IMG/VR virus record: IMGVR_UViG_3300021254_000021
Span: 160,001 to 224,000 of that record
Length of the DNA: 64,000 nt
From: a virus
Lineage: Duplodnaviria; Caudoviricetes
Strand: one strand, 5' to 3'
Part shown: positions 1-64,000 of the stretch, in pieces
How the letters are laid out: each line of letters starts with the position of its first letter
How positions within the stretch are numbered: the first letter of the stretch is position 1
Made by a program: the position numbers and the translations under genes
The notes under the pieces: generated by a model
The model's input: the letters and a program-made list of their open reading frames with translations, nothing else
What the model was told of the DNA's origin: nothing
Databases searched by the model: none

Positions 1-65
1 GCATTGCTAAGGATTTAGGGTTTGTAATATGTGAAGAAAATGATAAAACACTTACATTTAAGTGT

Positions 66-992
66 TTGAATTTTCCTTTAATCGGTGAGCTAGACCTTAA
101 TAAGAAAGCGAAAAATTTATCTCTATTTTTCGATCTTAATCCATATTCTTTAGTTATAAATGGAGAAGAGAGAAGTAGAGAATATACGATTACTGCATTT
201 AAGTGTGACTTGAAGCATCGTGTAGCAGAGTTTGTATTTCTACATTATGTTGATTTACAGAAACAATTAATATCTTTACAGAAAGCATATTTAGGGTTTA
301 GTATACAAAGTATGTATATGAATCATGTAGACACAAAGTTTGTATTAGATTTTAATGGTATGTTTAATAAAGCAGAGTTGCTATTAAACAATATACATAT
401 ACATCTAAGTAACCTTATAGGAACATCTTATTTTAGCAATTCAGTTTATAGCTTAACAAGTAATTTTAGATGTGTACCAAAAGTATCATCTGATGGTTCA
501 TCACACAGCAATATAACATTATGTGTAAATGTTATTCCTGTTGTTGAAAAGTTAGAAAATAGAAAATGCTTTGATGCTGTTCATTCTTTTGTGAAAGAAA
601 GACTAAAAGAACAGTATAAGGAATATTCATTAAAGGATTTAGAAAACAGAAAAGCGAATATTTCTTCCACAGATACTAGGTGTGTTTCATTTCCAGATAC
701 ACTTATTCTTAATGAAACGACATTTAAAAATGTATTTCCAGACAGGCTTTTACCTGAATGGAGTTTAATGTGGGGTATGTGTTCTATATATATTACTGAA
801 GATATATCAGATGGTCATATATTATTTATTAGTTCTTCTGATGATATGCGAAACCCTATCTGCATTGATAAAGAAAATAATAGGTATTATGTAAATGAAA
901 CAAGTAGAGATATTCTCGCTTTTAATGTTTCTATTAAAAGTAAAGATGAATTAGTTATTGATCAGAAACTAGTAGAAAATAATAAAAACTGA
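66..992 (+). CDS. hypothetical protein
   Basis: 308-aa ORF; no motif recognised; start uncertain. Confidence 0.6.
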   Translation: MNFPLIGELDLNKKAKNLSLFFDLNPYSLVINGEERSREYTITAFKCDLKHRVAEFVFLHYVDLQKQLISLQKAYLGFSIQSMYMNHVDTKFVLDFNGMFNKAELLLNNIHIHLSNLIGTSYFSNSVYSLTSNFRCVPKVSSDGSSHSNITLCVNVIPVVEKLENRKCFDAVHSFVKERLKEQYKEYSLKDLENRKANISSTDTRCVSFPDTLILNETTFKNVFPDRLLPEWSLMWGMCSIYITEDISDGHILFISSSDDMRNPICIDKENNRYYVNETSRDILAFNVSIKSKDELVIDQKLVENNKN

Positions 993-1104
993 TTGTAAAA
1001 ATCGGAACTAAGCTGTATTTAGAATAAAGAGAACCTGTTTGGTTCTCTTTTTGTTACTGGATGGTATTCCAGACTCCCGTTGGAGACTCACATTTGAGGT
1101 AAGT

Positions 1105-2325
1105 ATGCGTGTTGCAGTAAAGAACATGAGTGGTGTATTTATACATTCCACCACTCCACGAAAAGCTAGGCTTCTTCTAAAAGAGAAGAAAGCTGTCATA
1201 GAATCAAACAATCCTTTCACTATTCGTCTTTTGTTTTCTAAAAGTGAATGTGGATTAAAGGATTCTGAATCATTAAACAGACTTAACGCAGGCTTATTGT
1301 CTGAAAAGGATAACACTATGTGTGATGATAGAAAAGAAATAGAAGAATTGCACAATGCTTATGGCGACTACATACAACCAAGTCTAAATGTTATAATGGC
1401 TAATCCTAAGAACAAAAGGATAAAATGGTGTAGTAAAGATAGCAATTCTGCAAACGGTGAGAATAGTTCTGAATCATTTGTACAAACCTTATATGATGCT
1501 TGCACCATGTTATATCAGCAAACAGATGGCCGATATTATGGTAACTTTGTACATATTGGTAAAAGAGGATTTGAGCTTTTACAAAGACTTGACCCTAAAA
1601 GATTCTGGAAAATGGATAATTGGGTAGGAATTGATGATGCTATAAAAGTACACTATATCGCGACTATGCCAGAAAACAATTTTATTGTAAGTATAAATAA
1701 TAATTATTTTAAGGATCGTGATAAATTCATTGTGGGGTCTATAGTGGATGAAGAATGTTCTGAGAAAAGTGAATCAGAGGAAGCTATTAAACAACAGGAA
1801 CAGTCAGACAATAATAAGTCTGAAAAGGAAAGCATTATGAGTAATGAAATACATATCCCCAAAACACATCTTATTTTTGGTGCAGTAGGATGTGGTAAAA
1901 CTACGCTATTAGCTAAACTGGTTAGAGATAGGCTAAATAATGGTGAACAAGTTGCACGTGTTTTATATAATAAAAATAAAGACGTACACTCTAAACTATT
2001 TCATTCAGAGAATGGAGGGTATTGTACTTTGATTGAATTTCATGGGAAAGACGCATATTCACCAGTTGAAGCAAGTTATCATCTGATGAAAGCGTGTGAA
2101 TTTCCAGCTTCTATTACAACAATAGTGTTAGATGATATTAATAAATTTTTAATACACGGTGATTACGATCCTCAGGAATATTTCCGTGAGTTCTCTAGGG
2201 TATGTCGTGAGAACAATATAGATTTCATCTGTACTTTAGGTGCTGATTCAGATAAAAATGAGGTCTATCACAAACTTCCAGAAATCTATGAACGATTCTC
2301 TGATATTATAACTGTTTTGAAATAG
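1105..2325 (+). CDS. RRXRR/PLMP-domain protein fused to a C-terminal P-loop NTPase
   Basis: ATG 1105 preceded by GAGGT; N-terminus TTPRKARLLLKEKKAVIESNNPFTIRL resembles the RRXRR/PLMP domain of IscB; Walker A GAVGCGKT and Walker B-like IVLDD. Confidence 0.7.
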   Translation: MRVAVKNMSGVFIHSTTPRKARLLLKEKKAVIESNNPFTIRLLFSKSECGLKDSESLNRLNAGLLSEKDNTMCDDRKEIEELHNAYGDYIQPSLNVIMANPKNKRIKWCSKDSNSANGENSSESFVQTLYDACTMLYQQTDGRYYGNFVHIGKRGFELLQRLDPKRFWKMDNWVGIDDAIKVHYIATMPENNFIVSINNNYFKDRDKFIVGSIVDEECSEKSESEEAIKQQEQSDNNKSEKESIMSNEIHIPKTHLIFGAVGCGKTTLLAKLVRDRLNNGEQVARVLYNKNKDVHSKLFHSENGGYCTLIEFHGKDAYSPVEASYHLMKACEFPASITTIVLDDINKFLIHGDYDPQEYFREFSRVCRENNIDFICTLGADSDKNEVYHKLPEIYERFSDIITVLK

Positions 2326-2394
2326 TGCTTATAAGGGAGATTCATTTGTTAGGAATCTCCCTGTAACCAACTTTAAGAAATAAGGAACACTATT

Positions 2395-5300
2395 ATGAGA
2401 TGGAATTACACAGTTTTCTCTGAATACCCGCAAAAACGAGCGCTTTGTTTCGTCGAAATAGGTATTAATCATTATAAATTATTATGGTTTCAGAAGGAGG
2501 ATAAATGGTGGTATGACTATGATACATACAAACCTTATGCAGAGAGTACCGAACATTTAAAGTGGGTGTACTTAGACGACATCTTAGAAAACATTGATAT
2601 ATAACCAACAAACTACAAAGGAGAACAAACAATGACAGAGAAACATACACTAACAGTCATCATTAATGTATTTGATGAGAAGTATTGCGACGTTTATTTC
2701 TTCACACCAGAACATAAGAAATGGTGTGCAAATTTAATGTGCAGTAATACCTTCACATCTTTTGTAATAGACTCAATGTACTATCCTCTGTTTAACACAA
2801 AGCATGACAACCCAGAAAGAGATTTAAAAAGTCTGGTTAGAATATATTTAAATGCTCAGTTTAGTAGAGTTCACGATATGAGCATTCATTCATACTTTGA
2901 CTTCCCACAGTCTTATTCTTTAGAGCCTGCATTTGATATAGATGACTGCGTGATGGATGAAGTCTATGTTTGCGAGTACCGTATTGGGAAATTGTATAAC
3001 CTAGATTCATTCTATAACAGAATACCAAGCCTATATAGAGCAGATGAGCTTGTTTGTGATGAGGACTGTACTTTTCATCTTTTACAAGAGAATTTAGACG
3101 ATGTAATTTCTACGGTGAAACGATGTGGAGATGGGTTAGAAACTTTTGCAGAATTGTCATTATATGCAGTCAAAGATGATAGAGGAATTGAAGTATGTCC
3201 ATTCTCAGTCGGCAATAAAGATTACTTTGTACAAAAGGCTAGAGAATATGCAAATGATAAAAATTACTTAACACATAAAACCTATGTTTATGAATATAAA
3301 AATGGTAAAACAAACAAAATATATGGATGTTGTAAATTTAATGAGGCTAGTAATGTAGTGGCACTTAATTTAGAAAAAGAGGATGATTGTAACAAAGAAG
3401 ATAATTCAATGCAATGTTGTGCAGATAAAGATAAGAGAGATACTATAAATAAGAGATATGAGGCTTTTAGAGCAGACAACTTTAATCTTACGGTAGATGA
3501 TGTAGAGGTTCTAAGTAGCTATTGTACAGAGGTGTTTGTGTCATATCAAAAAGGAAAAATCATTGTAAAAGCTAAATTTTATTGTAACAAGGCTACACGG
3601 AATGTTAGCACCAGTAATGCCTTTAATATTGGCTCAAAGCATAGCTTGTATTTAACAGCCTTTAATGATGATCTTAACGAGCATGAAGAATTATTATCGT
3701 TGACAACATGCGTCCTAACAAAGAAATCATATTGTTTAAATAAAAAAGGAGTAGACGATCCTTTAGAGTTTGAATTAGTATTTGAAGCAGAGTAGGAAAA
3801 TATACAATGAGTGCAAATCATAAACCTAGTGACATTGAACGCATGAAGGGAAAGGCTTATGATCTTTTCTACAGAATGCATGTTTGTCGTCTCATAACAA
3901 GTCAAGCAATGGAACTGCATAAGTTATTCTGTAATAAAGAAAGGTATGATACTTTTAGAATGACAGAAATAGAGGGTTATCAAAAATTACTAAACAAAGT
4001 GTGGATGAAATTAAGAGAAAAAGAGGATCTTCTTATTCAAGAGATGATAGACTTAGATTTTAACAGTTTGGATATTCAATCTGTTATGTCTTATGCAGAA
4101 CCTAAATATACTGATGATTATGCTATAATGGAAACGTATGGCATAGTCATACGTGATTTTGAAGGTAATGAACGCAGAATAAACTCTCTAAGATGGTGAG
4201 GGTGGCGCTAATATAGGTAGGTGACTATATGATATGGTGGCATTTGATTGAGACGGGGCATAGACCCAAGCATGGTGCATCTGTAATTTGCTTATTCTTT
4301 AATGGAGATGCAATAGAATGTCATTATGATAGGTCTGATGATACGTTCATTCCATACGATCAAGAGTGGGATATGTATCCGTTTGACGCAACAGAGTTTA
4401 AAGCATGGTGTTTCAGCCCTTCTATTTGTTCTGATCTTTTTCTTTATTGTGCAAGTGCAGACTTCTTGGAGTTCTCAGAGACACATACGTTTCCACCGTT
4501 AAAAAAGAAAACACATACAAGACAGTGTGCAGATGACTTTAGTCTTATAGCAAGAGAATTAAATTCAAAAGAGATTAGACAGTGCAGTAGGATTATCCTT
4601 GAATCAAATACAAAACATTTTGGTCTTAAATGTTTAAGTTTTGAGTTTGAGTGTCAAAGATATTTCATTGATAAGAATTGGTCTAATCCACATGATCACA
4701 ATAGTGTTTATGCTGAACTTTCTTTAACACCAGAAACATTAGAGTGGTTTAATACAAACAAATCTAAATCAAATTATTCTAAACTAACTTTGTTTGTTCG
4801 TATTAAATTTTGTGATTCTGAACATAATGTACTTTCCTCTTTCAGAGTACAGTTTCTTCGTACTATTTATAATAGACGTTGTTGCTTGCCAAATAATAGA
4901 CCTTTTAAATGTATAGCAAATGACAAATTTGTGGTGCAGTTTCGTTTGATTTAGGTGACAGGTTATGGACACTAGAGAAGATACTTTTAATTTCATGGTT
5001 GGGCAAATAAGAAACTTTATTATTCATTGTCTAGGTTTCCAACCAGATGATATGACAGGCGGTGAGTTTAATAATCGTTTCATTTGGGAAACAAGTAATT
5101 CAGAGTTTGAAATAATCGCTTATTATGGTTGCCCTAGGGATGAAAAACCATATTACTTTGACTATTATTTAACAATAGATGGACAAAGAACAAGTGGTAC
5201 GTATTCTTTTGGTACACAGCTAACTTGTGAAGATGAGAATGCAATAGCAAAAATAATCCAACCATTTAAAAAATCCGTTGTTAATAAAGCTACTCTAGGT

Positions 5301-8300
5301 GTAACAACCAATATAGAACGATCACCTTACTTCAAATGGTATTACATTATTCAGGCTTTCAAAGATTGCCATTGGCAGGATGTATTATTTAGTCGTGGTG
5401 ACATTTCTACAGCAGAAAAGAAAGCAAGGCATTATCGTAACAAAAATGATTGTGATACCAGAGTAATTGGAGTAAAAGAGAATGTGATCTATTCCTATGA
5501 TTATGAGTTGGTCACAGAGTATAGCAAAAAGGAGGAAAATTTATGAAGTATCTTGACAAAATGGATCATGCAAACATAGCTATGCAATATTGGGAAACTT
5601 CAATGAAAATTGATAGAGTGAAGTCTGTATTAAAGAAATTAAAAAAAGAATTAAAAGGTTATGAGAATGCTATAAGGGCAATAGAAGATAGAAATGACGG
5701 ACAACCAAAACATTGGTACATGTTCAGGAAACTGAATTGAATTAAGGAGATACCTATATGAATATGCACATTATAAAGAACGAAATAACATCTCTGTTAC
5801 TAAGAACTGTTGATAGATTTAATACTATTAGAACACAATTAAAACACATAAGGAATATTGAAGATAAAAACAATGTTTCTGGATGTTTAGACTTGGTAGA
5901 TGATTTTATTGAAATTAATATAGAATATGAAAAAGAGGATTTTAACAGATTACTTGAATCTTTAGAAGAAACAGAGATTCAAGAAAAGAATTTAGTCTAT
6001 AAGTACTTCTTGATAACGATTAGAGACAATGATTTTTATAGGTCACTAAGTACACTAGGTGACATCTTTGTTAGGACTTTGGGTTATGAGTTTACGTCCG
6101 ATAGATTTGACTTTGAGAAATTTAAAACCTCTCTACCAGACCTAGTTTGTTCCATATTTTCTATTTGTCAGAGTGGACATTCAGATTATGTTCGTAAACA
6201 TTTGAAAATATGCTATACCCCAGAAGAAATAAAGGATTTTATACAGAAGTACGGAATGTGTGCTTGTGAAGATTACGAGAACCCGTTGTTCAAAGATGAT
6301 CCTGTGTTTGCAGATGTCGTTCATTGTGACTGTGATGCTGAAGCATTAATCATTAAACTGGTATATGATAAAGAGAATAATGAGTATATAGAAGAAAAGA
6401 GTGATTGGCTTGTTATTTAACATGTGCTTTGGAGGACATTTATGAAGAAGCGGAAAATAACTGTTAAAAAATTAAACGTGAAAGAATGTTTGCAAAGAGC
6501 AAACAGAAATAGAGATAATTTCCTGAGCCTTTACGATGCTGTTAAGCAACTGGTCGATGACGTAAAGTATAACCATTACCCATATCCTAAATCATTATAA
6601 AGTTCACGGTTACAGGAGTATTCGTTATGGATAAAGATTTAACAGATTTTTTCTCAGATTCAGAAATTAAATATAACAAACCCCTTTCCAAAGTAGAGAA
6701 CTTATTATGGCATAAGAAATATAGAGTCCGCAGGAAGAATCTGAAGCGTATTGATCCACATAAATTCTCTATTGGTGATGAGATTTATTATTACACTTTT
6801 TATTTGTTTACTAATTACTCATTAATAAATAATGAATCTGATTATTATGAGGATGATGTGGCTTATAAAAAGTATTTTTCTACTAAACGATGTAGAACAT
6901 GTTATGGCCCAGCAATGGATGTAACATGGGGAAACTACATAATAAGTGGTAGAAAATTTCGTAATTATGTAGCATTGTTTGATCCTTATAAAGGATGTGT
7001 CGCATATTTCACTAAATTCAAATCAGCATTAAACTTCGTGAATCGTTATTGTTCTGTAAACGATGAGTTTTATGACTATTTTATTATAGCAACAAAAAAT
7101 AGTGTATTTAGAGTTTGGAATCAATACTGATTCTATTTTAGGAGTACTTATGAAATGGAAAGATTTTAGAGCATGGATGAACGAATACTTTGATGATGAA
7201 GATGATATTCGCATCACTGTTGCAAACGAATATTCAGAGCTTAATGATGATATTAAAGATATTTATCCTGTTATCACTATTATTACACCAGAAGAATCAG
7301 AGGATGATGGAGGTTATCCTATTTTTGTAGCATCCGATCTAGAAGAAAGAGAAGAAGGTTACTTTGCTTGGTCACATGAGGACATAATAAACTTTGTTAA
7401 AAACAAATAAGGAGAACAAACTATGACACAAATTAAAATTAACTCTGTTAATACCACTCATGGAAACATTGAATTTGAAAAATCTGATAATCCAGTTATA
7501 TCAGACTTCATACAACAAAGTAGAGAGCAACCAAATTACAAGTATATTGTTCAGATAATCCCAGATTATAATTCTTCTGTTATTGTGAAGGATTGGCGAG
7601 ATTATAAGGAATGTCTATGTTACGAGGGTGCAGAAAAATGTATAAAAGAAATTGTAGATGATCCGAGACAGCATAAAGCTAAGAGAGTTAGGATTGTTGT
7701 TGAATACATAGACTCTTCTTTAGAGGAGTATATTAAAGATCATACTGATAAGAAAGGAAACCTTAAACCTAAATCAGTTACACTATCTCCAGAACATATA
7801 GGTAAAACAATAACTTGTGCAGGATGTAAGGATACTATTCCTTATGGAAAACCTTTTGCATATTATGGTCAATCAGCATATTGTTCTAAGAAGTGTTGTG
7901 TAGATCATATCTGGGATGGGGATAATAATAGATTATTTGATGTAAGTCCTGATAAAAGTCTTGAAGAATATGATAGAGAGTTTTTAAGGTATTATTCACA
8001 TGAATAGTTATGAAAGACATAAACAATCGGTAGAACAACAACTCTACTTGTATTATTCTACCAAAGAAATATTTGGAAAACCTGTGAAAAGCAGGCTGTT
8101 TAAAAAGTGGCATCATCGTTATATGCGAGAAAGAGATAGAGACATTAAACGCCTTGGAAAACAGAATCAAAAAGAGAATAAAATATACTTTGGTAGAGTT
8201 GTTTACACCTATTGCTTTCAGCAGTGTGGTGATAGTAAGTTAGCATTTACGTGTAAGCCTAGATGTAGGCATTCACATCCTTTTCCACTCAATTATGCTA

Positions 8301-8629
8301 TTGAGGAAATGAGAGGTTTTTATGAAACACAAGGTTGTTTATAATGATTGACTAAGCAGTTTATAGCTCAAAAGAGACTAGAAGCTAATGAGAAAACAAT
8401 AAATGATAGTACCAAGATCTTTTATGTCATGGGTGCTCTGAGATATTTTTTAAAAAGGCATGACCCAGATTTGATTGCCGTTGTAGAAGCTCTAGGTAAA
8501 GATGTTAATGGTACTTTCTCTGACTTAGCTATTGGAGAGATAGACGGAGATAAGTATTATATAGAAGAGTATGATGGTAGAGAAACAGTTGTAACTCCAG
8601 AGGATATTTGTTGGACAGTTATATCATAG
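2395..8629 (+). other. run of closely packed small hypothetical phage genes (2395, 2632, 3807, 4229, 4965, 5543, 5758, 6442, 6627, 7151, 7423, 8000, 8348)
   Basis: co-oriented ORFs, mostly with AGGAG/GAGG-type SD and short gaps; 6442..6600 (52 aa, GGAGG SD) is below the ORF-track cutoff. Confidence 0.7.
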
Positions 8630-8642
8630 GTACAATCATTTT

Positions 8643-9176
8643 ATGTCTAAAACATTCTTTATTGCAGATACACATTTTAATCACGAACGCATAATTTCTA
8701 TCTGCGAGCGTCCATTCTCAGATGTAGAAGAAATGAACAAAACATTAATAGAGAATTGGAATAGCATTGTTGAAGACGAAGACATTGTGTGGGTTTTAGG
8801 CGACTATTTTTATTTTCCAGAACCACTAAAAAGCAGTGTACCACTGTTAGTATGCAGAGAAATTACAAATAATCTTAAAGGAATAAAAAACCTAATTATA
8901 GGAAATCACGACACACAAGATCCTGAATACTATAAATCATCTGGATTTGAATTTGTCTCACCATATCCGATTATTTATGACGATTTCTTTATCCTATCAC
9001 ACGAACCACTACTTCTATCTAATACTACTCCATACTTTAATTTATACGGACATGTTCATAGTGATCCCAGATTTGGAGACACTTCAACTTCAAAATGTGT
9101 TTCAGTTGAGAGAATCAACTACACTCCAGTTTCATTAGAAAAAATAAAGTTTGAAATTGAAACATGGATATTTTAA
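8643..9176 (+). CDS. calcineurin-like metallophosphoesterase
   Basis: motifs ADTHFNH, LGD, GNHD, LSHEP, YGHVH. Confidence 0.9.
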   Translation: MSKTFFIADTHFNHERIISICERPFSDVEEMNKTLIENWNSIVEDEDIVWVLGDYFYFPEPLKSSVPLLVCREITNNLKGIKNLIIGNHDTQDPEYYKSSGFEFVSPYPIIYDDFFILSHEPLLLSNTTPYFNLYGHVHSDPRFGDTSTSKCVSVERINYTPVSLEKIKFEIETWIF

Positions 9177-9202
9177 CCAACAAACAAAGGAGATAATTAA
9201 TA

Positions 9203-10743
9203 ATGAGTGGTGGACATTTTGATTATCAGGATAATCGCATTGATGACATGATGGATATAATTAAGCATGATATTAAATACAATGATGTAGAATGGAATTA
9301 TAATACTGAGACTGGTGAATCTGTAGAAGATTATGGGTTTCAGCATTCTAAAGAAACCATAGCTATTTTAAAGAAATTGCTGAAAGATATGAAGAAAGTA
9401 ATGAATGTTTTACACGCATACGACTGGTATGTATCAGGAGATACCTGTGAGGAAACATTCTTAAAAGAAGCTAGTAAGTATTACAAAACAATATAAAGGA
9501 ATCATCCATGAGTCTAGAATATCTCAAGTGGAATATTACTAAAGAGAGTGGACGACCCGTTATCTTGGATGAAGATAAACCAGACAAAGAAACAAGAAAA
9601 TTATGTCTGGTTAAAATGACAAACACAGAAGATTTAAAGAATCTGTGTAATGTTACAGAGTTTGAAAGTGTAGAACATAAGCTAGGATCAAACATCCGTA
9701 TCCTTTGTTACGATGCTGAATACGAAGCATGGTTTGATGAGTCCGATGAGAATATTGGAGATTTCTACTCTGTCTATGCTTGGTATCCGCTGTCCTATAT
9801 TACAGATTACTTAGACGGCAAACCTGAACCAATGAATTGTTGGGAGTTTGGTTGGTTTACAGCAAAGCGTTCAATCCCTGCATTAGCTAAGTGGATAGAG
9901 AAAGGTGTTAGTTATCATCCTTCAATGTCACCAGACGCATGGAAAGAAATTCTAACAAAGATAAAACAAGGATTTGAAGTCTCTTTGTCTGATTTAGGTG
10001 GAGATTTAGATGATATTGTTAATCTGGATGAAAGAAAGCGTATATTAGAAGAGCATGATGCTATACGCAAAGAAGCATTTGCACTTATGGCAGAGTATTA
10101 CTTAGATTTGTGGGATTAAGAAGCAAGACTTAAAGGAGGATTTATGGTACAGAATAACTCTGAAAAATGTGAGCTTAACAATAAGGATTATGAGTGTTAT
10201 AGAACAAATCATTTTGAAGTTAGCCTAACAGATTATGATAATGGTTTAAGAGAAGTAGAAGAATTAAGACTAGCAACAACTAAAGCAAAACTGGATAAGT
10301 TTTCTGGTGATCTTACACTCTATGTCTATGCCACTAGATCTGTTTTAGAATATATGGAATCTCTGCATAAAAATCACCTATTTCATGTCAAATACACTCT
10401 ATACAGTCCTGATGCTGAACACAATTTTGTTGTTTTAAACAGGATGATGAAGCTAACTGAAATCTCATTTGAATCTTATTCTAAATCGAGTGACGGAGCT
10501 TTAGTGAGATTAAATTTTTGTTATGTTTAAAGGATGTATGAGATGTGTAATAAATTATTTTTAACAAAGGAAACCGTAAGAAAACTAATAGAGAAGCATG
10601 TGAGCAACTATATTAATTTCTCTATTGTGAACATGCAGTACACAAACTTCGATACACTGGAAGTACTCTTTAAAGTAAAAAATAAAAGTAATAGATTATT
10701 TGCCGTATACTTTAGTCAAAAGGAGATAGAAGGAGAGCTGTAG
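9203..10743 (+). other. hypothetical genes 9203, 9508, 10144, 10534
   Basis: co-oriented ORFs with SD sites; 10144 has weak tail-tube-like features. Confidence 0.65.
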
Positions 10744-10800
10744 AACTCCTTCTATCTACATTTAAGTCATTCCTAGAGTCCTTTTAAAGGAGGTATAGAT

Positions 10801-11760
10801 ATGTCCTATCCGTATAGCTTAGATTTAATTTTTGGTTCTGAGAAAGCTACAGTAGACCCTTTTGGTAGATTAAGTTTTGGTAGTGGTGGAGATTCCCCTA
10901 CACCTGAACCTACGGAATCTTATTGGAGAACATCATCTTTTAATATTACAAGTATGTTACATGATTATGCGGGGGAGGGTTTAGGTACGTTTAAATCACC
11001 TATAGTTAGGTTTTTTGCTGAAGATTGGCAAGAGTTAAGAAGCTATATTTATTATGTAAAAATATGGTGTTATGATGATGTTGAAGTAGATCCTAGTAGG
11101 TTAGAGCAATATAAAGAATGGTTATCACAATCCACAATATCTATAATCAAGGATGATTCTGATGAAGAGAAAGTAATAATAAATGGGCCGTCTTCTCATA
11201 GTGAGTGGAATGTAGACCAACCCATAGATTCTTTAGGGTTTTTCCAAGTGGATGTAAATGCCCCAACTCCATCTGATTTATCCGAATTTTCCCTTTATTT
11301 TATTTTAGCGGATGAAAACGGAGTACTAGACCCTATGGATGGTGAGAGTATGTCTATGCTTCAGATAGAAGATCCCGTATCGTTTACCCCTACTCAAATC
11401 TCTAATAAAGAAGTGGTCTCTTGTTATTATAAAGTAGATATTCTTTCTGGTAATGATATGGATACCTATTTACAATCAGCTACACTCTCTTCTTTTGGTG
11501 TAGGTGGTTCTAATGAAGTATCATCCACAGAATCCGATATTATTGGTAATTTAGATTTTCCAGATGGAGAAGATACTAATGGTAAATTAGAGTCTTTAGA
11601 TTTAATAAATTCGTTTGACGTAGATATGTATGAAAACTTTGAGAGTGAGAATATTGTAGCTAAACTACGTTTTACTTTAGTAATAGATGGTGATGTAACA
11701 CCTTTCCCACCATTCTTTACTGTAGACGAAGAAGCATTAACTTTTGAAAAAGTTGAATAA
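10801..11760 (+). CDS. acidic hypothetical protein, possibly virion-associated
   Basis: AGGAGG SD; GSGGDSPTPEPT linker followed by an acidic domain. Confidence 0.55.
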   Translation: MSYPYSLDLIFGSEKATVDPFGRLSFGSGGDSPTPEPTESYWRTSSFNITSMLHDYAGEGLGTFKSPIVRFFAEDWQELRSYIYYVKIWCYDDVEVDPSRLEQYKEWLSQSTISIIKDDSDEEKVIINGPSSHSEWNVDQPIDSLGFFQVDVNAPTPSDLSEFSLYFILADENGVLDPMDGESMSMLQIEDPVSFTPTQISNKEVVSCYYKVDILSGNDMDTYLQSATLSSFGVGGSNEVSSTESDIIGNLDFPDGEDTNGKLESLDLINSFDVDMYENFESENIVAKLRFTLVIDGDVTPFPPFFTVDEEALTFEKVE

Positions 11761-11842
11761 AATGGAGTAAAAGCTAGGACTACTAATATTTCTTGGGATA
11801 ACTATTTTATGTCCATAGTAGTCTTATGAAAGGATTGGGATT

Positions 11843-12271
11843 ATGAGCAAGGTACGATCTAAGATTAACTATGATGAAGAGAGCAAAACTTTTCTGGATG
11901 CTTCTGCGCCGAAAGAATCACAGACGTTTGAGGCTAAAAAAGAGTTGGTAAAAGAGATGGTATCTTTATTATCAGAGTTTAGAGATACCTTGCCGCCCAT
12001 ATCACAGAAATATCACAAGGCTTTAACATCCATTATACTGTCTCTGAATACCTATATAAATTATGAGGAAACACATACAGGGATATGGAATGGTTTTGAG
12101 CATTTGTGTATGGCTCATACACATTATTCTTATTTGATGTATTGTACACATCCTAAGAATCCAAAGAGGGATTCAAAGATACAGGTTAGTCTTTATGAGT
12201 TTTTAAAAGAGTTAAACCGTCTTTGGGTCATTCTGCTTAGTCAGTATCTTGATTATTCATCCAAGCACTAA
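11843..12271 (+). CDS. hypothetical protein
   Basis: 142-aa ORF. Confidence 0.6.
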   Translation: MSKVRSKINYDEESKTFLDASAPKESQTFEAKKELVKEMVSLLSEFRDTLPPISQKYHKALTSIILSLNTYINYEETHTGIWNGFEHLCMAHTHYSYLMYCTHPKNPKRDSKIQVSLYEFLKELNRLWVILLSQYLDYSSKH

Positions 12272-12285
12272 TGGGGTGTAGAAAT

Positions 12286-12810
12286 ATGCTTAAATTAAAG
12301 AGGGTATGTGAAGCAAAGCAGGTAGGTGACATCTACCATTATTGCACATTACAAATAGCTGTGAAATATATCATTCCTAATGATACTTTATCACCTTCTG
12401 GCAAGTGGCCAAACCGTTTAATCGGTTCATCCAATGTATTATCTTTTACTAGGGACAAGCGATATATTGTTGATATTCTTAGAAAAGATCCCATTCTTGT
12501 ACAGTTTAAGGTAGATGGTGACAAGGTATCGGAGAATCATAAAGTCTTTCCTTATAATGATTATTATGATCCTGATTATGATGTTCCCGAGTATGAAGAA
12601 GAATTGGAAAAAGAGGAAGTTGTAGTTGGCAAACTTTCCCCATTCTCAAACTTCATTAAGTCGATTAAGGTTATTTTAAACAAGCCTGTAAAAGATTTAA
12701 ACCCTCTATACATTCAGTCTATGCTTGAGGATATAGAGGATTATGCACAGTCTCATTCGATACCTTTAGAGATGGATAAGGAATTAAGAGAGATATTAGA
12801 GGAGGGGTAA
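12286..12810 (+). CDS. hypothetical protein with basic-Glu leader; paralogue of 20694
   Basis: MLKLKRVCEAKQVGDIYH...SFTRDK...VDGDKVSENHKVFPYND is nearly matched in 20694. Confidence 0.75.
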   Translation: MLKLKRVCEAKQVGDIYHYCTLQIAVKYIIPNDTLSPSGKWPNRLIGSSNVLSFTRDKRYIVDILRKDPILVQFKVDGDKVSENHKVFPYNDYYDPDYDVPEYEEELEKEEVVVGKLSPFSNFIKSIKVILNKPVKDLNPLYIQSMLEDIEDYAQSHSIPLEMDKELREILEEG

Positions 12811-12813
12811 TTT

Positions 12814-13983
12814 ATGGTTAAATTAAAGAGGGTGAATGAGAATCAGTTGGATTTATTTAGTTGGAAACCTAAAGGCGGTAATGCCGTAGATACCGTCTAT
12901 GATGGTTTATCTGATACGGATGATAAAGACTGGTTTAATGTCTCATATCTGTATAAAAAATATGGTGAGTATAATCGCAGATTTTTTAACTCTGCTTTAC
13001 CCGAGTTACCTTTGTATATAAAGACATACAAACACGCTTTGGGTGTCTGTATTTCATTAGGCAGTAAGTCAAGGAATGAAATCAATCTCAAAGAGATTTG
13101 TATTTCCAAACTTAAATTTAACAACAGATTCTCTATGGAGCAAGTCCTTGTCCATGAGATGTGTCATGCCTACCAGATTCATATATTGTGTGATAATTCC
13201 CTTACTCGATATTCTATGGATGCCAAACAGGGATCAGGTAGTCAGGGACACGGCCCATTATTCTTTAAAGCGGCTGATTTAGTGAATAACTCTCCAGAAA
13301 ATAAAGAAGGGTTTAAAATAACACAGTATAATGAGGATATTAACACGGCGCATAGAATAGGCGGTAAATCCACCTCTGGTTATTGCTATATTAAACCAAC
13401 CCTAGAAGGTCTTTTTGTCTATACCATAGCCGACACGCCATCTAATAAAGAGAATATAGACTATCTTAAACATTATGAGCCTGAGTATATGTACAGCTAT
13501 AAGGATGCAGAAGCAAAGAGTATCTGTACCACTCATTTTGGCCGTACCAAAGGTTATATTTATCCTTGGCAGAAAATCATAGAGAGTATTTGTAATAAAA
13601 TCATTAATGGAGATCTTATCCCTCTGGTAGAAGATAATAAATTAGAGAAAAAGTATATTATATACAAAGATGATGTTGTTTCGGTCTCTATGGTAGAGCC
13701 TTTTGGTAAAGAGATGAAAGAGGTGGTTATGAACAAGCCATATTCCATATTCCAGAACAGAATGAGTAATGAATGTACAATTCTATTAAAAGATAGAACT
13801 AATAAGGAAACCAAACGTTTTTTGGAAGGTGTAAAAATGGGTGTATTCTCTGGTGTAGAAGGAATATATAATAAGAATGAGTCTCTGTCTATTCAGGATG
13901 CTAGTGACATCATAGAGGATGCAGAAAATACGTTAGAGGTTAAAGAAATATCGGATGAGGTAGAGGAGATCATTATAGAATAA
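12814..13983 (+). CDS. SprT-like zinc metalloprotease with N-terminal QLDLF motif
   Basis: YNRRFFNSALP, LVHEMCH (HExxH) and downstream GHGPLF typical of the SprT family. Confidence 0.8.
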   Translation: MVKLKRVNENQLDLFSWKPKGGNAVDTVYDGLSDTDDKDWFNVSYLYKKYGEYNRRFFNSALPELPLYIKTYKHALGVCISLGSKSRNEINLKEICISKLKFNNRFSMEQVLVHEMCHAYQIHILCDNSLTRYSMDAKQGSGSQGHGPLFFKAADLVNNSPENKEGFKITQYNEDINTAHRIGGKSTSGYCYIKPTLEGLFVYTIADTPSNKENIDYLKHYEPEYMYSYKDAEAKSICTTHFGRTKGYIYPWQKIIESICNKIINGDLIPLVEDNKLEKKYIIYKDDVVSVSMVEPFGKEMKEVVMNKPYSIFQNRMSNECTILLKDRTNKETKRFLEGVKMGVFSGVEGIYNKNESLSIQDASDIIEDAENTLEVKEISDEVEEIIIE

Positions 13984-14666
13984 TGGATACCTTCCTTACA
14001 CAAATCCCTATCCCCAATTTCCCTAGTCTATACTTAACTGAGATTGATTTGGATTCCACCTATTTCCCTCTATCACCTCTGGCGGATATTCTTGGTTATT
14101 CTACACCTTACTCTTTAATTCAGAATATCCCGCCAGAGTTAAAAATTAGTGTGTCAGAGCTTTACTCTTTATATACCTTATATCTCGACCAATTCTACTC
14201 ATATATACCGATGAATGAGAGAGTATTTAAAAAAAGTTTAGTTAAATATAAACCTCTATGGTTTACGAATAAAGAGGGTATTGTTTACATCCTTAGTAAA
14301 AATACCTTTACTATACCTAGATTGAAGGAAAGCATTGCTAAGGTTTTAGGTCTTTCCACAATAGCTCCGCCGCGTAAAGAATCTATCTTTTATGATGCTT
14401 TATATTCCATGCTTAGAGATACGGGAATAAAGATTAACCGACATCTCTATCTTGCGGGGTATTTTGTGGATATAGAACTATACCCCATTCATGTGGTTGT
14501 GGAGTATGATGAGAATAACCATAAGTATTACGACAAAGAAAAAGAGGATAAGAGAGAGAAGGTTTTAAAGGCATTAGGGTATAGTATAATAAGAACAGAT
14601 GATTCTGTACCTCCCATAGAGTCCGCAACGGCTGTATTTAAACAAATCCTACCAATGATCCAATGA
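13983..14666 (+). CDS. Bro-N-like domain plus DUF559/Vsr-like nuclease domain
   Basis: LADILGYS...FTNKEGIVYIL; GYFVD...VVEYDENNH...LGYSIIR. Confidence 0.7.
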   Translation: MDTFLTQIPIPNFPSLYLTEIDLDSTYFPLSPLADILGYSTPYSLIQNIPPELKISVSELYSLYTLYLDQFYSYIPMNERVFKKSLVKYKPLWFTNKEGIVYILSKNTFTIPRLKESIAKVLGLSTIAPPRKESIFYDALYSMLRDTGIKINRHLYLAGYFVDIELYPIHVVVEYDENNHKYYDKEKEDKREKVLKALGYSIIRTDDSVPPIESATAVFKQILPMIQ

Positions 14667-15166
14667 ATGCCTCACTTTCTTTCCAACTTTCCGTCATAGA
14701 CTTTTACACAACCTTTCAATACCTCTTACAATATAGAAGTTCTGATTATATTGAGTTAAATCCAGACTCTTACATTCCCGATACCACAGTGTTTTGCCCT
14801 TTCCATGAGAATAAGGAAACGAAAGCGGCTAAACTGTATGGGAAAAATAAAGAGGATCAAAACCAGTCAGAAAAGCTGTATTGCTTTGCAGAAAATAGAC
14901 TCTATTTCCCTCATTCTCTTTTATCCCCACCAAAGAATGTGGTGGATAAATCTGTATTATTCCAATTTAAATCCATTATTCCCTATGACCCAAATTGGGT
15001 ATTTTCTGCAATTTGGAATCACCTTCCCGATACAGAGAAGGATTACTGGAAACAAACAAACCCCTCTTTATCCATTGGAGAACCTGTTAAGAAATATGGG
15101 GGTTTATATAGGGAATACAAAGAGGGTAAAAGAGACTTATTTTCCATTCTAAAAGAATTGAGCTAG
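14663..15166 (+). CDS. primase-type CHC2 zinc-finger-like protein
   Basis: FCPFHENKET...LYCF; adjacent to the DNA polymerase. Confidence 0.55.
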   Translation: MNASLSFQLSVIDFYTTFQYLLQYRSSDYIELNPDSYIPDTTVFCPFHENKETKAAKLYGKNKEDQNQSEKLYCFAENRLYFPHSLLSPPKNVVDKSVLFQFKSIIPYDPNWVFSAIWNHLPDTEKDYWKQTNPSLSIGEPVKKYGGLYREYKEGKRDLFSILKELS

Positions 15167-15247
15167 GTCGTATTACACAAGGAATGTTGCACATAGACAA
15201 CATTCCTTTTCTTTTTGGTAATCCTTTAGCCAATAGGAGTAGATGAA

Positions 15248-18200
15248 ATGGCTAGTACACCATACAAGCACTTTGTTCCACCTGTACCTTTAAATCCAGA
15301 CTATGACAAAAACTTTACCTATGTTTTAATAGAGACCTTAGACCAATTAAAAGACTCTTTTCAAAAAGGTGTAGTGATAGCGTGGGATACGGAAACAACA
15401 GGATTGAATCCTGTTGAGTCTGAGATAGTTGGATTTTCATACTCTTATGATGGACAGACAGGCTATTATTGCCCTGTAAAGCACTTTGATCTAGCTTTAG
15501 GAAAACCCGCATTAGACTTATTCTACCAAGCCTTAAAAGACGCCAAATTACAGCTCTTATATAATGCAAGATTTGATATTCGCATGATGGAGTATTCTGG
15601 CTATGATATGTCTTTTTTATATCCGAAAAACCCAGATACTAATTTGTCGCAAGCTGTTTTCATTGATGTAATGAATCAGGTATGGTTGGCAGATACCAAT
15701 ATTCCACTACCCTCATTAAAATCCTCTACCCTTCACTTTTTAGGCTATCAGCCACCAAAATTTTTAGAGACTTTGGGGGATGAGCAAAACTTTAAGTATG
15801 TACCCGCCAAAGATGCTTATCGTTATGCCTGTTTTACAGCAGATACGCTAATTCAGACTAAACATGGTCTTAAACAGATTAGTGAATTAAAGCCTAACGT
15901 AGATTTAATTAAAACATCTGATGGCTATCACCGACTCCTTAATGTTTTGGATCAAGGTGTGCAAAAGGTGATTAGAGTAAGCACACCTATTGGCACATCC
16001 TTTACCTGTACCCCAGACCATAAATTTGCAATGGAGATAGACCATTGTATTTGTTGGGTAGAGGCCAAAGATCTTGATAAAATCTCTTTTCATAAGAGGT
16101 ATTGTGGCGGGCAGTCTCTTTATGAAATAGAGAAATGCTACACACCGTCACCTATGGTAATGGATGACGGGAATGCGTGTAAAATAGAGTATGTGGATGA
16201 ACCACAACCCGTATTTGATCTTACTATTGAAGATGAGCATAATTTCTTTTTACAGTGTGGTTTAATAGCACATAACTGTCTGGATGCTATTAACACAATG
16301 AATCTGTTTAAAGTTACGTATCGCTTTTATAAAGAGTCTGGTAAAGCCGCACAGTTGGATAATGCCTGTGTGTACATTATTGGACAGTTGGAAAAAACAC
16401 CTCTTAATATTGACACCGATTACTTGGTAGATCTTAGGGATAAGGTTTATAGCCGTGTATTAGAACTAGAACAAGAGATTTATTCCATTGCGGGACATCC
16501 TTTTAAGATCGGTTCTAACAGAGAACTTACTTTAGTTTTCCAAGAACATGGAATTGATACGGGGGAGAGAACAAAAGCAGGGGATATGAAAACGGGGATA
16601 GAATTATTAAATATGTATCTTCGTAATCACCCAGAATGTACACTGTTAAAGCTACTAATAGAGTACAAAGAGCAATTCAAGTTCTACAACTCTTATCTTA
16701 AAACCCTTGTAGATATTGCCAAAAAGCAAGACACTGTTCCACCTAGATTCTCTTATAAATTACAATCTGTTCCTTGTTTGACAGAGAACAACTTGGTTTT
16801 AATTAGGGATAAAGGAATAACCTACATACCAGAGGTAAAGGAGCAAGACTATATCTGGACGCAGTATGGATATAAAAGAGTTTTATGGTGTAATAGCCAT
16901 AAAACAGAGGATGTTTACCGCGTTACTTTTGAAAATGCGGTATTTATAGAGGGTACTGCGCATCACCCAGTCTTAGTAAATAAAGGGACAGAGATAAATC
17001 CAGAGTTGGAGTGGGCTACTTTGGAATCATTAAAAGAAGGGGAGAGGGTAATATTTAATCATCATACTCCACCTTTGCAATACTCTGATGATCCTAAAGA
17101 AAAAGAGCTGTCTAAGTATTTAGAATATTTAGGTTATTTAATAGCCGTGAATATTGAGCCTAGCGTGCAATATCAGGTAGATTGGATTGAGACAAGGGAT
17201 GATTTGTTTAAACAGGCTTCTAACGAGTTTAGGCAAATGACTCATACAATCACGTCAAATCCCGGCTACCTGTTTGATTTAGTGATTAAATCTAAGCCAT
17301 ATCAGTGGATTCATTTCTTACAAGGAATCTTTTTCTCTGTATTTGAAACACCCGTAGCACAAACATGGAATAACTCTAATATGGATGAGTTTATTCTAAG
17401 ATCACAAACGCCTTTACTATTAACCTTCTTAATGAATATCCTTAGTTACTTGGGTATCCCAACATCCCTAGCCTATGATGATGATTCCTTCTTTATTATC
17501 TTTAATACATCGCAGTCTCTAACACTTTTAAAGACATTGATTATAACAGACTCTAACTCTCATTATCTCAAATCCTTATTCCAGAACTATAATCCATTCA
17601 ATTATTTTATAGAGTATGCTGATTCTAAGGTAAAAGCAAAAGAGAAAATGGAAGGGGAGCATACTGTCTATGATATTGAAGTAGAGGATGTGCATGAGTA
17701 TGTGGCCAATGGTATTGTCACACATAATACAGGCAGACTTGCTACTGGTAAAGATGGCAAGAATACCTACTTTGCACCAATTAACCTTCAATGCTTAGAA
17801 GAAAATACATTGATTAAAACGGAGCGTGGTAATATACCTATTAAAAATGTGACAGAGAAGGATCTTGTTTGGACAGGTACACGTTTTGTACCTTGTAAAC
17901 CATTAGGAAGTAAACAAAAAGAGTGCTTTAAAATAAAGACTTTATGGGGAGAGATTGAGGCTTCCTTAGAGCATAGATTTTTAACCATTAATATCTATGA
18001 CGACTATAAAATAGAGTGGCATACTCTAGCAGAATGTATTTCTCGTAAACTACCCTTAGTAAAAGATCCACAATCATTAGGTATTCAGTTTGACGATCTT
18101 TATAATCACCCCACGTATTCTGTCATAGGAAACCTAAGAAAAGAGTTAGACCTAGACCGTTATCGTAAAGTTGCCGAGTTTTACAAGTCTTATAAATTTG

Positions 18201-20626
18201 ACATTATCATAGAATGTCCGTGGCAATTCTGGAAACCTGATTTATACCCTTTCCCAGAATTAACAAAGACTGTCTATGACCTCTATGTTCCAGAGTATAA
18301 CCAGTTTACAGCTAATGGGTTTATTGTACATAATTCTTTGCCCAAGCCCAAGTCTATAAAGTGTTATGCCAGAAAAGCTACTCCCGAGGAAATAGAAAAT
18401 AAACAGGATGTATTAGGATGGATGTTTTCACCTAATCACCCTGAGTGGAGTCCCGGGAAAGTAGTAGAAGGAATGGATCAGAATCTTAATGTTAGAGCCG
18501 CATTTCTACCAGAACATCCAGAAAACGGAGATTATGTGGTGTCTTGCGATATGTGCTTAGAGGCGGGATCTCCTGTACAAACAAAACGTGGTTATTTAGG
18601 TATATCAGAATTAAAGGTTGGTGATGAAATATACTCGCCTCAAGGATGGGTGGAAGTTATTCGCGTAATGCAGACAGGTATAAAGAAACTCATTAAGGTA
18701 TTACCTGATAATGGTGGGCAAGCCCTTTATTGCACAGAGGATCATCATTTCCCTATTGATAGTAAAAAGATAGAAGCTAGGAATATTAAGGCTTCTTTAC
18801 CTTCTATTTCGTTTTATAGCTATAATGAAGAAATTGAAAAGCGTGGTTTGACTGAAGCAAAACTGTCTATGCTTAAAATGTGTAAGACACCCAAAGAAAA
18901 AGCAAATTATATAATAGCTAATAACCTAAAAGATTTCTTTATTTCATCCCTTCAAAAATATACTAGGGCAAACATAGCTCGATGGACAGGTACAAAAGTT
19001 TCGAGCTTTGGGCATATTTTAGACTACTTAGGTATTCATAAAACGAATAAGAGATATGCTTTTAAAGTAGATCGCTTTTATAACAATCCTTTCATAGATT
19101 CTAGTAATCCAACTTCAGCTTATCTGTTTGGTTATATTTTAGGTGATGGTAATATACATGAAAGAAAAAGTGGTATATCTACGTTAAATATTACTTCTAA
19201 AGATAAAGCACATCTCACACGTATCATGGAAATCTTTGGTAAAGATACAAAAATGCGTAAGCATAGTAGAGATGATAAAGAATGGTGGTCTATTGATATA
19301 ACAGATCAAGGTATTTGTAAACGTCTTAAAGAGTTAGGCATTAGTATGCGTAAGTCCACAGAACCTAGTTATGTAGATTTTACTTGGATTGGAGAGAACT
19401 TTAGACATTTTATTCGTGGTTTATTTGATTCAGATGGTTATGTTCGTATTAGTTCAGGTTTGGATTTAAGTTTTGTAGGACACGATTTATATATTAAGGA
19501 AATACAAAAAAGAATTGATGGAGATTGGGGATATAAATATACCCAATCCTTATCTTATTTATTTTTGCATGGTAGATTAGAACAAAAGAAGTTTATTCAT
19601 GCTTACTTATATCAAGGTGCAACTATTTGGTTACAAAGAAAACGAGATATTATAGAGCAATGGTATTTAGAACATTTTGGAGATATTATATGGCCTGTAT
19701 GGAATTGTACGGTAAATACACCAGAACACCTATATTATGCAAATGCTATATCTACTTCAAACTGCGGCGAGGAACTAAGAGTAGTAACAAATTTATTTAA
19801 AGAGGATTCTTGGGCTAGGATTATAAATTCTGGTGGAGATTTACATCATGCTAATTCTGATGCTATATATGGAGAAGAAAATTATACTAAAGAAACAAGG
19901 AAGAAAGCTAAAGGGGCAGCATTCGGAATGCTCTACGGCCAAGAATATAGAGGGTTTCAGCGTAAATTTCCCGATATGTCTTTAGATGAAGCAAAGGAAT
20001 TTATGATAAAGTTTAAACGTACAATACCACATATTGTACACGGTCAAGAGAGAATGATTAAAGAAGCAAGACGTACTGGGACATTTTATTCTGGTTTTGG
20101 TCGTCCGCGTAGAGTTAAACATTATCTAACATCACCTGATTATAAGGATGTAGCATTTGGTGAAAGAACGATCAAAAATGGCCCGATCCAAAGTACAGCC
20201 GCCGATGTTTTAAAGTTGGAATTAATAAGATTATGGGATAACCTATTTACCGTTTATCCAGAATACAAGTTTATTGTTACTATACATGACGAAATAGATG
20301 TTAGTATACCAAGACACCTAGCTAATGAGATTATCCCTAAGATGATTAGATGTATGACTGTACAAAGACCCTCTGATCTTGTACCTCTTGACTGTTCATT
20401 GAGTTGTGGCCCCACATTGGGTGCGCAATATGAAATGGTATATAACTTTGAGACAAAAGAATTTGAGCCCAAATGGGAAGAAGATAAACGTATAGAAACT
20501 CAAGAAAGTACACAAGAGGAAACAGAGAATAATGAATTGGATGAGGAAAAAGAGAATATAGATGATTCTATTTCTTATGAGGATGATTTAGTAGAGGAAG
20601 TAGATTCAAAGATGTTTGATTTTTAG
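15248..20626 (+). CDS. polA: family A DNA polymerase (3'-5' exonuclease + polymerase) with four inteins; about 741 aa after splicing
   Basis: ExoI WDTETTG; TGRL; motif A DM|CGEELR; motif B RKKAKGAAFGMLYG; PIQSTAAD; motif C IHDEI. Confidence 0.95.
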   Translation: MASTPYKHFVPPVPLNPDYDKNFTYVLIETLDQLKDSFQKGVVIAWDTETTGLNPVESEIVGFSYSYDGQTGYYCPVKHFDLALGKPALDLFYQALKDAKLQLLYNARFDIRMMEYSGYDMSFLYPKNPDTNLSQAVFIDVMNQVWLADTNIPLPSLKSSTLHFLGYQPPKFLETLGDEQNFKYVPAKDAYRYACFTADTLIQTKHGLKQISELKPNVDLIKTSDGYHRLLNVLDQGVQKVIRVSTPIGTSFTCTPDHKFAMEIDHCICWVEAKDLDKISFHKRYCGGQSLYEIEKCYTPSPMVMDDGNACKIEYVDEPQPVFDLTIEDEHNFFLQCGLIAHNCLDAINTMNLFKVTYRFYKESGKAAQLDNACVYIIGQLEKTPLNIDTDYLVDLRDKVYSRVLELEQEIYSIAGHPFKIGSNRELTLVFQEHGIDTGERTKAGDMKTGIELLNMYLRNHPECTLLKLLIEYKEQFKFYNSYLKTLVDIAKKQDTVPPRFSYKLQSVPCLTENNLVLIRDKGITYIPEVKEQDYIWTQYGYKRVLWCNSHKTEDVYRVTFENAVFIEGTAHHPVLVNKGTEINPELEWATLESLKEGERVIFNHHTPPLQYSDDPKEKELSKYLEYLGYLIAVNIEPSVQYQVDWIETRDDLFKQASNEFRQMTHTITSNPGYLFDLVIKSKPYQWIHFLQGIFFSVFETPVAQTWNNSNMDEFILRSQTPLLLTFLMNILSYLGIPTSLAYDDDSFFIIFNTSQSLTLLKTLIITDSNSHYLKSLFQNYNPFNYFIEYADSKVKAKEKMEGEHTVYDIEVEDVHEYVANGIVTHNTGRLATGKDGKNTYFAPINLQCLEENTLIKTERGNIPIKNVTEKDLVWTGTRFVPCKPLGSKQKECFKIKTLWGEIEASLEHRFLTINIYDDYKIEWHTLAECISRKLPLVKDPQSLGIQFDDLYNHPTYSVIGNLRKELDLDRYRKVAEFYKSYKFDIIIECPWQFWKPDLYPFPELTKTVYDLYVPEYNQFTANGFIVHNSLPKPKSIKCYARKATPEEIENKQDVLGWMFSPNHPEWSPGKVVEGMDQNLNVRAAFLPEHPENGDYVVSCDMCLEAGSPVQTKRGYLGISELKVGDEIYSPQGWVEVIRVMQTGIKKLIKVLPDNGGQALYCTEDHHFPIDSKKIEARNIKASLPSISFYSYNEEIEKRGLTEAKLSMLKMCKTPKEKANYIIANNLKDFFISSLQKYTRANIARWTGTKVSSFGHILDYLGIHKTNKRYAFKVDRFYNNPFIDSSNPTSAYLFGYILGDGNIHERKSGISTLNITSKDKAHLTRIMEIFGKDTKMRKHSRDDKEWWSIDITDQGICKRLKELGISMRKSTEPSYVDFTWIGENFRHFIRGLFDSDGYVRISSGLDLSFVGHDLYIKEIQKRIDGDWGYKYTQSLSYLFLHGRLEQKKFIHAYLYQGATIWLQRKRDIIEQWYLEHFGDIIWPVWNCTVNTPEHLYYANAISTSNCGEELRVVTNLFKEDSWARIINSGGDLHHANSDAIYGEENYTKETRKKAKGAAFGMLYGQEYRGFQRKFPDMSLDEAKEFMIKFKRTIPHIVHGQERMIKEARRTGTFYSGFGRPRRVKHYLTSPDYKDVAFGERTIKNGPIQSTAADVLKLELIRLWDNLFTVYPEYKFIVTIHDEIDVSIPRHLANEIIPKMIRCMTVQRPSDLVPLDCSLSCGPTLGAQYEMVYNFETKEFEPKWEEDKRIETQESTQEETENNELDEEKENIDDSISYEDDLVEEVDSKMFDF
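15830..16276 (+). mobile_element. mini-intein 1 (149 aa) in the ExoIII motif
   Basis: YA|CFTADT...CTPDHKF...LIAHN|C. Confidence 0.9.
16775..17728 (+). mobile_element. intein 2 (318 aa), apparently degenerate LAGLIDADG
   Basis: VP|CLTENN...GTAHHP...IVTHN|TGRL; LGYLIAVN and FLQGIFFS lack the usual DG. Confidence 0.9.
17792..18334 (+). mobile_element. mini-intein 3 (181 aa)
   Basis: NLQ|CLEENT...SLEHRF...FIVHN|S. Confidence 0.9.
18554..19762 (+). mobile_element. intein 4 (403 aa) with LAGLIDADG homing endonuclease, inserted in polymerase motif A
   Basis: CDM|CLEAGS...CTEDHHF...FGYILGDG...FIRGLFDSDG...ISTSN|CGEELR. Confidence 0.9.
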
Positions 20627-20646
20627 CCCTTCTTTCTGATTAGAGG

Positions 20647-20682
20647 AAAAGCCTATCTATGTTCACGATAGGCTTTTCTTTT
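20647..20682 (+). terminator. intrinsic terminator
   Basis: AAAAGCCTATC...GATAGGCTTTTCTTTT after polA. Confidence 0.7.
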
Positions 20683-20693
20683 ATGAGGTTATT

Positions 20694-21596
20694 ATGGTTA
20701 CGTTAAAGAAATATGTCACAGAGGCAAAACAGGTAGGAACAATTTATCATGTTTGCTCTTTATCCGATTTGGAATACCTCATTCCTAAAGACACTTTATC
20801 CAGTTCGGGCTCATACTATAATAAGCTGTTAAAGACAGATAAAGCTATCTCTTTTACCAGAGATAAGAATTTCTTTGTCGATGTACCTAATATAGCCAAT
20901 GCACCTATTCATGTGCAGTTAGTTGTAGATGGGGACAAGCTATCCGAGAATTACAAAGTCACTCCATACAATGACTTTTATACAAGGGGTGATTCAGACC
21001 CTAATGTGTATGCGCCTAAGTCACCTAATAAAATAGACCCGATGTATTTAGAAAAAGAAGAAGCTGTTATTGGCCCGATTAAGAAGTTTTCTAATTACCT
21101 AAAGTCTATAAAGGTTATTGTTAAATCCCTGCCTTATAAAGAGTTGGATGATATTCAATATATCATTGAGGATTTAATATCATACACTACTAAGAATAAC
21201 ATTCCTGTGGAGTTGGAGATAAAGGATTCCTCACTAAAAGGAAAAATTAAGAGCTTGAATGACATTCTCTCTTACAACCCGTATGATCTCACATCTATTA
21301 CGGATATAGAGGATGCTATCATACCTTTATTCCAAAAGGTAAAAGACCCAACCTCTTTTAAGAAGTTGTCTGACTATATCCACTCCCTACTTACTAATGG
21401 AATAACATTAACCTATAAGTCACCTATAACCAATAAAAAGAGCAAGAATGCAGATATAGATTTATTAAAGGATGATTTAGAATCCGTGGATTATCAAATA
21501 AACCAGTGTGAGACGTATATAGGTAGTAATGTTCTCACAGTAGCATTTAGACTGCGTGGTTACTCTGATTATGGGTATATGGAAATCCTTTTGTAA
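20694..21596 (+). CDS. hypothetical protein with basic-Glu leader; paralogue of 12286
   Basis: MVTLKKYVTEAKQVGTIYH; shared SFTRDK and VDGDKLSEN blocks. Confidence 0.75.
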   Translation: MVTLKKYVTEAKQVGTIYHVCSLSDLEYLIPKDTLSSSGSYYNKLLKTDKAISFTRDKNFFVDVPNIANAPIHVQLVVDGDKLSENYKVTPYNDFYTRGDSDPNVYAPKSPNKIDPMYLEKEEAVIGPIKKFSNYLKSIKVIVKSLPYKELDDIQYIIEDLISYTTKNNIPVELEIKDSSLKGKIKSLNDILSYNPYDLTSITDIEDAIIPLFQKVKDPTSFKKLSDYIHSLLTNGITLTYKSPITNKKSKNADIDLLKDDLESVDYQINQCETYIGSNVLTVAFRLRGYSDYGYMEILL

Positions 21597-21610
21597 TAGG
21601 GGAAGGAATA

Positions 21611-22324
21611 ATGGACATTAAGCCTTTTTTGAAGTCGCTGTTTGAATCTACTTTAGTTAAGCTCCATGCTTCTACACCTGATGCTTTACAAAAGGAAATA
21701 GCAGAGGGTTTTCTCACATTCTTTGGTCTATTCAAAGACGGGGAACTGTTTATCTTAGACAATGCCAATATGTCTAAACTTTCCGCCTATGAGTTGTCAG
21801 AGGAATTACCTTTTACTGAAAGGGAAATAGAGGAATATCTTTCATTCATTAAAGGGATTAAATTAAACACTCAATTTACCTATAATGAAATCTATGTCCT
21901 GCCAGACAACCATTGGGCTATTGGTGGTATATACTCTATCTTTAAAGACTTAATTTTAGGCAAGGTTACATTTTTTACATTCCCTTTGGAGTTGGAATGC
22001 GTGCCTAATATAGGTGTTTCCTACGTCTTTTCTATCACCTTATCTAACATAAAAGGTGAAGGGCTTTATCTTAAAGTAAACCCTGAATATAGCGTCATAG
22101 AAAAGAGTGAAGTTAAAAAGAAATATAGCGGTTATTACGCTTCGGCAGACGGTACAATGGATGCAGAGGTAGTAATAAACAAGTTTGATCTTAACTTCAA
22201 TCTTGGTAATGTGTTAAAGTACATTATTAGGGCGGGTAAAAAAGACCCTTCCAAACACATAGAGGATTTGGAAAAGGCTAGGAAGTACATAGACTTTGAA
22301 ATAGAGAAGCTAGAAGGTGAATAA
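21611..22324 (+). CDS. DUF3310-like C-terminal domain protein
   Basis: FNLGNVLKYIIRAGKK...EDLEKARKYI. Confidence 0.75.
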   Translation: MDIKPFLKSLFESTLVKLHASTPDALQKEIAEGFLTFFGLFKDGELFILDNANMSKLSAYELSEELPFTEREIEEYLSFIKGIKLNTQFTYNEIYVLPDNHWAIGGIYSIFKDLILGKVTFFTFPLELECVPNIGVSYVFSITLSNIKGEGLYLKVNPEYSVIEKSEVKKKYSGYYASADGTMDAEVVINKFDLNFNLGNVLKYIIRAGKKDPSKHIEDLEKARKYIDFEIEKLEGE

Positions 22325-22388
22325 TAAAGGTGTCTATCTACTTAATTGTTTGGTAGTCACTTCGACTTTATTTGAAAGGAGAAATAAA

Positions 22389-22670
22389 ATGAATCGTGAA
22401 GATGATCTTAAGAACCTGTGGAAAGAATTACGCGAAATCTCTGAGGCCAAAGATGATGCCGAGGATAAAGCAGAGGAAGCCCCTGCCCCCAAAGAGACAG
22501 TAGAACTGGATGCTTTACTGTCTCGCTTAGAGGATATTGTTTCCCGCTTAGAAGAAGCATACGGGAAAAAAGACGATAAGAAAGAGGATAAAGAAGAATC
22601 TAAAGATGAAAAGAAAGAAGAGGAATATGTTCCCCGTCGCATTCGTCGCCCATTAAGAGGGAGAGAATAA
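22389..22670 (+). CDS. small highly charged protein, candidate prohead core/internal peptide
   Basis: AGGAG SD; Glu/Lys-rich; several xxE-A sites. Confidence 0.5.
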   Translation: MNREDDLKNLWKELREISEAKDDAEDKAEEAPAPKETVELDALLSRLEDIVSRLEEAYGKKDDKKEDKEESKDEKKEEEYVPRRIRRPLRGRE

Positions 22671-22672
22671 TT

Positions 22673-23401
22673 ATGATTAGGAATGAGGCAATACAGAAAA
22701 CTGCATTAACTAATGCCGTTTGGGATGTGGTTAGAACACATCTTAGTGGAGTTTTGCCTTTCCCTGATGGTGAAGATTCTTTCATCTTTAAAGCCACTTA
22801 CTTTAAGTTTAAACCCGAGGAAATGGACATAGCTCTTGGTGCGGATGTAAAGGTAACTGTGGATGATTCCTCAATTACCCTTTATATCAACCGTAACTGT
22901 GATCCTAATGGTGGTTTTTCTCAAGTAATGGTTGAACCTGTCTCGCCAGAAAATCCTTTTGCCAAAGCTATTATAAACGTTTTAAACGTAATAGTAGAGG
23001 AAATACAAAAGCATGGTAAAGACTGGTGCAGAATAGGGAATTACAAAGCTCTCGTAATTCAGTCACCTTACATAGACAGACTAAAGGCTTTCTGTATGCA
23101 GAATCCCGATGTCAAAATCCCAATGGTAGCAAATGATCAATTATCCGCTGTTAAGGATGATTCCCCAGAGGTTTTGAGAACATTGAATGCCATGAATGGT
23201 GAGTCTTTACCAGAAGCTAAGGTGGATAAAATTAACGCGGAAATCCCTGATGGTGTTAAGCCACGTGTTAGAAAAGTTGCACCTGATAAGCCTATGTCAG
23301 ATCGCCAAAAGAAAAGACAGTTAAATAAACTTTTAGCGGTGGGTATTGGTGGTGGTAAAGATAAACCTAAACCGAGTAACCCTCGCGTTAGAAGGGGATA
23401 A
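22673..23401 (+). CDS. hypothetical protein (leader MIRNE-A)
   Basis: ORF with SD; basic C-terminus. Confidence 0.65.
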   Translation: MIRNEAIQKTALTNAVWDVVRTHLSGVLPFPDGEDSFIFKATYFKFKPEEMDIALGADVKVTVDDSSITLYINRNCDPNGGFSQVMVEPVSPENPFAKAIINVLNVIVEEIQKHGKDWCRIGNYKALVIQSPYIDRLKAFCMQNPDVKIPMVANDQLSAVKDDSPEVLRTLNAMNGESLPEAKVDKINAEIPDGVKPRVRKVAPDKPMSDRQKKRQLNKLLAVGIGGGKDKPKPSNPRVRRG

Positions 23402-23737
23402 ATGATGCTTGAGATTCATTCAAACTACTCTACCCAGTTTAATGAATACCTACTCAAGAAGATTAAAGCCGACCTTAAAAAGTCGGCTTTTTTCTTTAAT
23501 TCTGTATTCCTTTTCCACGGTAAAAAGTACACACTGAATCAGTGCATAGAATCTTTGTGTGTAGAAAGAGGGGTAATTAAATTTAATCTTTATTTGCCTA
23601 TTAAGCATTTAGTGTATAATAACCGCCAACTGTTTTGGGTGAATGTGATTAAACGATATAGTGATAACCTAGACAAGCTATATCTACTATGGAAGGGGAA
23701 AATACATAACCGTAAAACGATGAGCCGTAAAGTATGA
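23402..23737 (+). CDS. hypothetical protein
   Basis: ORF coupled to both neighbours. Confidence 0.6.
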   Translation: MMLEIHSNYSTQFNEYLLKKIKADLKKSAFFFNSVFLFHGKKYTLNQCIESLCVERGVIKFNLYLPIKHLVYNNRQLFWVNVIKRYSDNLDKLYLLWKGKIHNRKTMSRKV

Positions 23738-24216
23738 ATAACACTGTCTCTCTACTACCTTCTAATAATGAGTATAACCTTCAATTAACTATGATTGACG
23801 AGGCTATGCGGTTACTAGGCTTTCAGTGTTTACTCATAGACATAAAAGACATAAATATGTATTTGGATGATCGTACATTGGATCATGCCTTTGATTATCG
23901 CATTCTTTTACAGGAATACATAGACAAGAAAATACTAGCTAACTTATCTTGGCAGAATGTGGAAAAGCAACAGCAAGGACAGGTAGCTTTTGCCCCGATA
24001 CAATGGGGAGGCCGCCATTTCTCTGTTGTAGAGAATATGGTAATTAAGTTATTCAATGGAGATCTTTGGCAGATAAAGGAAGTCAATAGAACCTACTTAG
24101 TAGGTCTATGGTATGTTATAAAGATTGTTCCTTATGTCCCAGAGAAGGATCGTCCACGTGAAGAAAAACAAATGAAATCACAATTCTTTGACCCACTTCG
24201 TCAAGAAGTTTTTTAA
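23734..24216 (+). CDS. hypothetical protein, possibly head-completion/neck-like
   Basis: weak resemblance of EYNLQLTMIDEAMRLLG to neck-protein N-termini. Confidence 0.35.
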   Translation: MNNTVSLLPSNNEYNLQLTMIDEAMRLLGFQCLLIDIKDINMYLDDRTLDHAFDYRILLQEYIDKKILANLSWQNVEKQQQGQVAFAPIQWGGRHFSVVENMVIKLFNGDLWQIKEVNRTYLVGLWYVIKIVPYVPEKDRPREEKQMKSQFFDPLRQEVF

Positions 24217-24242
24217 CAATTAAGTAATAGGGAGATTTTATA

Positions 24243-24455
24243 GTGAAAGAGGAAGGAATACAGCTTGAGGGTACAGTAGTAGAGGCTTTCCCAAATGCTA
24301 TGTTTAAGGTAAAATTGGAAAACAATGTAGAGGTCTTAGCTTCTATATGTGGAAAAATTCGCAAGTTCTCTATCCGCATATTGCCACAGGATAAAGTAAT
24401 TGTAGAGCTGTCACCCTATGATTTAACCAGAGGGCGTATCCTTCGTAGATTATAG
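24243..24455 (+). CDS. infA: translation initiation factor IF-1
   Basis: [19 protein letters not shown]...[30 protein letters not shown]. Confidence 0.95.
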
Positions 24456-24470
24456 TCAACTACCAACCGC

Positions 24471-25742
24471 CTAAAGGCGGTTGGCTTGTAACTGACCCGT
24501 AGCTCTTGATCGAGTTTTTGAAGCTCTACTACGTTTTTTACCAACTTTCTTTTCAGAGTGTTGGCTGTCGTTACATCGTGGGGTGATTGACTGCACCCCT
24601 GTTTGAAGAGATATGCTCTCCGAACATTCTGTTTGCTCTTTAATCCAGTTCAGACCAAGATTAAACAGATTCATTGCTCCTATTCTATCGTCATTTGAAC
24701 GATAACCACAATTCTTACAACAGAAACAATGGAGCTTCTTGTCTCTATTTGACTTTTCAATATGCCCACATTTCGGGCAACACTGGCTTGTATAGCGTGG
24801 GTCAGCATTGATTACCAAACAGGAGTTTCGTTGTGCCTTGTATTTCAGCTTTTGTTCAAGGTCATAATACGACCAACTAACTGAAACATAACGGTCTTTT
24901 CTTTTGACCTTTTCCGTTGCACCACGAATCCCTTTCAAGTTTTCAAGCACAAACAAAGTTTTTGAAGGATTACTGGTTATGAGTGCCTTCGATACACAAT
25001 GGTTTACATCGTTCATCCAACGGTTTTCTCGTTGCCCAATCTTCTTCAAACGTCTTCTACTTGATGATGTACCCCGTTTTTGAAGTTCTGTTCTTAATTC
25101 TTTGTACTGCTCCCTTTTATGCTTTACTTTTCCTCCGTTAAAGAATGTTGATTTACCTTTTGAATCATAACTTACTGCTAAGAAATTTATACCACGGTCA
25201 ATGCCAACCACGTTGTAAATTTCAGAAACCTCACAATCCTCAACTTCTGATGTGACTGGGATATGTAGGTAGTATTTACGTTTTGAGCAAACAAGTCTGG
25301 CTGTACCGAACTTGAATCTGTCTTTGTCGAAATACTGTTCCATTCCTTTAATGTCGAATGGAGCTTTAATTCTACCGTCCAAAGTATTTACGCTGAAAAC
25401 GCCCTGAACAAGAGAATAATCCCTATTCCATACAAGGTCTAATTGAGGTTTTCTGAATTTCGGCTGAATCCATTGATGCTCTTCTGCAAGGATTGTCTTG
25501 TATTTGGCTATCACTGTAATAATGGCAGAGCAAGCCATCTGAGATTTTAGACCAAATTTGTCACGCAATTCGTCATAAAGATCATTATGGATCGTTTCTC
25601 GTTTGAGACATTTGTTTTCAAAGCAATAAGCCGCAATTCTGTCACAGGCAATGGAATACTGCACCATTGAACGGTCAAGTATTTTACGAACTGACCGTTC
25701 TGGGTGTATCTGAACCTTAGCTGTGACAACGATTTTCGACAT
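24471..25742 (-). CDS. tnpB: TnpB RNA-guided nuclease
   Basis: RuvC-I VGIDRG, RuvC-II VLENL, zinc finger CPKC...CKNC, RuvC-III NDDRIGA. Confidence 0.95.
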   Translation of the reverse strand: MSKIVVTAKVQIHPERSVRKILDRSMVQYSIACDRIAAYCFENKCLKRETIHNDLYDELRDKFGLKSQMACSAIITVIAKYKTILAEEHQWIQPKFRKPQLDLVWNRDYSLVQGVFSVNTLDGRIKAPFDIKGMEQYFDKDRFKFGTARLVCSKRKYYLHIPVTSEVEDCEVSEIYNVVGIDRGINFLAVSYDSKGKSTFFNGGKVKHKREQYKELRTELQKRGTSSSRRRLKKIGQRENRWMNDVNHCVSKALITSNPSKTLFVLENLKGIRGATEKVKRKDRYVSVSWSYYDLEQKLKYKAQRNSCLVINADPRYTSQCCPKCGHIEKSNRDKKLHCFCCKNCGYRSNDDRIGAMNLFNLGLNWIKEQTECSESISLQTGVQSITPRCNDSQHSEKKVGKKRSRASKTRSRATGQLQANRL

Positions 25743-25836
25743 TATTCTACCTCAAAAAGAAAGCCAAACAAATTGACTTTCATTAGAGTAGATAGTATAA
25801 TCAAATTTGTTGAAAGTCAAGTGTTGAGAGGTAAAG

Positions 25837-26241
25837 ATGATCAAAAGGTACACGCGCAAAAACCGCAGGAAGTTCAGCCTAAAAGTACATCTGATTTTCG
25901 TAACCAAATATAGACGACCTATTTTAGTCGCTGGGTTGGATACTTGTGTTAAGGACAAGATTACTGAACTGTGCTTGAAACATGAGTGGGAGATTGTGGC
26001 TATGGAAACAGATAGAGATCACATTCACTTACTCTTGAATTATGATGCCACTGAGAGGGTTTCAGACATAGTGCATTGCCTGAAACAAGAGACTACATGG
26101 GAATTGTGGCAAAATTTCTATTGTTTTCTGCGTCCTAGATATTGGAAAAAGCACATATTCTGGTCTGATGGATATTTTGCTTGTAGTGTTGGAGAAATTT
26201 CTACCGAAACAGCTAGACATTACATAGAGAATCAAGGGTAG
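25837..26241 (+). CDS. tnpA: IS200 Y1 (HUH) transposase
   Basis: HLIFVTKYRR, DHIHLL, FWSDGYF, YIENQG. Confidence 0.95.
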   Translation: MIKRYTRKNRRKFSLKVHLIFVTKYRRPILVAGLDTCVKDKITELCLKHEWEIVAMETDRDHIHLLLNYDATERVSDIVHCLKQETTWELWQNFYCFLRPRYWKKHIFWSDGYFACSVGEISTETARHYIENQG

Positions 26242-26396
26242 TTTGGTTGCTCGCATTCCTCCCACGGGCTAAAGCCCGTGGGTTTCCTGCTCGCGGTTCT
26301 TATGAAAGAAAAAGAAGTATCCTGATCTCTAATTAAACAAGCAAAACCCCCTTGAATAATCTATTATATAGTAGCCTTTTCAAGGAGGGTTTTATT

Positions 26397-28016
26397 ATGA
26401 GAAAGTTGAAATGTGAAGCAATTAAGGGTGATGCTCAATCTTTACAGCCAATGATTGACGCACTTAAAGAGAATCCATCCAGAATAAAAGAGCCGGGCGC
26501 ACAGCCAATAAACTCTGATATATCAGATGTCGTAATTAACTTTCTGAATGAGTGTTGCTCTTTTGATGGTATCGAATTTCAAAATGCTATGGGTGTATTT
26601 GGCCGTAGCACAACAGGCAGACGTTTATTTGATTCCTTATCCTCTTTGGATATTGTATGGTATTTAAATAATGAGCCTTTAAGTAATAAAGGTTGGCGGG
26701 AAATGATTAACACTAAACTTGCCCAACCAAAACCTCGTTATTTTGAAGTTGAGATGCCTGCTATGCTACGCTTCAACGTTAAAGGCTATACAATTGTCGA
26801 ATATACAGGTACATTTAAAGTTAGTGGTTCACCAAGACAGCCTGATAAAACAATGTATGGGTTGACATTTAAAATTAACATGACTTTAAAATATGCACAG
26901 GCTGATGATTTCTGGACAAAACTAAACCCACCCTCTGATGATTATTATAGTGGGCTTGATATGGATGATGAACAATACACAAAAGAGTATAGCAAGGTTA
27001 CCCATGTTCCATTCACCTCTTTATTCAAAGATGGCAAGGATGTAGATTTATTTAGAAGTGTTAATAAATCATTTAAGGCAGATACATTAGCCTCATTAGT
27101 TCTATTGGCAAATGGGAAATCTTTAATTAACGGCGATAAAGGCGTAAGAGGAGAGGGCAAAAAAACGGATATTTGGTTTAGCCAGACCCACTCTTATACC
27201 AGAGTTGAAGTGGAAGGGTTTGTTGTCTATGATGGTAAAAAAGATGATTGCCCAGAACGTCCAAGACTAATGAATTTAATTAAGGATGAGGTAAACTCAT
27301 TGCCAGAGGCAGACTCATATTTATCTGCTGAATATGATATTCAAGTTTTTGTCTATGATAGTGATGATGATTTATCCTATAAGCAGATGGCAACATTAAA
27401 AATGACAAAGATTAAGAATACTTATTGTGGTACAATTATAAATGAAAAGCAGATGATTCCTGTTTCCAAACCAAAAATGATGGACTTTGAAAGATTGGAA
27501 CGTGACAATACCATAGTCAAAGATATTCAAAAAGACTTTGTAGATGATTTAGAAGTAAAAGATACGCTAGGTGTGGACACAAGAGATCCATTCTTTTCAG
27601 ACCATATTCTTAGCTTCATTCGTTCCTCTAAAGACTCCATTCTTAGTGATGCCACATTAACTCGTGACTTCATTCTCTCTGGTTATTTAGAGGAAACAAG
27701 ATACGATCTTTTCCGTATTAAGACATTGAAGGATATTCCTGTATGGAATGATTTTCTGGATGAATTAGAGAAGTATGATTATAAAGCCTCTACAACAGAG
27801 GAGTTTGTATTTGATCTTAGCTTTAGTGTTATGCTGAAAACATTAAAAGGAAAAGAGGAAATACTGCAATATCACGGCACATTGTCTTTAGAGCTTGAAA
27901 GCCCGATTAGAACACACGTAAGAATCTCTATGAAGTCAAGGAAAACAAATACAGATATTCCGCGTGATTATTTACCAAAACCTTTGGTAAATCGCTATTC
28001 CAACTTAGATTTTTAA
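26397..28016 (+). CDS. large hypothetical protein (leader MRKLKCE-A)
   Basis: ATG 26397 with AGGAGG SD. Confidence 0.7.
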   Translation: MRKLKCEAIKGDAQSLQPMIDALKENPSRIKEPGAQPINSDISDVVINFLNECCSFDGIEFQNAMGVFGRSTTGRRLFDSLSSLDIVWYLNNEPLSNKGWREMINTKLAQPKPRYFEVEMPAMLRFNVKGYTIVEYTGTFKVSGSPRQPDKTMYGLTFKINMTLKYAQADDFWTKLNPPSDDYYSGLDMDDEQYTKEYSKVTHVPFTSLFKDGKDVDLFRSVNKSFKADTLASLVLLANGKSLINGDKGVRGEGKKTDIWFSQTHSYTRVEVEGFVVYDGKKDDCPERPRLMNLIKDEVNSLPEADSYLSAEYDIQVFVYDSDDDLSYKQMATLKMTKIKNTYCGTIINEKQMIPVSKPKMMDFERLERDNTIVKDIQKDFVDDLEVKDTLGVDTRDPFFSDHILSFIRSSKDSILSDATLTRDFILSGYLEETRYDLFRIKTLKDIPVWNDFLDELEKYDYKASTTEEFVFDLSFSVMLKTLKGKEEILQYHGTLSLELESPIRTHVRISMKSRKTNTDIPRDYLPKPLVNRYSNLDF

Positions 28017-28034
28017 TATACAGGAGATATAACA

Positions 28035-29717
28035 ATGCGTATAAGAAAAGAATCGCTATCACAAAAGTTGGATTTATCTGCTTTTGAAAACATATTTACA
28101 GATCCATTAACCTTTAATGTTAAAGACTCCCATTTCTCTGGACAGGAAGTAGTAACCAACCTTATTTCTCATTATGGAGCTTTATCAGGTGGGAACTATT
28201 GTGTATTTGAACAGGGACATTGGGGTCAAGGATCTGTTAGTACAATATCGGATAAATCCCGTCTATCAGAAGGACTTTCCGATCTTTCTGTACAGTCAGC
28301 AATAGAATGTGGGGCTTATTCTTTAATGACATTAGAAGGTGACACACTTGTCAATGGTGATTCCCTTTCATTATCTTTGAGAAAACCCGTAGCCCGCATT
28401 GAGGATGAAATAACAGAGATTACACATACCACACACGCATTCTATGATTTGGAAATGAGTATTTTTACTAAGGACAAAACCAAAGTATTTACTTGTCTTA
28501 ATGAAGTAGAAATATCGCTTAGTGGTGATGATTACAAAGTACAGGTAACTAATAAAAATAAGAAACGTTTAAATCAGGATAAATTAGATCGTTATTCCTC
28601 TTTGGATATGAGGGACGAACCACCTATCCAAAGAGATAAACACCTTCCAGACGATAAACGTTTTGACGATTTAGACATTCCACAGAGAAAGAAAAGAGTG
28701 CCTAAACCTAAAGATGGTTATATGATGAATCCTGCTGATCTTAAAGGTAATGACCCAACCATAGCCAATAGAATTAGAAATTTGGATATGAATAGGTATT
28801 CCCGAAAGAATGAAGAAGAATTAAAACTTATTCAACAGCAAGACATTTCAACAGATACCGTTTTAGGACAGAACCTTGCAAAGACGGCTACGCAGAAATT
28901 AGGGAAACAGAATATTGCTACACAACAGCAAGTCTCCCCTTCTATTCAAAAGCAAGCCGATAAAATGTCCTATGCACAGGCTTATGAATATGTCAATGAT
29001 GTAAATAAGGCTTGGGAAGATGCAGATCCATATAATCAATTTGCCGATACCATAAAACTTGTAGATCAATGGTATAAACAGGATTCAGCAACACTTATAA
29101 ATGATTCTCTAATGGGTGCTTTTAAGTATATAGATGATCTTTATAAAGCCTCTGAATTAGCCCGTAAAATAAGTAAATTAGAGGATGATATATCCAAGAC
29201 AAAATCACGCTCTGAATTAACTAAGTTAAAAAAAGAGCTTGTACAAGTTAGAAAAGAGTTTGATGATACAATGAGTCTTATTACTGCGGGCAGAGGTAAA
29301 ATTTCACAAGGTAAAGAAACATTGGATGCCTCTGCTTCTAAACTTGAAGCGAGTTTAGAAGAATACCTAGATGATTATATGAGCAATAATGCCTTGTGGA
29401 AAACAGTTAAAGGTAAAATGGAAAAGATGGCTAAACAGGTAGAGATGATGGAAGCATTAAAGAATAAGTATGCTTCTAACTTAGATCTACCGCCTCTTTT
29501 GTACAGGTACAAGGATTTAATGGCTACACCTACGCCGTCGATTATAGACATAGAGAGCTTAAAGATAAATGATGTCGATGTGCTTTATAAGGCTTGGTAT
29601 GCTGATATGATGCAGTATCGTAAAACACTTGAGAGTTTTAATGATTCATTCCAAGCTAATTATGATGCTTTAGCCAGAATACTAGGTGTTAAAGCAAAGA
29701 CACGTTCCCTATTCTAA
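28035..29717 (+). CDS. large hypothetical protein with coiled-coil C-terminal half (leader MRIRKE-S)
   Basis: AGGAG SD; helical heptad-like C-terminal region. Confidence 0.7.
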   Translation: MRIRKESLSQKLDLSAFENIFTDPLTFNVKDSHFSGQEVVTNLISHYGALSGGNYCVFEQGHWGQGSVSTISDKSRLSEGLSDLSVQSAIECGAYSLMTLEGDTLVNGDSLSLSLRKPVARIEDEITEITHTTHAFYDLEMSIFTKDKTKVFTCLNEVEISLSGDDYKVQVTNKNKKRLNQDKLDRYSSLDMRDEPPIQRDKHLPDDKRFDDLDIPQRKKRVPKPKDGYMMNPADLKGNDPTIANRIRNLDMNRYSRKNEEELKLIQQQDISTDTVLGQNLAKTATQKLGKQNIATQQQVSPSIQKQADKMSYAQAYEYVNDVNKAWEDADPYNQFADTIKLVDQWYKQDSATLINDSLMGAFKYIDDLYKASELARKISKLEDDISKTKSRSELTKLKKELVQVRKEFDDTMSLITAGRGKISQGKETLDASASKLEASLEEYLDDYMSNNALWKTVKGKMEKMAKQVEMMEALKNKYASNLDLPPLLYRYKDLMATPTPSIIDIESLKINDVDVLYKAWYADMMQYRKTLESFNDSFQANYDALARILGVKAKTRSLF

Positions 29718-29740
29718 AAATTTAATTCCTTTCGGTATAT

Positions 29741-29774
29741 AAAGAGAGGCTTACATAAGTCTCTCTTTTTGTTT
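29741..29774 (+). terminator. intrinsic terminator
   Basis: AAAGAGAGGCTTA...TAAGTCTCTCTTTTT. Confidence 0.65.
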
Positions 29775-29807
29775 TAGAGAGCGCCGTCACATATAATAAA
29801 GGAGACT

Positions 29808-30653
29808 ATGATGGACGAGGAAATTAAAGACACTGTTATTGAAGCAGAAACAGAAATTAAAGAGGATCAAAAAGAAGCACCAAAGGGTGAGGATATTTAT
29901 GTAGAGAATGATCCCCGTGATTTAGAAAGAATGCTAGGTATTGCACCATCTGATATGGATGAGGATGATACAGATGAATCCGAAAATGAAGAATCGAATG
30001 ATGTAAAAGAAAGTGATGGTGATGAAGAAAGTGATGAAGAAAAAGAGGAGATAGAAGATGTAGAGGAAATGGTTGAGGAAACAAAGCCTATCCTACTTTC
30101 CGATTTCATGTATGAGGATAAAGACGCTTTTACTTATCTTAGCCATGATGCAGGATCATACCAAGTACTATCCATTCCAATGGATGATAAGAAAGGTATT
30201 AGACAGGCCGTGAAAAGCTCCGCCTACATTTTCCGTTATCCGAAATTCTTATTAAAAGACAAAGTTTTAGGATTTACACAGACGGCAGAGACTACGGATA
30301 TTCTATACAAAGTCTTTTTCCCAGAATATTCTCTTTCCTTCAAAGTAGATGATAATTACATGAAGTCGTCATACTCTGAATCTTTTAAGGAATATTTTGA
30401 GGATTTAGTTACCCGAACACGTCCAAAAGATATAGTTATTGAGAAATACAAATCCTCAATAACCATTAACTCTTTGAAGGTAATTGAAACAGGTATCTTA
30501 GAGGTTTCTACGGATAAGGGTACAAAGCACCTTCTTTTAAAGAATGCTAACGTATCTTTCCACTGTATATTAGATTATATTAGGGAATTATCAGACCAAG
30601 GAGAGGAAACCTTAACATTGAAGCTCCTACCTGAGTTTTTTGTAGAGATATAA
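29808..30653 (+). CDS. hypothetical protein with very acidic N-terminal third
   Basis: AGGAG SD; D/E-rich tract. Confidence 0.7.
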   Translation: MMDEEIKDTVIEAETEIKEDQKEAPKGEDIYVENDPRDLERMLGIAPSDMDEDDTDESENEESNDVKESDGDEESDEEKEEIEDVEEMVEETKPILLSDFMYEDKDAFTYLSHDAGSYQVLSIPMDDKKGIRQAVKSSAYIFRYPKFLLKDKVLGFTQTAETTDILYKVFFPEYSLSFKVDDNYMKSSYSESFKEYFEDLVTRTRPKDIVIEKYKSSITINSLKVIETGILEVSTDKGTKHLLLKNANVSFHCILDYIRELSDQGEETLTLKLLPEFFVEI

Positions 30654-30739
30654 TCTACTTAGTAGCTAGATTCTTATGTGAAGGGTGTTATAAAATACAC
30701 CCTTTTTCTTTATATTCTCAACAGGAAGGGGAGAGTTTT

Positions 30740-31408
30740 ATGTTAATTGCGGTAGAAGGATTGATAGGTGCATCTAAAAGTACAAACAGTCAGGCTTTAG
30801 TAGAAGCGGGGGTGTGTGATAAATATATACCAGAGCCAGTGCAGGATAACCCGTATCTTGAGGAGTATTACGCCTTCCCAAAAGAAACGTCGTTTAAAAT
30901 GCAAGTTTTTCTTTTAAATGCTCGTTATAAATCCTTTCAAAAAGCACAGTGGGAATCTTTAGGAAATCCAGATATTAAAATAGTTGCGGACAGATCTTTT
31001 TATGGGGACTTTGCTTTTGCTCGTGTGCAAAAAGAGGAAGGTTTAATGTCTGCTTTGGATTTTCAAACATACCAAGACCTTCACCTTACTTATCAAATGT
31101 CCCTTTTATTCCCAGAGTTGATTATTTACCTTAAATTATCACCAGAACAGGCTTTAGAGAGAATAAATAATCGCGGGCGTGGTTGTGAGTCTGGAATATC
31201 TTTATCGTATTTAAAAGACTTAAATGAAGCGTATGAGGATTTAATGAATGAGCTATCCCAAAAGACTAATGTCCTTACAGTGGATGCTTCCCGTTCCAAG
31301 TCGGATGTTTTGCAAGACTGCATACAGACTGTAAACAAGGTATATGCTAAGATTCAGGACAATCGAATGAATGGGAGATTCGCAGGTTACATGGGCTCTT
31401 TTGTGTGA
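30740..31408 (+). CDS. deoxynucleoside kinase
   Basis: IAVEGLIGASKST, EPV, ADRSFYGD, RINNRGRGCE. Confidence 0.9.
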   Translation: MLIAVEGLIGASKSTNSQALVEAGVCDKYIPEPVQDNPYLEEYYAFPKETSFKMQVFLLNARYKSFQKAQWESLGNPDIKIVADRSFYGDFAFARVQKEEGLMSALDFQTYQDLHLTYQMSLLFPELIIYLKLSPEQALERINNRGRGCESGISLSYLKDLNEAYEDLMNELSQKTNVLTVDASRSKSDVLQDCIQTVNKVYAKIQDNRMNGRFAGYMGSFV

Positions 31409-31778
31409 TTGCTTTTTTAAGTAGAAATAATAACACTTTTATGGTATATAGGGTTATAGGGAGTGTGGTATTCCCTATAACCCTTTTCTTTTTGTGCAGG
31501 AGTGTTATGATGTCTAAGGCGGATGATTTAAACAGAGGTATTACGCAATGCCTACGAAACATTGAATGGATGGAAGCTCAACTTTCCTTACTTAGGGTTA
31601 TGAAGTTCACACAAGCTCAACCTTTTCTGGATCAAATAGGATATAATTGGGCACGAGTCAGAGAGATGCTTTCTGAGTTAAATTCTTTGGGTATTCGGTA
31701 TAAGAAGGATAGGACATACTATATATCTAAGCCCGATATAATATCGAAAGTTTGGAATTACACAGAGATGATTCAGAA

Positions 31779-31829
31779 GTCAACTACCCACGGGCTTTAG
31801 CCCGTGGGTTTCCTGCTCACAATTTAGAA
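31779..31829 (-). mobile_element. ~50-bp single-hairpin IS605-derived miniature element (PATE-like)
   Basis: GTCAACTAC (same as IS right end) fused to CCACGGGCTTTAGCCCGTGGGTTTCCTGCTC (near-identical to IS left end); flanked by TTCAT on the minus strand. Confidence 0.8.
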
Positions 31830-33347
31830 ATGAAAGTCAGACTTTTAAAAGCAAGTAATCTTTCCATAGCTTATAATAAACAACCCATTCTCGCCAACAT
31901 TTCTTTTGAGATAGAGGAAGGGGAATGGGTTTTGATACAGGGTTTTAATGGAGAGGGCAAGACTACACTAATTAAAACCCTGTTAAATCTACATCCTTAT
32001 GATGGTAGCATTAAGTTAAAAGGAAAAGAGATAAGAGAATACACTATAAACGAATTACACAGGTTATTCTCTTACTTGCCGCAACGTCTTTCTCATATAC
32101 CAAATATTACCGTTTCCGATTTCTTATCCTTGTATAATGGTGATAAGGATAGAATTGTACGTAGGTTAAACCTAGCACATCTACTGGATTCCTCTTTAAC
32201 GTCGTTATCTTTAGGACAGGTACAGCTTGTTTTGTTTGCACAGGCAGTCTTAGAGGACGCGGAAATTATTATTCTGGATGAGCCTTTTTCATCCATAGAC
32301 AGTGAGAATAAAGAGATTATTTACTCAACCATTAAGGATATGTCTTTAATGGGTAAAACGATTATTCTGGTATCGCATGAGGTGGAACGGAATTATCTAC
32401 CAGACCGTATTATTACGCTTTCAAATAGCAAGTCTTATGACTCCCCCGTTCTGGTAAAACAAAGAGTAAATAAAGAAATTGAGTGTTTACCTAAGTTGAA
32501 TACTAAGCCTATTTTAATAGGTTCATTTATCCTAGTTATAATCTCATGTTTCATTCCATCTAATACACCCATCTTACTAAGAGTTGTATGGTGTACCATT
32601 TCAGGTGGTGTCTTTGCTTTTATTGGGGCAGTTTTACAGCAACTTTATAAAAGAGAGACAGCAACGCCGAACACGTTAGGTATTACATCTTTTAGTATAT
32701 TAGGTGCAGTTTTACCCTCTTTATTAGGCATAGCTTCATTCTTAATAGATTCACTATTCGCTGTAATATGCGGGTTAATCAATGGATTATTTTTAGTCAA
32801 AAGAAATACAGTAACTTATGGTGTGATAGGCGGGCTAGGTATAGTATTATCCTTATTATTCTACGCTACTAATAACCCGTCTTATTTCCATTGGATTATA
32901 GGATCTTTTGACATAGACACCTACTTTTCTCTTTTCCTTTTACCATTCATTCTTTTACCATTACTTGTTATTTATCATTATTCTAATATGATAAATGCTT
33001 TAGGAATAGATGCTGATATTGCCAGAGTGCATGGTATTCATCCTAATAGGATACGTTTACTCGCACTAGGTTTATCCATTATCCCGATAGCGTTGACGGT
33101 ATCACAAACAGGGTTACTCTTTTTTGTAAGCATGGTTATACCTTTAGCTATAACAAACAGGTATGGTATTTCTCTACGTAAGACATTACCCTCTATCTTT
33201 TTATTAGGGTCTTGTTTTACGTTACTCTCAGACATAGTAACACGTATAATAAACCACTTTACAATCTTAGAGACTATAACGTGTGTAACTATGTTTGTTT
33301 TAAGCATTCCTTTACTTATTACATTTTCTTTTCTTAGGGGTAAGTGA
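31830..33347 (+). CDS. ABC ATPase fused to a FecCD/BtuC-type permease
   Basis: Walker A GFNGEGKT, signature LSLGQ, Walker B ILDEP, H-loop VSHE; then multiple TM helices with TPNTLG and EAA-loop-like LGIDADIARVHG. Confidence 0.8.
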   Translation: MKVRLLKASNLSIAYNKQPILANISFEIEEGEWVLIQGFNGEGKTTLIKTLLNLHPYDGSIKLKGKEIREYTINELHRLFSYLPQRLSHIPNITVSDFLSLYNGDKDRIVRRLNLAHLLDSSLTSLSLGQVQLVLFAQAVLEDAEIIILDEPFSSIDSENKEIIYSTIKDMSLMGKTIILVSHEVERNYLPDRIITLSNSKSYDSPVLVKQRVNKEIECLPKLNTKPILIGSFILVIISCFIPSNTPILLRVVWCTISGGVFAFIGAVLQQLYKRETATPNTLGITSFSILGAVLPSLLGIASFLIDSLFAVICGLINGLFLVKRNTVTYGVIGGLGIVLSLLFYATNNPSYFHWIIGSFDIDTYFSLFLLPFILLPLLVIYHYSNMINALGIDADIARVHGIHPNRIRLLALGLSIIPIALTVSQTGLLFFVSMVIPLAITNRYGISLRKTLPSIFLLGSCFTLLSDIVTRIINHFTILETITCVTMFVLSIPLLITFSFLRGK

Positions 33348-33616
33348 TGGCGGGTACAAGGTGTATCTATTGTGGTAGTCCTTCTTTTGGTGTAGGGTGT
33401 ACAAATTCCCCAAATAAGGTACATAAGCATTCTACGGATGCAACACAGTGTATGTATTGTGGTCAATCTGCGTATGGTAGTAGTTGCCGATTTTCCCCTA
33501 ATGGAAAACACGTACACGGACATTGCAAACCAAATGAAATAGGGCGTTGTCGATATTGTGGATCTCCCGCGTATGGTAGTTGTGGAATATCTCCAACGCA
33601 TTACCATGAACACTAA
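33347..33616 (+). CDS. small Cys/His-rich triple-repeat protein
   Basis: three copies of CxYCG...CxxSPxxxHxH. Confidence 0.75.
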   Translation: MAGTRCIYCGSPSFGVGCTNSPNKVHKHSTDATQCMYCGQSAYGSSCRFSPNGKHVHGHCKPNEIGRCRYCGSPAYGSCGISPTHYHEH

Positions 33617-33628
33617 TGAGGAAAGAGA

Positions 33629-33931
33629 ATGATTATCGTAAAAACAATTAGAGAGTTTACAGCCGCTATATCCCAATTCTTAAAGGATAATAATGAGGAA
33701 TTTAAAGCCATATTTGACAGGCGCTATGGAATGATGTTTACTTTCCCCGATAAGGTGAATCATGCTGTTATTCAAATACAGATAGTGGGAGGTAAAAATA
33801 AACCGTTTGCTTGTAATCTGTTAGAGAATGGTGAAGTAATAAAGGGGTTTGAGTCAGACTGTTATGGTGACATAGAACATGAATTAAAATCCCTTTATGA
33901 TTTTTTGAAAGATTTTCGTGGAAAAAATTAA
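33629..33931 (+). CDS. hypothetical protein
   Basis: ORF with GAGG SD. Confidence 0.6.
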   Translation: MIIVKTIREFTAAISQFLKDNNEEFKAIFDRRYGMMFTFPDKVNHAVIQIQIVGGKNKPFACNLLENGEVIKGFESDCYGDIEHELKSLYDFLKDFRGKN

Positions 33932-34089
33932 AGCTATCAAGTATAAGGAATTGAAACCTCCAATGTGTTTCAGATACATTGTTTCAGATGGTCTTTGATA
34001 ATTGAATAATCCTTTTTCTGATCTCATAAATCATCTCCTGTGTGAATGGCAAGGGGTGAATAATCGTGATGATTATGATCATCCCGTTT

Positions 34090-34172
34090 GGGTAGGTAGC
34101 GAAGTGGCTAAACGCGGCGGGCTGTAAACCCGCTCCCCTACGGGTTCGGTGGTTCAAATCCATCCCTACCCA
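34090..34172 (+). tRNA. tRNA-Tyr(GTA)
   Basis: cloverleaf; GCGGG-CTGTAAA-CCCGC; long variable arm; GGTTCAAATCC. Confidence 0.9.
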
Positions 34173-34318
34173 TTACCACAATTATGAACGTCGTATCGGG
34201 CTAATAGGTTTCCCCTGTGATGCTATCTTGATCTATCGTATCTAATTGTGGTTTAGCCAGATTTCGTGAAGGAGTAATACTGACAATTAATTGTTATGTA
34301 CCTAGGAATTTGGCTTTT

Positions 34319-34391
34319 GCACCATTAATTCAGTTGGAAGAATAACTGCCTTCTAAGCAGTAAGTCGCAAGTTCGAGTCTTGCATGGTGTA
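34319..34391 (+). tRNA. tRNA-Arg(TCT)
   Basis: GCACCAT/ATGGTGT acceptor; ACTGC-CTTCTAA-GCAGT. Confidence 0.9.
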
Positions 34392-34542
34392 TTTTAATCC
34401 TTTTTACTTTAAATTATATGCTTTGAGTGCCTTAGTAGGAACAACTAAAGTATCATAGTCTCTATAATTTAGATTAATCTAACACTTACTATAAAAGTAA
34501 GAAAGGATATTAGGCAGGAAATTGTTAGTGACCTCCACATTT

Positions 34543-34616
34543 TCTGGTTTAGTTCAGTGGTAGAACGCCCACTAGACTTGTAGTGAGAGACATCGGTTCG
34601 ATTCCGATATCCGGAG
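34543..34616 (+). ncRNA. tRNA-like RNA with atypical anticodon arm
   Basis: normal D arm (GTTCAGTGGTAGAAC) and T arm (ATCGGTTCGATTCCGAT); CACTA/TAGTG stem closes a 6-nt loop. Confidence 0.6.
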
Positions 34617-34730
34617 TTACCAATCTTCACCTAATTAATTTAGGTCTGTAAAGCACGCGAATAATTAACTAGTTAATTATTCTATAAAGTGCAAAAAGAA
34701 GGGAAGTAGGAATGCAGTGACCTACTATTT

Positions 34731-34807
34731 AGCGGTGTAGCAGAATAGGTTCATGCGGTGGCCTTATAAGCCATGTCATTATGTGGGTTCAACCCCCACC
34801 ACCGCTA
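34731..34807 (+). tRNA. tRNA-Ile(TAT)
   Basis: AGCGGTG/CACCGCT acceptor; GTGGC-CTTATAA-GCCAT. Confidence 0.8.
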
Positions 34808-34885
34808 TTGCCGTTGGGATACGACATGTCCGATTTTTGAGGACTAAATAACCCCGATAGCCTGTGTCGTTAAACAGGCATTTAT

Positions 34886-34971
34886 GGGCGTGTAGTTTAA
34901 TATGGTAAAACAACTCTCGCGAGGAATATAGAAATATATTCGTAGAAATAGGTTCGAGTCCTGTCACGTCC
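34886..34971 (+). ncRNA. tRNA-like RNA with anticodon arm replaced by two short hairpins
   Basis: GGGCGTG/CACGTCC acceptor, D arm, T arm ATAGGTTCGAGTCCTGT; centre CTCGCGAG + GAATATA-GAAA-TATATTC. Confidence 0.6.
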
Positions 34972-34982
34972 CAAGCATCTTA

Positions 34983-35082
34983 TGGGCTGTAGTTTAAAAT
35001 ATGGTAACAGAACACTGATGAGATAGTCACTTTAGATTAATCTAAGGGATCAGAGGTCTTGGGTTCAAATCCCGGCAGTCAG
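34983..35082 (+). ncRNA. tRNA-like RNA with expanded anticodon loop
   Basis: D-like arm, CTGAT/ATCAG stem enclosing ~29 nt with an internal hairpin, T arm GGGTTCAAATCCC. Confidence 0.55.
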
Positions 35083-35232
35083 ATTTTTCTATGTATGGTA
35101 GAAAAACGTAGAGTGGAAGAGGGGCTTCGTTAATTCCCCTTTCAAGCAATCGAATTATTTATAGATTGAGATCTCCTATAAGTAATTGCGGATTGTAATA
35201 AGTAACTAAGACCATACAACTTAGTTACTTTT

Positions 35233-35545
35233 GCCAGTGTGGCGAAATTGGTAGTACGCAGCGGACTTGGTTATTTGAGCCGTATATCGGGAAACTATAT
35301 ACGGGATGTGGGCTAATTCGGTGAAAGTCTTAGCAAGTAAAGTTGAAGATAACGCCGAGCTAAATCAGGATTTAATATTCTGTAAATGTGTAGAGAACAT
35401 ATACCCACAACCTAAACACTTAATAGTGCATGGTTAAGACATGTTCCAGACTACAACCCTTATAATAAGGGGCTATGGAAACATAGAGTAGTAAGAAAAT
35501 CCGCTTCCCTTTACGGGAGTGTGAGTTCGAGTCTCACCACTGGTA
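35233..35545 (+). tRNA. tRNA-Leu(TAA) interrupted by a group I intron
   Basis: exon 1 35233-35268 ends GCGGACTT; exon 2 from 35496 begins AAAATCCGC; spliced loop CTTAAAA. Confidence 0.9.
35269..35495 (+). ncRNA. group I self-splicing intron (227 nt, no ORF)
   Basis: follows U, ends in G; P3 TGTGGG/CCCACA, P4 TTCGGTG/CGCCGAG, P7 GAACAT/ATGTTC. Confidence 0.9.
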
Positions 35546-35631
35546 TTAGAGAAGAAATAAATAGTGTAAAAACTATTTATAAAACCCAGAGTATGATTGG
35601 CTTGCCGAACACAGCTCTGGTCTTCTCTTTT

Positions 35632-35719
35632 AGAAGGTTGGCCGAGTGGTCTAAGGCGCACGACTGGAAATCGTGTAAACCCCTAAAGGGTTTCGTGGGT
35701 TCAAATCCCACACCTTCTG
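35632..35719 (+). tRNA. tRNA-Ser(GGA)
   Basis: AGAAGGT/ACCTTCT; CACGA-CTGGAAA-TCGTG; long variable arm. Confidence 0.9.
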
Positions 35720-36053
35720 TTTAGCTTTGTTTAGCACTTTGGGTGCAATATTCCTTAGAGGAATGACAAAGCTATTTTTGTTTTATGTCCTGTTGTTCTT
35801 TTTCGTTAGATCATGGTCTTGCATGATCATAGGCAGACACACCTCATAACTTGTAATGAGGTTTTAGAAATACATTTTAATGTATGTGTAGTAAGGGCGT
35901 ATATGCCTTCCTATTCCGTATGTGATGTCTTTGTAGCACTCATCACAGCTCCTAATACAAGTGGAAAGCCCCAAGTAATACCGTTATTATTTGGGGCTTT
36001 TTCGTATATCTATTAAGGTGTTATTTATTCCTTTTAGCATAAGGATATTTATT

Positions 36054-36554
36054 ATGTTTTTACCTGCAAGAAAGGCTTGTGCTTTTTATGGTATTTGTAT
36101 TAGAACTTTGCATAGATGGAGAGATAGTGGTAAGATTAATATAGTTTCGTCACCCTCTGGGAGAGCGCTTTATGAATGTGTTATATTAGACGATAATGCC
36201 AGAAAGGATTATTGTTACTGCTGTGTAAAGGAAGATTCAGATAAAGCGAATCTTTTAAAACAAGAGGAAGTGTTGTCAGAACTATATCCTAAATGTACCA
36301 TACTTAAAGATATAGGGGTTGGGTATGACAGAGAGAAATTTACCTTCCTTGTAGATGAAGTGATAAAGCGTCATGTAAGTAAAATCATTGTTATATCTAA
36401 AGATATTCTCTTTGATAAAGAGTCCGACTTTGATTTTTTCCAATTCATTCTTAGCAGATGCCAGACTGATATTATTATACCGCAAACAAAATTTGGTACG
36501 GAAATGGAGAATAAAAAGAAGATTCTATCTATCTTATCGAAACTTGGGAAATAG
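36054..36554 (+). CDS. IS607-TnpA-like protein (MerR-type HTH + serine-recombinase fold), catalytic motif lost
   Basis: GICIRTLHRWRDSGKI...SPSGR; YCCVKE where YARVSS is expected; KDIGVG; ISKDIL. Confidence 0.7.
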   Translation: MFLPARKACAFYGICIRTLHRWRDSGKINIVSSPSGRALYECVILDDNARKDYCYCCVKEDSDKANLLKQEEVLSELYPKCTILKDIGVGYDREKFTFLVDEVIKRHVSKIIVISKDILFDKESDFDFFQFILSRCQTDIIIPQTKFGTEMENKKKILSILSKLGK

Positions 36555-36597
36555 GAATTTCCCAAAGACTATAAAAAATAAACACCTCTAAGTATAA

Positions 36598-36843
36598 AAA
36601 GTTGTTCTGTGATAAGCAAGCGTGCTTTTCCCCCTAAGAGGGGGTAACAGAATAGTCCGTCATACTTGACACACAATCATGTTTCGCACATGATAGAGCA
36701 GATGCACCCTATTACTTGTGGTAGGGCTTTAGAATGAATAATAGGATTGTTATTCAGCATGGTAAGGCCGTATAGGGCTTCTCGAAACAACGACAAAGAG
36801 AATCTATTCCAGATGGTCATGGATTCTCACTCCTGCACAAGTC
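36598..36843 (+). ncRNA. unclassified highly structured RNA
   Basis: ORF-free interval with about ten complementary stem pairs, followed by a terminator. Confidence 0.55.
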
Positions 36844-36878
36844 GCACCTGTATTGAACAATACAGGTGCTTTTCTTTT
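36844..36878 (+). terminator. intrinsic terminator
   Basis: GCACCTGTATTG-AA-CAATACAGGTGC-TTTTCTTTT. Confidence 0.8.
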
Positions 36879-36880
36879 AC

Positions 36881-36927
36881 CAAAAGCGAGCCGAAAGCCC
36901 ACCTGCTTTAGCGGGTGGGTAGTTCAC
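36881..36927 (+). mobile_element. single-hairpin IS605-end miniature element
   Basis: CCCACCTGCTTTAGCGGGTGGG-TAGTTCAC. Confidence 0.65.
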
Positions 36928-36947
36928 CAAATTATTAGAGGTGTATT

Positions 36948-37436
36948 ATGAATGGTTATCCAAGACTGTATATTGGCAAGGCGGCACAAGAATTAAAAAA
37001 GAGATGCACCTTCCCTGTGTATCAAGTAACAAAGGAAACATTGTCGGAATTTATAGCTTATTATTCCACAATACCAAGTATGAAAAATCCATTGGTTATT
37101 GAGGATATAGCCTATCTGCCTTTTGACGCACAATCCAATTTACTTAAATTTATTGAGGATAGTAAATTAAAGATTATTCTATTGTCGTCAGAGGATCAGA
37201 TCATCTCTACCATCCTTTCCAGAATGTCTTTAGTATATAAGATTAAAGAGAATGTATCATCCCAATTCCTAACTGTCAAACAGGCGCAAGAAGAATTGGA
37301 TGATATAGACCAAGATACGTATTATTTAACGTATATAAAGAAAGAGATGCAACTTTCCCCCATCTCATACTATTATGACCAATACTTAAAGAATAAGTCG
37401 AATAAACAAAAGCTACTGCAACTTATAAGTGACTAA
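36948..37436 (+). CDS. truncated clamp-loader-like (HolB/DnaX-type AAA+) subunit
   Basis: LVIEDIAYLPFDAQSNLLKFIED...IILLSS...IISTILSR; no Walker A. Confidence 0.6.
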   Translation: MNGYPRLYIGKAAQELKKRCTFPVYQVTKETLSEFIAYYSTIPSMKNPLVIEDIAYLPFDAQSNLLKFIEDSKLKIILLSSEDQIISTILSRMSLVYKIKENVSSQFLTVKQAQEELDDIDQDTYYLTYIKKEMQLSPISYYYDQYLKNKSNKQKLLQLISD

Positions 37437-38533
37437 GGCTATGGTAGATCTATTAAAGAAAAAAGTGAGTATATCACACCCACAATTCCTTCAATTCCTT
37501 TACCCACACTTCCAATTTATTACAGACTTTAAACAGGTAATAGATTACTCACAAGGGGTAATATACAAAGGGTTAATATCCGAAACCATCTTGAATAAAC
37601 TGGAATGCCTAACAGATGGGAAATACATCCTTCTAACAGACATAGGGGAAGTGGTACTATACACACCTAGTGATTATGTAAAAATACTGTTTCCTGTCAT
37701 AGCTGATAAAGCAGAACAATATAACAACTATGACTTGGAACAATTTATCCCTATACTAAAACAATATTACATCCTACAAAAGAAACCTCCACTGTTAAAA
37801 GAAGATGAAACAGGAATATTTGGATTGTATAAGGCTTTGGTTTCATCCAAAGAGGCTTTGCATAAAGAATATTTCTCACTATTGAACACTCTTTCCATTA
37901 AGGTGGTGGCATCATCCATACTAACCTTTTTACTAAAGGTTAAAGAGCAAAATTTCAATAATTGCTCATCCTCTTATAAAAAGTTAATCAATACGGCGTA
38001 CCTTAAATTTGGTACACGGATAAAACCTGCAATACAAACGTATATTGAATCAGACCAAAAGCCAGAGATAGCTCTATGGCTTTTATTAGACACCCTTAAT
38101 GGGTAATAACCTTTAAACACAGGAGACATTCATCATGGAAAAAATTATTATGGAACTTAAAAAGAAGGTGGAGAGTTATACATTGCCAGAAGGCATGGAG
38201 TCTATCCCACCTTACTCCTCAATCAAAACCTCAAAAGAAGAACTGTATAAGAAATACTCAAGCACGATTATGTACTATAACAATGTGTGTGAAACACTGT
38301 CAAAACTACAATATACCTCTATTACAGTTGATCGCCTCTTAAAAGAGCTGTCCAATTCACAAGAAGTATTCTCAAAACAAAAACTATATTCTACGGAATT
38401 AAAAGCATTAAAAGAAGAAACAAAAGGGCTGATAGATGCTTATAAATTCCTTAAAGATGGACTGGAAGCCACTGTACGCTTCTATAATAGTACACAGTAT
38501 TTGTTGACCAGTTATCGCCTAGAAGATTGCTAA
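37429..38533 (+). other. two hypothetical genes (37429, 38135) in the replication operon
   Basis: coupled ORFs between the clamp-loader-like gene and dUTPase. Confidence 0.6.
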
Positions 38534-38991
38534 ATATAAAGGAAAAGAGAATGACTCTACTATCACTATTCAAACCTGTTTTAAAAATACTCACATCCTT
38601 TGTACTGCCAGAATATAAAACCTGCGGGTCTGCCTGTTTCGACATCCCTATTACAGCAAATAAGGTATTAAAGCCTAATGAGCTGTACAATTTTGGCACA
38701 GGTTATAGAATGGAAATACCAAAAGGATGGTGCTTACTTATCTTCCCTAGATCTTCTCTTGGACAAAAGAAATGTATTATACCAAATTCAGTTGGCGTCA
38801 TAGACTCCGATTATAGAGGCGAGGTAAAAGTGCCTATACTGAATCTCTCTAATGAGGAAATACAATTTGAATCAGGACAGCGTGTGGCACAAGGTCTTTT
38901 AGTTAAAGCAAAACAATGTAAAATATTTAAAGTGCCTACACTGTCAGATACACTAAGAGGACAAGGCGGATTCGGATCAACAGGATTATAA
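38527..38991 (+). CDS. dut: trimeric dUTPase
   Basis: SACFD, PRSS, GVIDSDYRGE, RVAQG, RGQGGFGSTG; true start may be downstream. Confidence 0.95.
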   Translation: MLNIKEKRMTLLSLFKPVLKILTSFVLPEYKTCGSACFDIPITANKVLKPNELYNFGTGYRMEIPKGWCLLIFPRSSLGQKKCIIPNSVGVIDSDYRGEVKVPILNLSNEEIQFESGQRVAQGLLVKAKQCKIFKVPTLSDTLRGQGGFGSTGL

Positions 38992-39036
38992 TAAAAAAGG
39001 GGTAGTAAGATAAATCACTTACTACCCCTTTTTATT
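38990..39036. terminator. bidirectional terminator
   Basis: AAAAAAGGGGTAGTAAG...CTTACTACCCCTTTTT between convergent genes. Confidence 0.85.
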
Positions 39037-39387
39037 TTACCCAACCTCTATATAACCATCCTCTTTAATCAAATTTATCACAGCACTCGCCACACGAGAA
39101 GGGTGGGAATTAAGCTCAATAAATGTCTCATTGAGCCAGTCATGATCTTCCTCACTCCTAATCAGAATGTCCCTATGATCCGTATTATAACTAATACTAA
39201 TCCCATAGACATCCGACATCTTAAACTCTACCCATAAACCATATACCGTATAACAGACATAAAAATCCTTTTCATCTATGTCCAAGTCTTTCATAATACG
39301 GGCATTGATCGCTTCCGCCATACTGTGTATAGCACTCACCGCATTATTATTTCTATCCCCTTCAATAGATTCTTTTATCGCTCTCAT
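39037..39387 (-). CDS. hypothetical protein (leader MRAIKE-S)
   Basis: GAGG SD; closed by the bidirectional terminator. Confidence 0.7.
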   Translation of the reverse strand: MRAIKESIEGDRNNNAVSAIHSMAEAINARIMKDLDIDEKDFYVCYTVYGLWVEFKMSDVYGISISYNTDHRDILIRSEEDHDWLNETFIELNSHPSRVASAVINLIKEDGYIEVG

Positions 39388-39739
39388 ATTTCCTCTCCAT
39401 CTATTCATAAAGAAAAGAAAACGTCTAAATACATAGATAAATTTAAAACCATATTATCTACATAAACAGAGAAAGAGAGTTGATTATCAAAACTCATTCT
39501 TTGATAATAGAAGGCTAATAAAACAATCTTAATCACGGCTCTAAGTTAAGCCTAGGAAGATTCATTACTGATTGTCCGATTATGTCCTTAAATGTCTCTC
39601 TCTCTTTCAAAAATACTTTACACCGTTACTGTTATCCTTTTTCGTTAATTACAGTATCGGTGTTTAACTGTATCTACGCCAAGCTAAAATTCCATACTCT
39701 TTAGGTATTCTATTACATTGATTCTTAATCATAAAGGAG

Positions 39740-40156
39740 ATGGAAGGAATGCAAGCATTAGTAAATACAGTAAGCAATATAGCCTATATGCTACAAAAAA
39801 CGGCATTATATATTAACGGTAGTAAATCATCCTTAACCAAAGAGGAAATAAGAGAGTATATAATATCCTCTTTTCCTAACTTAACCAAAGAGTGTAATAG
39901 GTTGGATGAGTTGATTGAGAAGGAGAGGTATACGCTGAATAAGGATAGATTCATAAGTAAGATAAAGGATGGATTTACAAATGGTAAAGCAGGGTTTGAT
40001 AAAGCAGGATTCTTTATAGGCTATTATGACTTAAAGAGTAAGATTCTAAACCCTAAAGAAAAGATGGTTATTTATGACGGCGTATTCTTTGAATTAAACA
40101 TAAATAACTATATGGGAAATGAACAAATCATTCTGGGTACATCCACTTTCCCTTAA
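39740..40156 (+). CDS. hypothetical protein
   Basis: 138-aa ORF. Confidence 0.6.
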   Translation: MEGMQALVNTVSNIAYMLQKTALYINGSKSSLTKEEIREYIISSFPNLTKECNRLDELIEKERYTLNKDRFISKIKDGFTNGKAGFDKAGFFIGYYDLKSKILNPKEKMVIYDGVFFELNINNYMGNEQIILGTSTFP

Positions 40157-40227
40157 ATAACACTTATTATCTAATAAGGTAGTGTGCTATTCCTTAACCA
40201 CAATACAGTAATACAAAGGAGAAAATT

Positions 40228-40746
40228 ATGGTTAAGTTAAGAAGATGCAATGAGGCACAATTAAGCCTTTTTGATAAACCCCTACCCTTAGATTTACATC
40301 ATAATAATACCGAGGTAGAACCCGAGGTAACACAGGTAGAAGAACCAGAGACAAATAATAAGGTGTATTCAAGAGAATATGCTAACAGAGCTAAACAGTT
40401 AAGAACATTAAAAGGACAGGAATTATTAGATGCTGTCGAAGAAGGGGATATATTCTGGGGCAGATGGGGTTATAACCGCACTATAACAAACTGGTTTATC
40501 GTTAAACGTAAAACAGCAAAAAGAATCATTTTACATGAGATAGATTATACTTATGGTAATCAGCCGGGAGATAGTATAGGTGGTTGGACAACGTGCCCAC
40601 TTTTACCCCCTAAAGAGATAAGTGGTAAAAGAGATATGCAGGGTATTCCCCTACCAGAAAACAGGTATGCACAAATTCAAATACCCGACTATCCTAAATC
40701 ATTAACAGTCTGGGATGGTACATACGGTTGGGAAAACATGGATTAA
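40228..40746 (+). CDS. hypothetical protein with basic-Glu leader and QLSLF motif
   Basis: MVKLRRCNEAQLSLF; AGGAG SD. Confidence 0.75.
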   Translation: MVKLRRCNEAQLSLFDKPLPLDLHHNNTEVEPEVTQVEEPETNNKVYSREYANRAKQLRTLKGQELLDAVEEGDIFWGRWGYNRTITNWFIVKRKTAKRIILHEIDYTYGNQPGDSIGGWTTCPLLPPKEISGKRDMQGIPLPENRYAQIQIPDYPKSLTVWDGTYGWENMD

Positions 40747-40758
40747 AAGGAGCGTATT

Positions 40759-41079
40759 ATGAGAGTCTTAAAAAGAGTAAAAGAATCCAATAAAGATTCT
40801 GAAACACTGTCTCTAATGAAAGAAATAGAGAAGTATAAAGGATTGGTAAAAGACTGGGAATATACAGCTCTTAATGGCCGTACATGGGGGAGACTATCAT
40901 ATAGATATTCCGATTTAGAACAGGCTTATTCTGATTTACACCGTATTCTAAGGAAAGCAGAGGATTTAAACATAGATTATTCTCTTAGAGACGAAATAGG
41001 GGATATGATAAATTCGGTTGAGGATCTGATAGGGGAGAATGATCCCCACAGGTTCGACGATGATTACGAATATGATTAG
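40759..41079 (+). CDS. hypothetical protein with basic-Glu leader
   Basis: MRVLKRVKES; AGGAG SD. Confidence 0.7.
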   Translation: MRVLKRVKESNKDSETLSLMKEIEKYKGLVKDWEYTALNGRTWGRLSYRYSDLEQAYSDLHRILRKAEDLNIDYSLRDEIGDMINSVEDLIGENDPHRFDDDYEYD

Positions 41080-41259
41080 ATGTCCCTTTTTAAAATTTAC
41101 CTCCTCTTAATTTAAAGACTTTCACAGTTACGGGCATAGTGGTTTAATCCTCTATGCCCTTTTTTATTCACCCAATCCTTCACACAGTCCATTAAGGGGA
41201 TAAGGAATTAAGTAAAATTCCCCTGATAGTAATTTTACAAAAATATTTAAGGAGACTGT

Positions 41260-44200
41260 GTGATGTCAGATTATTTAAAAGAGTGTGCGGACAAGGCGGT
41301 GATGGTATTCAAGGCAAACGGTATTAAATCAGAACATTACCCTTCTTTACTTGAATCCTTATTTAAGGATATGGAGCTTATTTATCATGGGATAAGTAAA
41401 GAGCAGGTAGATGAATTAAAGGGGTTTGGTTTTGACTTATATAAAATGAATATGGATGAGCGTAGAAGCATTCTTTTCCAGATGTCCCTTTGCAGGGTAC
41501 TTTGTCACCTGAATGAAAAGATAAAAGGTTAAAGTTTTGCTTAAATAAGGCTTACAGAGATTTGGGAATTATTCCTTTATCTCTTATTTAACAGACCAAC
41601 TTTAAAAAAGGAGAGAGCGATGAGTAAAACAAGACAGGCAGTAGTAATCCCCGTTTCATTAAAAGACAAACCTTATGTCACTACCATAAAGGATCATTAT
41701 ACAGCCTATTATCCGATTATTGGTTGTCGTTGTTTCGACATGGTAGAGTTGTGGGAGAAGGGTCATAAATCAGTGGATTGTTATGTGGATGATGAGGGTA
41801 TGATTAACGGTTCACCAGTCAATGAGTATTGGCTTAGGGCGTACCAATTGGGTATTGTAAACAATCCTTTGTTTGGTATCTGTGTCATTACCATGACGGA
41901 CACAAATACGGGAGATTCCACAGAGACGGATTTAAACCTTGTTAAAGAGGTGTTAAGAAGATACGGGTTTACCCGAGACGAACTTTCCTTTTAGAAGGAA
42001 TGTCACATTAAGTCCCAAAATGTCCACTCTGACAGAAAAGGGGATGAGGAAATTTTCCAAAGTCCCCTGAGAGCAACTTTACAAAAATATTTGGCCAATC
42101 TTTCTTTAAGGGAGACATATTATGGAAGGTATCACTGTTAATGGTAAAGAATACAGCTCTTATGAAGTGTCAACCATGTGGAAACTTACTCATTTAAGTG
42201 CGGAGCTTAGTGAGTTGGCGAAACATTCCAAGAATGAATCTGTTTTGAGACAGTGCGAAAAAGTACTTATGGAACTGAATCGTTTACACTTTTGTGACTT
42301 TGAAGAAGAATCAAAACCTGAGTATGAACCATTTAGAGCAGAATACCTTAAATGTTGTGAGGCAATAAATAGTTGGAAGTAGTAACCTTATTAGGGATAA
42401 GGAATAATTCCTTATCCCCCACACATCAATTTTACAAAAATATTTGACCAACTTTAAAGGAGACTGTGTTATGGCGAAAGACATCAATAATAAAGAAATC
42501 GTGTCTGGTTATGTTGTAGAGATTAAAGGTGCTTACAGCAAATTAGATAATGGTTTGTGGTATGTTGACCATTCTTCTGACAGAGGGGTCTGGTTACACA
42601 AGTTAAATAAGGATATGAGCAAGAGCAAAGGTAAAAATACCTGTACAGGTTGGCCCCTCCGTTCATACAGCAATAACCGTTACAAACGTTGTGAGATTAA
42701 CGAGTATAATGAGGCCAATGCCACAATAGAGATGCTTTGTCCTTATGTAGAACCTACTCCGAAACCAGTGAGCAATGAAATTAAGATTTTAAAGAAAGGG
42801 ATTCGGAAAGGTGATAAATACTATCCATGCTATTACTGGAAAAACAGTGATGGCACTGTGACTGTCTATGCAAAAGACTATGGCTATGACGGCCTTCCCA
42901 GTGGTTTGGGTAATGTCATCAATGAATCAAACGGACAAATCGACTACTTTGAGAAAAGCCACTGTTATTTAAAGGAAGGGGATAGATACTATAATGAAGT
43001 GATGGCTGTTGTTACCAAACACTCTTAAATAAGGCTAACATTAAATAAGGAACATTTTTTGTTCCTTATTTAATTCTTTCTTTTTCCTTTTATGTCCCTT
43101 ATTGACCGACTCTTAAATAAAGGAGACTGAATTATGTTGAGCAATCCCCATCAGGTAATGGAAAGACTGAATGCTTTAGCACCTAATATCGGCCTTAGTC
43201 ACTGTGACAAAAAGAGTATGATTGATCCAGAGCTGTTTATGATAGGAATGTTTGTTATAGACATAACAGCATTGGGTGAATGGATGGAAAAGAATTACCC
43301 CGAGTATCTGGAAAAATCATTGCACGATTTCCTTATGGATAAAGACCCAGATCATATAGAGGAATGGAAGGAGTTACTGGGTGTTATGTAACCAATAAGG
43401 GGATAGAAAAGTTAAGTTAAATCCCCACAGACCAACTTTATAAAAATCTTTAACCAATCTTTAAAGGAGAATGTTATGTCGTCATTTAATCGTACTTTAA
43501 TTATTGGCCGTGTAGACTGTAAACCCAAGTTAAAGAGAGATGGTAACATGGAGTATGCAGATTTTAACATCATAACCACTGTAACTTCAGGTGATAAAAC
43601 GGAAAGCATGGCACATCCAGTTCGTTGTTATAGCAGACAAGCTGTTTTGTGTAATGAGAATTTGGATAAAGGTGACTTATGCTGTGTTGAGGGTAGGCTG
43701 ACTGATGAAAACTATGAGGACAAACTAAAACAGGTTATTGCTGAGAAAGTTGTATTCATAAGGAAGAAATAGAGTCTTAAAGGGGATGGAGTTAATCACT
43801 TAAATCCCCTAACGCCAATTTTACAAAAATATCTAACCAATCTTTAAAGGAGACAGCTATGAACGACAGCTTTGGTAATGAAATTCAGGTGGGTATGGTT
43901 GTTGAGATTTCTGATTCCTGCATTAAGGGAGATAATGGTCTTTGGGTAGTTACCAGTGTGTACACCAGTGAGGCATACTGCCATAAACTGAATAAGGATA
44001 TGCGTAAAGCTAAAGACGGCCCTCACACCACCGTCAGTTGGCCTCTGCATACTTATCTCAATGACCCATACAAAAGACATGAGGCTAACCGTTATAATGA
44101 AGAACATGCACGTATCCGTGTCCTATGCCCTTATGTTGAGCCTGCACCGAAACCTGTAAGTAATGATATTAAGATTCAGAAAAGAGGGATTAAGAAAGGC

Positions 44201-46095
44201 AACTCTTTCTGCTCCTGTTATTACTGGAAAGGCCGTGACGGTAGCATTTACATTTCAGCAAAACACTATAACGAACATATCCCTAGAGAACTTGGCAATG
44301 TCAAAAATGATTCCGATGCCATGACCGATTACTTTGAGACGGACAGCTTAGTCCTTACCACGGAAAGTCCATACTATCAGGCGGCATTAAGATGCTGTAA
44401 ATGAACAAAATTAAATTAGTCACTTCCCCTAAGACTGAGGGAAATTTAATTCATTGATTGCCCTAAGATACTGATTAATTAACCAGTATCTTAGCTTTTC
44501 TTTGAATATTCCTTATTTACTGTCTTTTAAATAAGGACATAAAAGTTTAGTATTACTAAAACTGAATTAAATTTTTCTTGATCTTAGGGCAATATGTTAA
44601 TTTGGTTTGGTCTAATATAAGATTGTGCTTAATTAAAGTCATCTATTTTGTCTAAAGGCTGTATTTAATTTAACTCATCTGAGTGTGTTACCTAAATGAA
44701 AAGATAGGGATTTAGAATTGGGTTAAGTGTGAGATGTAAAGGGGATGGAGATGGTTGTTTAAGTCCCCTCGAACCAACTTTACAAAAATCTTTGACAATT
44801 TTATAGGAGACTGAATATGAGTAAAGCACAGGATAAGGCCAAATCGTTCATTAAGAAATATTGTCGTGTTTATGGCAATGGTGTTTCCTTTAACAAAGAG
44901 GATGGTTGTTTCTGTAGTTGGTTGGAGATAGAGTCGAAACAGGATAATTATTCCAAGTTAGACTGGTGGGAGAGAAATGAATCTTTCTCTATTCGTCTGC
45001 ATGTGCAAGATGCTATCTTAGTTGTGGATGGTAAGATTGAGAATACATTGAATGCTGACTCTTTAAAAGACCTCATTATAGATGGGATAAAAGAGATGCG
45101 TGATACATTCTCTTTTAAGTCTGAGTGCTTCGACACTATGCTTTCCCATATAGGTATAACAGAGAATGAATGCGTATCTGTTATGGCAGAGTTATTCTTG
45201 GATAAATGTGTATCTGTGATGAACAAATCTTTTCCTGTTACCCAGAGGGCTTATGACAGATGGGTTGAGAAGGGATGTAAGCAGGAAGCTAAAAAAGAGC
45301 GTATAGCGTCCGTCTTTGGTAAAGATTTCGAGGAAGCTCTTACGAACGGCATTGCCTCTTTCCATGATGCCTATATAGAGAGTAAAATAAAGATGCTCTT
45401 TGCATTCTTTAAACAGCAGTATGGTGGGTTTACCCGATACACAGATGATGAGTTAAAAGAGAAGGCCAGTAGAGAGGCCGAGGAAACATGGGGGTTTTGG
45501 TTAAAGTTTGAGGTGATTGGGATTACTGACATCCTCTTACGGTATGATGTTGGTAAATGCACCCACTACGATTTACAGTTCGATAATACCTGTATGAAGG
45601 TGGAAGGTGACATCTTTGGTGATACAGGAAAACGTCTTCATTTCCACACCATATTTGCGGGCGGCTATAACATTCAGTGCTTGCACACTAGAACGATAGC
45701 TCACGTGTTCTAATCCGTATATTCCCCTACTTATGGGGAATATATTTTGACCAGCTTTTACAAAAGGAGACTGAACAATGTTCTGTATGGAAAATGCGAC
45801 TGAAGCAGAGTGCCAAGAGTTTATTAACTGGGTAAAAGAGAATTATGCTACGGATGATCCTGAGAAAAAAGAGGCTGTGGAGATTCTTAGCAGATACTAT
45901 GTTACAAGAGCTTTACCCTTATGCGGGATGAAGTCATGGTTTAAGAGGGATTATGCTAGATTCTGTAACGGCGATAAGTATGCAGTAGAGAGGCACAAAC
46001 GAAAGGAGTATGTCCCTGTTTACCATGATTCTACGAATGGTAAAATCAACGATCCTTCTTGGAGAGGCCCAAACGGTAATTGGTCTTTAGACTAA
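41260..46095 (+). other. cassette-like small genes: 41260, 41620 (DUF3846-like), 42122, 42471, 43134, 43476, 43859, 44817, 45778
   Basis: each has a strong AGGAGA-type SD; most are preceded by the 49-bp element; 41620 has YVDDEG...PVN; 42471 and 43859 are paralogues. Confidence 0.7.
43476..43772 (+). CDS. bacterial-type SSB-like OB-fold protein lacking the acidic tail
   Basis: FNRTLIIGRV...LDKGDLCCVEGRL...VIAEKV. Confidence 0.75.
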   Translation: MSSFNRTLIIGRVDCKPKLKRDGNMEYADFNIITTVTSGDKTESMAHPVRCYSRQAVLCNENLDKGDLCCVEGRLTDENYEDKLKQVIAEKVVFIRKK

Positions 46096-46143
46096 CTTAA
46101 AACCTACTCTAAAGAGTGGGTTGTTTTATATAAGGGGAAAGCA

Positions 46144-46677
46144 ATGAGTAAAGACACAGAGATATTAGGGTTCTGCCCAGGCTTTTGTTTTGGTACAATC
46201 TTAATGCGTAGTTCCCATGAGGGATTCTATTATAATTCTATTAAAGAGATTCTTAAAAAAAGAAGGTTTTATCTGGTTACTGTGGGGGATGAGGAAGATG
46301 AGGAAACATTCTTTATTAAAGGCAGGGAGTTATTTACCCTTTACTTTGTACCTCAAGGCTATCAGATACTTAGAGGATCTGATTTGGAGCGAGAGATACA
46401 GGAACAGATGAGCGAGGAGGATTCATCCAATTTTCATCACGTGTTTGGCTGTTCCAACTTCTACAGCACACACTTTCGGGATTTAACTATTGGTGTGCCC
46501 TACAGGTATATCAACGAGATACCCAATACATTTACGTCTTTGCAGGAATGTGTGGAATCTATCAAACCCCTAGGAAAAGAGATAAGGATTTATTGTTTAC
46601 ATACATCCAATAAGCCTTATAGCCTAGAGGAGATAATCCATTATGGTCACACTGCGACGAATAACAGAGAAGAATGA
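46144..46677 (+). CDS. hypothetical protein; paralogue of 59415
   Basis: shared FGTILMR, GDEEDEETFFIKGREL, HTSNKPYSLEE. Confidence 0.75.
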   Translation: MSKDTEILGFCPGFCFGTILMRSSHEGFYYNSIKEILKKRRFYLVTVGDEEDEETFFIKGRELFTLYFVPQGYQILRGSDLEREIQEQMSEEDSSNFHHVFGCSNFYSTHFRDLTIGVPYRYINEIPNTFTSLQECVESIKPLGKEIRIYCLHTSNKPYSLEEIIHYGHTATNNREE

Positions 46678-47491
46678 TTCTTTACTGACAATGCAATCAG
46701 CCGATCCTTATACCTTATGGCAACAGTCAAAGAATAAATTATCCCAGACCAAACTTATTCCTCTATCCTCTTTAGGGTTAAGGGATGTCCGAGTAAGAGA
46801 TCCACATTCTTTAGACACTCTTTATATAAATGAAGGGGATGCTACTAAGATAAAAGATACCATAGAGGAAGTGAGAGAGAAGCAGAATGATGCTTTAACT
46901 TTATTAACCATAGCTAGGGAGATAGATCATTCCATTGAAGAACCGAGTGCATATAAGGTGGATGCTTCTGGTCTTTTTACTAAGTCTCAAAATGATCTTA
47001 TGATCTTTATCCCTAGCTATATTGCACAAGGTCTAAAAGATTTAAAGAAGCAATTACAAGATAAAGGAATAAGATTAAACATAAATATTGTTTCCCATAA
47101 CAATCAGTCTTTAAATAAGCTCTATCATATAGAGGCTTCGACAAAGGTTTCCATTCTTAAACTATCCCTTAAGTATAATAAAAAGAATTATACCAATAAG
47201 GATGTCACCTCAATCCAAGACCTAAAGACTTTCTTAATAGATGCTGTATCGAACAATCCCGAGGCTGTACAGATCATTAAGAACTTTGACTTCACCAAAC
47301 CTATGCCAAAAGCACAACAGGCCAGAACGGTGGATGGTATTCTTTATTATTCCTTAGCGCCTATGGCTAACAGGGCTCATAAGATAGGACAGTTAGATTT
47401 CTCTTACTCTAATGGGAAGGTGAATATTGTACCAACTGCAACCGTCCAATACAGATACAGATTTAATGATGGAGAGCTGATAGAAGGATAA
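46643..47491 (+). CDS. hypothetical protein with basic-Glu leader
   Basis: MVTLRRITEK; GAGGAG SD. Confidence 0.7.
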   Translation: MVTLRRITEKNDSLLTMQSADPYTLWQQSKNKLSQTKLIPLSSLGLRDVRVRDPHSLDTLYINEGDATKIKDTIEEVREKQNDALTLLTIAREIDHSIEEPSAYKVDASGLFTKSQNDLMIFIPSYIAQGLKDLKKQLQDKGIRLNINIVSHNNQSLNKLYHIEASTKVSILKLSLKYNKKNYTNKDVTSIQDLKTFLIDAVSNNPEAVQIIKNFDFTKPMPKAQQARTVDGILYYSLAPMANRAHKIGQLDFSYSNGKVNIVPTATVQYRYRFNDGELIEG

Positions 47492-47585
47492 GCTATTCCC
47501 TTTAAACGAGGAATATTTCGGATACATAGTATTATGGGGTATGCTTAGATTAAGCATACCCCATTTGTTTTTACTGGGATTTAAC

Positions 47586-47634
47586 AGAGGCGAACGGTAA
47601 ATCCCACGAGGCTTTAGCCTCGTGAATAGTTCAC
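47586..47634 (+). mobile_element. single-hairpin IS605-end miniature element
   Basis: CACGAGGCTTTAGCCTCGTG-AATAGTTCAC, directly before the ligase SD. Confidence 0.6.
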
Positions 47635-47649
47635 AAAGGAGAATGAATA

Positions 47650-50028
47650 ATGGCATTAGAGACACAGCGTACTTTACCACAACTGAAAGCTGAATGTTTG
47701 CAGAAGGGAATAAATGTTGTTATAGAAGGGAAAAAGGAACATAAAGAGGATTATGTAAAAGCTCTTAGAAATTACTGGTTAAACAAGTATTATGACTCAC
47801 CAGAGAATGCACCTTGGGCACTTAAATTTATGCTGAATGAAATAGATTGTCCTATGCTCTGTAAGAGGTTTAAACAGTGCAAACCAGAGGTGCAGAAAAG
47901 AATGTTTGAATCGGATGAGTATATAGCTGAGGAGAAAATAGATGGTTGTTTCTCTTATAATACAGGAGTTCTTCTATCTGATGGTACTACAAGATCTATA
48001 GGAGAGATTGTAGAAAAGCGTTTACCTGTAGAGGTAATGTCTTTTGATGAAATAACTGGTAAACTTGTTCCTAGACAAGTAGTTAATTGGTTTAATCATG
48101 GTCAAAAAAAAGTATCTCAATGGGTGAAAATGAGTAGTACTGGAGGTAATTCCGTCCCTTTAAGGAATTTATCTCAACAAGAAAATTTTATTACAAAAAA
48201 CCATATTATTTATTCCGATGGTGCTTGGAAAAGTGTAATAGAATCTGACCATATAACTAGAGTTTTGCCTTCAATGAATCTTACTCAATTACAAGTTATG
48301 TATGGTTCCGTTCTAGGTGATGGAACATGTGCATTTTCTACTGATAAAGATGTTAATGCTTATTATGAGTTTTGTAATTCAGAGAAGCAAAAAGATTACT
48401 TTGATAAAAAAGTACAACTTTTTATAAAAATGCCGAATAAATTACAGACAAGGGTGAGTGGTTATGGTTCAACTATGTATTCTTGTCGTTTAAATGCTTG
48501 TAAAGAAGCCACGGAGCTTCATCATTTAGGTTATGTTAATAAAACTAGGAGAGTTACTAAAGAATACCTAGATAGAATGGATCTTTTAGGTCTTACTATA
48601 TGGTATTTGGATGATGGCTCTCGAAATAAAAGTAGGGATGAGCATACTTGTAAAATAACAAATAAATACTCAAGAGTTACTTTTTCAGCATACCGATATA
48701 ATGAAGATGATGTGAAAATAATTGTTTCATGGTTGAATGCTAGAAATTATGGTGCTTCTTTCCACATGACTACTAGGAAAGGAAATAAATTAGGATATAT
48801 TATTAACTTATCTTCTATGGGTAGTCAGAAGTTTTTTAAAGATATAGCTCAGTATGTACCAGAATCAATGGCTTATAAGATTCCACCAGAGTTACAGAAA
48901 GAGTGTGGGAAAGTGGAATGGTGGAGAGATTCTAAATTAGAATATATTTATGATTCTGTTCCTGTAAAATGGAAAAGTCATAAATCAGAGAATAGAATAT
49001 GTTCCTCTACGAATGCTTATGATATTGAAGTGGATGGAAACCATAGTTATGTTGCTAATGGTATTATTGTTCATAATTCTCGTAGTTTGATTATTTGGGA
49101 TGCTTCAACACAATCCTTCGACTTCTATTCCCGTAACAACTCTGTCAAAGACTTTTTACCTCAGTCATATAAAGATACTGTTTTAGTAACTTCTAAAGGT
49201 TTTACTTATCCAGAGAACTTTGTATTAGACTGCGAGGTTATTTCTACTAATCCAAACATCTCTACTGTAATGGGGAAAAGAGGGGTCGTATGTGCAACAC
49301 AGCTTCAAGCAACCACAGCTTTATTAGCCCTTAATCCAGAGGACTCCAAAGCATTGCAAAGAAAAGATCCATTAAAGTTTATTATCTTTGACTGTCTTTA
49401 TGATGGAGAATCTTTAATTAATAAACCTTGGAAAGAAAGACATCCTCATGCAGAAAAGTTAGCCTCTTTGCTTAAACAGTCTGGATTTACCTGTGATATA
49501 AACCCAGTAGTAAGAGAGAATAAATTAGAGTTTTATTCCGACTTAATTGAACAAGGAAAAGAAGGTTGTGTGTTTAAAAGAATTGATGCACCTTATCATG
49601 GATGTACAAGCAGGACGGATGATCAGGTTAAGTTAAAAAGAACGGTGGCAGAAGGGCTGAATAAAGACTTGGATGCTTGGGTTACAGGTTTTATTCCTTC
49701 TACACAGGATAAAGGATGGTCTAATTATATTGGAGCTTTAGTCTTTTCCTGTAAGGTGCAGATGAAGGATGGGACAATAAAGGATCATGTTATTGGTGTT
49801 TGCTCTGGTATTCCTTTTGAGTTAAGAAAGGCAGCAACCATTTATATTGATGATAAGCCCAGTCTAAACCCCGACTTCTTAGGAAGGGTTGCAACATTAA
49901 GTGGACAGAATATCAGTGCAAGAAAACTAGCTTTGACTCATGCTGTAATACAGTGTTGGCGTCCAGATAAAGATCCAGATGGATGTGAGATTTTAACAGA
50001 AGAAGAATTATTATCGTTGGTATTTTAA
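47650..50028 (+). CDS. ATP-dependent DNA ligase with intein (about 415 aa after splicing)
   Basis: motif I EEKIDG|SR, VLDCEV, FIIFD, EGCVFK, VKLK, WRPDK. Confidence 0.9.
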   Translation: MALETQRTLPQLKAECLQKGINVVIEGKKEHKEDYVKALRNYWLNKYYDSPENAPWALKFMLNEIDCPMLCKRFKQCKPEVQKRMFESDEYIAEEKIDGCFSYNTGVLLSDGTTRSIGEIVEKRLPVEVMSFDEITGKLVPRQVVNWFNHGQKKVSQWVKMSSTGGNSVPLRNLSQQENFITKNHIIYSDGAWKSVIESDHITRVLPSMNLTQLQVMYGSVLGDGTCAFSTDKDVNAYYEFCNSEKQKDYFDKKVQLFIKMPNKLQTRVSGYGSTMYSCRLNACKEATELHHLGYVNKTRRVTKEYLDRMDLLGLTIWYLDDGSRNKSRDEHTCKITNKYSRVTFSAYRYNEDDVKIIVSWLNARNYGASFHMTTRKGNKLGYIINLSSMGSQKFFKDIAQYVPESMAYKIPPELQKECGKVEWWRDSKLEYIYDSVPVKWKSHKSENRICSSTNAYDIEVDGNHSYVANGIIVHNSRSLIIWDASTQSFDFYSRNNSVKDFLPQSYKDTVLVTSKGFTYPENFVLDCEVISTNPNISTVMGKRGVVCATQLQATTALLALNPEDSKALQRKDPLKFIIFDCLYDGESLINKPWKERHPHAEKLASLLKQSGFTCDINPVVRENKLEFYSDLIEQGKEGCVFKRIDAPYHGCTSRTDDQVKLKRTVAEGLNKDLDAWVTGFIPSTQDKGWSNYIGALVFSCKVQMKDGTIKDHVIGVCSGIPFELRKAATIYIDDKPSLNPDFLGRVATLSGQNISARKLALTHAVIQCWRPDKDPDGCEILTEEELLSLVF
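47947..49077 (+). mobile_element. intein (377 aa) with LAGLIDADG endonuclease in ligase motif I
   Basis: KIDG|CFSYNT...GSVLGDG...WYLDDGS...IIVHN|S. Confidence 0.9.
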
Positions 50029-50133
50029 CATGATATGAACTAAGAAAAAGCCCTCTATAAAAGAGGGCTTTTTCTTTTCCCAAATCCCCCTCAGATCAAC
50101 TTTACAAAAATCTTTTACCAAGGAGACTGTCTT

Positions 50134-50631
50134 ATGTCCTATTACAACAGAGAATTAGATTGTGCTTTACGTCGTTACAAACAGAGCAAGGCAAATATTA
50201 AAGACCTTTATTATAGAGAGCTATTAACCTTTAAGAAGGATTACACCCAACAAAATAAAGTGGAGAGATGGGAAAGTCTGTATGATATAATTCTACTAAG
50301 CTATGAGGAAACAAGGAATAAGAAATCAGATGTTTTCTTATTCCTTGTCTCACGTTTTCCAGATGGTGCAGATGGTTATTCCTTTGTAATGACACACCAA
50401 GACCAGATTGTAGGTAGCCTGTCTTTATTTGGCATTAAAGATTTTCAGTTTGTCTATGCTGATTGTAGTTCCGTGTTTGCAGACTATGGAGTCAGCCTTT
50501 CTTTTCTGCATACAGAATTTGTATCTAATTATGGGGTGCTAGGTAAAGGAAAGGTAACTTTGGAAGATGGAGTGATACAGATTCATGGTGAAGTTAATAC
50601 GGAAAACATACTTGGAGGCCAAAAAGCCTGA
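50134..50631 (+). CDS. hypothetical protein
   Basis: preceded by 49-bp element and AGGAG. Confidence 0.7.
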   Translation: MSYYNRELDCALRRYKQSKANIKDLYYRELLTFKKDYTQQNKVERWESLYDIILLSYEETRNKKSDVFLFLVSRFPDGADGYSFVMTHQDQIVGSLSLFGIKDFQFVYADCSSVFADYGVSLSFLHTEFVSNYGVLGKGKVTLEDGVIQIHGEVNTENILGGQKA

Positions 50632-51601
50632 TAAACAGACAGCTCCAACTACTAAGCAGATAAAGAGTAAGATTCAGTCTATAATGGAGACAGAATGCGA
50701 CTCTTTATCTGATCTCTTAGAGGAAAAGATAAAGGATAAAATAACACTGTCCAGTGGTGTTAAGTTAGAAGACTTATATACCACAATGGATGATGCAGAT
50801 ACCTTAGAGACAATGATTAAGGGAGATAAGGAAAACTCGCCCATGAGTCCTGCATACACTATATCCCATCTGTCTGAATTAGAACCTGTGGATGATGGTA
50901 TATGTGTGAAGTATAAGGGGAGTGAAGTAATTAACCCGAGACTCTTTTATCTCTTAAATAAGCAATTCAATGCCATAAATAAAAAGAGTAAAGACTTCCA
51001 TGTTTCCTTATCTTTCAATAAGCCAACACATACACAGGCTTATTCTCTTTATTATGAATCAGCAGAATATCCTGCTATCCTTAAAGTAGAATATCCAAGT
51101 ATGAGTCCTAAAGAATTTATTATTAAAGATAGTTTTACAGATGTTATAGAAGAATTATCTGCACCTAGTCGAACAATAGAGAATATGAAAAAGAAGATTA
51201 AAGAGGTTGAATCTTTCTTGGATTTGTTTGGCAAAGAGAATACAGCCCTTGTAGATAAGAGAAAGGTGGAGTTAGATCAGTTAAAGAGAGAATTGACTAT
51301 AGTCGAGTATAACAATACTGTGGCTGAAACTATCACTAAAACCCTAAAGGTAATAAAACAATATCCCACATCCTCTACTGGTAAATTAAAGGATGGTATA
51401 GACTCTTACCGAAATGAGGAGACTGCCATACTTGCAATAAATAAAGATAACTTGCCACACAATGACAGCTTACAGGCACACATTATTGTTTCCCTTCATG
51501 TTCAGAGAAAAGGAAAAGGGTATGTTATAACGTGCTTCGGTAATCCTCTAGATACAGCCGCAAATATTCATATTGACAGTAAAGGGCATTTAGCTCTATA
51601 A
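50585..51601 (+). CDS. hypothetical protein with basic-Glu leader
   Basis: MVKLIRKTYLEAKK. Confidence 0.7.
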   Translation: MVKLIRKTYLEAKKPDKQTAPTTKQIKSKIQSIMETECDSLSDLLEEKIKDKITLSSGVKLEDLYTTMDDADTLETMIKGDKENSPMSPAYTISHLSELEPVDDGICVKYKGSEVINPRLFYLLNKQFNAINKKSKDFHVSLSFNKPTHTQAYSLYYESAEYPAILKVEYPSMSPKEFIIKDSFTDVIEELSAPSRTIENMKKKIKEVESFLDLFGKENTALVDKRKVELDQLKRELTIVEYNNTVAETITKTLKVIKQYPTSSTGKLKDGIDSYRNEETAILAINKDNLPHNDSLQAHIIVSLHVQRKGKGYVITCFGNPLDTAANIHIDSKGHLAL

Positions 51602-51694
51602 CGAATGAGCCATGACCAAGTATAAGGGGATAGAGATCCTTACTCAATCCCCCGCACACCAATTTTACAAAACTTTTTGGACCAAGGAGTAAAA

Positions 51695-52462
51695 ATGAAA
51701 GGGGCAATTATTGGTGACATTATCGGTTCTGTTTACGAGTTTGATAACACCTTTGACTACAACTTTCCTCTTTTAACAGAGTATTCCACCTTTACAGATG
51801 ATACCATTTGTACCGTTGCAATAGCAGATGCATTGTTAAATAAAAAGCCGTATGCACAGACCTTAAAGGAATGGTGCAGACAGTACCCGAATCCTAAAGG
51901 TGCTTATGGTACAATGTTTCAAGACTGGATTTGGTCTGATAACCCAAACTACCATACCAACAGTTTTGGCAACGGGGCTTTAATGAGAATATCCTCATTA
52001 GGATTAATCAATGTTTCCCCACAGCAGGCTTTCTTAAATACACAACAGGCCACCACCTGTTCTCATGATCACCCAATAGCTCTGTCTTATGCCATCACTT
52101 ATATAAGGATTCTACGTCGTCTCAGACTGTATAAAAATAAAAAGATTGCGGTAGAGACCATGATAGATTCTATTGGAAAGAGATGGGATAAGGAGATACC
52201 AACTAAAGGGACATTTACAGATACTTGTCAGAACACCCTTCCTCTGGCTGTCTCTTTATTCCTAGAATCACAGAACTTTGAAGATGCAATAAGACTGGCT
52301 GTTTCCTATGGTGGAGACTCTGATACATTGGCGGCGATTGTCGGCGGTATGGCAGAGGCATATTATGGTGTACCTGACAGTCTTTGGGATAAAGTAAAAG
52401 ACTTGTTACCTGAATCAATGCTTACAATCATTGATCAATTTTATAATACTTATTCCATTTAA
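51695..52462 (+). CDS. ADP-ribosylglycohydrolase (DraG/ARH family)
   Basis: GAIIGDIIGS, FTDDT, SFGNGALMR, GGDSDTLAAI. Confidence 0.92.
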   Translation: MKGAIIGDIIGSVYEFDNTFDYNFPLLTEYSTFTDDTICTVAIADALLNKKPYAQTLKEWCRQYPNPKGAYGTMFQDWIWSDNPNYHTNSFGNGALMRISSLGLINVSPQQAFLNTQQATTCSHDHPIALSYAITYIRILRRLRLYKNKKIAVETMIDSIGKRWDKEIPTKGTFTDTCQNTLPLAVSLFLESQNFEDAIRLAVSYGGDSDTLAAIVGGMAEAYYGVPDSLWDKVKDLLPESMLTIIDQFYNTYSI

Positions 52463-52479
52463 CCAAAAGGAGAAAAGAA

Positions 52480-52986
52480 ATGGATCAAACCAATTTTGTG
52501 GACTCAATTTTTAACAGTAATACTAACAATTACCCAGATACATCCATACCTTTAGGGGGAGAGGATGTAACACCAAAGAGGGTCTTCTTTCACCAATATA
52601 TTGCTTTCCAGATTTCTAAAAACCCTCATTTAATCTCTTTTGCCAAACAGAATCTTATTGCCACTCATCCAAGAGCTATCAGCAGAGTAGAGTTTGGAGA
52701 GGTTGGAGAATGGTTCATCACCTACTCTAAGGATGAAGAACCTGTGAGATATGAAACAATCTTAACCAGAGATTTAACCATTTCAGATGTGTCTTGGTCA
52801 TCTAAGTATGGTTGTTACTTCGATTACCTAAAGGGATGTCCCTTTGTGGTGGATGCCGATACAATCACCCTTCTTTACCTAGCTTCACTTGAAGGTGATA
52901 TGACACCTGAGACAATAGGTGAATGGATGCGTTCAGCTACTAAGGGGAGATACACAGGATTTAATCCTGTCCATCTTACACGTTAA
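52480..52986 (+). CDS. hypothetical protein
   Basis: ORF with AGGAG SD. Confidence 0.65.
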   Translation: MDQTNFVDSIFNSNTNNYPDTSIPLGGEDVTPKRVFFHQYIAFQISKNPHLISFAKQNLIATHPRAISRVEFGEVGEWFITYSKDEEPVRYETILTRDLTISDVSWSSKYGCYFDYLKGCPFVVDADTITLLYLASLEGDMTPETIGEWMRSATKGRYTGFNPVHLTR

Positions 52987-53112
52987 TTTAAAAACCACCT
53001 TAATTAAGGTGGTTTTTAGTGTACAATTCCTCTTGTTCTAAAGTATAATAAAGTTGTGGAATAATTTACGTATTCCATCATGTCCCAACTATGAAAAACT
53101 AAGGAGACTTTT

Positions 53113-53433
53113 ATGAATCAGTATCTTAGGATTGTCCATCGTGGCCGTGGTTTTAACATTCGTGTGGAGTTACCAGATCATACCACACAGCTTGTTCCTG
53201 TAGCTGAGTTAGAGCAATGGGAATGTATCGGACAGGATAAAGAGGCAGTCAAAGAAATTAAAGTAAAAGAACCAAAAGAGAAGGTTGTAAAAGAGGTAAA
53301 AGCTAAAGCAGATTATAAAGCGGGTACATTCCACAAGAATACGAATGGTCTTGGTATGGATCATCCTTATGAGAGTATTAGTATGGTTGTAGAGTCTGTG
53401 GAATACTGCGAGGGGATAGAAGCTCCATTTTAA
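53113..53433 (+). CDS. small protein with one HRGRG domain
   Basis: YLRIVHRGRGFNIRVELPD matches the amidoligase N-terminal repeats. Confidence 0.75.
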   Translation: MNQYLRIVHRGRGFNIRVELPDHTTQLVPVAELEQWECIGQDKEAVKEIKVKEPKEKVVKEVKAKADYKAGTFHKNTNGLGMDHPYESISMVVESVEYCEGIEAPF

Positions 53434-53484
53434 ACTTATGGTGGGTATTCCCACCATTCTTAGCTAAACAAGGAAGGGAAGGTT

Positions 53485-54069
53485 ATGGCTACTGTACGAG
53501 TTAATTTAATGTCTCTGGATTATCCTGATGTTGCACAAAACAGTATTCTTGTTTTACAGTCTTTACGTGCGGCAGGGTATAAACTCATTATGCGTAATGT
53601 CTATTATAAGAATAAGGAAAGGGTAATAGACTATTTTGAGGATCGTAATTTAAAAATCTCTTTTATTCATGTGAGAAATCCAGAGATAGACATTGTTGCG
53701 GGCAGAGCAGTTATAAATGGAGATGTTATAAGAGGAGACAATAACTCGTTATGGGAGAGAATAGATCAGTATTGTTTGGAACACCATATTTATGAGCGTG
53801 AACAAACACCAGATGTCTTTATTCCCTCTTATAAGGAAGGATTCTTTGTTGTGACGGATTATGGATTAAGTACACAGGCCATAGATTCCAAACCCATCTC
53901 ATTGAAGGCGTGCCACACAAAAGGTGCAAAGATGTTTAAAGCCAACCCTTCTATCAATACGATTGATTTGGTTAATTCCACGACACTAGAAGTTGTGGAA
54001 CACTTTGACAAAAAGCAGAAATGCTTTGTAGCGGCTACGGAAAAAGTCTATTTTAGTATAATGGTATGA
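53485..54069 (+). CDS. hypothetical protein
   Basis: ORF with SD. Confidence 0.6.
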   Translation: MATVRVNLMSLDYPDVAQNSILVLQSLRAAGYKLIMRNVYYKNKERVIDYFEDRNLKISFIHVRNPEIDIVAGRAVINGDVIRGDNNSLWERIDQYCLEHHIYEREQTPDVFIPSYKEGFFVVTDYGLSTQAIDSKPISLKACHTKGAKMFKANPSINTIDLVNSTTLEVVEHFDKKQKCFVAATEKVYFSIMV

Positions 54070-54662
54070 CGAAAACTAAAGCTCTTTCCAAAGCCCCTTT
54101 TATGGGGCTTTTACTTTTTATTCTCATTCTTATTTTAACTCCATCCTTTGCTCATGCTCAAAGCTCTTTTTACACCTATATGGAACGATGTGAAGAATTA
54201 CGCCCAGAGATAGAGCAAATATTAAAAGAGGAGGGTTTACCCGACTACTTCTTTTATTTGGCACTGGCTGAATCGGGCTGTGACCCAAATAATAAATCTA
54301 ACAAGAATGCACTAGGTTTATTCCAACTTGTACCATACACATTTAAGGTTTACTCAAAAGGCGTTTGTACTTCTGACTCTTTTGAGGCGTGCCCAACATC
54401 CTCTGCATACGATCCTTTAATCTCTACAAGAGTTGCGGCCAAGTATCTTAAATCTCTGTATGATAGGTTTGACAAATCCTTAGACTGGACAGTTGCGGCC
54501 TTTAATGCGGGAGGTACTAACTTAATGAGAAAGACCTCATACTATAAAGGTATGGACATTAAGGTTGTTAAAAAGTATTTCCCACAGGCTTATGATTTAG
54601 TGATGAAGGTTCGCCGCTTTTCTGCTTTAGGAGAGGCATTAGAGGAAAAAGAAGAATCATAA
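54066..54662 (+). CDS. SLT-domain lytic transglycosylase with signal peptide (candidate endolysin)
   Basis: hydrophobic leader ending AHA-Q; LAES catalytic Glu; ALGLFQL; AAFNAG. Confidence 0.88.
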   Translation: MTKTKALSKAPFMGLLLFILILILTPSFAHAQSSFYTYMERCEELRPEIEQILKEEGLPDYFFYLALAESGCDPNNKSNKNALGLFQLVPYTFKVYSKGVCTSDSFEACPTSSAYDPLISTRVAAKYLKSLYDRFDKSLDWTVAAFNAGGTNLMRKTSYYKGMDIKVVKKYFPQAYDLVMKVRRFSALGEALEEKEES

Positions 54663-54790
54663 ATATTTTCCTTGCAATTCTATATCACTTGTGCGTATAT
54701 ATACATGTCTGCGGACAAAAAAGATTGGCCAATCTTTTTCTTTTACACTTAAACTTACACTTAAACTTAGACTTAGAAAGGAACTTAAAC

Positions 54791-55522
54791 ATGGACGAGA
54801 AAAACTCTTTAGCACCTGTATCTTCTACCTCATCTGCTGTTACCGTAGCGAGCCAAGCCACTTTTAGCTTGTCCTCTTTGAACTTAGCGGAAAATAACCC
54901 CTACATTATCGTTGCTAAGACAGGAACTACAGTAACACCCTACCCATTTGAAAGACTTAAGTTTGAACAGGGTAGGCAGTCAAGATTTGCTATTCTTACA
55001 TCTGAGGTTGTGATAGTGAAGCGGCATTATCACCCAGATTTAGGATATGTAATCTCTGATGGTGTGAATGATAAGTATTTCGATAAACCACCTTCGGTTT
55101 GTTATTTATACCCAGTCGTTCATTATACGGATTGTAGTGATAAGGGTAAACCTTTATCCGATGCAATTCAGGTAAAGATGCTTATTGCTAATAAAGAAAT
55201 GTACACGTCTATCTGTTCTGTGAATGACGTAAAAGGCGACATAACACAATTCGATTTTCTTGGTACACAACTCCCGGGTAATGATCGTTTCCCCAAAACC
55301 CAGTTAATTGAATGTGGTATGGCCTTATGGAGAAACAGTGATAAAGCGGCGGAATATATAGATTCCTATATGAAGCAGAATGGAGATCGTTTCCTAGCTT
55401 CTGTTGGTAAAACCTATCCTATTGAGAAACTGGAAGAACTGTTAGGTGGCGGAAGTGATCCTTCCTCATCTATAAAGGAAACAGTGGATCAGGATTTAGA
55501 GGATATATTCAAGCCCGTCTAA
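54791..55522 (+). CDS. putative phage-type ssDNA-binding protein
   Basis: size, aromatic-rich beta pattern, acidic tail DQDLEDIF, next to a resolvase; weak. Confidence 0.4.
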   Translation: MDEKNSLAPVSSTSSAVTVASQATFSLSSLNLAENNPYIIVAKTGTTVTPYPFERLKFEQGRQSRFAILTSEVVIVKRHYHPDLGYVISDGVNDKYFDKPPSVCYLYPVVHYTDCSDKGKPLSDAIQVKMLIANKEMYTSICSVNDVKGDITQFDFLGTQLPGNDRFPKTQLIECGMALWRNSDKAAEYIDSYMKQNGDRFLASVGKTYPIEKLEELLGGGSDPSSSIKETVDQDLEDIFKPV

Positions 55523-55583
55523 AATAATCAGTCTGCTCCGTATATAACCCCAATGAATCTAATTCATTGGGGTTTTCTTTTAT

Positions 55584-56129
55584 ATGGAGTTACGAATGAC
55601 TGAGTTAAGTAAAACAGTAGTAGGAATAGATCCTTCGTTTACTCGTACAGGAATAGCTATTTTAACTACTGATAAAAAGATTGTCTTTCATACGCTGTCA
55701 GAGCAAATAGGTAAAAAGGACTTTAGTCATACCTATAATTCTGCTTACTCTTTAGCCATCCAGTTAAGGGATTATTTAGAACCTTTTAAACCCTTTGATG
55801 TAGTGATGGAATATGCTCCACCTATATCGTCGATGTCACCTGCCTTGTATTGTTTAGACTCCCTATATCACTTTGTTCTACACCCATATATAGCACAGCT
55901 ATATCATCCGATGACATTGGCTACTATAATAGGAAAAGGGAAGGCGAGAACGAAAGCGGACTCTGTTTTGAAAGGGTTATCTATTATAAAGGAACTTCAA
56001 AAAGATGGTTGGGAAATGACCCAGAAAAGAAAACCCTGCCATGATTGTTTTGAAGCTCTTATATACGTAGATTACTTTATTCATAATGGAGTGAAGCCAT
56101 GTCAGAAGAAAAAAGTTGGGAACAAATAA
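55584..56129 (+). CDS. RuvC-like Holliday junction resolvase
   Basis: VGIDPSFTRTGIA, VVMEY, HDCFEA. Confidence 0.8.
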   Translation: MELRMTELSKTVVGIDPSFTRTGIAILTTDKKIVFHTLSEQIGKKDFSHTYNSAYSLAIQLRDYLEPFKPFDVVMEYAPPISSMSPALYCLDSLYHFVLHPYIAQLYHPMTLATIIGKGKARTKADSVLKGLSIIKELQKDGWEMTQKRKPCHDCFEALIYVDYFIHNGVKPCQKKKVGNK

Positions 56130-56428
56130 AGGAAGTTGTTAAAGACTGGAATGCGGATAAAAAAGAGGAAGTCTCTAAGGATGAGGAAGTAAAAGAGGAA
56201 GTAAAAGAGGAAGTAAAAGAGGAAGTTAAGGATGATGTAAGGAAAGATAAAGAAGAAGTAAAGAGTGAGGAGACAGAGGATAAAGAGAGTGATCCCATTA
56301 AAGATTTACTTTCTCTAAAGATTAAAGACCGCCCAATTCTCCATTGGATTCCAGTCTTTAATATGGTCTTACTCTTATTCATCATTCTTCTTTTACTTGT
56401 TATTTTAGGCTATCTACCCCGCATATAG
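56099..56428 (+). CDS. membrane protein with EEVK repeats and C-terminal TM helix (holin candidate)
   Basis: single C-terminal hydrophobic helix; directly upstream of spanins. Confidence 0.45.
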   Translation: MSEEKSWEQIKEVVKDWNADKKEEVSKDEEVKEEVKEEVKEEVKDDVRKDKEEVKSEETEDKESDPIKDLLSLKIKDRPILHWIPVFNMVLLLFIILLLLVILGYLPRI

Positions 56429-56438
56429 GAGGTAGAAC

Positions 56439-56834
56439 ATGACTGCAATACTTTCTAAGTTACTTTCCTCTAAAGCCCTTTCTATTACAGCTTTAATTCT
56501 TATTATTATCCTTCTTGTTACCATCGGTGTTATTCAAGTACAGAAAAAGGGATTGAACCAAAAAATAGATGATTTGAATAAAACTATTGACAATAAAGAG
56601 GAGACCATAATAGAATTGAATCAACAAATAAAGGTAAAGGATTTTGAAATCCAATATCTTCAAAAAGGTATAAGTATTGCCAATAGTTACGAGAAGGAAA
56701 AAGAAAAGGTTTTAGAGGATGAAACAACAACTAAGGTGCAAATACTTGAAAAAGTTATGTCCACAGAGGAAAACAAGGATTGGTGGAATACCCCTATACC
56801 TGCTGATATTCTTGACCTCATTACTTGCCGCTAG
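56439..56834 (+). CDS. i-spanin (Rz-like)
   Basis: N-terminal TM, coiled coil, C-terminal WWNTPIPADI. Confidence 0.75.
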   Translation: MTAILSKLLSSKALSITALILIIILLVTIGVIQVQKKGLNQKIDDLNKTIDNKEETIIELNQQIKVKDFEIQYLQKGISIANSYEKEKEKVLEDETTTKVQILEKVMSTEENKDWWNTPIPADILDLITCR

Positions 56835-57051
56835 TTGCTGTAAGCCAACTGTAAAAACCGTAACGGAATACAAAGTTATAAAACCACCTGAAACACTACT
56901 GGTACCATGTCCAGACGTGCCATTGGAAATGAAAACCAATGGCGACATGGTAATGGCATTGATTGAGCTGAACACCCAATACTTCTTATGTTCTATGAAG
57001 GTTCAGTCAATCATATTGTTTTACAGTGAACAGGATGTAACCACAGAATAA
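56719..57051 (+). CDS. o-spanin (Rz1-like lipoprotein) overlapping the i-spanin
   Basis: lipobox-like LLAASC; PPETLLVPCP; start uncertain. Confidence 0.75.
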   Translation: MKQQLRCKYLKKLCPQRKTRIGGIPLYLLIFLTSLLAASCCKPTVKTVTEYKVIKPPETLLVPCPDVPLEMKTNGDMVMALIELNTQYFLCSMKVQSIILFYSEQDVTTE

Positions 57052-57141
57052 ATAAAGGTGAGGTGGGATTAAGCTCCGATCTCACTTTCACTATTTATAT
57101 ATAACCAAGGTAGGGAGCAGTATTTTTGTAGGGGTAGAACA

Positions 57142-57750
57142 ATGTTAGACGTAATGCAGGAAGCAGACTTAATTCGTCGTGTTGCTAGAAAAGTATATTG
57201 GAACTCTAGGTATGCACGGTTGCGTACCCAGATTGATGAGGAAGATTTAATACAAATGGTTTTCCTCAAACTCTTACACCGTGACAATTATAAAAAGTAT
57301 TCAGACAAATATCCTAAAGTTGGTTTTATTTATCGTGTAGCAAACGGTTGTGCTATATCTTTTGCAAATAAATGTTCTAATATTCGTGAGTGGACTGTTT
57401 TGGATCAGCCTAGAGATAGTGATGATGATTCCAGAACAATCTTAGAGATATTATCCACAGAGACAGATGTACAACATCTCGACTTGGATATGCAGTATCG
57501 TATAAACAGGTTATCCGCGAGCATGGACCCCGAGGTTAATCAGCAGATTGTTATACGTCATAATGATGTAGACACTCCATTTTCCATAGAAGCTCTTTTC
57601 GATTTCTTTATTAAAACACACTATTCGAGAAAAGAGATTATGCCGTGTATAATAAACTTAAAGACGAATGCACCAGTTACACAATCCACCTTTGATAAGT
57701 GGTGGAAAATATTAGAGAATACAGCCAAGCAGGAATTAAGCAGAATGTAA
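57142..57750 (+). CDS. sigma-70/ECF-like factor (region 2 recognisable)
   Basis: LIRRVARK...DEEDLIQMVFLKL...GFIYRVAN. Confidence 0.65.
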   Translation: MLDVMQEADLIRRVARKVYWNSRYARLRTQIDEEDLIQMVFLKLLHRDNYKKYSDKYPKVGFIYRVANGCAISFANKCSNIREWTVLDQPRDSDDDSRTILEILSTETDVQHLDLDMQYRINRLSASMDPEVNQQIVIRHNDVDTPFSIEALFDFFIKTHYSRKEIMPCIINLKTNAPVTQSTFDKWWKILENTAKQELSRM

Positions 57751-57799
57751 ACAGACTAATCCCCTTATATTAGGGGATTACTTTTCTTAGGAGTATCTT

Positions 57800-58591
57800 A
57801 TGATTAAAGAATCTATTATCCTTCCTTCACAGGGTTATCCTTACAATGGGAGACTGAATGGGACATCGGTAACAGTCAGACCATTAACCACAAGAGTTTA
57901 CAAAGACTTCTTAGTTAATCCTAATGAGGAAGGTGTTATACATCTTGTAGATTCCTGTCTTGTGGATTGTCCTATATCAGCAGAGGAATTAGTCTATCAG
58001 GATGAACTAGCCGTGTACCTTAAAATAAGGTCTATCTCTATGGGTAGTATGCTTCCTATATTCTCTGTATGTCCTAAGTGTAAAGAAAAGAATACAGATG
58101 ATTGGGACATAATGAAACTGGAATGTTCCTACCTGTCTTTGGATGAATATCCTCTTACAGTAACTTTGCCTGATGCTAAGAAAAAGATTAGGCTGAGTAT
58201 GCCTACAAGTAAATCAGAAAAATTGGCTAAAGAGGAAGCACAAAAGCGAGCTACACGTTTTGAAAAGAAAGCGACTGAGTTTCTACCATCTTTTAAAATA
58301 GCTACCATTATGTCAGTAGATGGTATGAATGATTTAGTAGAGCGTGCAGAATGGTACAATTCTTTGTCATTAAAAGATGCCATCTATATTGACAAAGTAT
58401 TGGATGCTATGCAGGACTTTGGTATCCATACCGACCGACTTACTACCTGTTCCTCTTGTGGGCATGAATACTCTGTACCGCTTCAAATAAACTCCGACTT
58501 TTTTCGCCCAGATGTGGGGAATATCACAGGAATTAAAACAGCGAAGGGAACTTTGGAAGAAGGTCCTTCAGACACAACTGAGACTAAGTAA
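57800..58591 (+). CDS. T4 gp26-like baseplate hub/tail assembly chaperone
   Basis: LPSQGYPY, VRPLT, IRSISMG, CPKC, CSSC, DFF near the C-terminus. Confidence 0.7.
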   Translation: MIKESIILPSQGYPYNGRLNGTSVTVRPLTTRVYKDFLVNPNEEGVIHLVDSCLVDCPISAEELVYQDELAVYLKIRSISMGSMLPIFSVCPKCKEKNTDDWDIMKLECSYLSLDEYPLTVTLPDAKKKIRLSMPTSKSEKLAKEEAQKRATRFEKKATEFLPSFKIATIMSVDGMNDLVERAEWYNSLSLKDAIYIDKVLDAMQDFGIHTDRLTTCSSCGHEYSVPLQINSDFFRPDVGNITGIKTAKGTLEEGPSDTTETK

Positions 58592-58760
58592 AATAGCACA
58601 TATATCTATTACAGAGACAGATGCTATGGATTTATTAGAGGAACGTGAACTCGTTTTACTCTTAGTAAAAGACTTAAATAATGAAAATGATAATGTGAAT
58701 TTAGACACATTGGAGATGCAGGATGAACATAAAAAAGAAGATACAGGAGTTCATGGATAG
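58512..58760 (+). CDS. small overlapping partner (gp51-like/chaperone C-terminal part)
   Basis: HISITETDAMDLLEERELVLLL; overlaps in the +1 frame with no SD. Confidence 0.5.
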   Translation: MWGISQELKQRRELWKKVLQTQLRLSKIAHISITETDAMDLLEERELVLLLVKDLNNENDNVNLDTLEMQDEHKKEDTGVHG

Positions 58761-59358
58761 CACACAGCCTTTATCCCAGTTAGAGGAAATCATAAAGGCG
58801 GGTGATTTTCCTAAGATGAAGTTCTCTGATTTAGAGACATTCTGTAATACCCTTTTTTCTACGAACAAATACCAGTTATTGAAGTTACTAAACTCTTATT
58901 ATTCAAAACTGGTAGGTTCGACATCCATGCAGTTTTTTCATTTAAAGGTTCTTACTAATAACCCTTCTGGATCATGTCGAGACATGATCCAGAATTACAA
59001 GTGTATCTTTAGTTATAATAGGTATATTGATTGTTCTGGTTTATTGTCAGAATGGTCGCCAACAGAATCCTATTTTCCTCTATTGGTTTATATCCATCAG
59101 TCAAACCCAGATATACCAATAGATTACACTTACTGGCTAAAGAGGTTTTCTGAGTTACCTACAGCTTTAAAGTTCCTAAAGGATAATTCAATACCCATAG
59201 AGTTTACTGAGAAGGATGATTTAAAGGAGCTGTATAAAACAATTCCAGAGCAGTACATAAAAGACTTTTTAGACCTATTAGGTACAAAGTCATGGTACAT
59301 AGATGTAATTAAAGACACAGACCATTTCTTAGAAGAAATAGAGGAATGGGAAAGTTAG
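58723..59358 (+). CDS. hypothetical protein
   Basis: 211-aa ORF. Confidence 0.6.
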   Translation: MNIKKKIQEFMDSTQPLSQLEEIIKAGDFPKMKFSDLETFCNTLFSTNKYQLLKLLNSYYSKLVGSTSMQFFHLKVLTNNPSGSCRDMIQNYKCIFSYNRYIDCSGLLSEWSPTESYFPLLVYIHQSNPDIPIDYTYWLKRFSELPTALKFLKDNSIPIEFTEKDDLKELYKTIPEQYIKDFLDLLGTKSWYIDVIKDTDHFLEEIEEWES

Positions 59359-59414
59359 AGCCCCGCCCTATTGGGGCTTTTCTTTTATTTAGAATTAAGT
59401 CAAGGAGACTGATA

Positions 59415-59945
59415 ATGATTTGGAGAGAATCAGTACAGGTTGGTTTAGTGTTTGGTACATTGTTAATGCGGGCAAACAATGATAAGGTTTATCCTAAATC
59501 TATCTCAAACACCCTTTTAAAAAACCGTCTTTATTTACTTTCTATCGGGGATGAGGAAGATGAAGAAACGTTTTGGATTAAAGGTAGGGAATTGGCAACT
59601 CTGTATGCAGACCAAAAAGGTTTTAGAGTTTTGGCTGATTCACCTTTAGGTAGTTTAATCTCGAATGTGATTAAAGAGGAAGATGCAGAAGCGCTAAACA
59701 AATACAGCTCGGATCCTTATCGTAATGTGGATGATCTTTCCTTCCATCACCCTAAGATGTCAGACAGACTGTTTTTAAACACCTTAAAAGAAACGGTGTT
59801 TCCGACAATGGATGCATTATTTGATTTTGTTAAGCCTTTATGTAAAGCAATAACCATGTATCGTATTCACACTTCCCCGATCCCATACTACCTAGAGGAA
59901 GTAAAAAGTTATTGCACGTCTAGTACCAATAATGTATCGTTTTAG
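59415..59945 (+). CDS. hypothetical protein; paralogue of 46144
   Basis: ATG 59415 after AGGAG; shared GDEEDEETF block. Confidence 0.75.
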   Translation: MIWRESVQVGLVFGTLLMRANNDKVYPKSISNTLLKNRLYLLSIGDEEDEETFWIKGRELATLYADQKGFRVLADSPLGSLISNVIKEEDAEALNKYSSDPYRNVDDLSFHHPKMSDRLFLNTLKETVFPTMDALFDFVKPLCKAITMYRIHTSPIPYYLEEVKSYCTSSTNNVSF

Positions 59946-60023
59946 GGGATTGAATTAATCCTTCAATCCCCCTGAGATCAATTTTACAGAAATTTTTAAC
60001 CAACTTTTAAAAAGGAGTTGACC

Positions 60024-60848
60024 ATGTGCGGACTTACAGGAATCATTTTTGGTAAACATTCACGTTCATTTGATGACTATGAGGAATTGAAGGAAATCTT
60101 TACTTCAATGTTTATCCTCTCTGAGCAAAGAGGCCGTCATGCCTCTGGTTTGGCTACACTGGATACCACAGGTAAAACACACCTTTACAAACTTCCTGTC
60201 CCACCAACTAGAATGGTTAATTTAGCAGGGTTTAATAAAATCCTTAATACGGTAAACAATAAAACAACTCTCTTAATTGGCCATTCCAGATGGAAAACGG
60301 TTGGGTCTGAGTATAACAATAATAACAATCAGCCAATTATTTCTGGATCAATCTTGGGTACACACAATGGGACAATCTCTAATGCCACAGCTCTTTTTGC
60401 TCGTTATCAGCTAAAGAGATTGGCCGAGGTTGACTCCGAAGTTCTTTTCCGTATGGCAGATGCTTCTTTACAGGAAGGAACATTAAACACTGTGACCTAC
60501 AAGAATTACTTGGCAGAGTGTCAAGGTGATCTTTCATGTGTCTTTGCCTCTAAGGCAGACCCAAAGTGTGTGTACTTATTTAAAGGATCTAAACCACTAT
60601 TCCTCTATTACAATCCTCGTTTGCAGGTAATTATTTATTCATCTAATGATGCTTACATTGATGCTTCAATCGTGGATTCAGATGGTTGGTTTCCTTTAAA
60701 GATGCCCGAAAACAGAATGTATCAGACTTGCTTTGACGACTTTAAAAATGTTGTCTCTGACTCATTTACCTTTATGCGTAATCAGCCTATAAGCAATTAC
60801 GTCAAAAAGAAAAGTAAACCACAGCGTTCCCTCTTTGTTGAATATTAG
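60024..60848 (+). CDS. class II (Ntn) glutamine amidotransferase
   Basis: N-terminal MCGL, RGRHASG, GHSRWKT, NNQP, HNGTI, VDSE. Confidence 0.9.
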   Translation: MCGLTGIIFGKHSRSFDDYEELKEIFTSMFILSEQRGRHASGLATLDTTGKTHLYKLPVPPTRMVNLAGFNKILNTVNNKTTLLIGHSRWKTVGSEYNNNNNQPIISGSILGTHNGTISNATALFARYQLKRLAEVDSEVLFRMADASLQEGTLNTVTYKNYLAECQGDLSCVFASKADPKCVYLFKGSKPLFLYYNPRLQVIIYSSNDAYIDASIVDSDGWFPLKMPENRMYQTCFDDFKNVVSDSFTFMRNQPISNYVKKKSKPQRSLFVEY

Positions 60849-60917
60849 GGGATAGAGAATTTAACTTAATTCCCCTCGAACCAATTTTACAAAAATCTTT
60901 CACAAAAGGAGTTGAAG

Positions 60918-61499
60918 ATGAGGACATTAAACGTGTTTGTTTATGGTACATTGATGAGCGGTTTTAGAGCTAACTCTTTTATCCCAGAAGGATCAAAGAT
61001 GCTTAAAGGAAGGATAGCAGGTAATCTTTACCACTATGCGGCAGGATTCCCCATTGTTGAAATTCTTAAACATTCCCAGTCCGTCAGAGGCACACGAAAT
61101 TACTCACTTGACATTGATGTGCAGGACAGCTTAAATCGTAATGAACCTGAATGCTTGCCGTTTGATTTAAACTATGGCCGTGTGCATGGTGAACTTTATA
61201 TGATTCCTTGTGAAGATGAGGAAACAGTATTGGACACTTTAGATAGCTATGAGGGATTTACCCCAGAGTCCGACTATAATCTTTATAACCGTACTTTAGT
61301 CCCAGTAGAGACAGAGGAAGGAATTATTTGGGCTTGGATTTACAATATGGAAACAATCCCAAATGCCACCGTTCAAATTCTCTCTGGTAATTGGCGTGAC
61401 TGCTTCTACTCTAATCGTGGTGGTTTACGTCCAGAGGTAAACAGAGCTATCCAAAAGAAAACCTTGTTTACAGAGGATAGTGATGAATATGACTTTTAA
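60918..61499 (+). CDS. gamma-glutamylcyclotransferase (AIG2-like)
   Basis: VFVYGTLM, VHGELY, LDSYEG, LYNR, AWIY. Confidence 0.9.
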   Translation: MRTLNVFVYGTLMSGFRANSFIPEGSKMLKGRIAGNLYHYAAGFPIVEILKHSQSVRGTRNYSLDIDVQDSLNRNEPECLPFDLNYGRVHGELYMIPCEDEETVLDTLDSYEGFTPESDYNLYNRTLVPVETEEGIIWAWIYNMETIPNATVQILSGNWRDCFYSNRGGLRPEVNRAIQKKTLFTEDSDEYDF

Positions 61500-61653
61500 G
61501 TGTGTCACCTAAATGAAAAGATCAAAAAGTTAAATTAAGGTATAGAGGCTCTGCTAAGATTTAGCAGAGCCTCTTCTTTTAAGGGGATGAAAAAGTTAAA
61601 TTAAATCCCCTCGAACCAACTTTACAAAAATCTTTGACCAAAAGGAGTTAGCT

Positions 61654-62103
61654 ATGACTATGAATGAAACATTGAAACAGGCGATTGCAGGATTTGTTGC
61701 TCTTAATGGTGCTTCCTTAAATTCAGAGGAAGGTGAACAATGGGCAAGTGAGTATGGCTTAGATGTTTCTGACTATAGCAATAAAGAAGAAATCTCATCC
61801 TTCTTTAAGGCTATTACATCCTTTGACAAGGATGATAAGTACATCTCACAAGATTTCCTTATCCGTAATTGTCCCGTAGTTACTCCAGATTCCTATTATG
61901 TTTCCCTATTTAAGAAGTTTGAGATTAAGCGAGTGGTTATGACAACGGAAACAAAATCTTGCTTAATTTCATCCCTTATGGTTAATGGCTATAAGGCAGA
62001 GTCCGTTAAGATTGAACTCACAAAGTCTTGGGGAGAGGATAATTATTGGGCTGATCGAAATAAAGCTCAATACGGACATGGTATTCTGCTGACAATCGAC
62101 TAA
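61654..62103 (+). CDS. hypothetical protein
   Basis: preceded by 49-bp element and SD. Confidence 0.7.
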   Translation: MTMNETLKQAIAGFVALNGASLNSEEGEQWASEYGLDVSDYSNKEEISSFFKAITSFDKDDKYISQDFLIRNCPVVTPDSYYVSLFKKFEIKRVVMTTETKSCLISSLMVNGYKAESVKIELTKSWGEDNYWADRNKAQYGHGILLTID

Positions 62104-62183
62104 CCCATTAAGGGGATGGGGAATTAAGTTAAATTCCCCTGACACTAAATTTACAAAAATCTTTGACCAAAAGGAGTTTAGTT

Positions 62184-62525
62184 ATGGCACAGTTCAAAAC
62201 ACAGGCTCAGTTAGTTTCTGCTCTCCGTGAACAGCTCTCCACCAATACTTCACAAGCTCTGAAAGCTCTGGTTTTCCTGTTTAATCGTCAAACAGAAGAT
62301 GAGAAATTACATGAGCATACCAAGTACTTTAACACTGTTGGCTTCAATCACAATGATGCCAAGCGGCTTACAGCAATGGCCAAACAGTATTTGGCCACGG
62401 GACATCTCACCTCTTATCAGATGGTTGTTTTAATGAGGCTCGTTCCTAAGTATGCCCGTCAACTTATCCTTCATTCCTTAGCCACAGGGAAAATCCGAAA
62501 GGAAAATGGGTATTATGTGTGGTAG
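62184..62525 (+). CDS. hypothetical protein
   Basis: preceded by 49-bp element and SD; RQTEDE...VGFN..DA. Confidence 0.7.
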   Translation: MAQFKTQAQLVSALREQLSTNTSQALKALVFLFNRQTEDEKLHEHTKYFNTVGFNHNDAKRLTAMAKQYLATGHLTSYQMVVLMRLVPKYARQLILHSLATGKIRKENGYYVW

Positions 62526-62717
62526 TTAGAGGGAAGGAAATTCCTTCCCTTTTCCCCTCACACCAAATTTACAAAAATTTCTCTTAAAAAGTTTCAACTT
62601 TTACCCTAGCGGTTATTCGTTGGGGTGATGGTTAAAGCCTTTTAAGGGGATAGAGTTAATTCCTTAAATCCCCTCGAACCAATTTTACAAAAATTTCTTT
62701 TCCAAAAGGAGATAGTT

Positions 62718-64000
62718 ATGCCTAGTTATGTTCGTATCGTTCATCGTGGTCGTGGTTTTAACGTTCGTGTAGAGCTTCCTGATGGTAGCACTCGTTTGGT
62801 CAATGTGAATGATCTTCAAAACTGGACACAGGTTGAGCGTAATGCGGATGCTACTCCCTTTGTTCGTACACGTCACACAGCTTCTTCTGCCCATGAAGCT
62901 GTAGAATCGGCCCCGGCAGAACGTAACTACATTCGTATCCTTCATAGAGGCCGTGGCCATCATGTCCGTTTGCTTCTGCCTGATGGTACAACTTACTTAG
63001 CTAGAACGGAAGATTTGCCCAACTGGACTTATGTGGGTGATACCAATGCTGAAATTCCCACATTGGAAAGAGCTAATATAAGTCACGGTTTTGTCAATCC
63101 GACAAACCAAGCGGATCGTATCTATGACAGCATTACCCGTCATGGTTCTCGTAACACTACCGTTCAATTGCAGAATGGTGAACGGGTACACGTTCCCAAT
63201 GAGCTTATGAGTACATGGCTTCGTCGTGGCTCAAGTGCTTATGTGGATTGGGATGAATCAAATAATTATCCCAATGGCCGTGAAATGAGACACCTCACTT
63301 TTGGTGTTGAGTTGGAATTTGTTGCTAATCCTGACAAATTCGATCAATTCTGTGATGCTATGATTCAAGCTGTTGGTAGCACTAAATTCTCCCGTCCTAA
63401 TCCTAACAGCCTCACTTATGGTCAATCCTCTACAACCAAATGGGTATTGGGTTATGATGGCTCTGTCCGTTCTACTCGTCCCCGTGAATACAAACGTGGT
63501 TATGAGCTGACTAGCCCAATTCTGAAATTTGATGAAGCGTCAAAACAGGAATTGGCAACGGTATTACACCTAATTACCACAATCTTTGAAGGTATTGTCA
63601 ATAAGACTTGCGGTACTCATGTTCATGTTGGCAATTTCACTCGTATTCAAAACACCTATGAGTTCCGTAATAAGGTTTTGAATTTCCAAAAGAATTACGG
63701 TGCTTTTGAGGAAAAGGTGTTTGATCGTCTGGTTTCCCCGTCCCGTAAAGGCAATAACAACCATTACTGCAAATCGTGCAATACCAATTACATTGATGGT
63801 CGTTATTACAAAATGAATGCTCAAAACATCTTTGGTTTTGGCACTCTGGAAAATAGACAGCACCAAGGCACGTTGGAAGTCAAAAAGATTTGGTCATGGA
63901 TGGAGCTTAATGGCAAATACATGATTAAATATTTCAAAAATCCTTCCAACTTCTGCGATACTTACCTGTCAATGGAAGAGTTCTTTGAAAAGATTGAACT
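62718..64000 (+). CDS. putative amidoligase (COOH-NH2 ligase type 2) with N-terminal HRGRG repeats; runs off the window end
   Basis: not in the ORF track; manual translation from ATG 62718 gives TFGVELEF, YDGSV, YELTSP, TCGTHVHVG, RYYKMN, TLENRQHQGT. Confidence 0.88.
   Translation, partial: MPSYVRIVHRGRGFNVRVELPDGSTRLVNVNDLQNWTQVERNADATPFVRTRHTASSAHEAVESAPAERNYIRILHRGRGHHVRLLLPDGTTYLARTEDLPNWTYVGDTNAEIPTLERANISHGFVNPTNQADRIYDSITRHGSRNTTVQLQNGERVHVPNELMSTWLRRGSSAYVDWDESNNYPNGREMRHLTFGVELEFVANPDKFDQFCDAMIQAVGSTKFSRPNPNSLTYGQSSTTKWVLGYDGSVRSTRPREYKRGYELTSPILKFDEASKQELATVLHLITTIFEGIVNKTCGTHVHVGNFTRIQNTYEFRNKVLNFQKNYGAFEEKVFDRLVSPSRKGNNNHYCKSCNTNYIDGRYYKMNAQNIFGFGTLENRQHQGTLEVKKIWSWMELNGKYMIKYFKNPSNFCDTYLSMEEFFEKIE

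Follow-up and report, generated by a model that had tools for sequence, protein, structure and literature searches.

Why would a set of mostly unrelated proteins, encoded far apart in the genome of an uncultured jumbo phage, begin with variants of the same short basic peptide ending in Glu? The question is raised by a 64-kb window (positions 160001-224000 of a 252,372-bp IMG/VR record), in which the original prediction had picked out 11 such N-termini and read them as a signal for capsid targeting and removal by the head protease. Our analysis of this window, of the rest of the genome and of its relatives leads us to favour, with a probability of about 0.7, the view that this leader is the capsid-targeting propeptide of T4-type phages in a basic form peculiar to its lineage. 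The evidence for this view, and for three competing explanations, is discussed below.

All 11 N-termini are found where they had been placed, each starting at an ATG with a Shine-Dalgarno-like site upstream, and although 12286, 26397 and 39387 could also be read as longer ORFs, the leader ATG makes the better start and is where orthologues start as well. Scanning the called N-termini showed that the leader is spread across the entire 252-kb genome, so that the scatter first noticed in the window holds well beyond it. A strict regular expression (^M[VLI][KTV]L[KRVLI][KRH]) matches 19 called N-termini where 0.055 would be expected, and no internal Met-started stretch; a Glu is present at residue 7-11 in every one of the 19. 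A leave-one-out PSSM with a background control likewise supports 19 to 24 members in the whole proteome, with no expected false positives at 19 proteins and about three at 24. There is also a short class, ^MR..KE, found in 5 of 316 N-termini here and in 3 of 1568 in other phage loci (8-fold enrichment, p = 0.005), and this short form recurs on an orthologue of the 26397 protein. We estimate from these scans that about 24-29 proteins carry a leader, which is 8-9% of ORFs or roughly one in ten.

The leader follows the consensus M-hydrophobic-K-L-basic-basic-hydrophobic-x-E over 7-11 residues, with a net charge of +3 to +4. P3 is V, C, I, L or Y in 14 of the 19 strict leaders, and P1' is mostly A, S or N. 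Its codons vary synonymously (GTA/GTT/GTG/GTC, AAA/AAG, TTA/CTA/CTG and AGA/CGT/CGA/AGG), and conservation is therefore at the protein level. In both AlphaFold2 (AF2) models, those of the 12286 and 26397 proteins, the leader is predicted to be disordered (residues 1-7 in the latter). What follows the leader is a different matter. Once it is removed, only 12286 and 20694 are detectably paralogous within the window, which bears out the claim that the bodies are unrelated but for one pair, and genome-wide a single paralogous family can be detected, with four members and an ADP-ribosyltransferase (ART) fold. The leader is absent from the recognised enzymes of replication, nucleotide metabolism and DNA packaging (PolA, NrdD, NrdG and terminase).

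Within the window, eight of the 11 proposed members can be assigned robustly from their N-termini. Strict leaders are carried by the plus-strand genes 12286..12810 (174 aa, PSSM score 24.4), whose predicted ART-fold body starts AKQVG after the Glu, and 12814..13983 (389 aa, 24.7), in which QLDLF follows the leader of a SprT-like zinc protease. The protein encoded at 20694..21596 (+, 300 aa) combines a strict 10-aa leader with a predicted ART-fold body paralogous to that of 12286 and an extra C-terminal part, and a hairpin containing the hexamer TATCTA, an element discussed below, lies 40 nt upstream of its gene. At 26397..28016 (+, 539 aa, score 12.1) the leader is of the 7-aa MR type, and the pattern M-[RQ]-x(2-4)-[KCF]-E, with A-[IL]-x-G next, is retained in nine orthologues, the most distant of them 39% identical; the AF2 model of this protein (pLDDT 75, pTM 0.35) gave no credible Foldseek match (probabilities of at most 0.33, TM of at most 0.2), and there was no usable match in the ESM Atlas. 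The strict leader at 40228..40746 (+, 172 aa) has the top score (27.7), with QLSLF directly after the Glu and TATCTA at -60, and the next gene, 40759..41079 (+, 13.6), encodes a 106-aa leader protein with an acidic body. The two remaining robust members are the 282-aa product of 46643..47491 (+, strict leader, 14.0) and the 338-aa product of 50585..51601 (+, 10.8), which has the longest leader (11 aa, ending YLE-A) and TATCTA at -63. Two proteins with short MR..KE-S leaders are plausible members in view of the enrichment of their class. These are encoded at 28035..29717 (+, 560 aa), where Pfam and PHROG found no family and ESM Atlas scores were at noise level (0.80), and at 39037..39387 on the minus strand (116 aa), with TATCTA at -52 on its own strand. 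The eleventh, a 242-aa ORF at 22673..23401 (+) that starts MIRNE-A, is a weak candidate: its PSSM score of -4.3 is in the chance range, it has no orthologue in the relative L017, and it matches nothing in Pfam or PHROG.

The bodies themselves are largely opaque to profile searches, Pfam and PHROG scans of leader proteins returning almost nothing besides SprT-like, ankyrin and DUF3293 domains. The 12286 body, which has no Pfam match, gave a confident AF2 model (pLDDT 88, pTM 0.84), and the VIA-align comparison of this model places it with Tpt1 (Z 11.1, rmsd 2.5 over 112 residues) and DarT (Z 10.6, 9.4 and 8.9); ART-superfamily proteins make up most of the 50 listed structural matches, and the top Foldseek matches are to the same families (E 1e-3 to 0.1). 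We therefore assign a predicted ART fold to the 12286 and 20694 bodies. Invariant residues in the family (Y17-H18, F54, R56, S82 and E110) are compatible with an H-Y/F-E type of site, as a general correspondence and not a residue-by-residue mapping. The family has 139 homologues, and among the matches listed a Glu-ended extension directly precedes AKQVG in 120 of 120, the Glu being invariant in the alignment; a tblastn search of cultured phages with the ART-fold protein found no match. The body of 12814 is assigned to the SprT-like zinc metallopeptidases by its Pfam match (3e-9, 37.1 bits against a cut-off of 25.6) and by an HExxH motif (HEMCH) at residue 114, and its orthologues retain both the leader and QLDLF. 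QL[SD]LF occurs in the proteome only in 12814 and 40228 (0.11 expected), in both cases at residues 11-15, and resembles the beta-clamp-binding pentapeptide whose consensus was reportedly defined by Dalrymple and colleagues in 2001, which makes it a putative clamp-binding-like motif.

Does the phage possess the machinery that such a leader would need? A prohead protease of the gp21 family, which the original prediction proposed to look for, is encoded at genome positions 50210-51442. It matches Pfam Peptidase_S77 (PF03420; 1.8e-13, 50.9 bits against a cut-off of 27) and the PHROG head maturation protease (1.2e-40), and BLASTP aligns it with T4 gp21 (29% identity, E 7e-13). Its catalytic His (GGHPE) and Ser (GISAR) are intact, the aligned positions being Ala in the inactive T4 structure 5jbl. 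Proteases of this family cleave after Glu in T4, phiKZ, 201phi2-1 and SPN3US (PMC5694885). The major capsid protein is of the gp23 type (Pfam Gp23, 4e-37, match from residue 72); its alignment with T4 gp23 starts at residue 55, which leaves some 45 aa of N-terminal extension, and three hydrophobic-x-E sites occur in it. The sites YLLE-A, PMDE-A and KVLE-N lie within the first 42 residues, and the T4 maturation point maps to residue ~43-46 by the gp23 alignment. The search for a gp24-like vertex paralogue found none, the only other capsid-like stretch being a fragment in a chimeric ORF at 1105-2325 of the window.

The proposal that the charged peptide at 22389..22670 (+, 93 aa) is a core protein fared less well. 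The protein is conserved in L017, is highly charged (34% E+D, 25% K+R), has four E-[AS] sites, and its gene has TATCTA at -54; however, it lies outside the head module. It is without a leader of the shared type and has no Pfam family above the cut-off, and we regard it with low confidence as a possible core or internal protein. A better candidate for the core may be the acidic 164-aa ORF at 17676-18170, which follows the portal gene directly, lies beyond the window, and has a leader-like N-terminal peptide and seven E-[AS] sites, five times the genome rate.

A second feature that links leader genes to virion genes is found in the DNA upstream of them. TATCTA is strand-specific, and the stretches immediately upstream of genes, which make up 9.4% of the genome, contain 47 of its 104 copies. 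The genes for portal, adaptor, sheath, tube, tape-measure protein and endolysin have it in front of them, as do 15 of 33 leader genes but only 34 of 283 others (p = 1e-5). We take TATCTA as a putative mark of late transcription. The protease-capsid operon appears to start with one of the leader genes, 49201.

In three body families the Glu boundary is retained across relatives. The relatives whose loci were compared are L016 and L017 of IMG/VR. L016 is syntenic, with a portal 83% identical, and in the position that follows its endolysin gene the same leader is joined to different bodies. In the 46168 family the leader is retained by thirteen cluster representatives whose N-terminal halves cannot otherwise be aligned. 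T4 internal-protein loci likewise turn over as cassettes (PMC3012670). Further afield the leader itself changes with the phage lineage in two of the three families. The extension of the ART-fold family is of the basic MVKL type here, LEKRL..LEKLL.NE in a 204-kb phage, and MIKLIDLL.E or the T4-like MKSFKQYFLE in others; SprT-like homologues switch in the same way, those from lineage B bearing the lineage-B leader. Other phages also have unrelated neighbouring ORFs that share a local leader (36 observed against 3.5 expected, in 41 loci), and an S77 protease is encoded in three of four tested contigs with such leaders, the fourth being only 66% complete. The leader is portable between unrelated bodies and between lineages. 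Among cultured phages the nearest relative by capsid protein is Bacillus phage HSE3, whose first 50 kb contain no leader array and at most one similar N-terminus, which counts against capsid targeting. A nucleotide search with 18 kb of the window against GenBank phages gave no match, and an IMG/VR scan anchored on the major capsid protein alone returned one distant locus only. No relative with virion proteomics emerged from the searches of cultured phages.

Each of these results bears on what the leader is for. One possibility, which we consider unlikely, is that it is a tag for some other factor unrelated to the head protease, for example a chaperone, a RiPP-like modifying enzyme, a degradation system or unfoldase, or a sorting pathway that does not lead to the capsid. 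Shared N-terminal tags on unrelated phage proteins can indeed have different partners, and several leader genes are distant from the head module. However, the genome has no SPASM domain and its sole radical-SAM protein is the NrdG activase, encoded beside NrdD, while the terminal Glu that is invariant across the dialects is the P1 residue of S77 proteases, which the dialect contigs encode. The enrichment of TATCTA also argues against this possibility, since the genes that share this element with leader genes include those for structure and lysis, as would fit a part in virion assembly. Nor is the leader a Sec/Tat or lipoprotein signal, for it lacks a hydrophobic core.

It is quite unlikely, in our estimate, that the leader is a propeptide removed by the protease but devoid of a targeting role, for example one that keeps harmful enzymes inactive, or conversely a scaffold-binding tag that is never removed. 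The ART-fold enzymes and the zinc protease could harm the cell that produces them, and QL[SD]LF in 12814 and 40228 would become N-terminal only after a cut, which hints at activation by cleavage. Against this, the equivalent 10-aa peptide of T4 both suffices for targeting and undergoes cleavage (PMC5694885, PMC3012670), and a disordered tag of 7-11 residues is an improbable inhibitor for many different folds. Moreover, positions 2-6 are conserved far from the scissile bond, which suggests a binding function beyond the cleavage site. Least of all do we believe that the similarity reflects translation initiation (A-rich early codons or a downstream box) or a recombination hot-spot and not a peptide signal, for although AAA/AGA-rich codons after the ATG can boost expression, and the 30 nt that encode the leader are identical in T4 ipII and ipIII, which may promote cassette exchange, every leader codon here varies extensively at synonymous positions, conservation extends to the Glu and to the small residue that follows, homologous proteins of other lineages bear at this position dialects that are not basic and differ greatly, and no common nucleotide motif spanning the start codon emerged from a k-mer search, the only shared element being TATCTA upstream.

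We therefore return to the capsid-targeting propeptide, for which all computable prerequisites are present: an S77 protease, a gp23-type capsid, a leader portable at the protein level, a shared TATCTA and ART-fold cargo. Such a system might operate as follows. Some 24-29 mostly unrelated proteins would be made late in infection, and the N-terminal tag of 7-11 residues would dock them to the assembling scaffold or core, probably by electrostatic attraction to the protease's coiled-coil tail or to acidic core proteins. The cargo would be enclosed as the gp23-like shell forms, and the gp21-family protease would then cleave after the leader Glu, so that mature proteins start at the next residue (AKQVG, NQLDLF and AQLSLF). 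The trimmed proteins may finally be expelled with the DNA to act as early effectors in the host, four ART-fold enzymes and the SprT-like zinc protease among them. The type of cargo fits, because T4 too packages and injects an ADP-ribosyltransferase, Alt (PMC5512222). Several observations pull the other way. Neither the sequence nor the charge of the leader resembles that of the T4 capsid-targeting sequence (CTS). Of the 19 strict leaders only 14 have a hydrophobic P3, and the short MR..KE forms are basic at this position, unlike the L/I-x-E of T4. Three leader genes (65314, 65832 and 69579) are in the tail module and some others lie among replication genes, not near the head genes, and roughly half of the leader genes are without TATCTA.

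A wider scheme can be sketched on this basis, although we hold it to be doubtful as a whole. T4-superfamily phages would use distinct leader dialects that co-evolve with scaffold and protease, and effectors such as the ART-fold and SprT-like proteins would cross lineages by a swap of the ~10-residue tag; the basic dialect described here would mark about a tenth of the proteome as injected cargo, with a QLxLF N-terminus freed in two proteins, and the capsid would serve both as delivery vehicle and as activation chamber. Should the leader serve as a tag for loading and cleavage, about 25 proteins that accompany the DNA into the host become predictable from mostly unannotated ORFs. They would open host takeover and counter-defence, a first wave that for uncultured phages can otherwise be predicted only with great difficulty, and the predicted list so far includes the four ART-fold enzymes, the SprT-like protease and the two proteins with clamp-binding-like motifs. 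Lineage dialects with re-tagged body families would show how T4-type phages exchange injected effectors, and would supply short, possibly orthogonal tags for loading foreign proteins into engineered capsids. The T4 CTS has already been used for such loading.

The closest known system is that of T4, in which the CTS of IPII and IPIII (MKTYQEFIAE), that of IPI, and the related propeptides of Alt, gp24, gp22, gp67 and gp68 are removed by gp21 (Mullaney and Black 1996; PMC3012670; PMC5694885). In NC_000866 we read MAKINELLRE-S for gp24, MLKEQLIAE-A for gp22 and MKTYQEFIAE for ipII and ipIII. Both systems have a leader of about ten residues at the extreme N terminus of unrelated proteins, ending in Glu with a small residue next, and in both the same phage encodes a protease of the gp21 family together with a capsid protein of the gp23 family; cargo turns over as cassettes behind a constant leader and includes an ART-fold enzyme (compare Alt). 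The gp24 propeptide comes nearest, as it shares with the leader a Lys at residue 3 and a hydrophobic residue at each of positions 2, 4 and 7. However, the leader is strongly basic (+3 to +4) where the T4 CTS is acidic or neutral, and it cannot be aligned to MKTYQEFIAE. Since only hydrophobic spacing and the terminal Glu are shared, the leader would be CTS-like in its working but belong to a different sequence family. It also differs in its variable length (7-11 residues), in its second, short MR..KE form, and in a P3 that is often Val or Cys instead of Leu or Ile. The scale differs as well, with a predicted ~24-29 tagged proteins dispersed over 252 kb instead of the handful tagged in T4.

Other systems offer more partial parallels. 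The jumbo phages phiKZ, 201phi2-1 and SPN3US also have a gp21-related protease that cuts after Glu, and many of their internal head proteins are processed and some ejected into the host, cleavage of head and ejection proteins by gp175/gp245 occurring at S/A/G-x-E or A-x-E (PMC5694885, PMC7411985, PMC10052503). Their propeptides, however, are mostly long (79-127 residues) and share no short consensus, where a short common tag is found here; their P3 is small (Ala, Ser or Gly), and their capsid proteins are very distant from gp23. The cargo-loading peptides of encapsulins resemble the leader in being short, portable and disordered, and they too bring unrelated enzymes into an HK97-fold shell, but they are usually C-terminal, are not removed, bind the shell protein and serve a cellular nanocompartment instead of a virion. 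Finally, polyvalent proteins and other effectors co-injected with DNA (Iyer et al. 2017, PMC5512222) are the counterpart of the predicted cargo, as early effectors delivered with the genome. Polyvalent proteins unite many domains in one polypeptide and are often MuF-anchored, whereas here the proteins are encoded by separate genes, each with its own short tag. The domains overlap nonetheless, in the ART fold, in a zincin-like metallopeptidase and in a weak Zeta-toxin-like match that falls below the Pfam cut-off.

The main finding of this analysis is that a short basic N-terminal peptide ending in Glu is common to many otherwise unrelated proteins of this phage. The best-supported reading, which we put at roughly 70%, is that this leader corresponds to the propeptide that in T4 directs proteins to the capsid and is cleaved by gp21, in a basic variant specific to this lineage; the proteins that carry it are then predicted to be loaded, cut and injected. 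All 11 N-termini of the original prediction were found, each with an ATG preceded by a Shine-Dalgarno-like site. They differ in solidity, with those at 12286, 12814, 20694, 26397, 40228, 40759, 46643 and 50585 being robust, those at 28035 and 39387 (minus strand) plausible, and the one at 22673 weak. Scanning the whole proteome, as had been proposed, extended the pattern beyond the window to about 24-29 proteins genome-wide. Among 316 ORFs from a simple gene call, the strict form ^M[VLI][KTV]L[KRVLI][KRH] starts 19 called proteins versus 0.055 expected from composition, all 19 with Glu at residue 7-11, and the same expression has zero occurrences after an internal Met in the called proteome. 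A six-frame search added only three ATG-started ORFs, each of at most 24 codons. With a leave-one-out position-specific scoring matrix and 1,568 ORFs of other phage loci as background, 19 proteins were recovered at zero expected false positives and 24 at about 3 expected, while a short form, ^MR..KE, starts 5 of 316 proteins here versus 3 of 1,568 in the other loci (p = 0.005). The bodies had been described as unrelated apart from one paralogue pair, and this held: after removal of the first 12 residues, BLASTP linked only four of 36 candidates, within the window only 12286 and 20694, and detected no leaderless paralogue of any leader protein.

The head genes, which lie outside the window, include a portal (genome 15151-16764; PHROG portal, 6e-32), a capsid protein (genome 51446-52891; Pfam Gp23, 4e-37) and the prohead protease that we had set out to find, a member of the S77 family (genome 50210-51442, or L006:14610-15839 in our tiling; Pfam Peptidase_S77, 1.8e-13; PHROG head maturation protease, 1.2e-40). 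This protease shares 29% identity with T4 gp21 (E 7e-13), and at the two positions where the inactive T4 crystal structure 5jbl has Ala, it retains His and Ser. S77/gp21-family proteases cut after Glu in T4, phiKZ, 201phi2-1 and SPN3US (PMC5694885), and the 10-20-residue propeptides of T4 internal proteins, Alt and gp24 serve as capsid targeting sequences (PMC5694885; PMC3012670). At 410 aa, the protease is twice as long as gp21. Its coiled-coil-rich C-terminal extension of ~200 residues contains several E-S sites and resembles DivIC at a sub-cut-off Pfam score; it may represent a scaffold fused to the protease, and we identified no separate gene resembling gp22. The capsid protein has candidate cleavage sites: YLLE-A, PMDE-A and KVLE-N all occur in its first 42 residues, and the T4 maturation point falls at residue ~43-46 by alignment to gp23. 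Directly behind the portal, in the position of T4 gp67/gp68, an acidic 164-aa ORF has a leader-like start and seven E-[AS] sites, five times the genome rate. The peptide at 22389, originally proposed as a core protein, is real and conserved (93 aa, 75% identical in the relative L017) and highly charged (34% acidic, 25% basic). It contains four E-[AS] sites, and a TATCTA hexamer lies upstream of its gene. It lacks the shared leader and is encoded far from the head genes; a core role is a tenuous possibility.

Comparison with the T4 propeptides (from NC_000866: MAKINELLRE-S in gp24, MLKEQLIAE-A in gp22, MEGLIE-A in gp67, and MKTYQEFIAE at the start of two genes) highlights similarities and differences. 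Like that of gp24, the leader has hydrophobic residues at 2, 4 and 7, Lys at 3 and a terminal Glu, but it is basic and is not a member of the T4 targeting sequence family. Less probably, the leader is instead a propeptide with no targeting role, or a tag that is not cleaved. We found no description in the literature of such leader arrays outside T-even phages. In Bacillus phage vB_BceM-HSE3, the nearest cultured capsid relative, one 88-aa ORF (L101:13195-13461) has a leader-like start, MKFRRINE-D; the first 50 kb revealed no array of similar N-termini.

Most of the weight for the reading as a targeting and cleavage propeptide is carried by comparative tests. One family, with a predicted ADP-ribosyltransferase (ART) fold, has four members here (window 12286-12810 and 20694-21596; L004:7530-8042 and L006:13601-14536 elsewhere in the genome). 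Public data contain 139 homologues, many of them on contigs of 150-255 kb. A Glu-ended N-terminal extension directly precedes the conserved AKQVGxxYH in 120/120 of the homologues listed, and this Glu is invariant in a 66-sequence alignment. The extension itself varies with phage lineage. Relatives of this phage have the MVKL-basic form and a second lineage has 20-28 residues of the LEKRL..LEKLL.NE type, whereas many environmental phages carry MIKLIDLL.E and still others MKSFKQYFLE, which closely resembles the T4 targeting sequence. In these other phages the local leader, or dialect, is also found on unrelated neighbouring ORFs; across 41 non-redundant loci, 36 further ORFs match the local ART protein at at least 5/9 N-terminal residues, versus 3.5 expected with foreign dialects. 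Other uncultured phages (loci L018, L059, L060, L069, L038 and L087) have dialects of their own, such as the LEKRL..LEKLL type, MIKL-x-D-LL-x-E or the MSLKKIKKI type, on runs of unrelated adjacent ORFs. One of the three short ORFs from the six-frame search, with 17 codons (L007:2852-2905, genome 55952), encodes a peptide identical to the leader of ART-family homologues in relatives, and looks like what remains, in decayed form, of the 5' end of a cargo gene since lost.

Other families behave similarly. Orthologues of 12814 in the lineage of this phage retain both the leader and the QLDLF that follows it, and two homologues from the second lineage begin with the leader of that lineage. The 739-aa leader protein at genome 46168 is encoded shortly before the protease. 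Its homologues fall into 13 separate clusters at 50% identity, and the leader is kept in 13/13 although only the C-terminal ~250 residues are alignable. In orthologues of 26397, the most distant of them 39% identical, the N-terminus still conforms to M-[RQ]-x(2-4)-[KCF]-E and continues as A-[IL]-x-G; one has the form MRIKKE, which links the short and longer leader classes. In the syntenic relative L016, whose portal is 83% identical and flanking genes conserved, the slot behind the endolysin (L016:3422-4952, genome 9310-10730 here) holds two leader genes in each phage with bodies that have no similarity, a case of cassette turnover or exchange behind a constant tag. An S77 protease was found in 3/4 long leader-bearing contigs tested, the fourth being 66% complete. 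That the similarity is a feature of the mRNA is contradicted by these dialect switches and by synonymous variation between genes at every leader codon, which indicates that selection acts on the peptide. Recognition by a partner enzyme of the radical-SAM/SPASM kind is rejected, as the genome has no such enzyme, and a secretion signal is ruled out by the lack of a hydrophobic core.

The bodies suggest what the cargo might do. In structural comparison, the ART-family model (pLDDT 88, with a disordered leader) aligns well to Tpt1 (Z 11.1, rmsd 2.5 over 112 residues) and to DarT (Z 10.6, 9.4 and 8.9), and named ART-superfamily proteins make up most of the 50 structural matches listed, so that on modelling the fold is that of an ADP-ribosyltransferase closest to Tpt1/DarT. 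T4 offers a parallel in its ADP-ribosyltransferase Alt, which is packaged, trimmed and injected (PMC5512222). The family, which has no Pfam model and no match among GenBank phages, is widespread among large uncultured phages, where ankyrin repeats are often fused to its C-terminal end. The 12814 protein is a SprT-like zinc protease with HEMCH. Outside the window are an ankyrin-repeat leader protein, its best Pfam score just under the cut-off, and a weak short-class candidate with DUF3293 and a sub-cut-off Zeta-toxin-like match; the other leader bodies are orphans. The motif QL[SD]LF has just two occurrences in the whole proteome (0.11 expected): QLDLF in 12814 (window 12844-12858) and QLSLF in 40228 (40258-40272). 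Each spans residues 11-15 and is separated from the leader Glu by a single residue, so cleavage would place it at the new free N-terminus. It matches the bacterial sliding-clamp-binding consensus and is a putative clamp-binding motif. The leader is absent from the recognised replication, nucleotide-metabolism and packaging enzymes (PolA, NrdD, NrdG, terminase).

The timing of expression may also be shared. The hexamer TATCTA has 104 copies on the coding strand, of which 47 lie 20-100 nt upstream of genes, in windows amounting to 9.4% of the genome, versus only 9 of 97 on the opposite strand. The hexamer, often inside or beside a terminator-like hairpin, precedes portal, head-tail adaptor, sheath, tube, tape-measure and endolysin genes, and is probably a late promoter element. 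It is found genome-wide, in the window at 20654, 22335, 39439 (minus strand), 40168 and 50522, and before 15 of 33 leader genes versus 34 of 283 others (p = 1e-5). One of these leader genes, at genome 49201, is directly followed by the protease and capsid genes.

The virus record itself is linear, with 252,372 bp, 36% G+C and an estimated completeness of 94%; nearly all genes are on the plus strand, with strong Shine-Dalgarno sites. The window holds a cluster of six tRNA genes (34089-35720; Tyr-GTA, Arg-TCT, Val-GAC, Ile-TAT, Arg-GCG and Ser-GGA) and the leaderless family-A DNA polymerase (15248-20626, 1792 aa), interrupted by intein elements (Intein_splicing, Hint_2, Vint and LAGLIDADG_3 by Pfam). 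Finally, within an otherwise unrelated ORF at 1105-2325, a stretch of ~120 residues encoded at 1384-1737 matches residues 317-439 of this phage's major capsid protein at 27% identity.

Follow-up and report, generated by a model that had tools for sequence, protein, structure and literature searches.

The 64,000-nt stretch of DNA analysed here (the window) runs from base 160001 to base 224000 in a virus record known from metagenomic sequence, which is 252,372 bp long, has 36% G+C and is estimated to be 94% complete. It encodes P0001, a protein that the initial annotation had described as a SprT-like protease with a bacterial beta-clamp motif; the open reading frame, its coordinates, the QLDLF pentapeptide at residues 11-15 and the HEMCH sequence in the 389-aa product were all found as given there (Table 1). 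The gene lies in a replication module, 1.3 kb upstream of an intein-rich DNA polymerase gene, and its Shine-Dalgarno sequence, GAGGAGGGG, overlaps the last codons of the gene before it, an arrangement that suggests translational coupling. Also found in this neighborhood was a gene for a DUF559/Vsr-like domain, recognized with Pfam and PHROGs; beyond this domain and weak ankyrin repeats in one of the leader-bearing proteins described below, the genes adjoining P0001 and the leader-bearing genes gave almost no matches to either collection. Protein and DNA matches to phage were absent from searches of known-phage databases comprising 50,697 phage records. The phage also carries an IS605-type TnpB, for which the best matches, only ~60% identical, came from ruminant-gut Bacillota MAGs; together with the strong Shine-Dalgarno sites, these matches are weak hints of a host among the ruminant-gut Bacillota.

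Table 1. Features of the P0001 locus and related genes; positions refer to the window unless marked otherwise.
Feature	Position	Strand	Basis or remark
Shine-Dalgarno sequence of P0001	12799-12807	+	6 nt before ATG; strong
Stop codon of gene upstream of P0001	12808-12810		overlapped gene, see text
P0001, SprT-like zinc metalloprotease gene	12814-13983	+	389 aa; ORF, Pfam, homologues
Leader MVKLKRVNE, residues 1-9; candidate T4-type capsid-targeting propeptide	12814-12840	+	basic, ends V-x-E; comparison of ~19 proteins
QLDLF, residues 11-15; consensus bacterial beta-clamp-binding pentapeptide	12844-12858	+	sequence, enrichment, conservation
Linker, residues 16-27 (SWKPK...)	12859-12894	+	low confidence; length varies in homologues
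SprT/Spartan-type metalloprotease domain, residues 28-177	12895-13344	+	structure match, Pfam, profile
HEMCH (H114, E115, H118), residues 114-118; zinc-binding/catalytic HExxH	13153-13167	+	invariant
GHGP (H146), candidate third zinc ligand	13246-13257	+	invariant in alignment
Alpha/beta domain, residues 180-350	13351-13863	+	AF2 model; specific to the P0001 phage family
Acidic tail, residues 351-389	13864-13980	+	13 D+E, 2 K+R, pI 4.05; ends in conserved beta-hairpin
DUF559/Vsr-like gene	13983-14666		Pfam/PHROGs
Intein-rich DNA polymerase gene	15248-20626		replication module
Delta'-like clamp-loader fragment	36948-37436	+	PF13177 26.8 bits, just below 27-bit cut-off; holB models E ~1e-4
P0023, 172 aa, leader + QLSLF	40228-40746	+	body unrelated to P0001
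QLSLF of P0023, residues 11-15	40258-40272	+	
DnaX-like protein, 660 aa	genome 448-2430, outside window		TIGR02397 152.9 bits, PF13177 72 bits

The proposed SprT-like assignment was borne out by Pfam, by the structure match and by comparison of a family profile with PDB sequences. The Pfam family PF10263 (SprT-like) matched residues 48-165 with 37.1 bits (E 3e-9), above its curated cut-off of 25.6 bits. In an AlphaFold2 model of P0001 generated from 22 homologues (mean pLDDT 81.6), residues 28-177 superposed on the protease domain of human SPRTN (6mdx_A) with Z 12.2 and an rmsd of 2.0 Å over 117 residues at 26% identity, and the next structural matches were minimal zincins (Z 6.9), Wss1 (5.4) and ArdC (4.2). 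Foldseek matched the same model to Spartan with E 1.2e-4 and probability 1.00, and the profile of the P0001 family retrieved human Spartan at E 6.8e-6. The residues expected of a zinc protease are strictly kept: H114, E115 and H118 are identical in 22/22 aligned homologues, the HExxH is invariant among all full-length homologues, and G145, H146 and G147, within the range superposed on 6mdx_A, are invariant as well. We take H146 of the GHGP sequence to be the counterpart of the zinc-ligand histidine in the GHGP of SPRTN. By sequence and predicted fold P0001 is a SprT/Spartan-family zinc metalloprotease, and since every homologue keeps H114, E115, H118 and H146 the enzyme is probably active.

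[quoted passage not shown] Structure searches with the model found no equivalent of the zinc-binding subdomain or the basic DNA-binding region of SPRTN, and they recognized no DNA-binding fold among the C-terminal 200 residues. DNA-dependent activation of P0001 is an assumption, since the protein overall is not notably basic. Modelled alone, residues 180-389 gave a pLDDT of 83.5 and a pTM of 0.74, and no fold was recognized in them: the best structural Z was 3.9, to FlhB/Spa40-type domains, Foldseek E values were at least 0.28, and searches of the Atlas returned nothing useful. A resemblance of this C-terminal domain to PCNA and beta clamps recurred in Foldseek output and was rejected (TM ~0.1, rmsd 16-18 Å, probability 0.01-0.04).

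Near the N-terminus of P0001, the pentapeptide QLDLF has the sequence that a review of the beta clamp lists as its strongest-binding peptide, in a motif where positions 1, 4 and 5 are critical and position 3 is tolerant (PMC11139829). Given the amino-acid composition of this phage, the per-position probability of QL[SD]LF is 1.45e-6, which predicts 0.11 occurrences in its proteome of ~77,215 aa. The pattern was observed twice in all six frames, each time at residues 11-15 and straight after the leader; the two proteins, P0001 and P0023, are otherwise unrelated. The codons of the two copies differ, so a recent DNA duplication does not account for them. Among the P0023 orthologues, down to 57% identity, QL[SD]LF is retained and is followed by [DN]KPLPL.

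Conservation of QLxLF among homologues had been named in the initial annotation as a check on its clamp proposal, with lack of conservation counting against it; the motif proved to be conserved. Searches for P0001 homologues yielded sets of 21 and 44 sequences, and in a maximum-likelihood tree the motif carriers (19/19) formed one clade with support 86/94, in which terminal branches reach 1.7 substitutions per site and the motif has been lost in none. Within the carriers, compared over 21 sequences, Q11 and F15 never vary, the leucines at 12 and 14 are conserved in at least 90%, and residue 13 may be D, N, S or E. This substitution pattern agrees with measurements on clamp motifs, in which positions 1, 4 and 5 matter and position 3 is tolerant. 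With the exception of one QMDLF, the variants present in the phage family are clamp motifs known from experiment. Clamp binding has been measured for the motifs QLDLF, QLNLF, QLSFF and QLELF in Bacillus subtilis proteins, and the consensus peptide QLSLF binds the B. subtilis clamp (bioRxiv 10.64898/2026.05.27.728225). Judged by its enrichment and conservation, QLDLF is a real feature of these proteins and not a chance match.

The sequence around the motif is organized in a characteristic way. In carriers the distance from leader to motif is always 1-8 residues, the residues that follow the motif (SWKPK) are also conserved among P0001 homologues, and the linker from motif to protease domain is variable in sequence and ranges from 13 to 40 aa. 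Residues 1-30 of the P0001 model have pLDDT values of 54-56, and the motif is predicted to lie in an accessible, disordered N-terminal tether. The motif-less relatives keep the leader and then, at residues 16-20, go directly into the conserved YDG with which the domain begins, with motif and linker both absent; because leader runs straight into YDG in these relatives, motif and tether together look like an insertion between leader and protease. A complex prediction that paired residues 1-30 of P0001 with Butyrivibrio DnaN (25-row alignment) gave scores of 0.27 and 0.12, below the 0.32 mark for a verdict, and so speaks in neither direction on binding.

The leader itself is shared well beyond the protease. 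About 19 otherwise unrelated open reading frames of the genome start with M-[VLR]-[KVT]-L-[KR]-[RK] and have a hydrophobic-x-Glu sequence within a few residues; the ending is VNE in P0001 and VCE, VTE, ITE, YLE or CNE in others. Similar AGGAG sites precede the other leader genes. Since the leaders are encoded with synonymous codon differences, and the DNA before the genes shares nothing but a ribosome-binding site, the signal resides in the protein. Only two of the ~19 leader proteins contain QL[SD]LF. The genome also encodes a T4-type head module with a Peptidase_S77 protein of the gp21 family (genome 50210-51442; 50.9 bits; phrog_207, E 1e-40), whose own N-terminus reads MSSKLVTE-S, and a Gp23-family capsid protein (128.9 bits), and two leader-bearing genes lie directly upstream of the S77 protease and capsid genes.

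These features recall T4, in which the internal proteins and Alt have capsid-targeting sequences of 10-20 residues that are removed by gp21 after motifs such as ITE-6 (PMC5694885). By analogy, we judge the chances that the leader is a T4-type capsid-targeting propeptide to be evenly balanced. Given the T4-type features of the leader and the presence of both an S77 protease and a capsid protein of gp23 type, it is plausible, and a reasonable inference, that P0001 is packaged, cleaved after Glu9 and injected with the DNA. The position of the P0001 gene in the replication module, which is unexpected for a late virion gene, also allows for a purely intracellular role. Genes for T4 internal proteins are likewise scattered.

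The second motif-bearing leader protein, P0023, is encoded in the replication module too, among genes for the delta'-like fragment, dUTPase, SSB and ligase, and the genome encodes a DnaX-like protein in which the TIGR02397 match (E 1.3e-44) and the PF13177 match both cover residues ~365-600. A phage-encoded clamp was not detected with PF00712, PF02768, PF02916 and PF00705, which cover the DnaN domains, T4 gp45 and PCNA, or with a profile built from 25 Lachnospiraceae DnaN sequences; a divergent phage clamp could have slipped past such sequence models. Because a DnaX-type loader is encoded and a clamp went undetected in the phage, P0001 probably docks on the beta clamp of its host. Jumbo phages that have a T7-like polymerase and a clamp loader, and in which a clamp was undetected, have been described before (Iyer et al. 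2021; PMC7824862). A conserved gene of 406-416 aa found beside motif-less homologues on IMG/VR contigs was considered as a hidden clamp and rejected, as its hhalign probability against DnaN was 0.1, and the phage that encodes P0001 has no homologue of it. Also set aside was the idea that presence of the motif tracks presence of a clamp loader, which proved nondiscriminating since the motif-less relatives G032 and G033 likewise have a loader and no DnaN.

The explanation that we rate best overall, at about an even chance of being right in full, is a flexibly tethered SprT protease that docks on host DnaN and carries its leader as a propeptide. The docking step, considered separately, we lean towards accepting. 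In this account QLDLF would bind to the hydrophobic cleft of DnaN, the host's sliding clamp, which the phage DnaX-type loader would probably load onto phage DNA, and the enzyme, tethered by the flexible, length-variable linker between QLDLF and the protease domain, would cleave proteins on, or crosslinked to, the DNA beside the clamp. Earlier in the cycle the leader would build P0001 into the prohead, where the S77 prohead protease would cut after Glu9, and the trimmed protein, now starting N-QLDLF so that a single residue precedes the motif, would enter with the DNA. Candidate targets are proteins that obstruct phage DNA by being crosslinked or tightly bound to it, as in a Spartan-like role, and the host's clamp clients, as in a takeover. 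Because the phage has a loader without a clamp and the gene lies beside the DNA polymerase gene, we consider action on phage DNA at loaded host clamps no less likely than an attack on the host's replisome, and destruction of the clamp itself is disfavoured because the phage apparently depends on a beta-type clamp. The account can be extended to both motif-bearing proteins, so that the leader would pack P0001 and P0023 in the head, trimming would expose the motif, both would enter and seize host beta clamps, the protease would strip host or defence proteins from clamps or DNA, and the clamps would pass to the phage loader; this whole chain of events seems improbable to us.

The genomic setting also fits a strict Spartan analogue, an unpackaged cytoplasmic replisome accessory that clears crosslinks or roadblocks ahead of the phage polymerase, with a leader that would serve, for instance, stability, localisation or translation. 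The P0001 gene is beside the polymerase gene, the P0023 gene is near those for SSB, dUTPase and ligase, and the phage provides its own clamp loader, all of which would suit such an accessory. We nevertheless consider this doubtful, as the leader resembles T4-type targeting sequences in its length, its hydrophobic-x-Glu end and its association with an S77 protease, and leader genes flank the protease and capsid genes.

Those same leader and head-module features would suit a weapon of host takeover, in which the injected protease acts on clamps at host forks and cleaves their clients (Pol III, repair polymerases, Hda-like regulators) or the clamp itself, so that host replication is shut off and clamps are freed for the phage loader. 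The docking step would be the same as in the tethered-protease account, with another target and another purpose. The small second leader-and-motif protein, P0023, could block clamps. Clamp-binding phage proteins are known, for example in the Gp168-beta-clamp complex in the PDB (7evp), MuC titrates the clamp and is toxic on overexpression (bioRxiv 10.1101/2025.01.04.631326), and the SprT-like peptidases of jumbo phages have been proposed to target host proteins (Iyer et al. 2021; PMC7824862). We regard takeover as unlikely, and its clamp-destroying form would be self-defeating for a phage that has a loader without a clamp.

It is also conceivable that QLDLF is a functional short linear motif with a partner other than a clamp. 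It might, for example, extend the signal for capsid targeting or processing, touch the core or portal of the prohead, or dock on a replication protein that the phage encodes. The motif always lies within 1-8 residues of the leader, and its flanks, SWKPK in the protease family and DKPLPL in the P0023 family, are conserved as well; for SWKPK this is more than a pure clamp motif would need. However, only two of the ~19 leader proteins have the motif, so the leader does not need it, the motif-less relatives keep their leader, and the coincidence of the substitution pattern and variants with verified clamp motifs would otherwise be an odd one; we hold a non-clamp partner to be distinctly unlikely. 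That P0001 is an ordinary phage SprT-like peptidase with a functionless QLDLF is very improbable, for although such peptidases are already known from jumbo phages and mycobacteriophages (PMC7824862; PMC12363180), the enrichment of the motif, its recurrence in the same register, its clade-wide retention and its position-specific conservation all speak against this.

Compared with known systems, the tethered-protease account has its closest parallel in human SPRTN (6MDX/6MDW), which shares the metalloprotease fold, the HExxH and the downstream GHGP histidine, and in which the protease domain is linked through disordered sequence to a clamp docking motif, as is predicted for P0001. The initial annotation had spoken of a Spartan-like design, and for the architecture, a SprT domain with a conserved clamp-type motif and a disordered N-terminal tether, this is a fair description. 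The PIP box of SPRTN is in its C-terminal tail, whereas P0001 has a bacterial QLxLF at its N-terminus, and the zinc-binding subdomain, SHP and UBZ of SPRTN are not matched in P0001, which has an unrelated 200-aa C-terminal domain instead. By this comparison the putative clamp tether of P0001 is convergent with the PIP box of SPRTN. ArdC of plasmid R388 (6SNA) is another Spartan/Wss1-like domain, one that is delivered with incoming DNA for its protection; it lacks a clamp motif and begins with an ssDNA-binding domain, and its weak structural match (Z 4.2) reflects no more than the general zincin fold.

Among phage proteins, the SprT-like peptidases of jumbo phages and mycobacteriophages share with P0001 a PF10263 domain, a patchy distribution and a proposed role in host-protein cleavage, but a clamp motif and a capsid-targeting-like leader are unreported for them in the papers that describe them (PMC7824862; PMC12363180). 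The N-terminal position of the motif has parallels in MuC of phage Mu, where binding of an N-terminal QHDLF to the host beta clamp was shown by experiment (bioRxiv 10.1101/2025.01.04.631326), and in bacterial Hda, which binds the beta clamp through a near-consensus motif at its N-terminus. MuC is a transcription activator and Hda an AAA+ regulator; unlike P0001, they are not proteases and have no leader before the motif. [quoted passage not shown] The leader sequence differs from that of T4 (here it is a basic MVKLKR...E with ~19 carriers), and none of the T4 internal proteins is a SprT protease or has a clamp motif.

Phage SprT-like peptidases, phage proteins with an N-terminal clamp-binding motif (MuC) and T4-type leaders were thus each known separately; the combination of a SprT protease with a clamp motif appears to be new, in that we found no earlier report of it, and literature searches on SprT and bacterial clamp motifs found no paper linking the two. 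In eukaryotes, SPRTN and PCNA are a well-established example of proteolysis of DNA-bound proteins coupled to a clamp. A dedicated clamp-coupled protease for DNA-protein crosslinks has, to our knowledge, yet to be established for bacteria or their viruses, and the P0001 family offers a compact case, in which a five-residue motif and a single catalytic glutamate are combined with one defined partner. Should P0001 indeed bind the clamp, a protease-on-clamp design would have evolved independently in phage, a family of SprT-like peptidases in jumbo phages, whose role has so far been guessed, would gain a function, and leader plus clamp motif would constitute a portable module on at least two cargoes, a handle for finding further clamp-directed phage effectors. 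Should the fuller account of a pre-packaged, clamp-hijacking protease be true, P0001 would be the first prokaryotic-virus counterpart of SPRTN-PCNA coupling, and one that is proteolytically unmasked. P0001 also bears on how phages that have a clamp loader but no clamp use the clamp of their host.

A short leader, M-[VLR]-[KVT]-L-[KR]-[RK] running to hydrophobic-x-E, is common to about 19 ORFs across the whole genome, with conservation confined to the protein level. Two leader genes lie directly 5' of the S77 (T4 gp21-family) prohead protease and the gp23-type capsid gene. After the leader, AKQVG-x-[IL]YH marks a four-member paralogue family, for which a search for family matches found none; translation of one member is coupled to that of the SprT gene, and another member sits just 5' of the prohead protease.

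The SprT and DNA polymerase genes flank one for a protein with a DUF559 / Vsr-like endonuclease fold (PF04480, 34.5 bits); this protein may be a homing-type endonuclease. The polymerase ORF itself looks by eye to be broken by several intein-like insertions, and intein splicing motifs, both N- and C-terminal, are also present in the ORF for the ATP-dependent DNA ligase. Also inside the phage are adjacent ORFs of 423 and 134 aa that by eye look like TnpB and TnpA of the IS200/IS605 type; the 423-aa protein has its best relatives (~60% identical) in ruminant-gut Bacillota MAGs (Solobacterium, Lachnospiraceae, Butyrivibrio).

The phage encodes a delta'-like fragment and a DnaX-like clamp-loader protein that matches its family from residue ~365 onward only, and the N-terminal 360 residues of the latter may represent an insertion of intein size. 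A search across the phage genome detected no clamp gene. A 3111-aa ORF just 5' of the head module has QLNLF at residue 105, probably within a folded region. In relatives from IMG/VR, the SprT homologue that lacks the motif forms a divergent pair with a conserved protein of 406-416 aa; this partner belongs to no recognised family, is not detectably a clamp and has no counterpart in the present phage.

Coordinates of the features discussed (genome, whole virus record)
Feature	Coordinates	Strand	Remarks
Leader ORFs inside window	window, at 12286, 12814, 20694, 40228, 40759, 46643, 50585
AKQVG-x-[IL]YH paralogue	window 12286-12810		coupled to SprT gene
AKQVG-x-[IL]YH paralogue	window 20694-21596
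AKQVG-x-[IL]YH paralogue	genome 7530-8045
AKQVG-x-[IL]YH paralogue	genome 49201-50139		leader gene 5' of prohead protease
Other leader gene 5' of prohead protease	genome 46168-48387
S77 prohead protease	genome 50210-51442
gp23-type capsid gene	genome 51446-52891
DUF559 / Vsr-like protein	window 13983-14666	+
DNA polymerase ORF	window 15248-20626		1792 aa
423-aa and 134-aa ORFs	window 24471-26241	- (423-aa ORF)
Six clustered tRNA genes	window 34089-35720		Tyr, Arg-TCT, Val, Ile-TAT, Arg-GCG, Ser
delta'-like fragment	window 36948-37436
P0023	window 40228-40746	+	172 aa
ATP-dependent DNA ligase ORF	window 47650-50028
DnaX-like protein	genome 448-2430 (L083:412-2394)		660 aa; outside window
3111-aa ORF	genome 35639-44974		outside window
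406-416-aa protein, relative L086	L086:66-1316	-
406-416-aa protein, relative L088	L088:60-1280	-

A second protein, P0023, shares the SprT protein's leader and has QLSLF at residues 11-15. Searches of Pfam, PHROG and NCBIfam gave no match, and the Atlas groups its body with 'phage proteins' whose records are mostly from Bacillota. P0023 orthologues at 57-97% identity retain QL[SD]LF followed by [DN]KPLPL, and the N-terminus differs in more distant ones. P0023 may serve to block the clamp or act as an adaptor.

Follow-up and report, generated by a model that had tools for sequence, protein, structure and literature searches.

A rigid hairpin-and-box cassette that heads 29 non-structural genes of a rumen phage resembles the promoter stem-loops of T4-type phages

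What kind of signal is repeated, at rigid spacing, in front of one gene after another in the genome of an uncultured ruminant-gut (rumen) phage? The window analyzed here is the whole stretch of 64,000 nucleotides that covers bases 160001 to 224000 of the 252,372-bp record, and the initial annotation had described in it fourteen gap-free copies of a 49-bp element. We recovered all fourteen, against a chance expectation of 0: thirteen match the 49-bp pattern at ≤3 mismatches, on the + strand only (0.00 expected, 100 shuffles), and the fourteenth, at 50063–50111, has a decayed left arm (GAGGGC) and an intact right half. The cassette is rigid and 50 to 80 bases long: a GGGG...CCCC hairpin comes first, followed by an invariant box of 28 bases, a leader and, last, a ribosome site. 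It heads 29 non-structural genes of the 252-kb phage. The copies and the features related to them are, in window coordinates:

2326–2394, +: diverged relative; 9-bp hairpin of other sequence, then TGTAACCAACTTTAAGAAAT, Shine-Dalgarno (SD) sequence and ATG
41132–41168 (approximate), +: canonical intrinsic terminator by folding (8-bp GC-rich stem and T6), about 30 nt before copy 1
41196–41244, +: copy 1 (0 mismatches, >25 bits with the position weight matrix, PWM), heading an 89-aa ORF (41263–41532)
41533–41619, +: decayed copy (ACAGACCAACTTTAAAAAAGGAG), preceding a DUF3846 gene
42040–42088, +: copy 2 (pattern match), heading an 86-aa ORF
42393–42441, +: copy 3 (pattern match), heading a 185-aa ORF; fully paired 11-bp hairpin, shifted 2 nt (−16.1 kcal/mol, z −6.0)
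43399–43447, +: copy 4 (pattern match, Pfam), heading the SSB gene (43476–43772)
43782–43830, +: copy 5 (pattern match), heading a 181-aa ORF
44741–44789, +: copy 6 (pattern match), heading a 298-aa ORF
45714–45777, +: decayed copy with a short hairpin, T-run and leader TTTTGACCAGCTTTTACAAAAGGAG, heading a strain-variable 105-aa gene (45778–46095)
50048–50111, +: copy 7 (core 50085–50111; alignment, fold), heading a 165-aa ORF; a canonical intrinsic terminator, with its 3' arm and T-run, takes the place of the left arm
51626–51674, +: copy 8 (pattern match, Pfam), heading an ADP-ribosylglycohydrolase gene (51695–52462)
57142–57750, +: sigma-like protein of 202 aa (profile and fold matches), candidate reader
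59945–59993, +: copy 9 (pattern match, Pfam), core variant TTTACAGAAAT, overlapping the preceding stop and heading a GATase gene
60848–60896, +: copy 10 (pattern match, Pfam), overlapping the preceding stop and heading a GGACT-family gene
61544–61631, +: strong intrinsic terminator (12-bp stem, T-run) and, starting 3 nt after it, copy 11 (61583–61631), heading a 149-aa ORF
62112–62160, +: copy 12 (pattern match), heading a 113-aa ORF
62530–62578, +: copy 13 (pattern match, fold), upstream half of a tandem pair; hairpin wholly to the left of the TCCCC box
62646–62694, +: copy 14 (pattern match, Pfam), heading an amidoligase gene (from 62718)

Across the 252-kb genome, a PWM scan of both strands found 29 copies at ≥25 bits, 0 on the − strand and nothing at 10 to 25 bits. 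The family therefore extends past the 41–63-kb part of the window, with 10 further copies upstream and 5 downstream, and the earlier remark that none lies before 41 kb does not apply to the whole genome. All 29 are on the + strand (293 of 313 crude ORFs in the genome point the same way), intergenic and directly 5' of an SD and an ATG, which come 12–43 nt after the core in the 26 called cases. The reported closeness to stop codons was borne out, with 17 of the 29 starting −2 to +10 nt relative to the preceding stop, as were the overlaps with the stop at 59945 and 60848 and the tandem copies at 62530 and 62646. The claim that no copy has indels stands for the 29 copies, which align gapless over 56 columns, and fails for the decayed relatives (2326–2394, 41533–41619 and 45714–45777), which carry them.

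Pfam matches confirmed the assignments of SSB, ADP_ribosyl_GH, GATase_6/7, GGACT and Amidoligase_2 behind the copies. Genome-wide, the element-headed genes are non-structural, comprising these five classes, cas8e, a DnaJ-domain protein and small ORFs. The portal, sheath and tape-measure genes are headed by another motif, TATCTA, which is −10-only, with no −35 partner, and along the gene map the two kinds of site mostly complement each other.

Conservation is unevenly spread along the element. The arms GGGGAT and AAWTCCCC and the 21 bases that follow are near-invariant, and information is almost unbroken from TCCCC through AAAAATnT in the 29-copy alignment, while the 16-base interior (N16) has drifted almost to random (9.8 of 16 positions differ between copies vs 11.1 for random sequence), which argues that the right half is under strong sequence constraint. 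Some relatedness among the interiors is left, since 14 pairs of copies are at ≤4 differences (0.14 expected) and N16 subfamilies are common to copies more than 100 kb apart. The initial annotation held that N16 mostly cannot pair, which is right only in part, as 8 of the 29 interiors beat their own shuffles (z < −2); its step from an unpaired interior to a protein-read DNA site is a weak argument, given that copies without the left arm have gained other hairpins. The hairpin zone averages −11 kcal/mol (mean z −2.9 vs shuffles) and is followed by 43 nt that lack structure (mean −2.4 kcal/mol). Covariation of the stem in a fixed register was not significant (76.2% paired vs 73.6% in shuffles; 25/500). 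The hairpin is not itself an intrinsic terminator: it has no U-tract (TSASACCAA follows the stem and a T-run comes 10 nt later), and true terminators occur as separate features.

The position of those terminators is the main support for reading the element as a promoter. Six copies (genome anchors 11939, 143923, 201229, 210096, 221616 and 236546) lie 0–35 nt behind canonical intrinsic terminators or have the left arm replaced by one (four strong, two weaker). The gap between terminator and SD holds only the element, so a promoter would be needed there for the downstream gene; this is suggestive and no proof, since intrinsic terminators leak. The earlier proposal of a non-sigma70 expression signal gained support, the copies being tied to gene starts in a region with no sigma70-type enrichment. 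No sigma70 hexamer pair (≥9/12) was found at any element and no canonical −35/−10 pair can be placed on it; the lone −35-like hexamer, TTTACA, is 23–46 nt from the ATG, which is too close. Over 252 kb there are just 5 intergenic sigma70-type sites, of which two belong to mobile-type genes, and canonical TTGACT-17-TATAAT promoters occur in the genome on mobile-type genes only. A search for a phage RNA polymerase with PF00562 gave no match (its controls detected 14/14), nor did one with PF00940, whose controls likewise gave none; with no such enzyme detected (a very divergent one may have escaped), host polymerase would have to be redirected. If AAAAAT is taken as the −10, AAWTCC(CC) falls at −35 to −28, with a 17-bp spacer and TCCCC centred near −30, and a start near position 55 would retain the SD in 27 of the 29 copies. 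With this assignment, the best candidate for a −10, two copies (genome anchors 230524 and 143923) would begin transcription within the SD or beyond it, and the copy at 59945 has a G at the key −11 position.

The element could also act purely at the RNA level, as an intercistronic module, which we regard as rather unlikely. Long polycistronic transcripts, possible because nearly all genes are co-oriented, would be recognised at the hairpin and the invariant single-stranded UUUACAAAAAU by an endonuclease or a protein that binds RNA, and cleavage would leave the upstream mRNA protected by the hairpin at its 3' end and give the downstream mRNA a translation-enhancing leader free of structure. Consistent with this, the hairpin directly adjoins stop codons, the downstream leader is selected for lack of structure, and the element offers no recognisable −35/−10. 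Moreover, ACCAAYTTTA (ACCAAYUUUA in the RNA) recurs next to the SD, both in the long-form copies and ahead of genes with no element, which hints that the core may be a transcribed leader, not a promoter. The UUUACAAAAAU tract would fit the RNase E rule RN|WUU, and a possible resemblance of the leader to the gene 10 leader of T7, with its A/U-rich enhancer of the epsilon type, also counts for an RNA module. However, the six copies right behind canonical terminators would be starved of substrate, 28 consecutive near-invariant bases far exceed the needs of known RNase E or S1-type sites, and the region would be left with no promoter at all. Neither does the element belong to a known RNA class: the covariance models of Rfam 15 gave no element match at E ≤ 1 (the sole hits were sub-threshold leader-peptide models on the terminator near 50000), neither the element region nor the whole genome yielded a ribozyme or Rfam family, and no complementary trans-RNA candidate was found.

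On balance, the element is probably a composite cassette like the promoter-early stem-loops (PeSLs), made of an insulating hairpin and a non-sigma70, factor-dependent early or middle promoter that comprises the right arm and core. The cassette occupies the stretch between one gene's stop codon and the ATG that follows. In its left part, the G4AT...ATC4 hairpin, formed in read-through RNA, would attenuate or insulate upstream transcription, a job that in some copies would fall to a true intrinsic terminator instead. The right part (AAWTCCCC, 10 bases, TTTACAAAAATnT) would be the promoter of the downstream gene, and we infer that the host housekeeping sigma alone could not read it, so that a phage-supplied factor would be needed; this could be a phage sigma, or else an activator at the TCCCC box, which sits near −30 relative to a −10-like AAAAAT/TACAAA element. 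Transcription would start directly after the invariant block, at element positions ~52–56, and the transcript would have an unstructured, G-poor leader (ACCAACUUUA...) and, for the ribosome, a strong AAGGAG site. These 29 cassettes would then mark a non-structural (early or middle) class, with the TATCTA −10-only motif serving the structural genes.

The likeness to PeSLs had been pointed out in the initial annotation and is real, extending to the stop-to-ATG cassette, the GGGG...CCCC stem and the 3' SD (PMC2839356, PMC4122927). PeSLs are found in T4-type phages (RB49/phi1, T4/PST, KVP40/nt-1), and their activity as promoters and as terminators has been measured (Arbiol et al. 2010, PMC2839356; Comeau et al. 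2014, PMC4122927). As with PeSLs, the repeat is intergenic (29 of 29 copies), its stem-loop is stable (with GGGGAT/ATCCCC arms here), it occurs densely and in tandem ahead of small accessory ORFs and of some auxiliary genes but seldom in structural modules, and it is conserved over ~50–80 bp, sufficient for homologous recombination; the phage also has a T4 gp23-type capsid protein. However, PeSL promoters are near-consensus sigma70 (−35, N17, −10), which the element's is not, and PeSL stems occupy five different positions, whereas the spacing here is rigid. Most likely, the lineage has in this element its own form of the T4-type promoter-plus-stem-loop cassettes, with a putative promoter part unlike the normal bacterial one. 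Middle-promoter stem-loops also exist, the PmSLs of nt-1 (PMC4122927). T4 MotA/AsiA middle promoters have a Mot box ~12 bp upstream of a −10-like box, and the element shares with them and with PmSLs a non-−35 box near −30 of a −10-like element and the non-structural genes, the combination with a stem-loop being that of nt-1. The similarity is one of geometry alone, with an uncertain −10 assignment here, since the box is AAWTCCCC and not TGCTT. The element is not a T4 middle promoter: besides the wrong box, the MotA and AsiA families (PF09158, PF09010) gave no match at E ≤ 1, and sequence searches turned up no homologue of MotA, AsiA or sigma region 4.

PeSL-bounded indels and mini-circles have been demonstrated experimentally, whereas cassette exchange at the elements described here is hinted at from sequence. 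It is highly unlikely that cassette capture and excision is the main role, with the element as a site-specific recombination site similar to integron attC. Such a site would fit the single element per small gene, the inverted-repeat arms, the N16 subfamilies and the one strain-variable gene flanked by degenerate leader modules, but the elements are 5' of genes and include the ribosome-binding site, and attC sites are 3' of genes. Moreover, four strains ~97% identical are collinear over 20 kb (window 41000–60999), and the one gene indel among them has its junctions within degenerate leader modules, with just 3-nt microhomology. None of the indels listed among the four strains is flanked by two full elements, the element-to-element joints are repeat-induced contig ambiguities, and no tyrosine recombinase (PF00589) was matched in the genome (controls detected 14/14).

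If the right half is a promoter, the non-structural programme of this phage, including its own CRISPR-Cas genes, would be under a class unlike sigma70, T4 middle and T4 late promoters, which would imply that host RNA polymerase is redirected in a manner so far undescribed. The idea behind PeSLs, that a regulatory cassette doubles as a recombination linker, would then reach past host-type promoters. The 29 near-identical sites are a high-information target for finding the reader and allow temporal gene classes to be annotated in a phage with no cultured host. The practical value stays modest until a start of transcription, or a protein that binds, is demonstrated.

The sigma-like protein at 57142 that the initial annotation had singled out is real and has two domains, a predicted region-2 fold and a region-4-like C-terminal domain. 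Its match to Pfam Sigma70_r2 is below the cut-off (E 1.2e-3), it has no Pfam region-4 match, and it has no sequence similarity to any cultured-phage protein. The structural model matches ECF sigma regions 2 and 4 (Z 6–7.2 for the region-2 fold and 5.1–5.7 for the C-terminal domain to −35-binding region 4), values below 8 that the tool flags as possibly generic, and its Atlas neighbours are viral sigma or ECF-like factors, some with C-terminal HTH domains. Its gene follows a TATCTA site and has late-type neighbours (spanins, a T4_baseplate-family protein), so that the −10-only late motif is as good a candidate target for the protein as the element. The middle promoters of the Bacillus phage SPO1 are read by the phage sigma gp28 and are bipartite, with unusual −35 and −10 boxes. 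The rumen phage would share with SPO1 a small phage-encoded two-domain sigma (putative here) that redirects host polymerase, and the closest cultured relatives of its capsid infect Firmicutes; unlike in SPO1, ORF 57142 has no kin among cultured-phage proteins, and the motif it reads is putative.

If ORF 57142 were the reader, the arms themselves could be its −35 (GGGGAT) and −10 ((A/T)TCCCC), with N16 as the spacer and an incidental palindrome, a reading that we find rather improbable. The fixed 16-bp spacing with free sequence does resemble a sigma spacer, the left box varies more than the right, as is usual for −35 boxes, and the fold matches and Atlas neighbours of the protein agree with it. 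A start at about position 34–36 would retain the SD in 29 of 29 copies and make CCAAYUUUACAAAAAU a shared 5' leader, which accounts for the core motif recurring as an SD-adjacent leader. Against this, a perfect 6-nt inverted repeat between −35 and −10 would be a coincidence; pairing is extended in 8 of 29 interiors, and copies lacking GGGGAT have other hairpins in its place; a C-rich −10 melts with difficulty; the fold scores are below 8, with no Pfam region 4; and a gene placed with spanin and baseplate genes behind TATCTA suits a late sigma. A related reading, also quite improbable, combines a bipartite promoter for the ECF-like ORF 57142 with arms functionally tied to the type I-E CRISPR repeats, on which basis Cas6e or Cascade could act on the same 29-gene regulon; were it true, this would be a T4-capsid jumbo phage with an SPO1-style sigma cascade. 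The type I-E CRISPR repeats of the phage have AATTCCCC and GGGGGATG in common with the G4AT/AAWTC4 arms, the left arm of the cas8e copy is supplied by one terminal CRISPR repeat, and two element copies have solo CRISPR-repeat-like hairpins in their leaders.

The initial annotation had described fourteen elements of rigid 49-bp spacing, with GGGGAT and wTCCCC arms around a variable 16-base interior (N16) and an invariant core. This spacing was borne out: 13 plus-strand matches with no more than three mismatches were found in the window, where none is expected by chance, and the fourteenth copy (50063-50111) has a decayed left arm. The family extends beyond these 14 copies, since a search with a weight matrix of the right half recovered 29 at 25 bits or more across the whole genome record (252,372 bp, with the window at bases 160001-224000), all of them on the plus strand, and a scan of both genome strands gave no score between 10 and 25 bits. 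All 29 copies align without gaps across 56 columns, although decayed relatives with indels exist (one at window 2326-2394), and the earlier statement that indels are absent holds for the copies proper. Their consensus is ttaa-GGGGAT-N16(..ct.AA)-wTCCCC-tsAsAcCAAy-TTTACAAAAAT-nT, followed in about half of them by tTTgACCAAcTTTaAAGGAGAc, which reaches to the ATG. Copies are clustered at 112-115 kb, 143 kb, and 201-237 kb of the genome, with single ones at 12, 128, and 158 kb. Two tandem copies are separated by 67 nt (window 62579-62645) with no ORF inside and a TAA right before GGGGAT at the end, apparently what is left of a cassette gene that was deleted.

Both arms carry high information content, and between TCCCC and AAAAATnT (ca. 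28 bp) it is nearly unbroken. The N16 interiors differ pairwise at 9.8 of 16 positions (11.1 for random sequences), yet subfamilies persist, with 14 pairs showing four or fewer differences against 0.14 expected, some of them more than 100 kb apart. This combination of drift and subfamilies indicates that the copies are homologous by descent and that selection or gene conversion has preserved arms and core. Conservation of the two A's in front of wTCCCC, which have nothing to pair with, argues that the right box (AAWTCCCC) is read as sequence. This box is retained in the copies that have lost the canonical left arm (genome anchor positions 143179, 143923, 158531, and 210096) and in the one at 222563, where the hairpin is shifted; each of these copies has another hairpin just upstream, in two cases a full intrinsic terminator. 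The hairpin zone folds better than its shuffles (mean z of -2.9, negative in 27 of the 29 copies), and the 43 nt downstream of it are essentially devoid of structure. The earlier view that most interiors cannot pair needs to be tempered, since eight extend the stem significantly. A fixed-register covariation test was not significant because the arms hardly vary, and the strand asymmetry of hairpin stability (14 versus 15 copies) was discarded as uninformative for telling RNA from DNA. Hairpin and sequence-specific right half are thus two separately selected features.

The strongest discriminator that we computed between a promoter and an RNA signal is the adjacency of terminators. Six copies have a canonical intrinsic terminator that ends 0 to 35 nt before the left arm or takes its place, and the element alone fills the gap from terminator to ribosome site; short of heavy leakage through these terminators, a promoter must lie in the right half. 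Taking AAAAAT as the -10 places AAWTCC 17 bp upstream, at -35 to -30, and centers TCCCC near -30, where T4 middle promoters have the Mot box. A start near position 55 would keep the SD in 27 of the 29 copies and lose it in two. This geometry is compatible with a promoter, with three weak points: the two copies without an SD, the G that copy 59945 has at the would-be -11, and the recurrence of ACCAAYTTTA directly upstream of the SD, both in long-form copies and in other genes, as expected of a leader RNA.

The latter recurrence feeds two rival explanations. The element could be only an RNA-level module for processing and translation, given the position of ACCAAYTTTA next to the SD, but Rfam scans matched none of the elements and found no ribozyme genome-wide, and we consider this explanation rather unlikely. 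GGGGAT and wTCCCC could also be -35 and -10 boxes with a 16-bp spacer and a start near CCAA, the core then being leader RNA as the recurrence suggests; we give this arrangement little credence. Three other candidates were rejected: TTTACA as the -35 (a -10 set 17 nt later would run into the SD or the coding region), a Bacteroidota-type TTTG/TAnnTTTG promoter (present with one mismatch and in only half of the copies, in a phage that uses strong SDs), and a trans-acting ribozyme or antisense RNA (whole-genome Rfam scans contained no ribozyme, and the complement of the core is absent at up to three mismatches). The sequencing runs listed as carrying this sequence included no RNA run, and two metatranscriptomes from the probable source sample contained next to none of its sequence words. 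On balance, we lean toward a composite cassette in which a hairpin would be combined with a factor-dependent promoter in the right half.

The proposal that the element is not a sigma70 promoter was upheld, as sigma70-type sites in the region are not enriched (42 versus 41.7 expected). Intergenic sites of this type matching at least 10 of 12 positions number only five in the whole genome. The best two are near-consensus and share TTGACTTTCAT (window 25773-26241 and whole-genome coordinates 63349-65273); the genes behind them code for an IS200-type Y1 transposase and a 615-aa treble-clef, restriction-endonuclease-like (nuclease-like mobile) ORF. No other strong host-type promoter was found in the genome, and both sit on mobile-type genes, so canonical promoters are known to the system and unused by the phage's own genes. 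A phage RNA polymerase, MotA, AsiA, and an integrase were searched for in the genome and none was detected, the search with the T7-type RNA polymerase family being uninformative since it had no match even in its controls. The suggested likeness to PeSLs, the early promoter stem-loop cassettes of T4-type phages, holds for every architectural feature except the defining one, the sigma70-type promoter (PMC2839356, PMC4122927). The middle-promoter variant (PmSL) is the closest in logic, but here the box is new and MotA/AsiA were not found. What is new is the putative noncanonical promoter part; the kind of cassette is already known.

The candidate reader of the element is ORF 57142 (window 57142..57750, plus strand, 202 aa), which matches Sigma70_r2 only below threshold. 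It has 30 homologs in gut metagenomes (43 to 76% identity), including ones on long contigs of 226 kb (72% identity), 72 kb (55%), and 61 kb (64%), and none among the cultured phages of the phages collection. In an AlphaFold model from this family (mean pLDDT of 77.6), the first 80 residues align with region 2 as found in ECF sigmas (Z 6-7.2) and T4 gp55 (Z 5.7), and residues 104-202 with -35-binding region 4 domains (Z 5.1-5.7), values in the range that the tool flags as possibly generic. Its language-model neighbors are sigma factors of viruses, and some of these carry an HTH domain at the C terminus. The protein is thus predicted to be a sigma factor, probably one of two domains, and two domains would fit a bipartite promoter of the element's kind. 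However, a TATCTA site precedes its gene, which has the spanin genes on one side and a T4_baseplate-family gene on the other, and no other sigma-like gene is available to serve the late class; that the protein reads the element is a tentative assignment that we rather doubt.

As initially annotated, genes for SSB, ADP-ribosylglycohydrolase, GATase, and amidoligase lie directly downstream of elements; a GGACT-family protein, a DnaJ-domain protein, and the Cas8e fusion are also encoded there, as are numerous small ORFs without family match. Some 40 other genes, including portal, tail sheath, and tape measure, are preceded (median of ca. 50 nt) by a second motif:

Whole-genome 27991, 60621, 71995, 151610, 180654, and 243938: example sites of TATCTA(A/T)

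This motif has no conserved -35 partner and is frequently in the loop of a terminator hairpin, a proposed second composite terminator/promoter design. Element and TATCTA motif are largely complementary across the gene map, in what looks like two classes, late (TATCTA, -10-only, T4-late-like) and non-late (element).

Gut runs of cattle and goats, from 12 studies, contain strains ca. 97% identical. In four independent runs, the breaks in Logan contigs coincide exactly with elements. Where contigs join one element to another, the sides are short (22 to 54 nt), and at least one loose end at an element, that at 43805, corresponds to another copy in the genome (anchor position 236546), as the remaining ones probably do too. 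We read such joints as repeat artifacts of assembly rather than recombinants. Four strains are collinear over window 41000-60999 but for three differences: an intein-free ligase allele, a 63-nt replacement, and a missing 105-aa gene. Variable features in the window are as follows:

45778-46095: gene of 105 aa, absent in two of the four related strains
47650-50028: ATP-dependent DNA ligase gene, with an intein at ca. 47936-49099 carrying a LAGLIDADG endonuclease; all four strains skip 1162 nt there (ca. 30 nt instead), hence the intein-free allele
56183-56230: K/E-rich repeat, hypervariable among strains, with a 24-nt indel, many loose contig ends, and inflated depth

Each junction of the 105-aa gene indel lies inside a degenerate copy of the element's leader module, and a microhomology of 3 nt (GAC) is present. 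Together with the shared N16 subfamilies, this indel is compatible with PeSL-like shuffling, but is only a hint of the cassette exchange initially envisaged.

In the CRISPR array repeat, GTAATTCCCCC-ATAT-AGGGGGATGTTCC, the right box is matched by AATTCCCC and the left arm by GGGGGATG. Three sites bear on this likeness (whole-genome coordinates, with those of genome pieces L014 and L017):

ca. 230464-230540 (L017:6464-6540): terminal repeat, degenerate in sequence, of the array upstream of cas8e; it supplies the GGGGAT left arm of the cas8e copy
113774-113797 (L014:13774-13797): solo hairpin like a type I-E CRISPR repeat, between core and SD
225799-225822 (L017:1799-1822): solo hairpin of the same kind and position

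The two small genes behind the solo hairpins are not homologous. In mRNA leaders, such hairpins might be cleaved by Cas6e. Stems of G and C runs are also typical of RB49 PeSLs (PMC2839356), so the likeness may be compositional.

The exact 26-base element pattern had no match in IMG/VR; a looser 16-base core gave only single unrelated chance matches there, and the 26-base pattern with 19 specified bases gave five chance singletons among GTDB representative genomes, with no multi-copy element in either search. Related loci sought through GATase, Cas8e, capsid, and a 22-sequence sigma alignment in IMG/VR and GTDB representatives were not usable, the sole match being a capsid at 26% identity. A metagenome search with ADP-ribosylglycohydrolase returned 31 loci of unrelated context (GC of 35 to 53%, most above 44%) without the element, and the phages collection had no DNA match. 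An Rfam int-alpA sRNA match (L013:13878-13942, minus strand, on another genome piece) scored 40.6 bits, above the gathering score of 35.8. Crude ORFs are mostly on the plus strand (293 of 313). The major capsid protein is of the T4 gp23 type, and the nearest cultured relatives are large Firmicutes myophages (ca. 30% identity). Overlapping Rz- and Rz1-like spanin genes (window 56439-57051) indicate that the host is diderm, whereas Firmicutes are the hosts of the nearest capsid relatives; a host among the Negativicutes would be one way to reconcile both.
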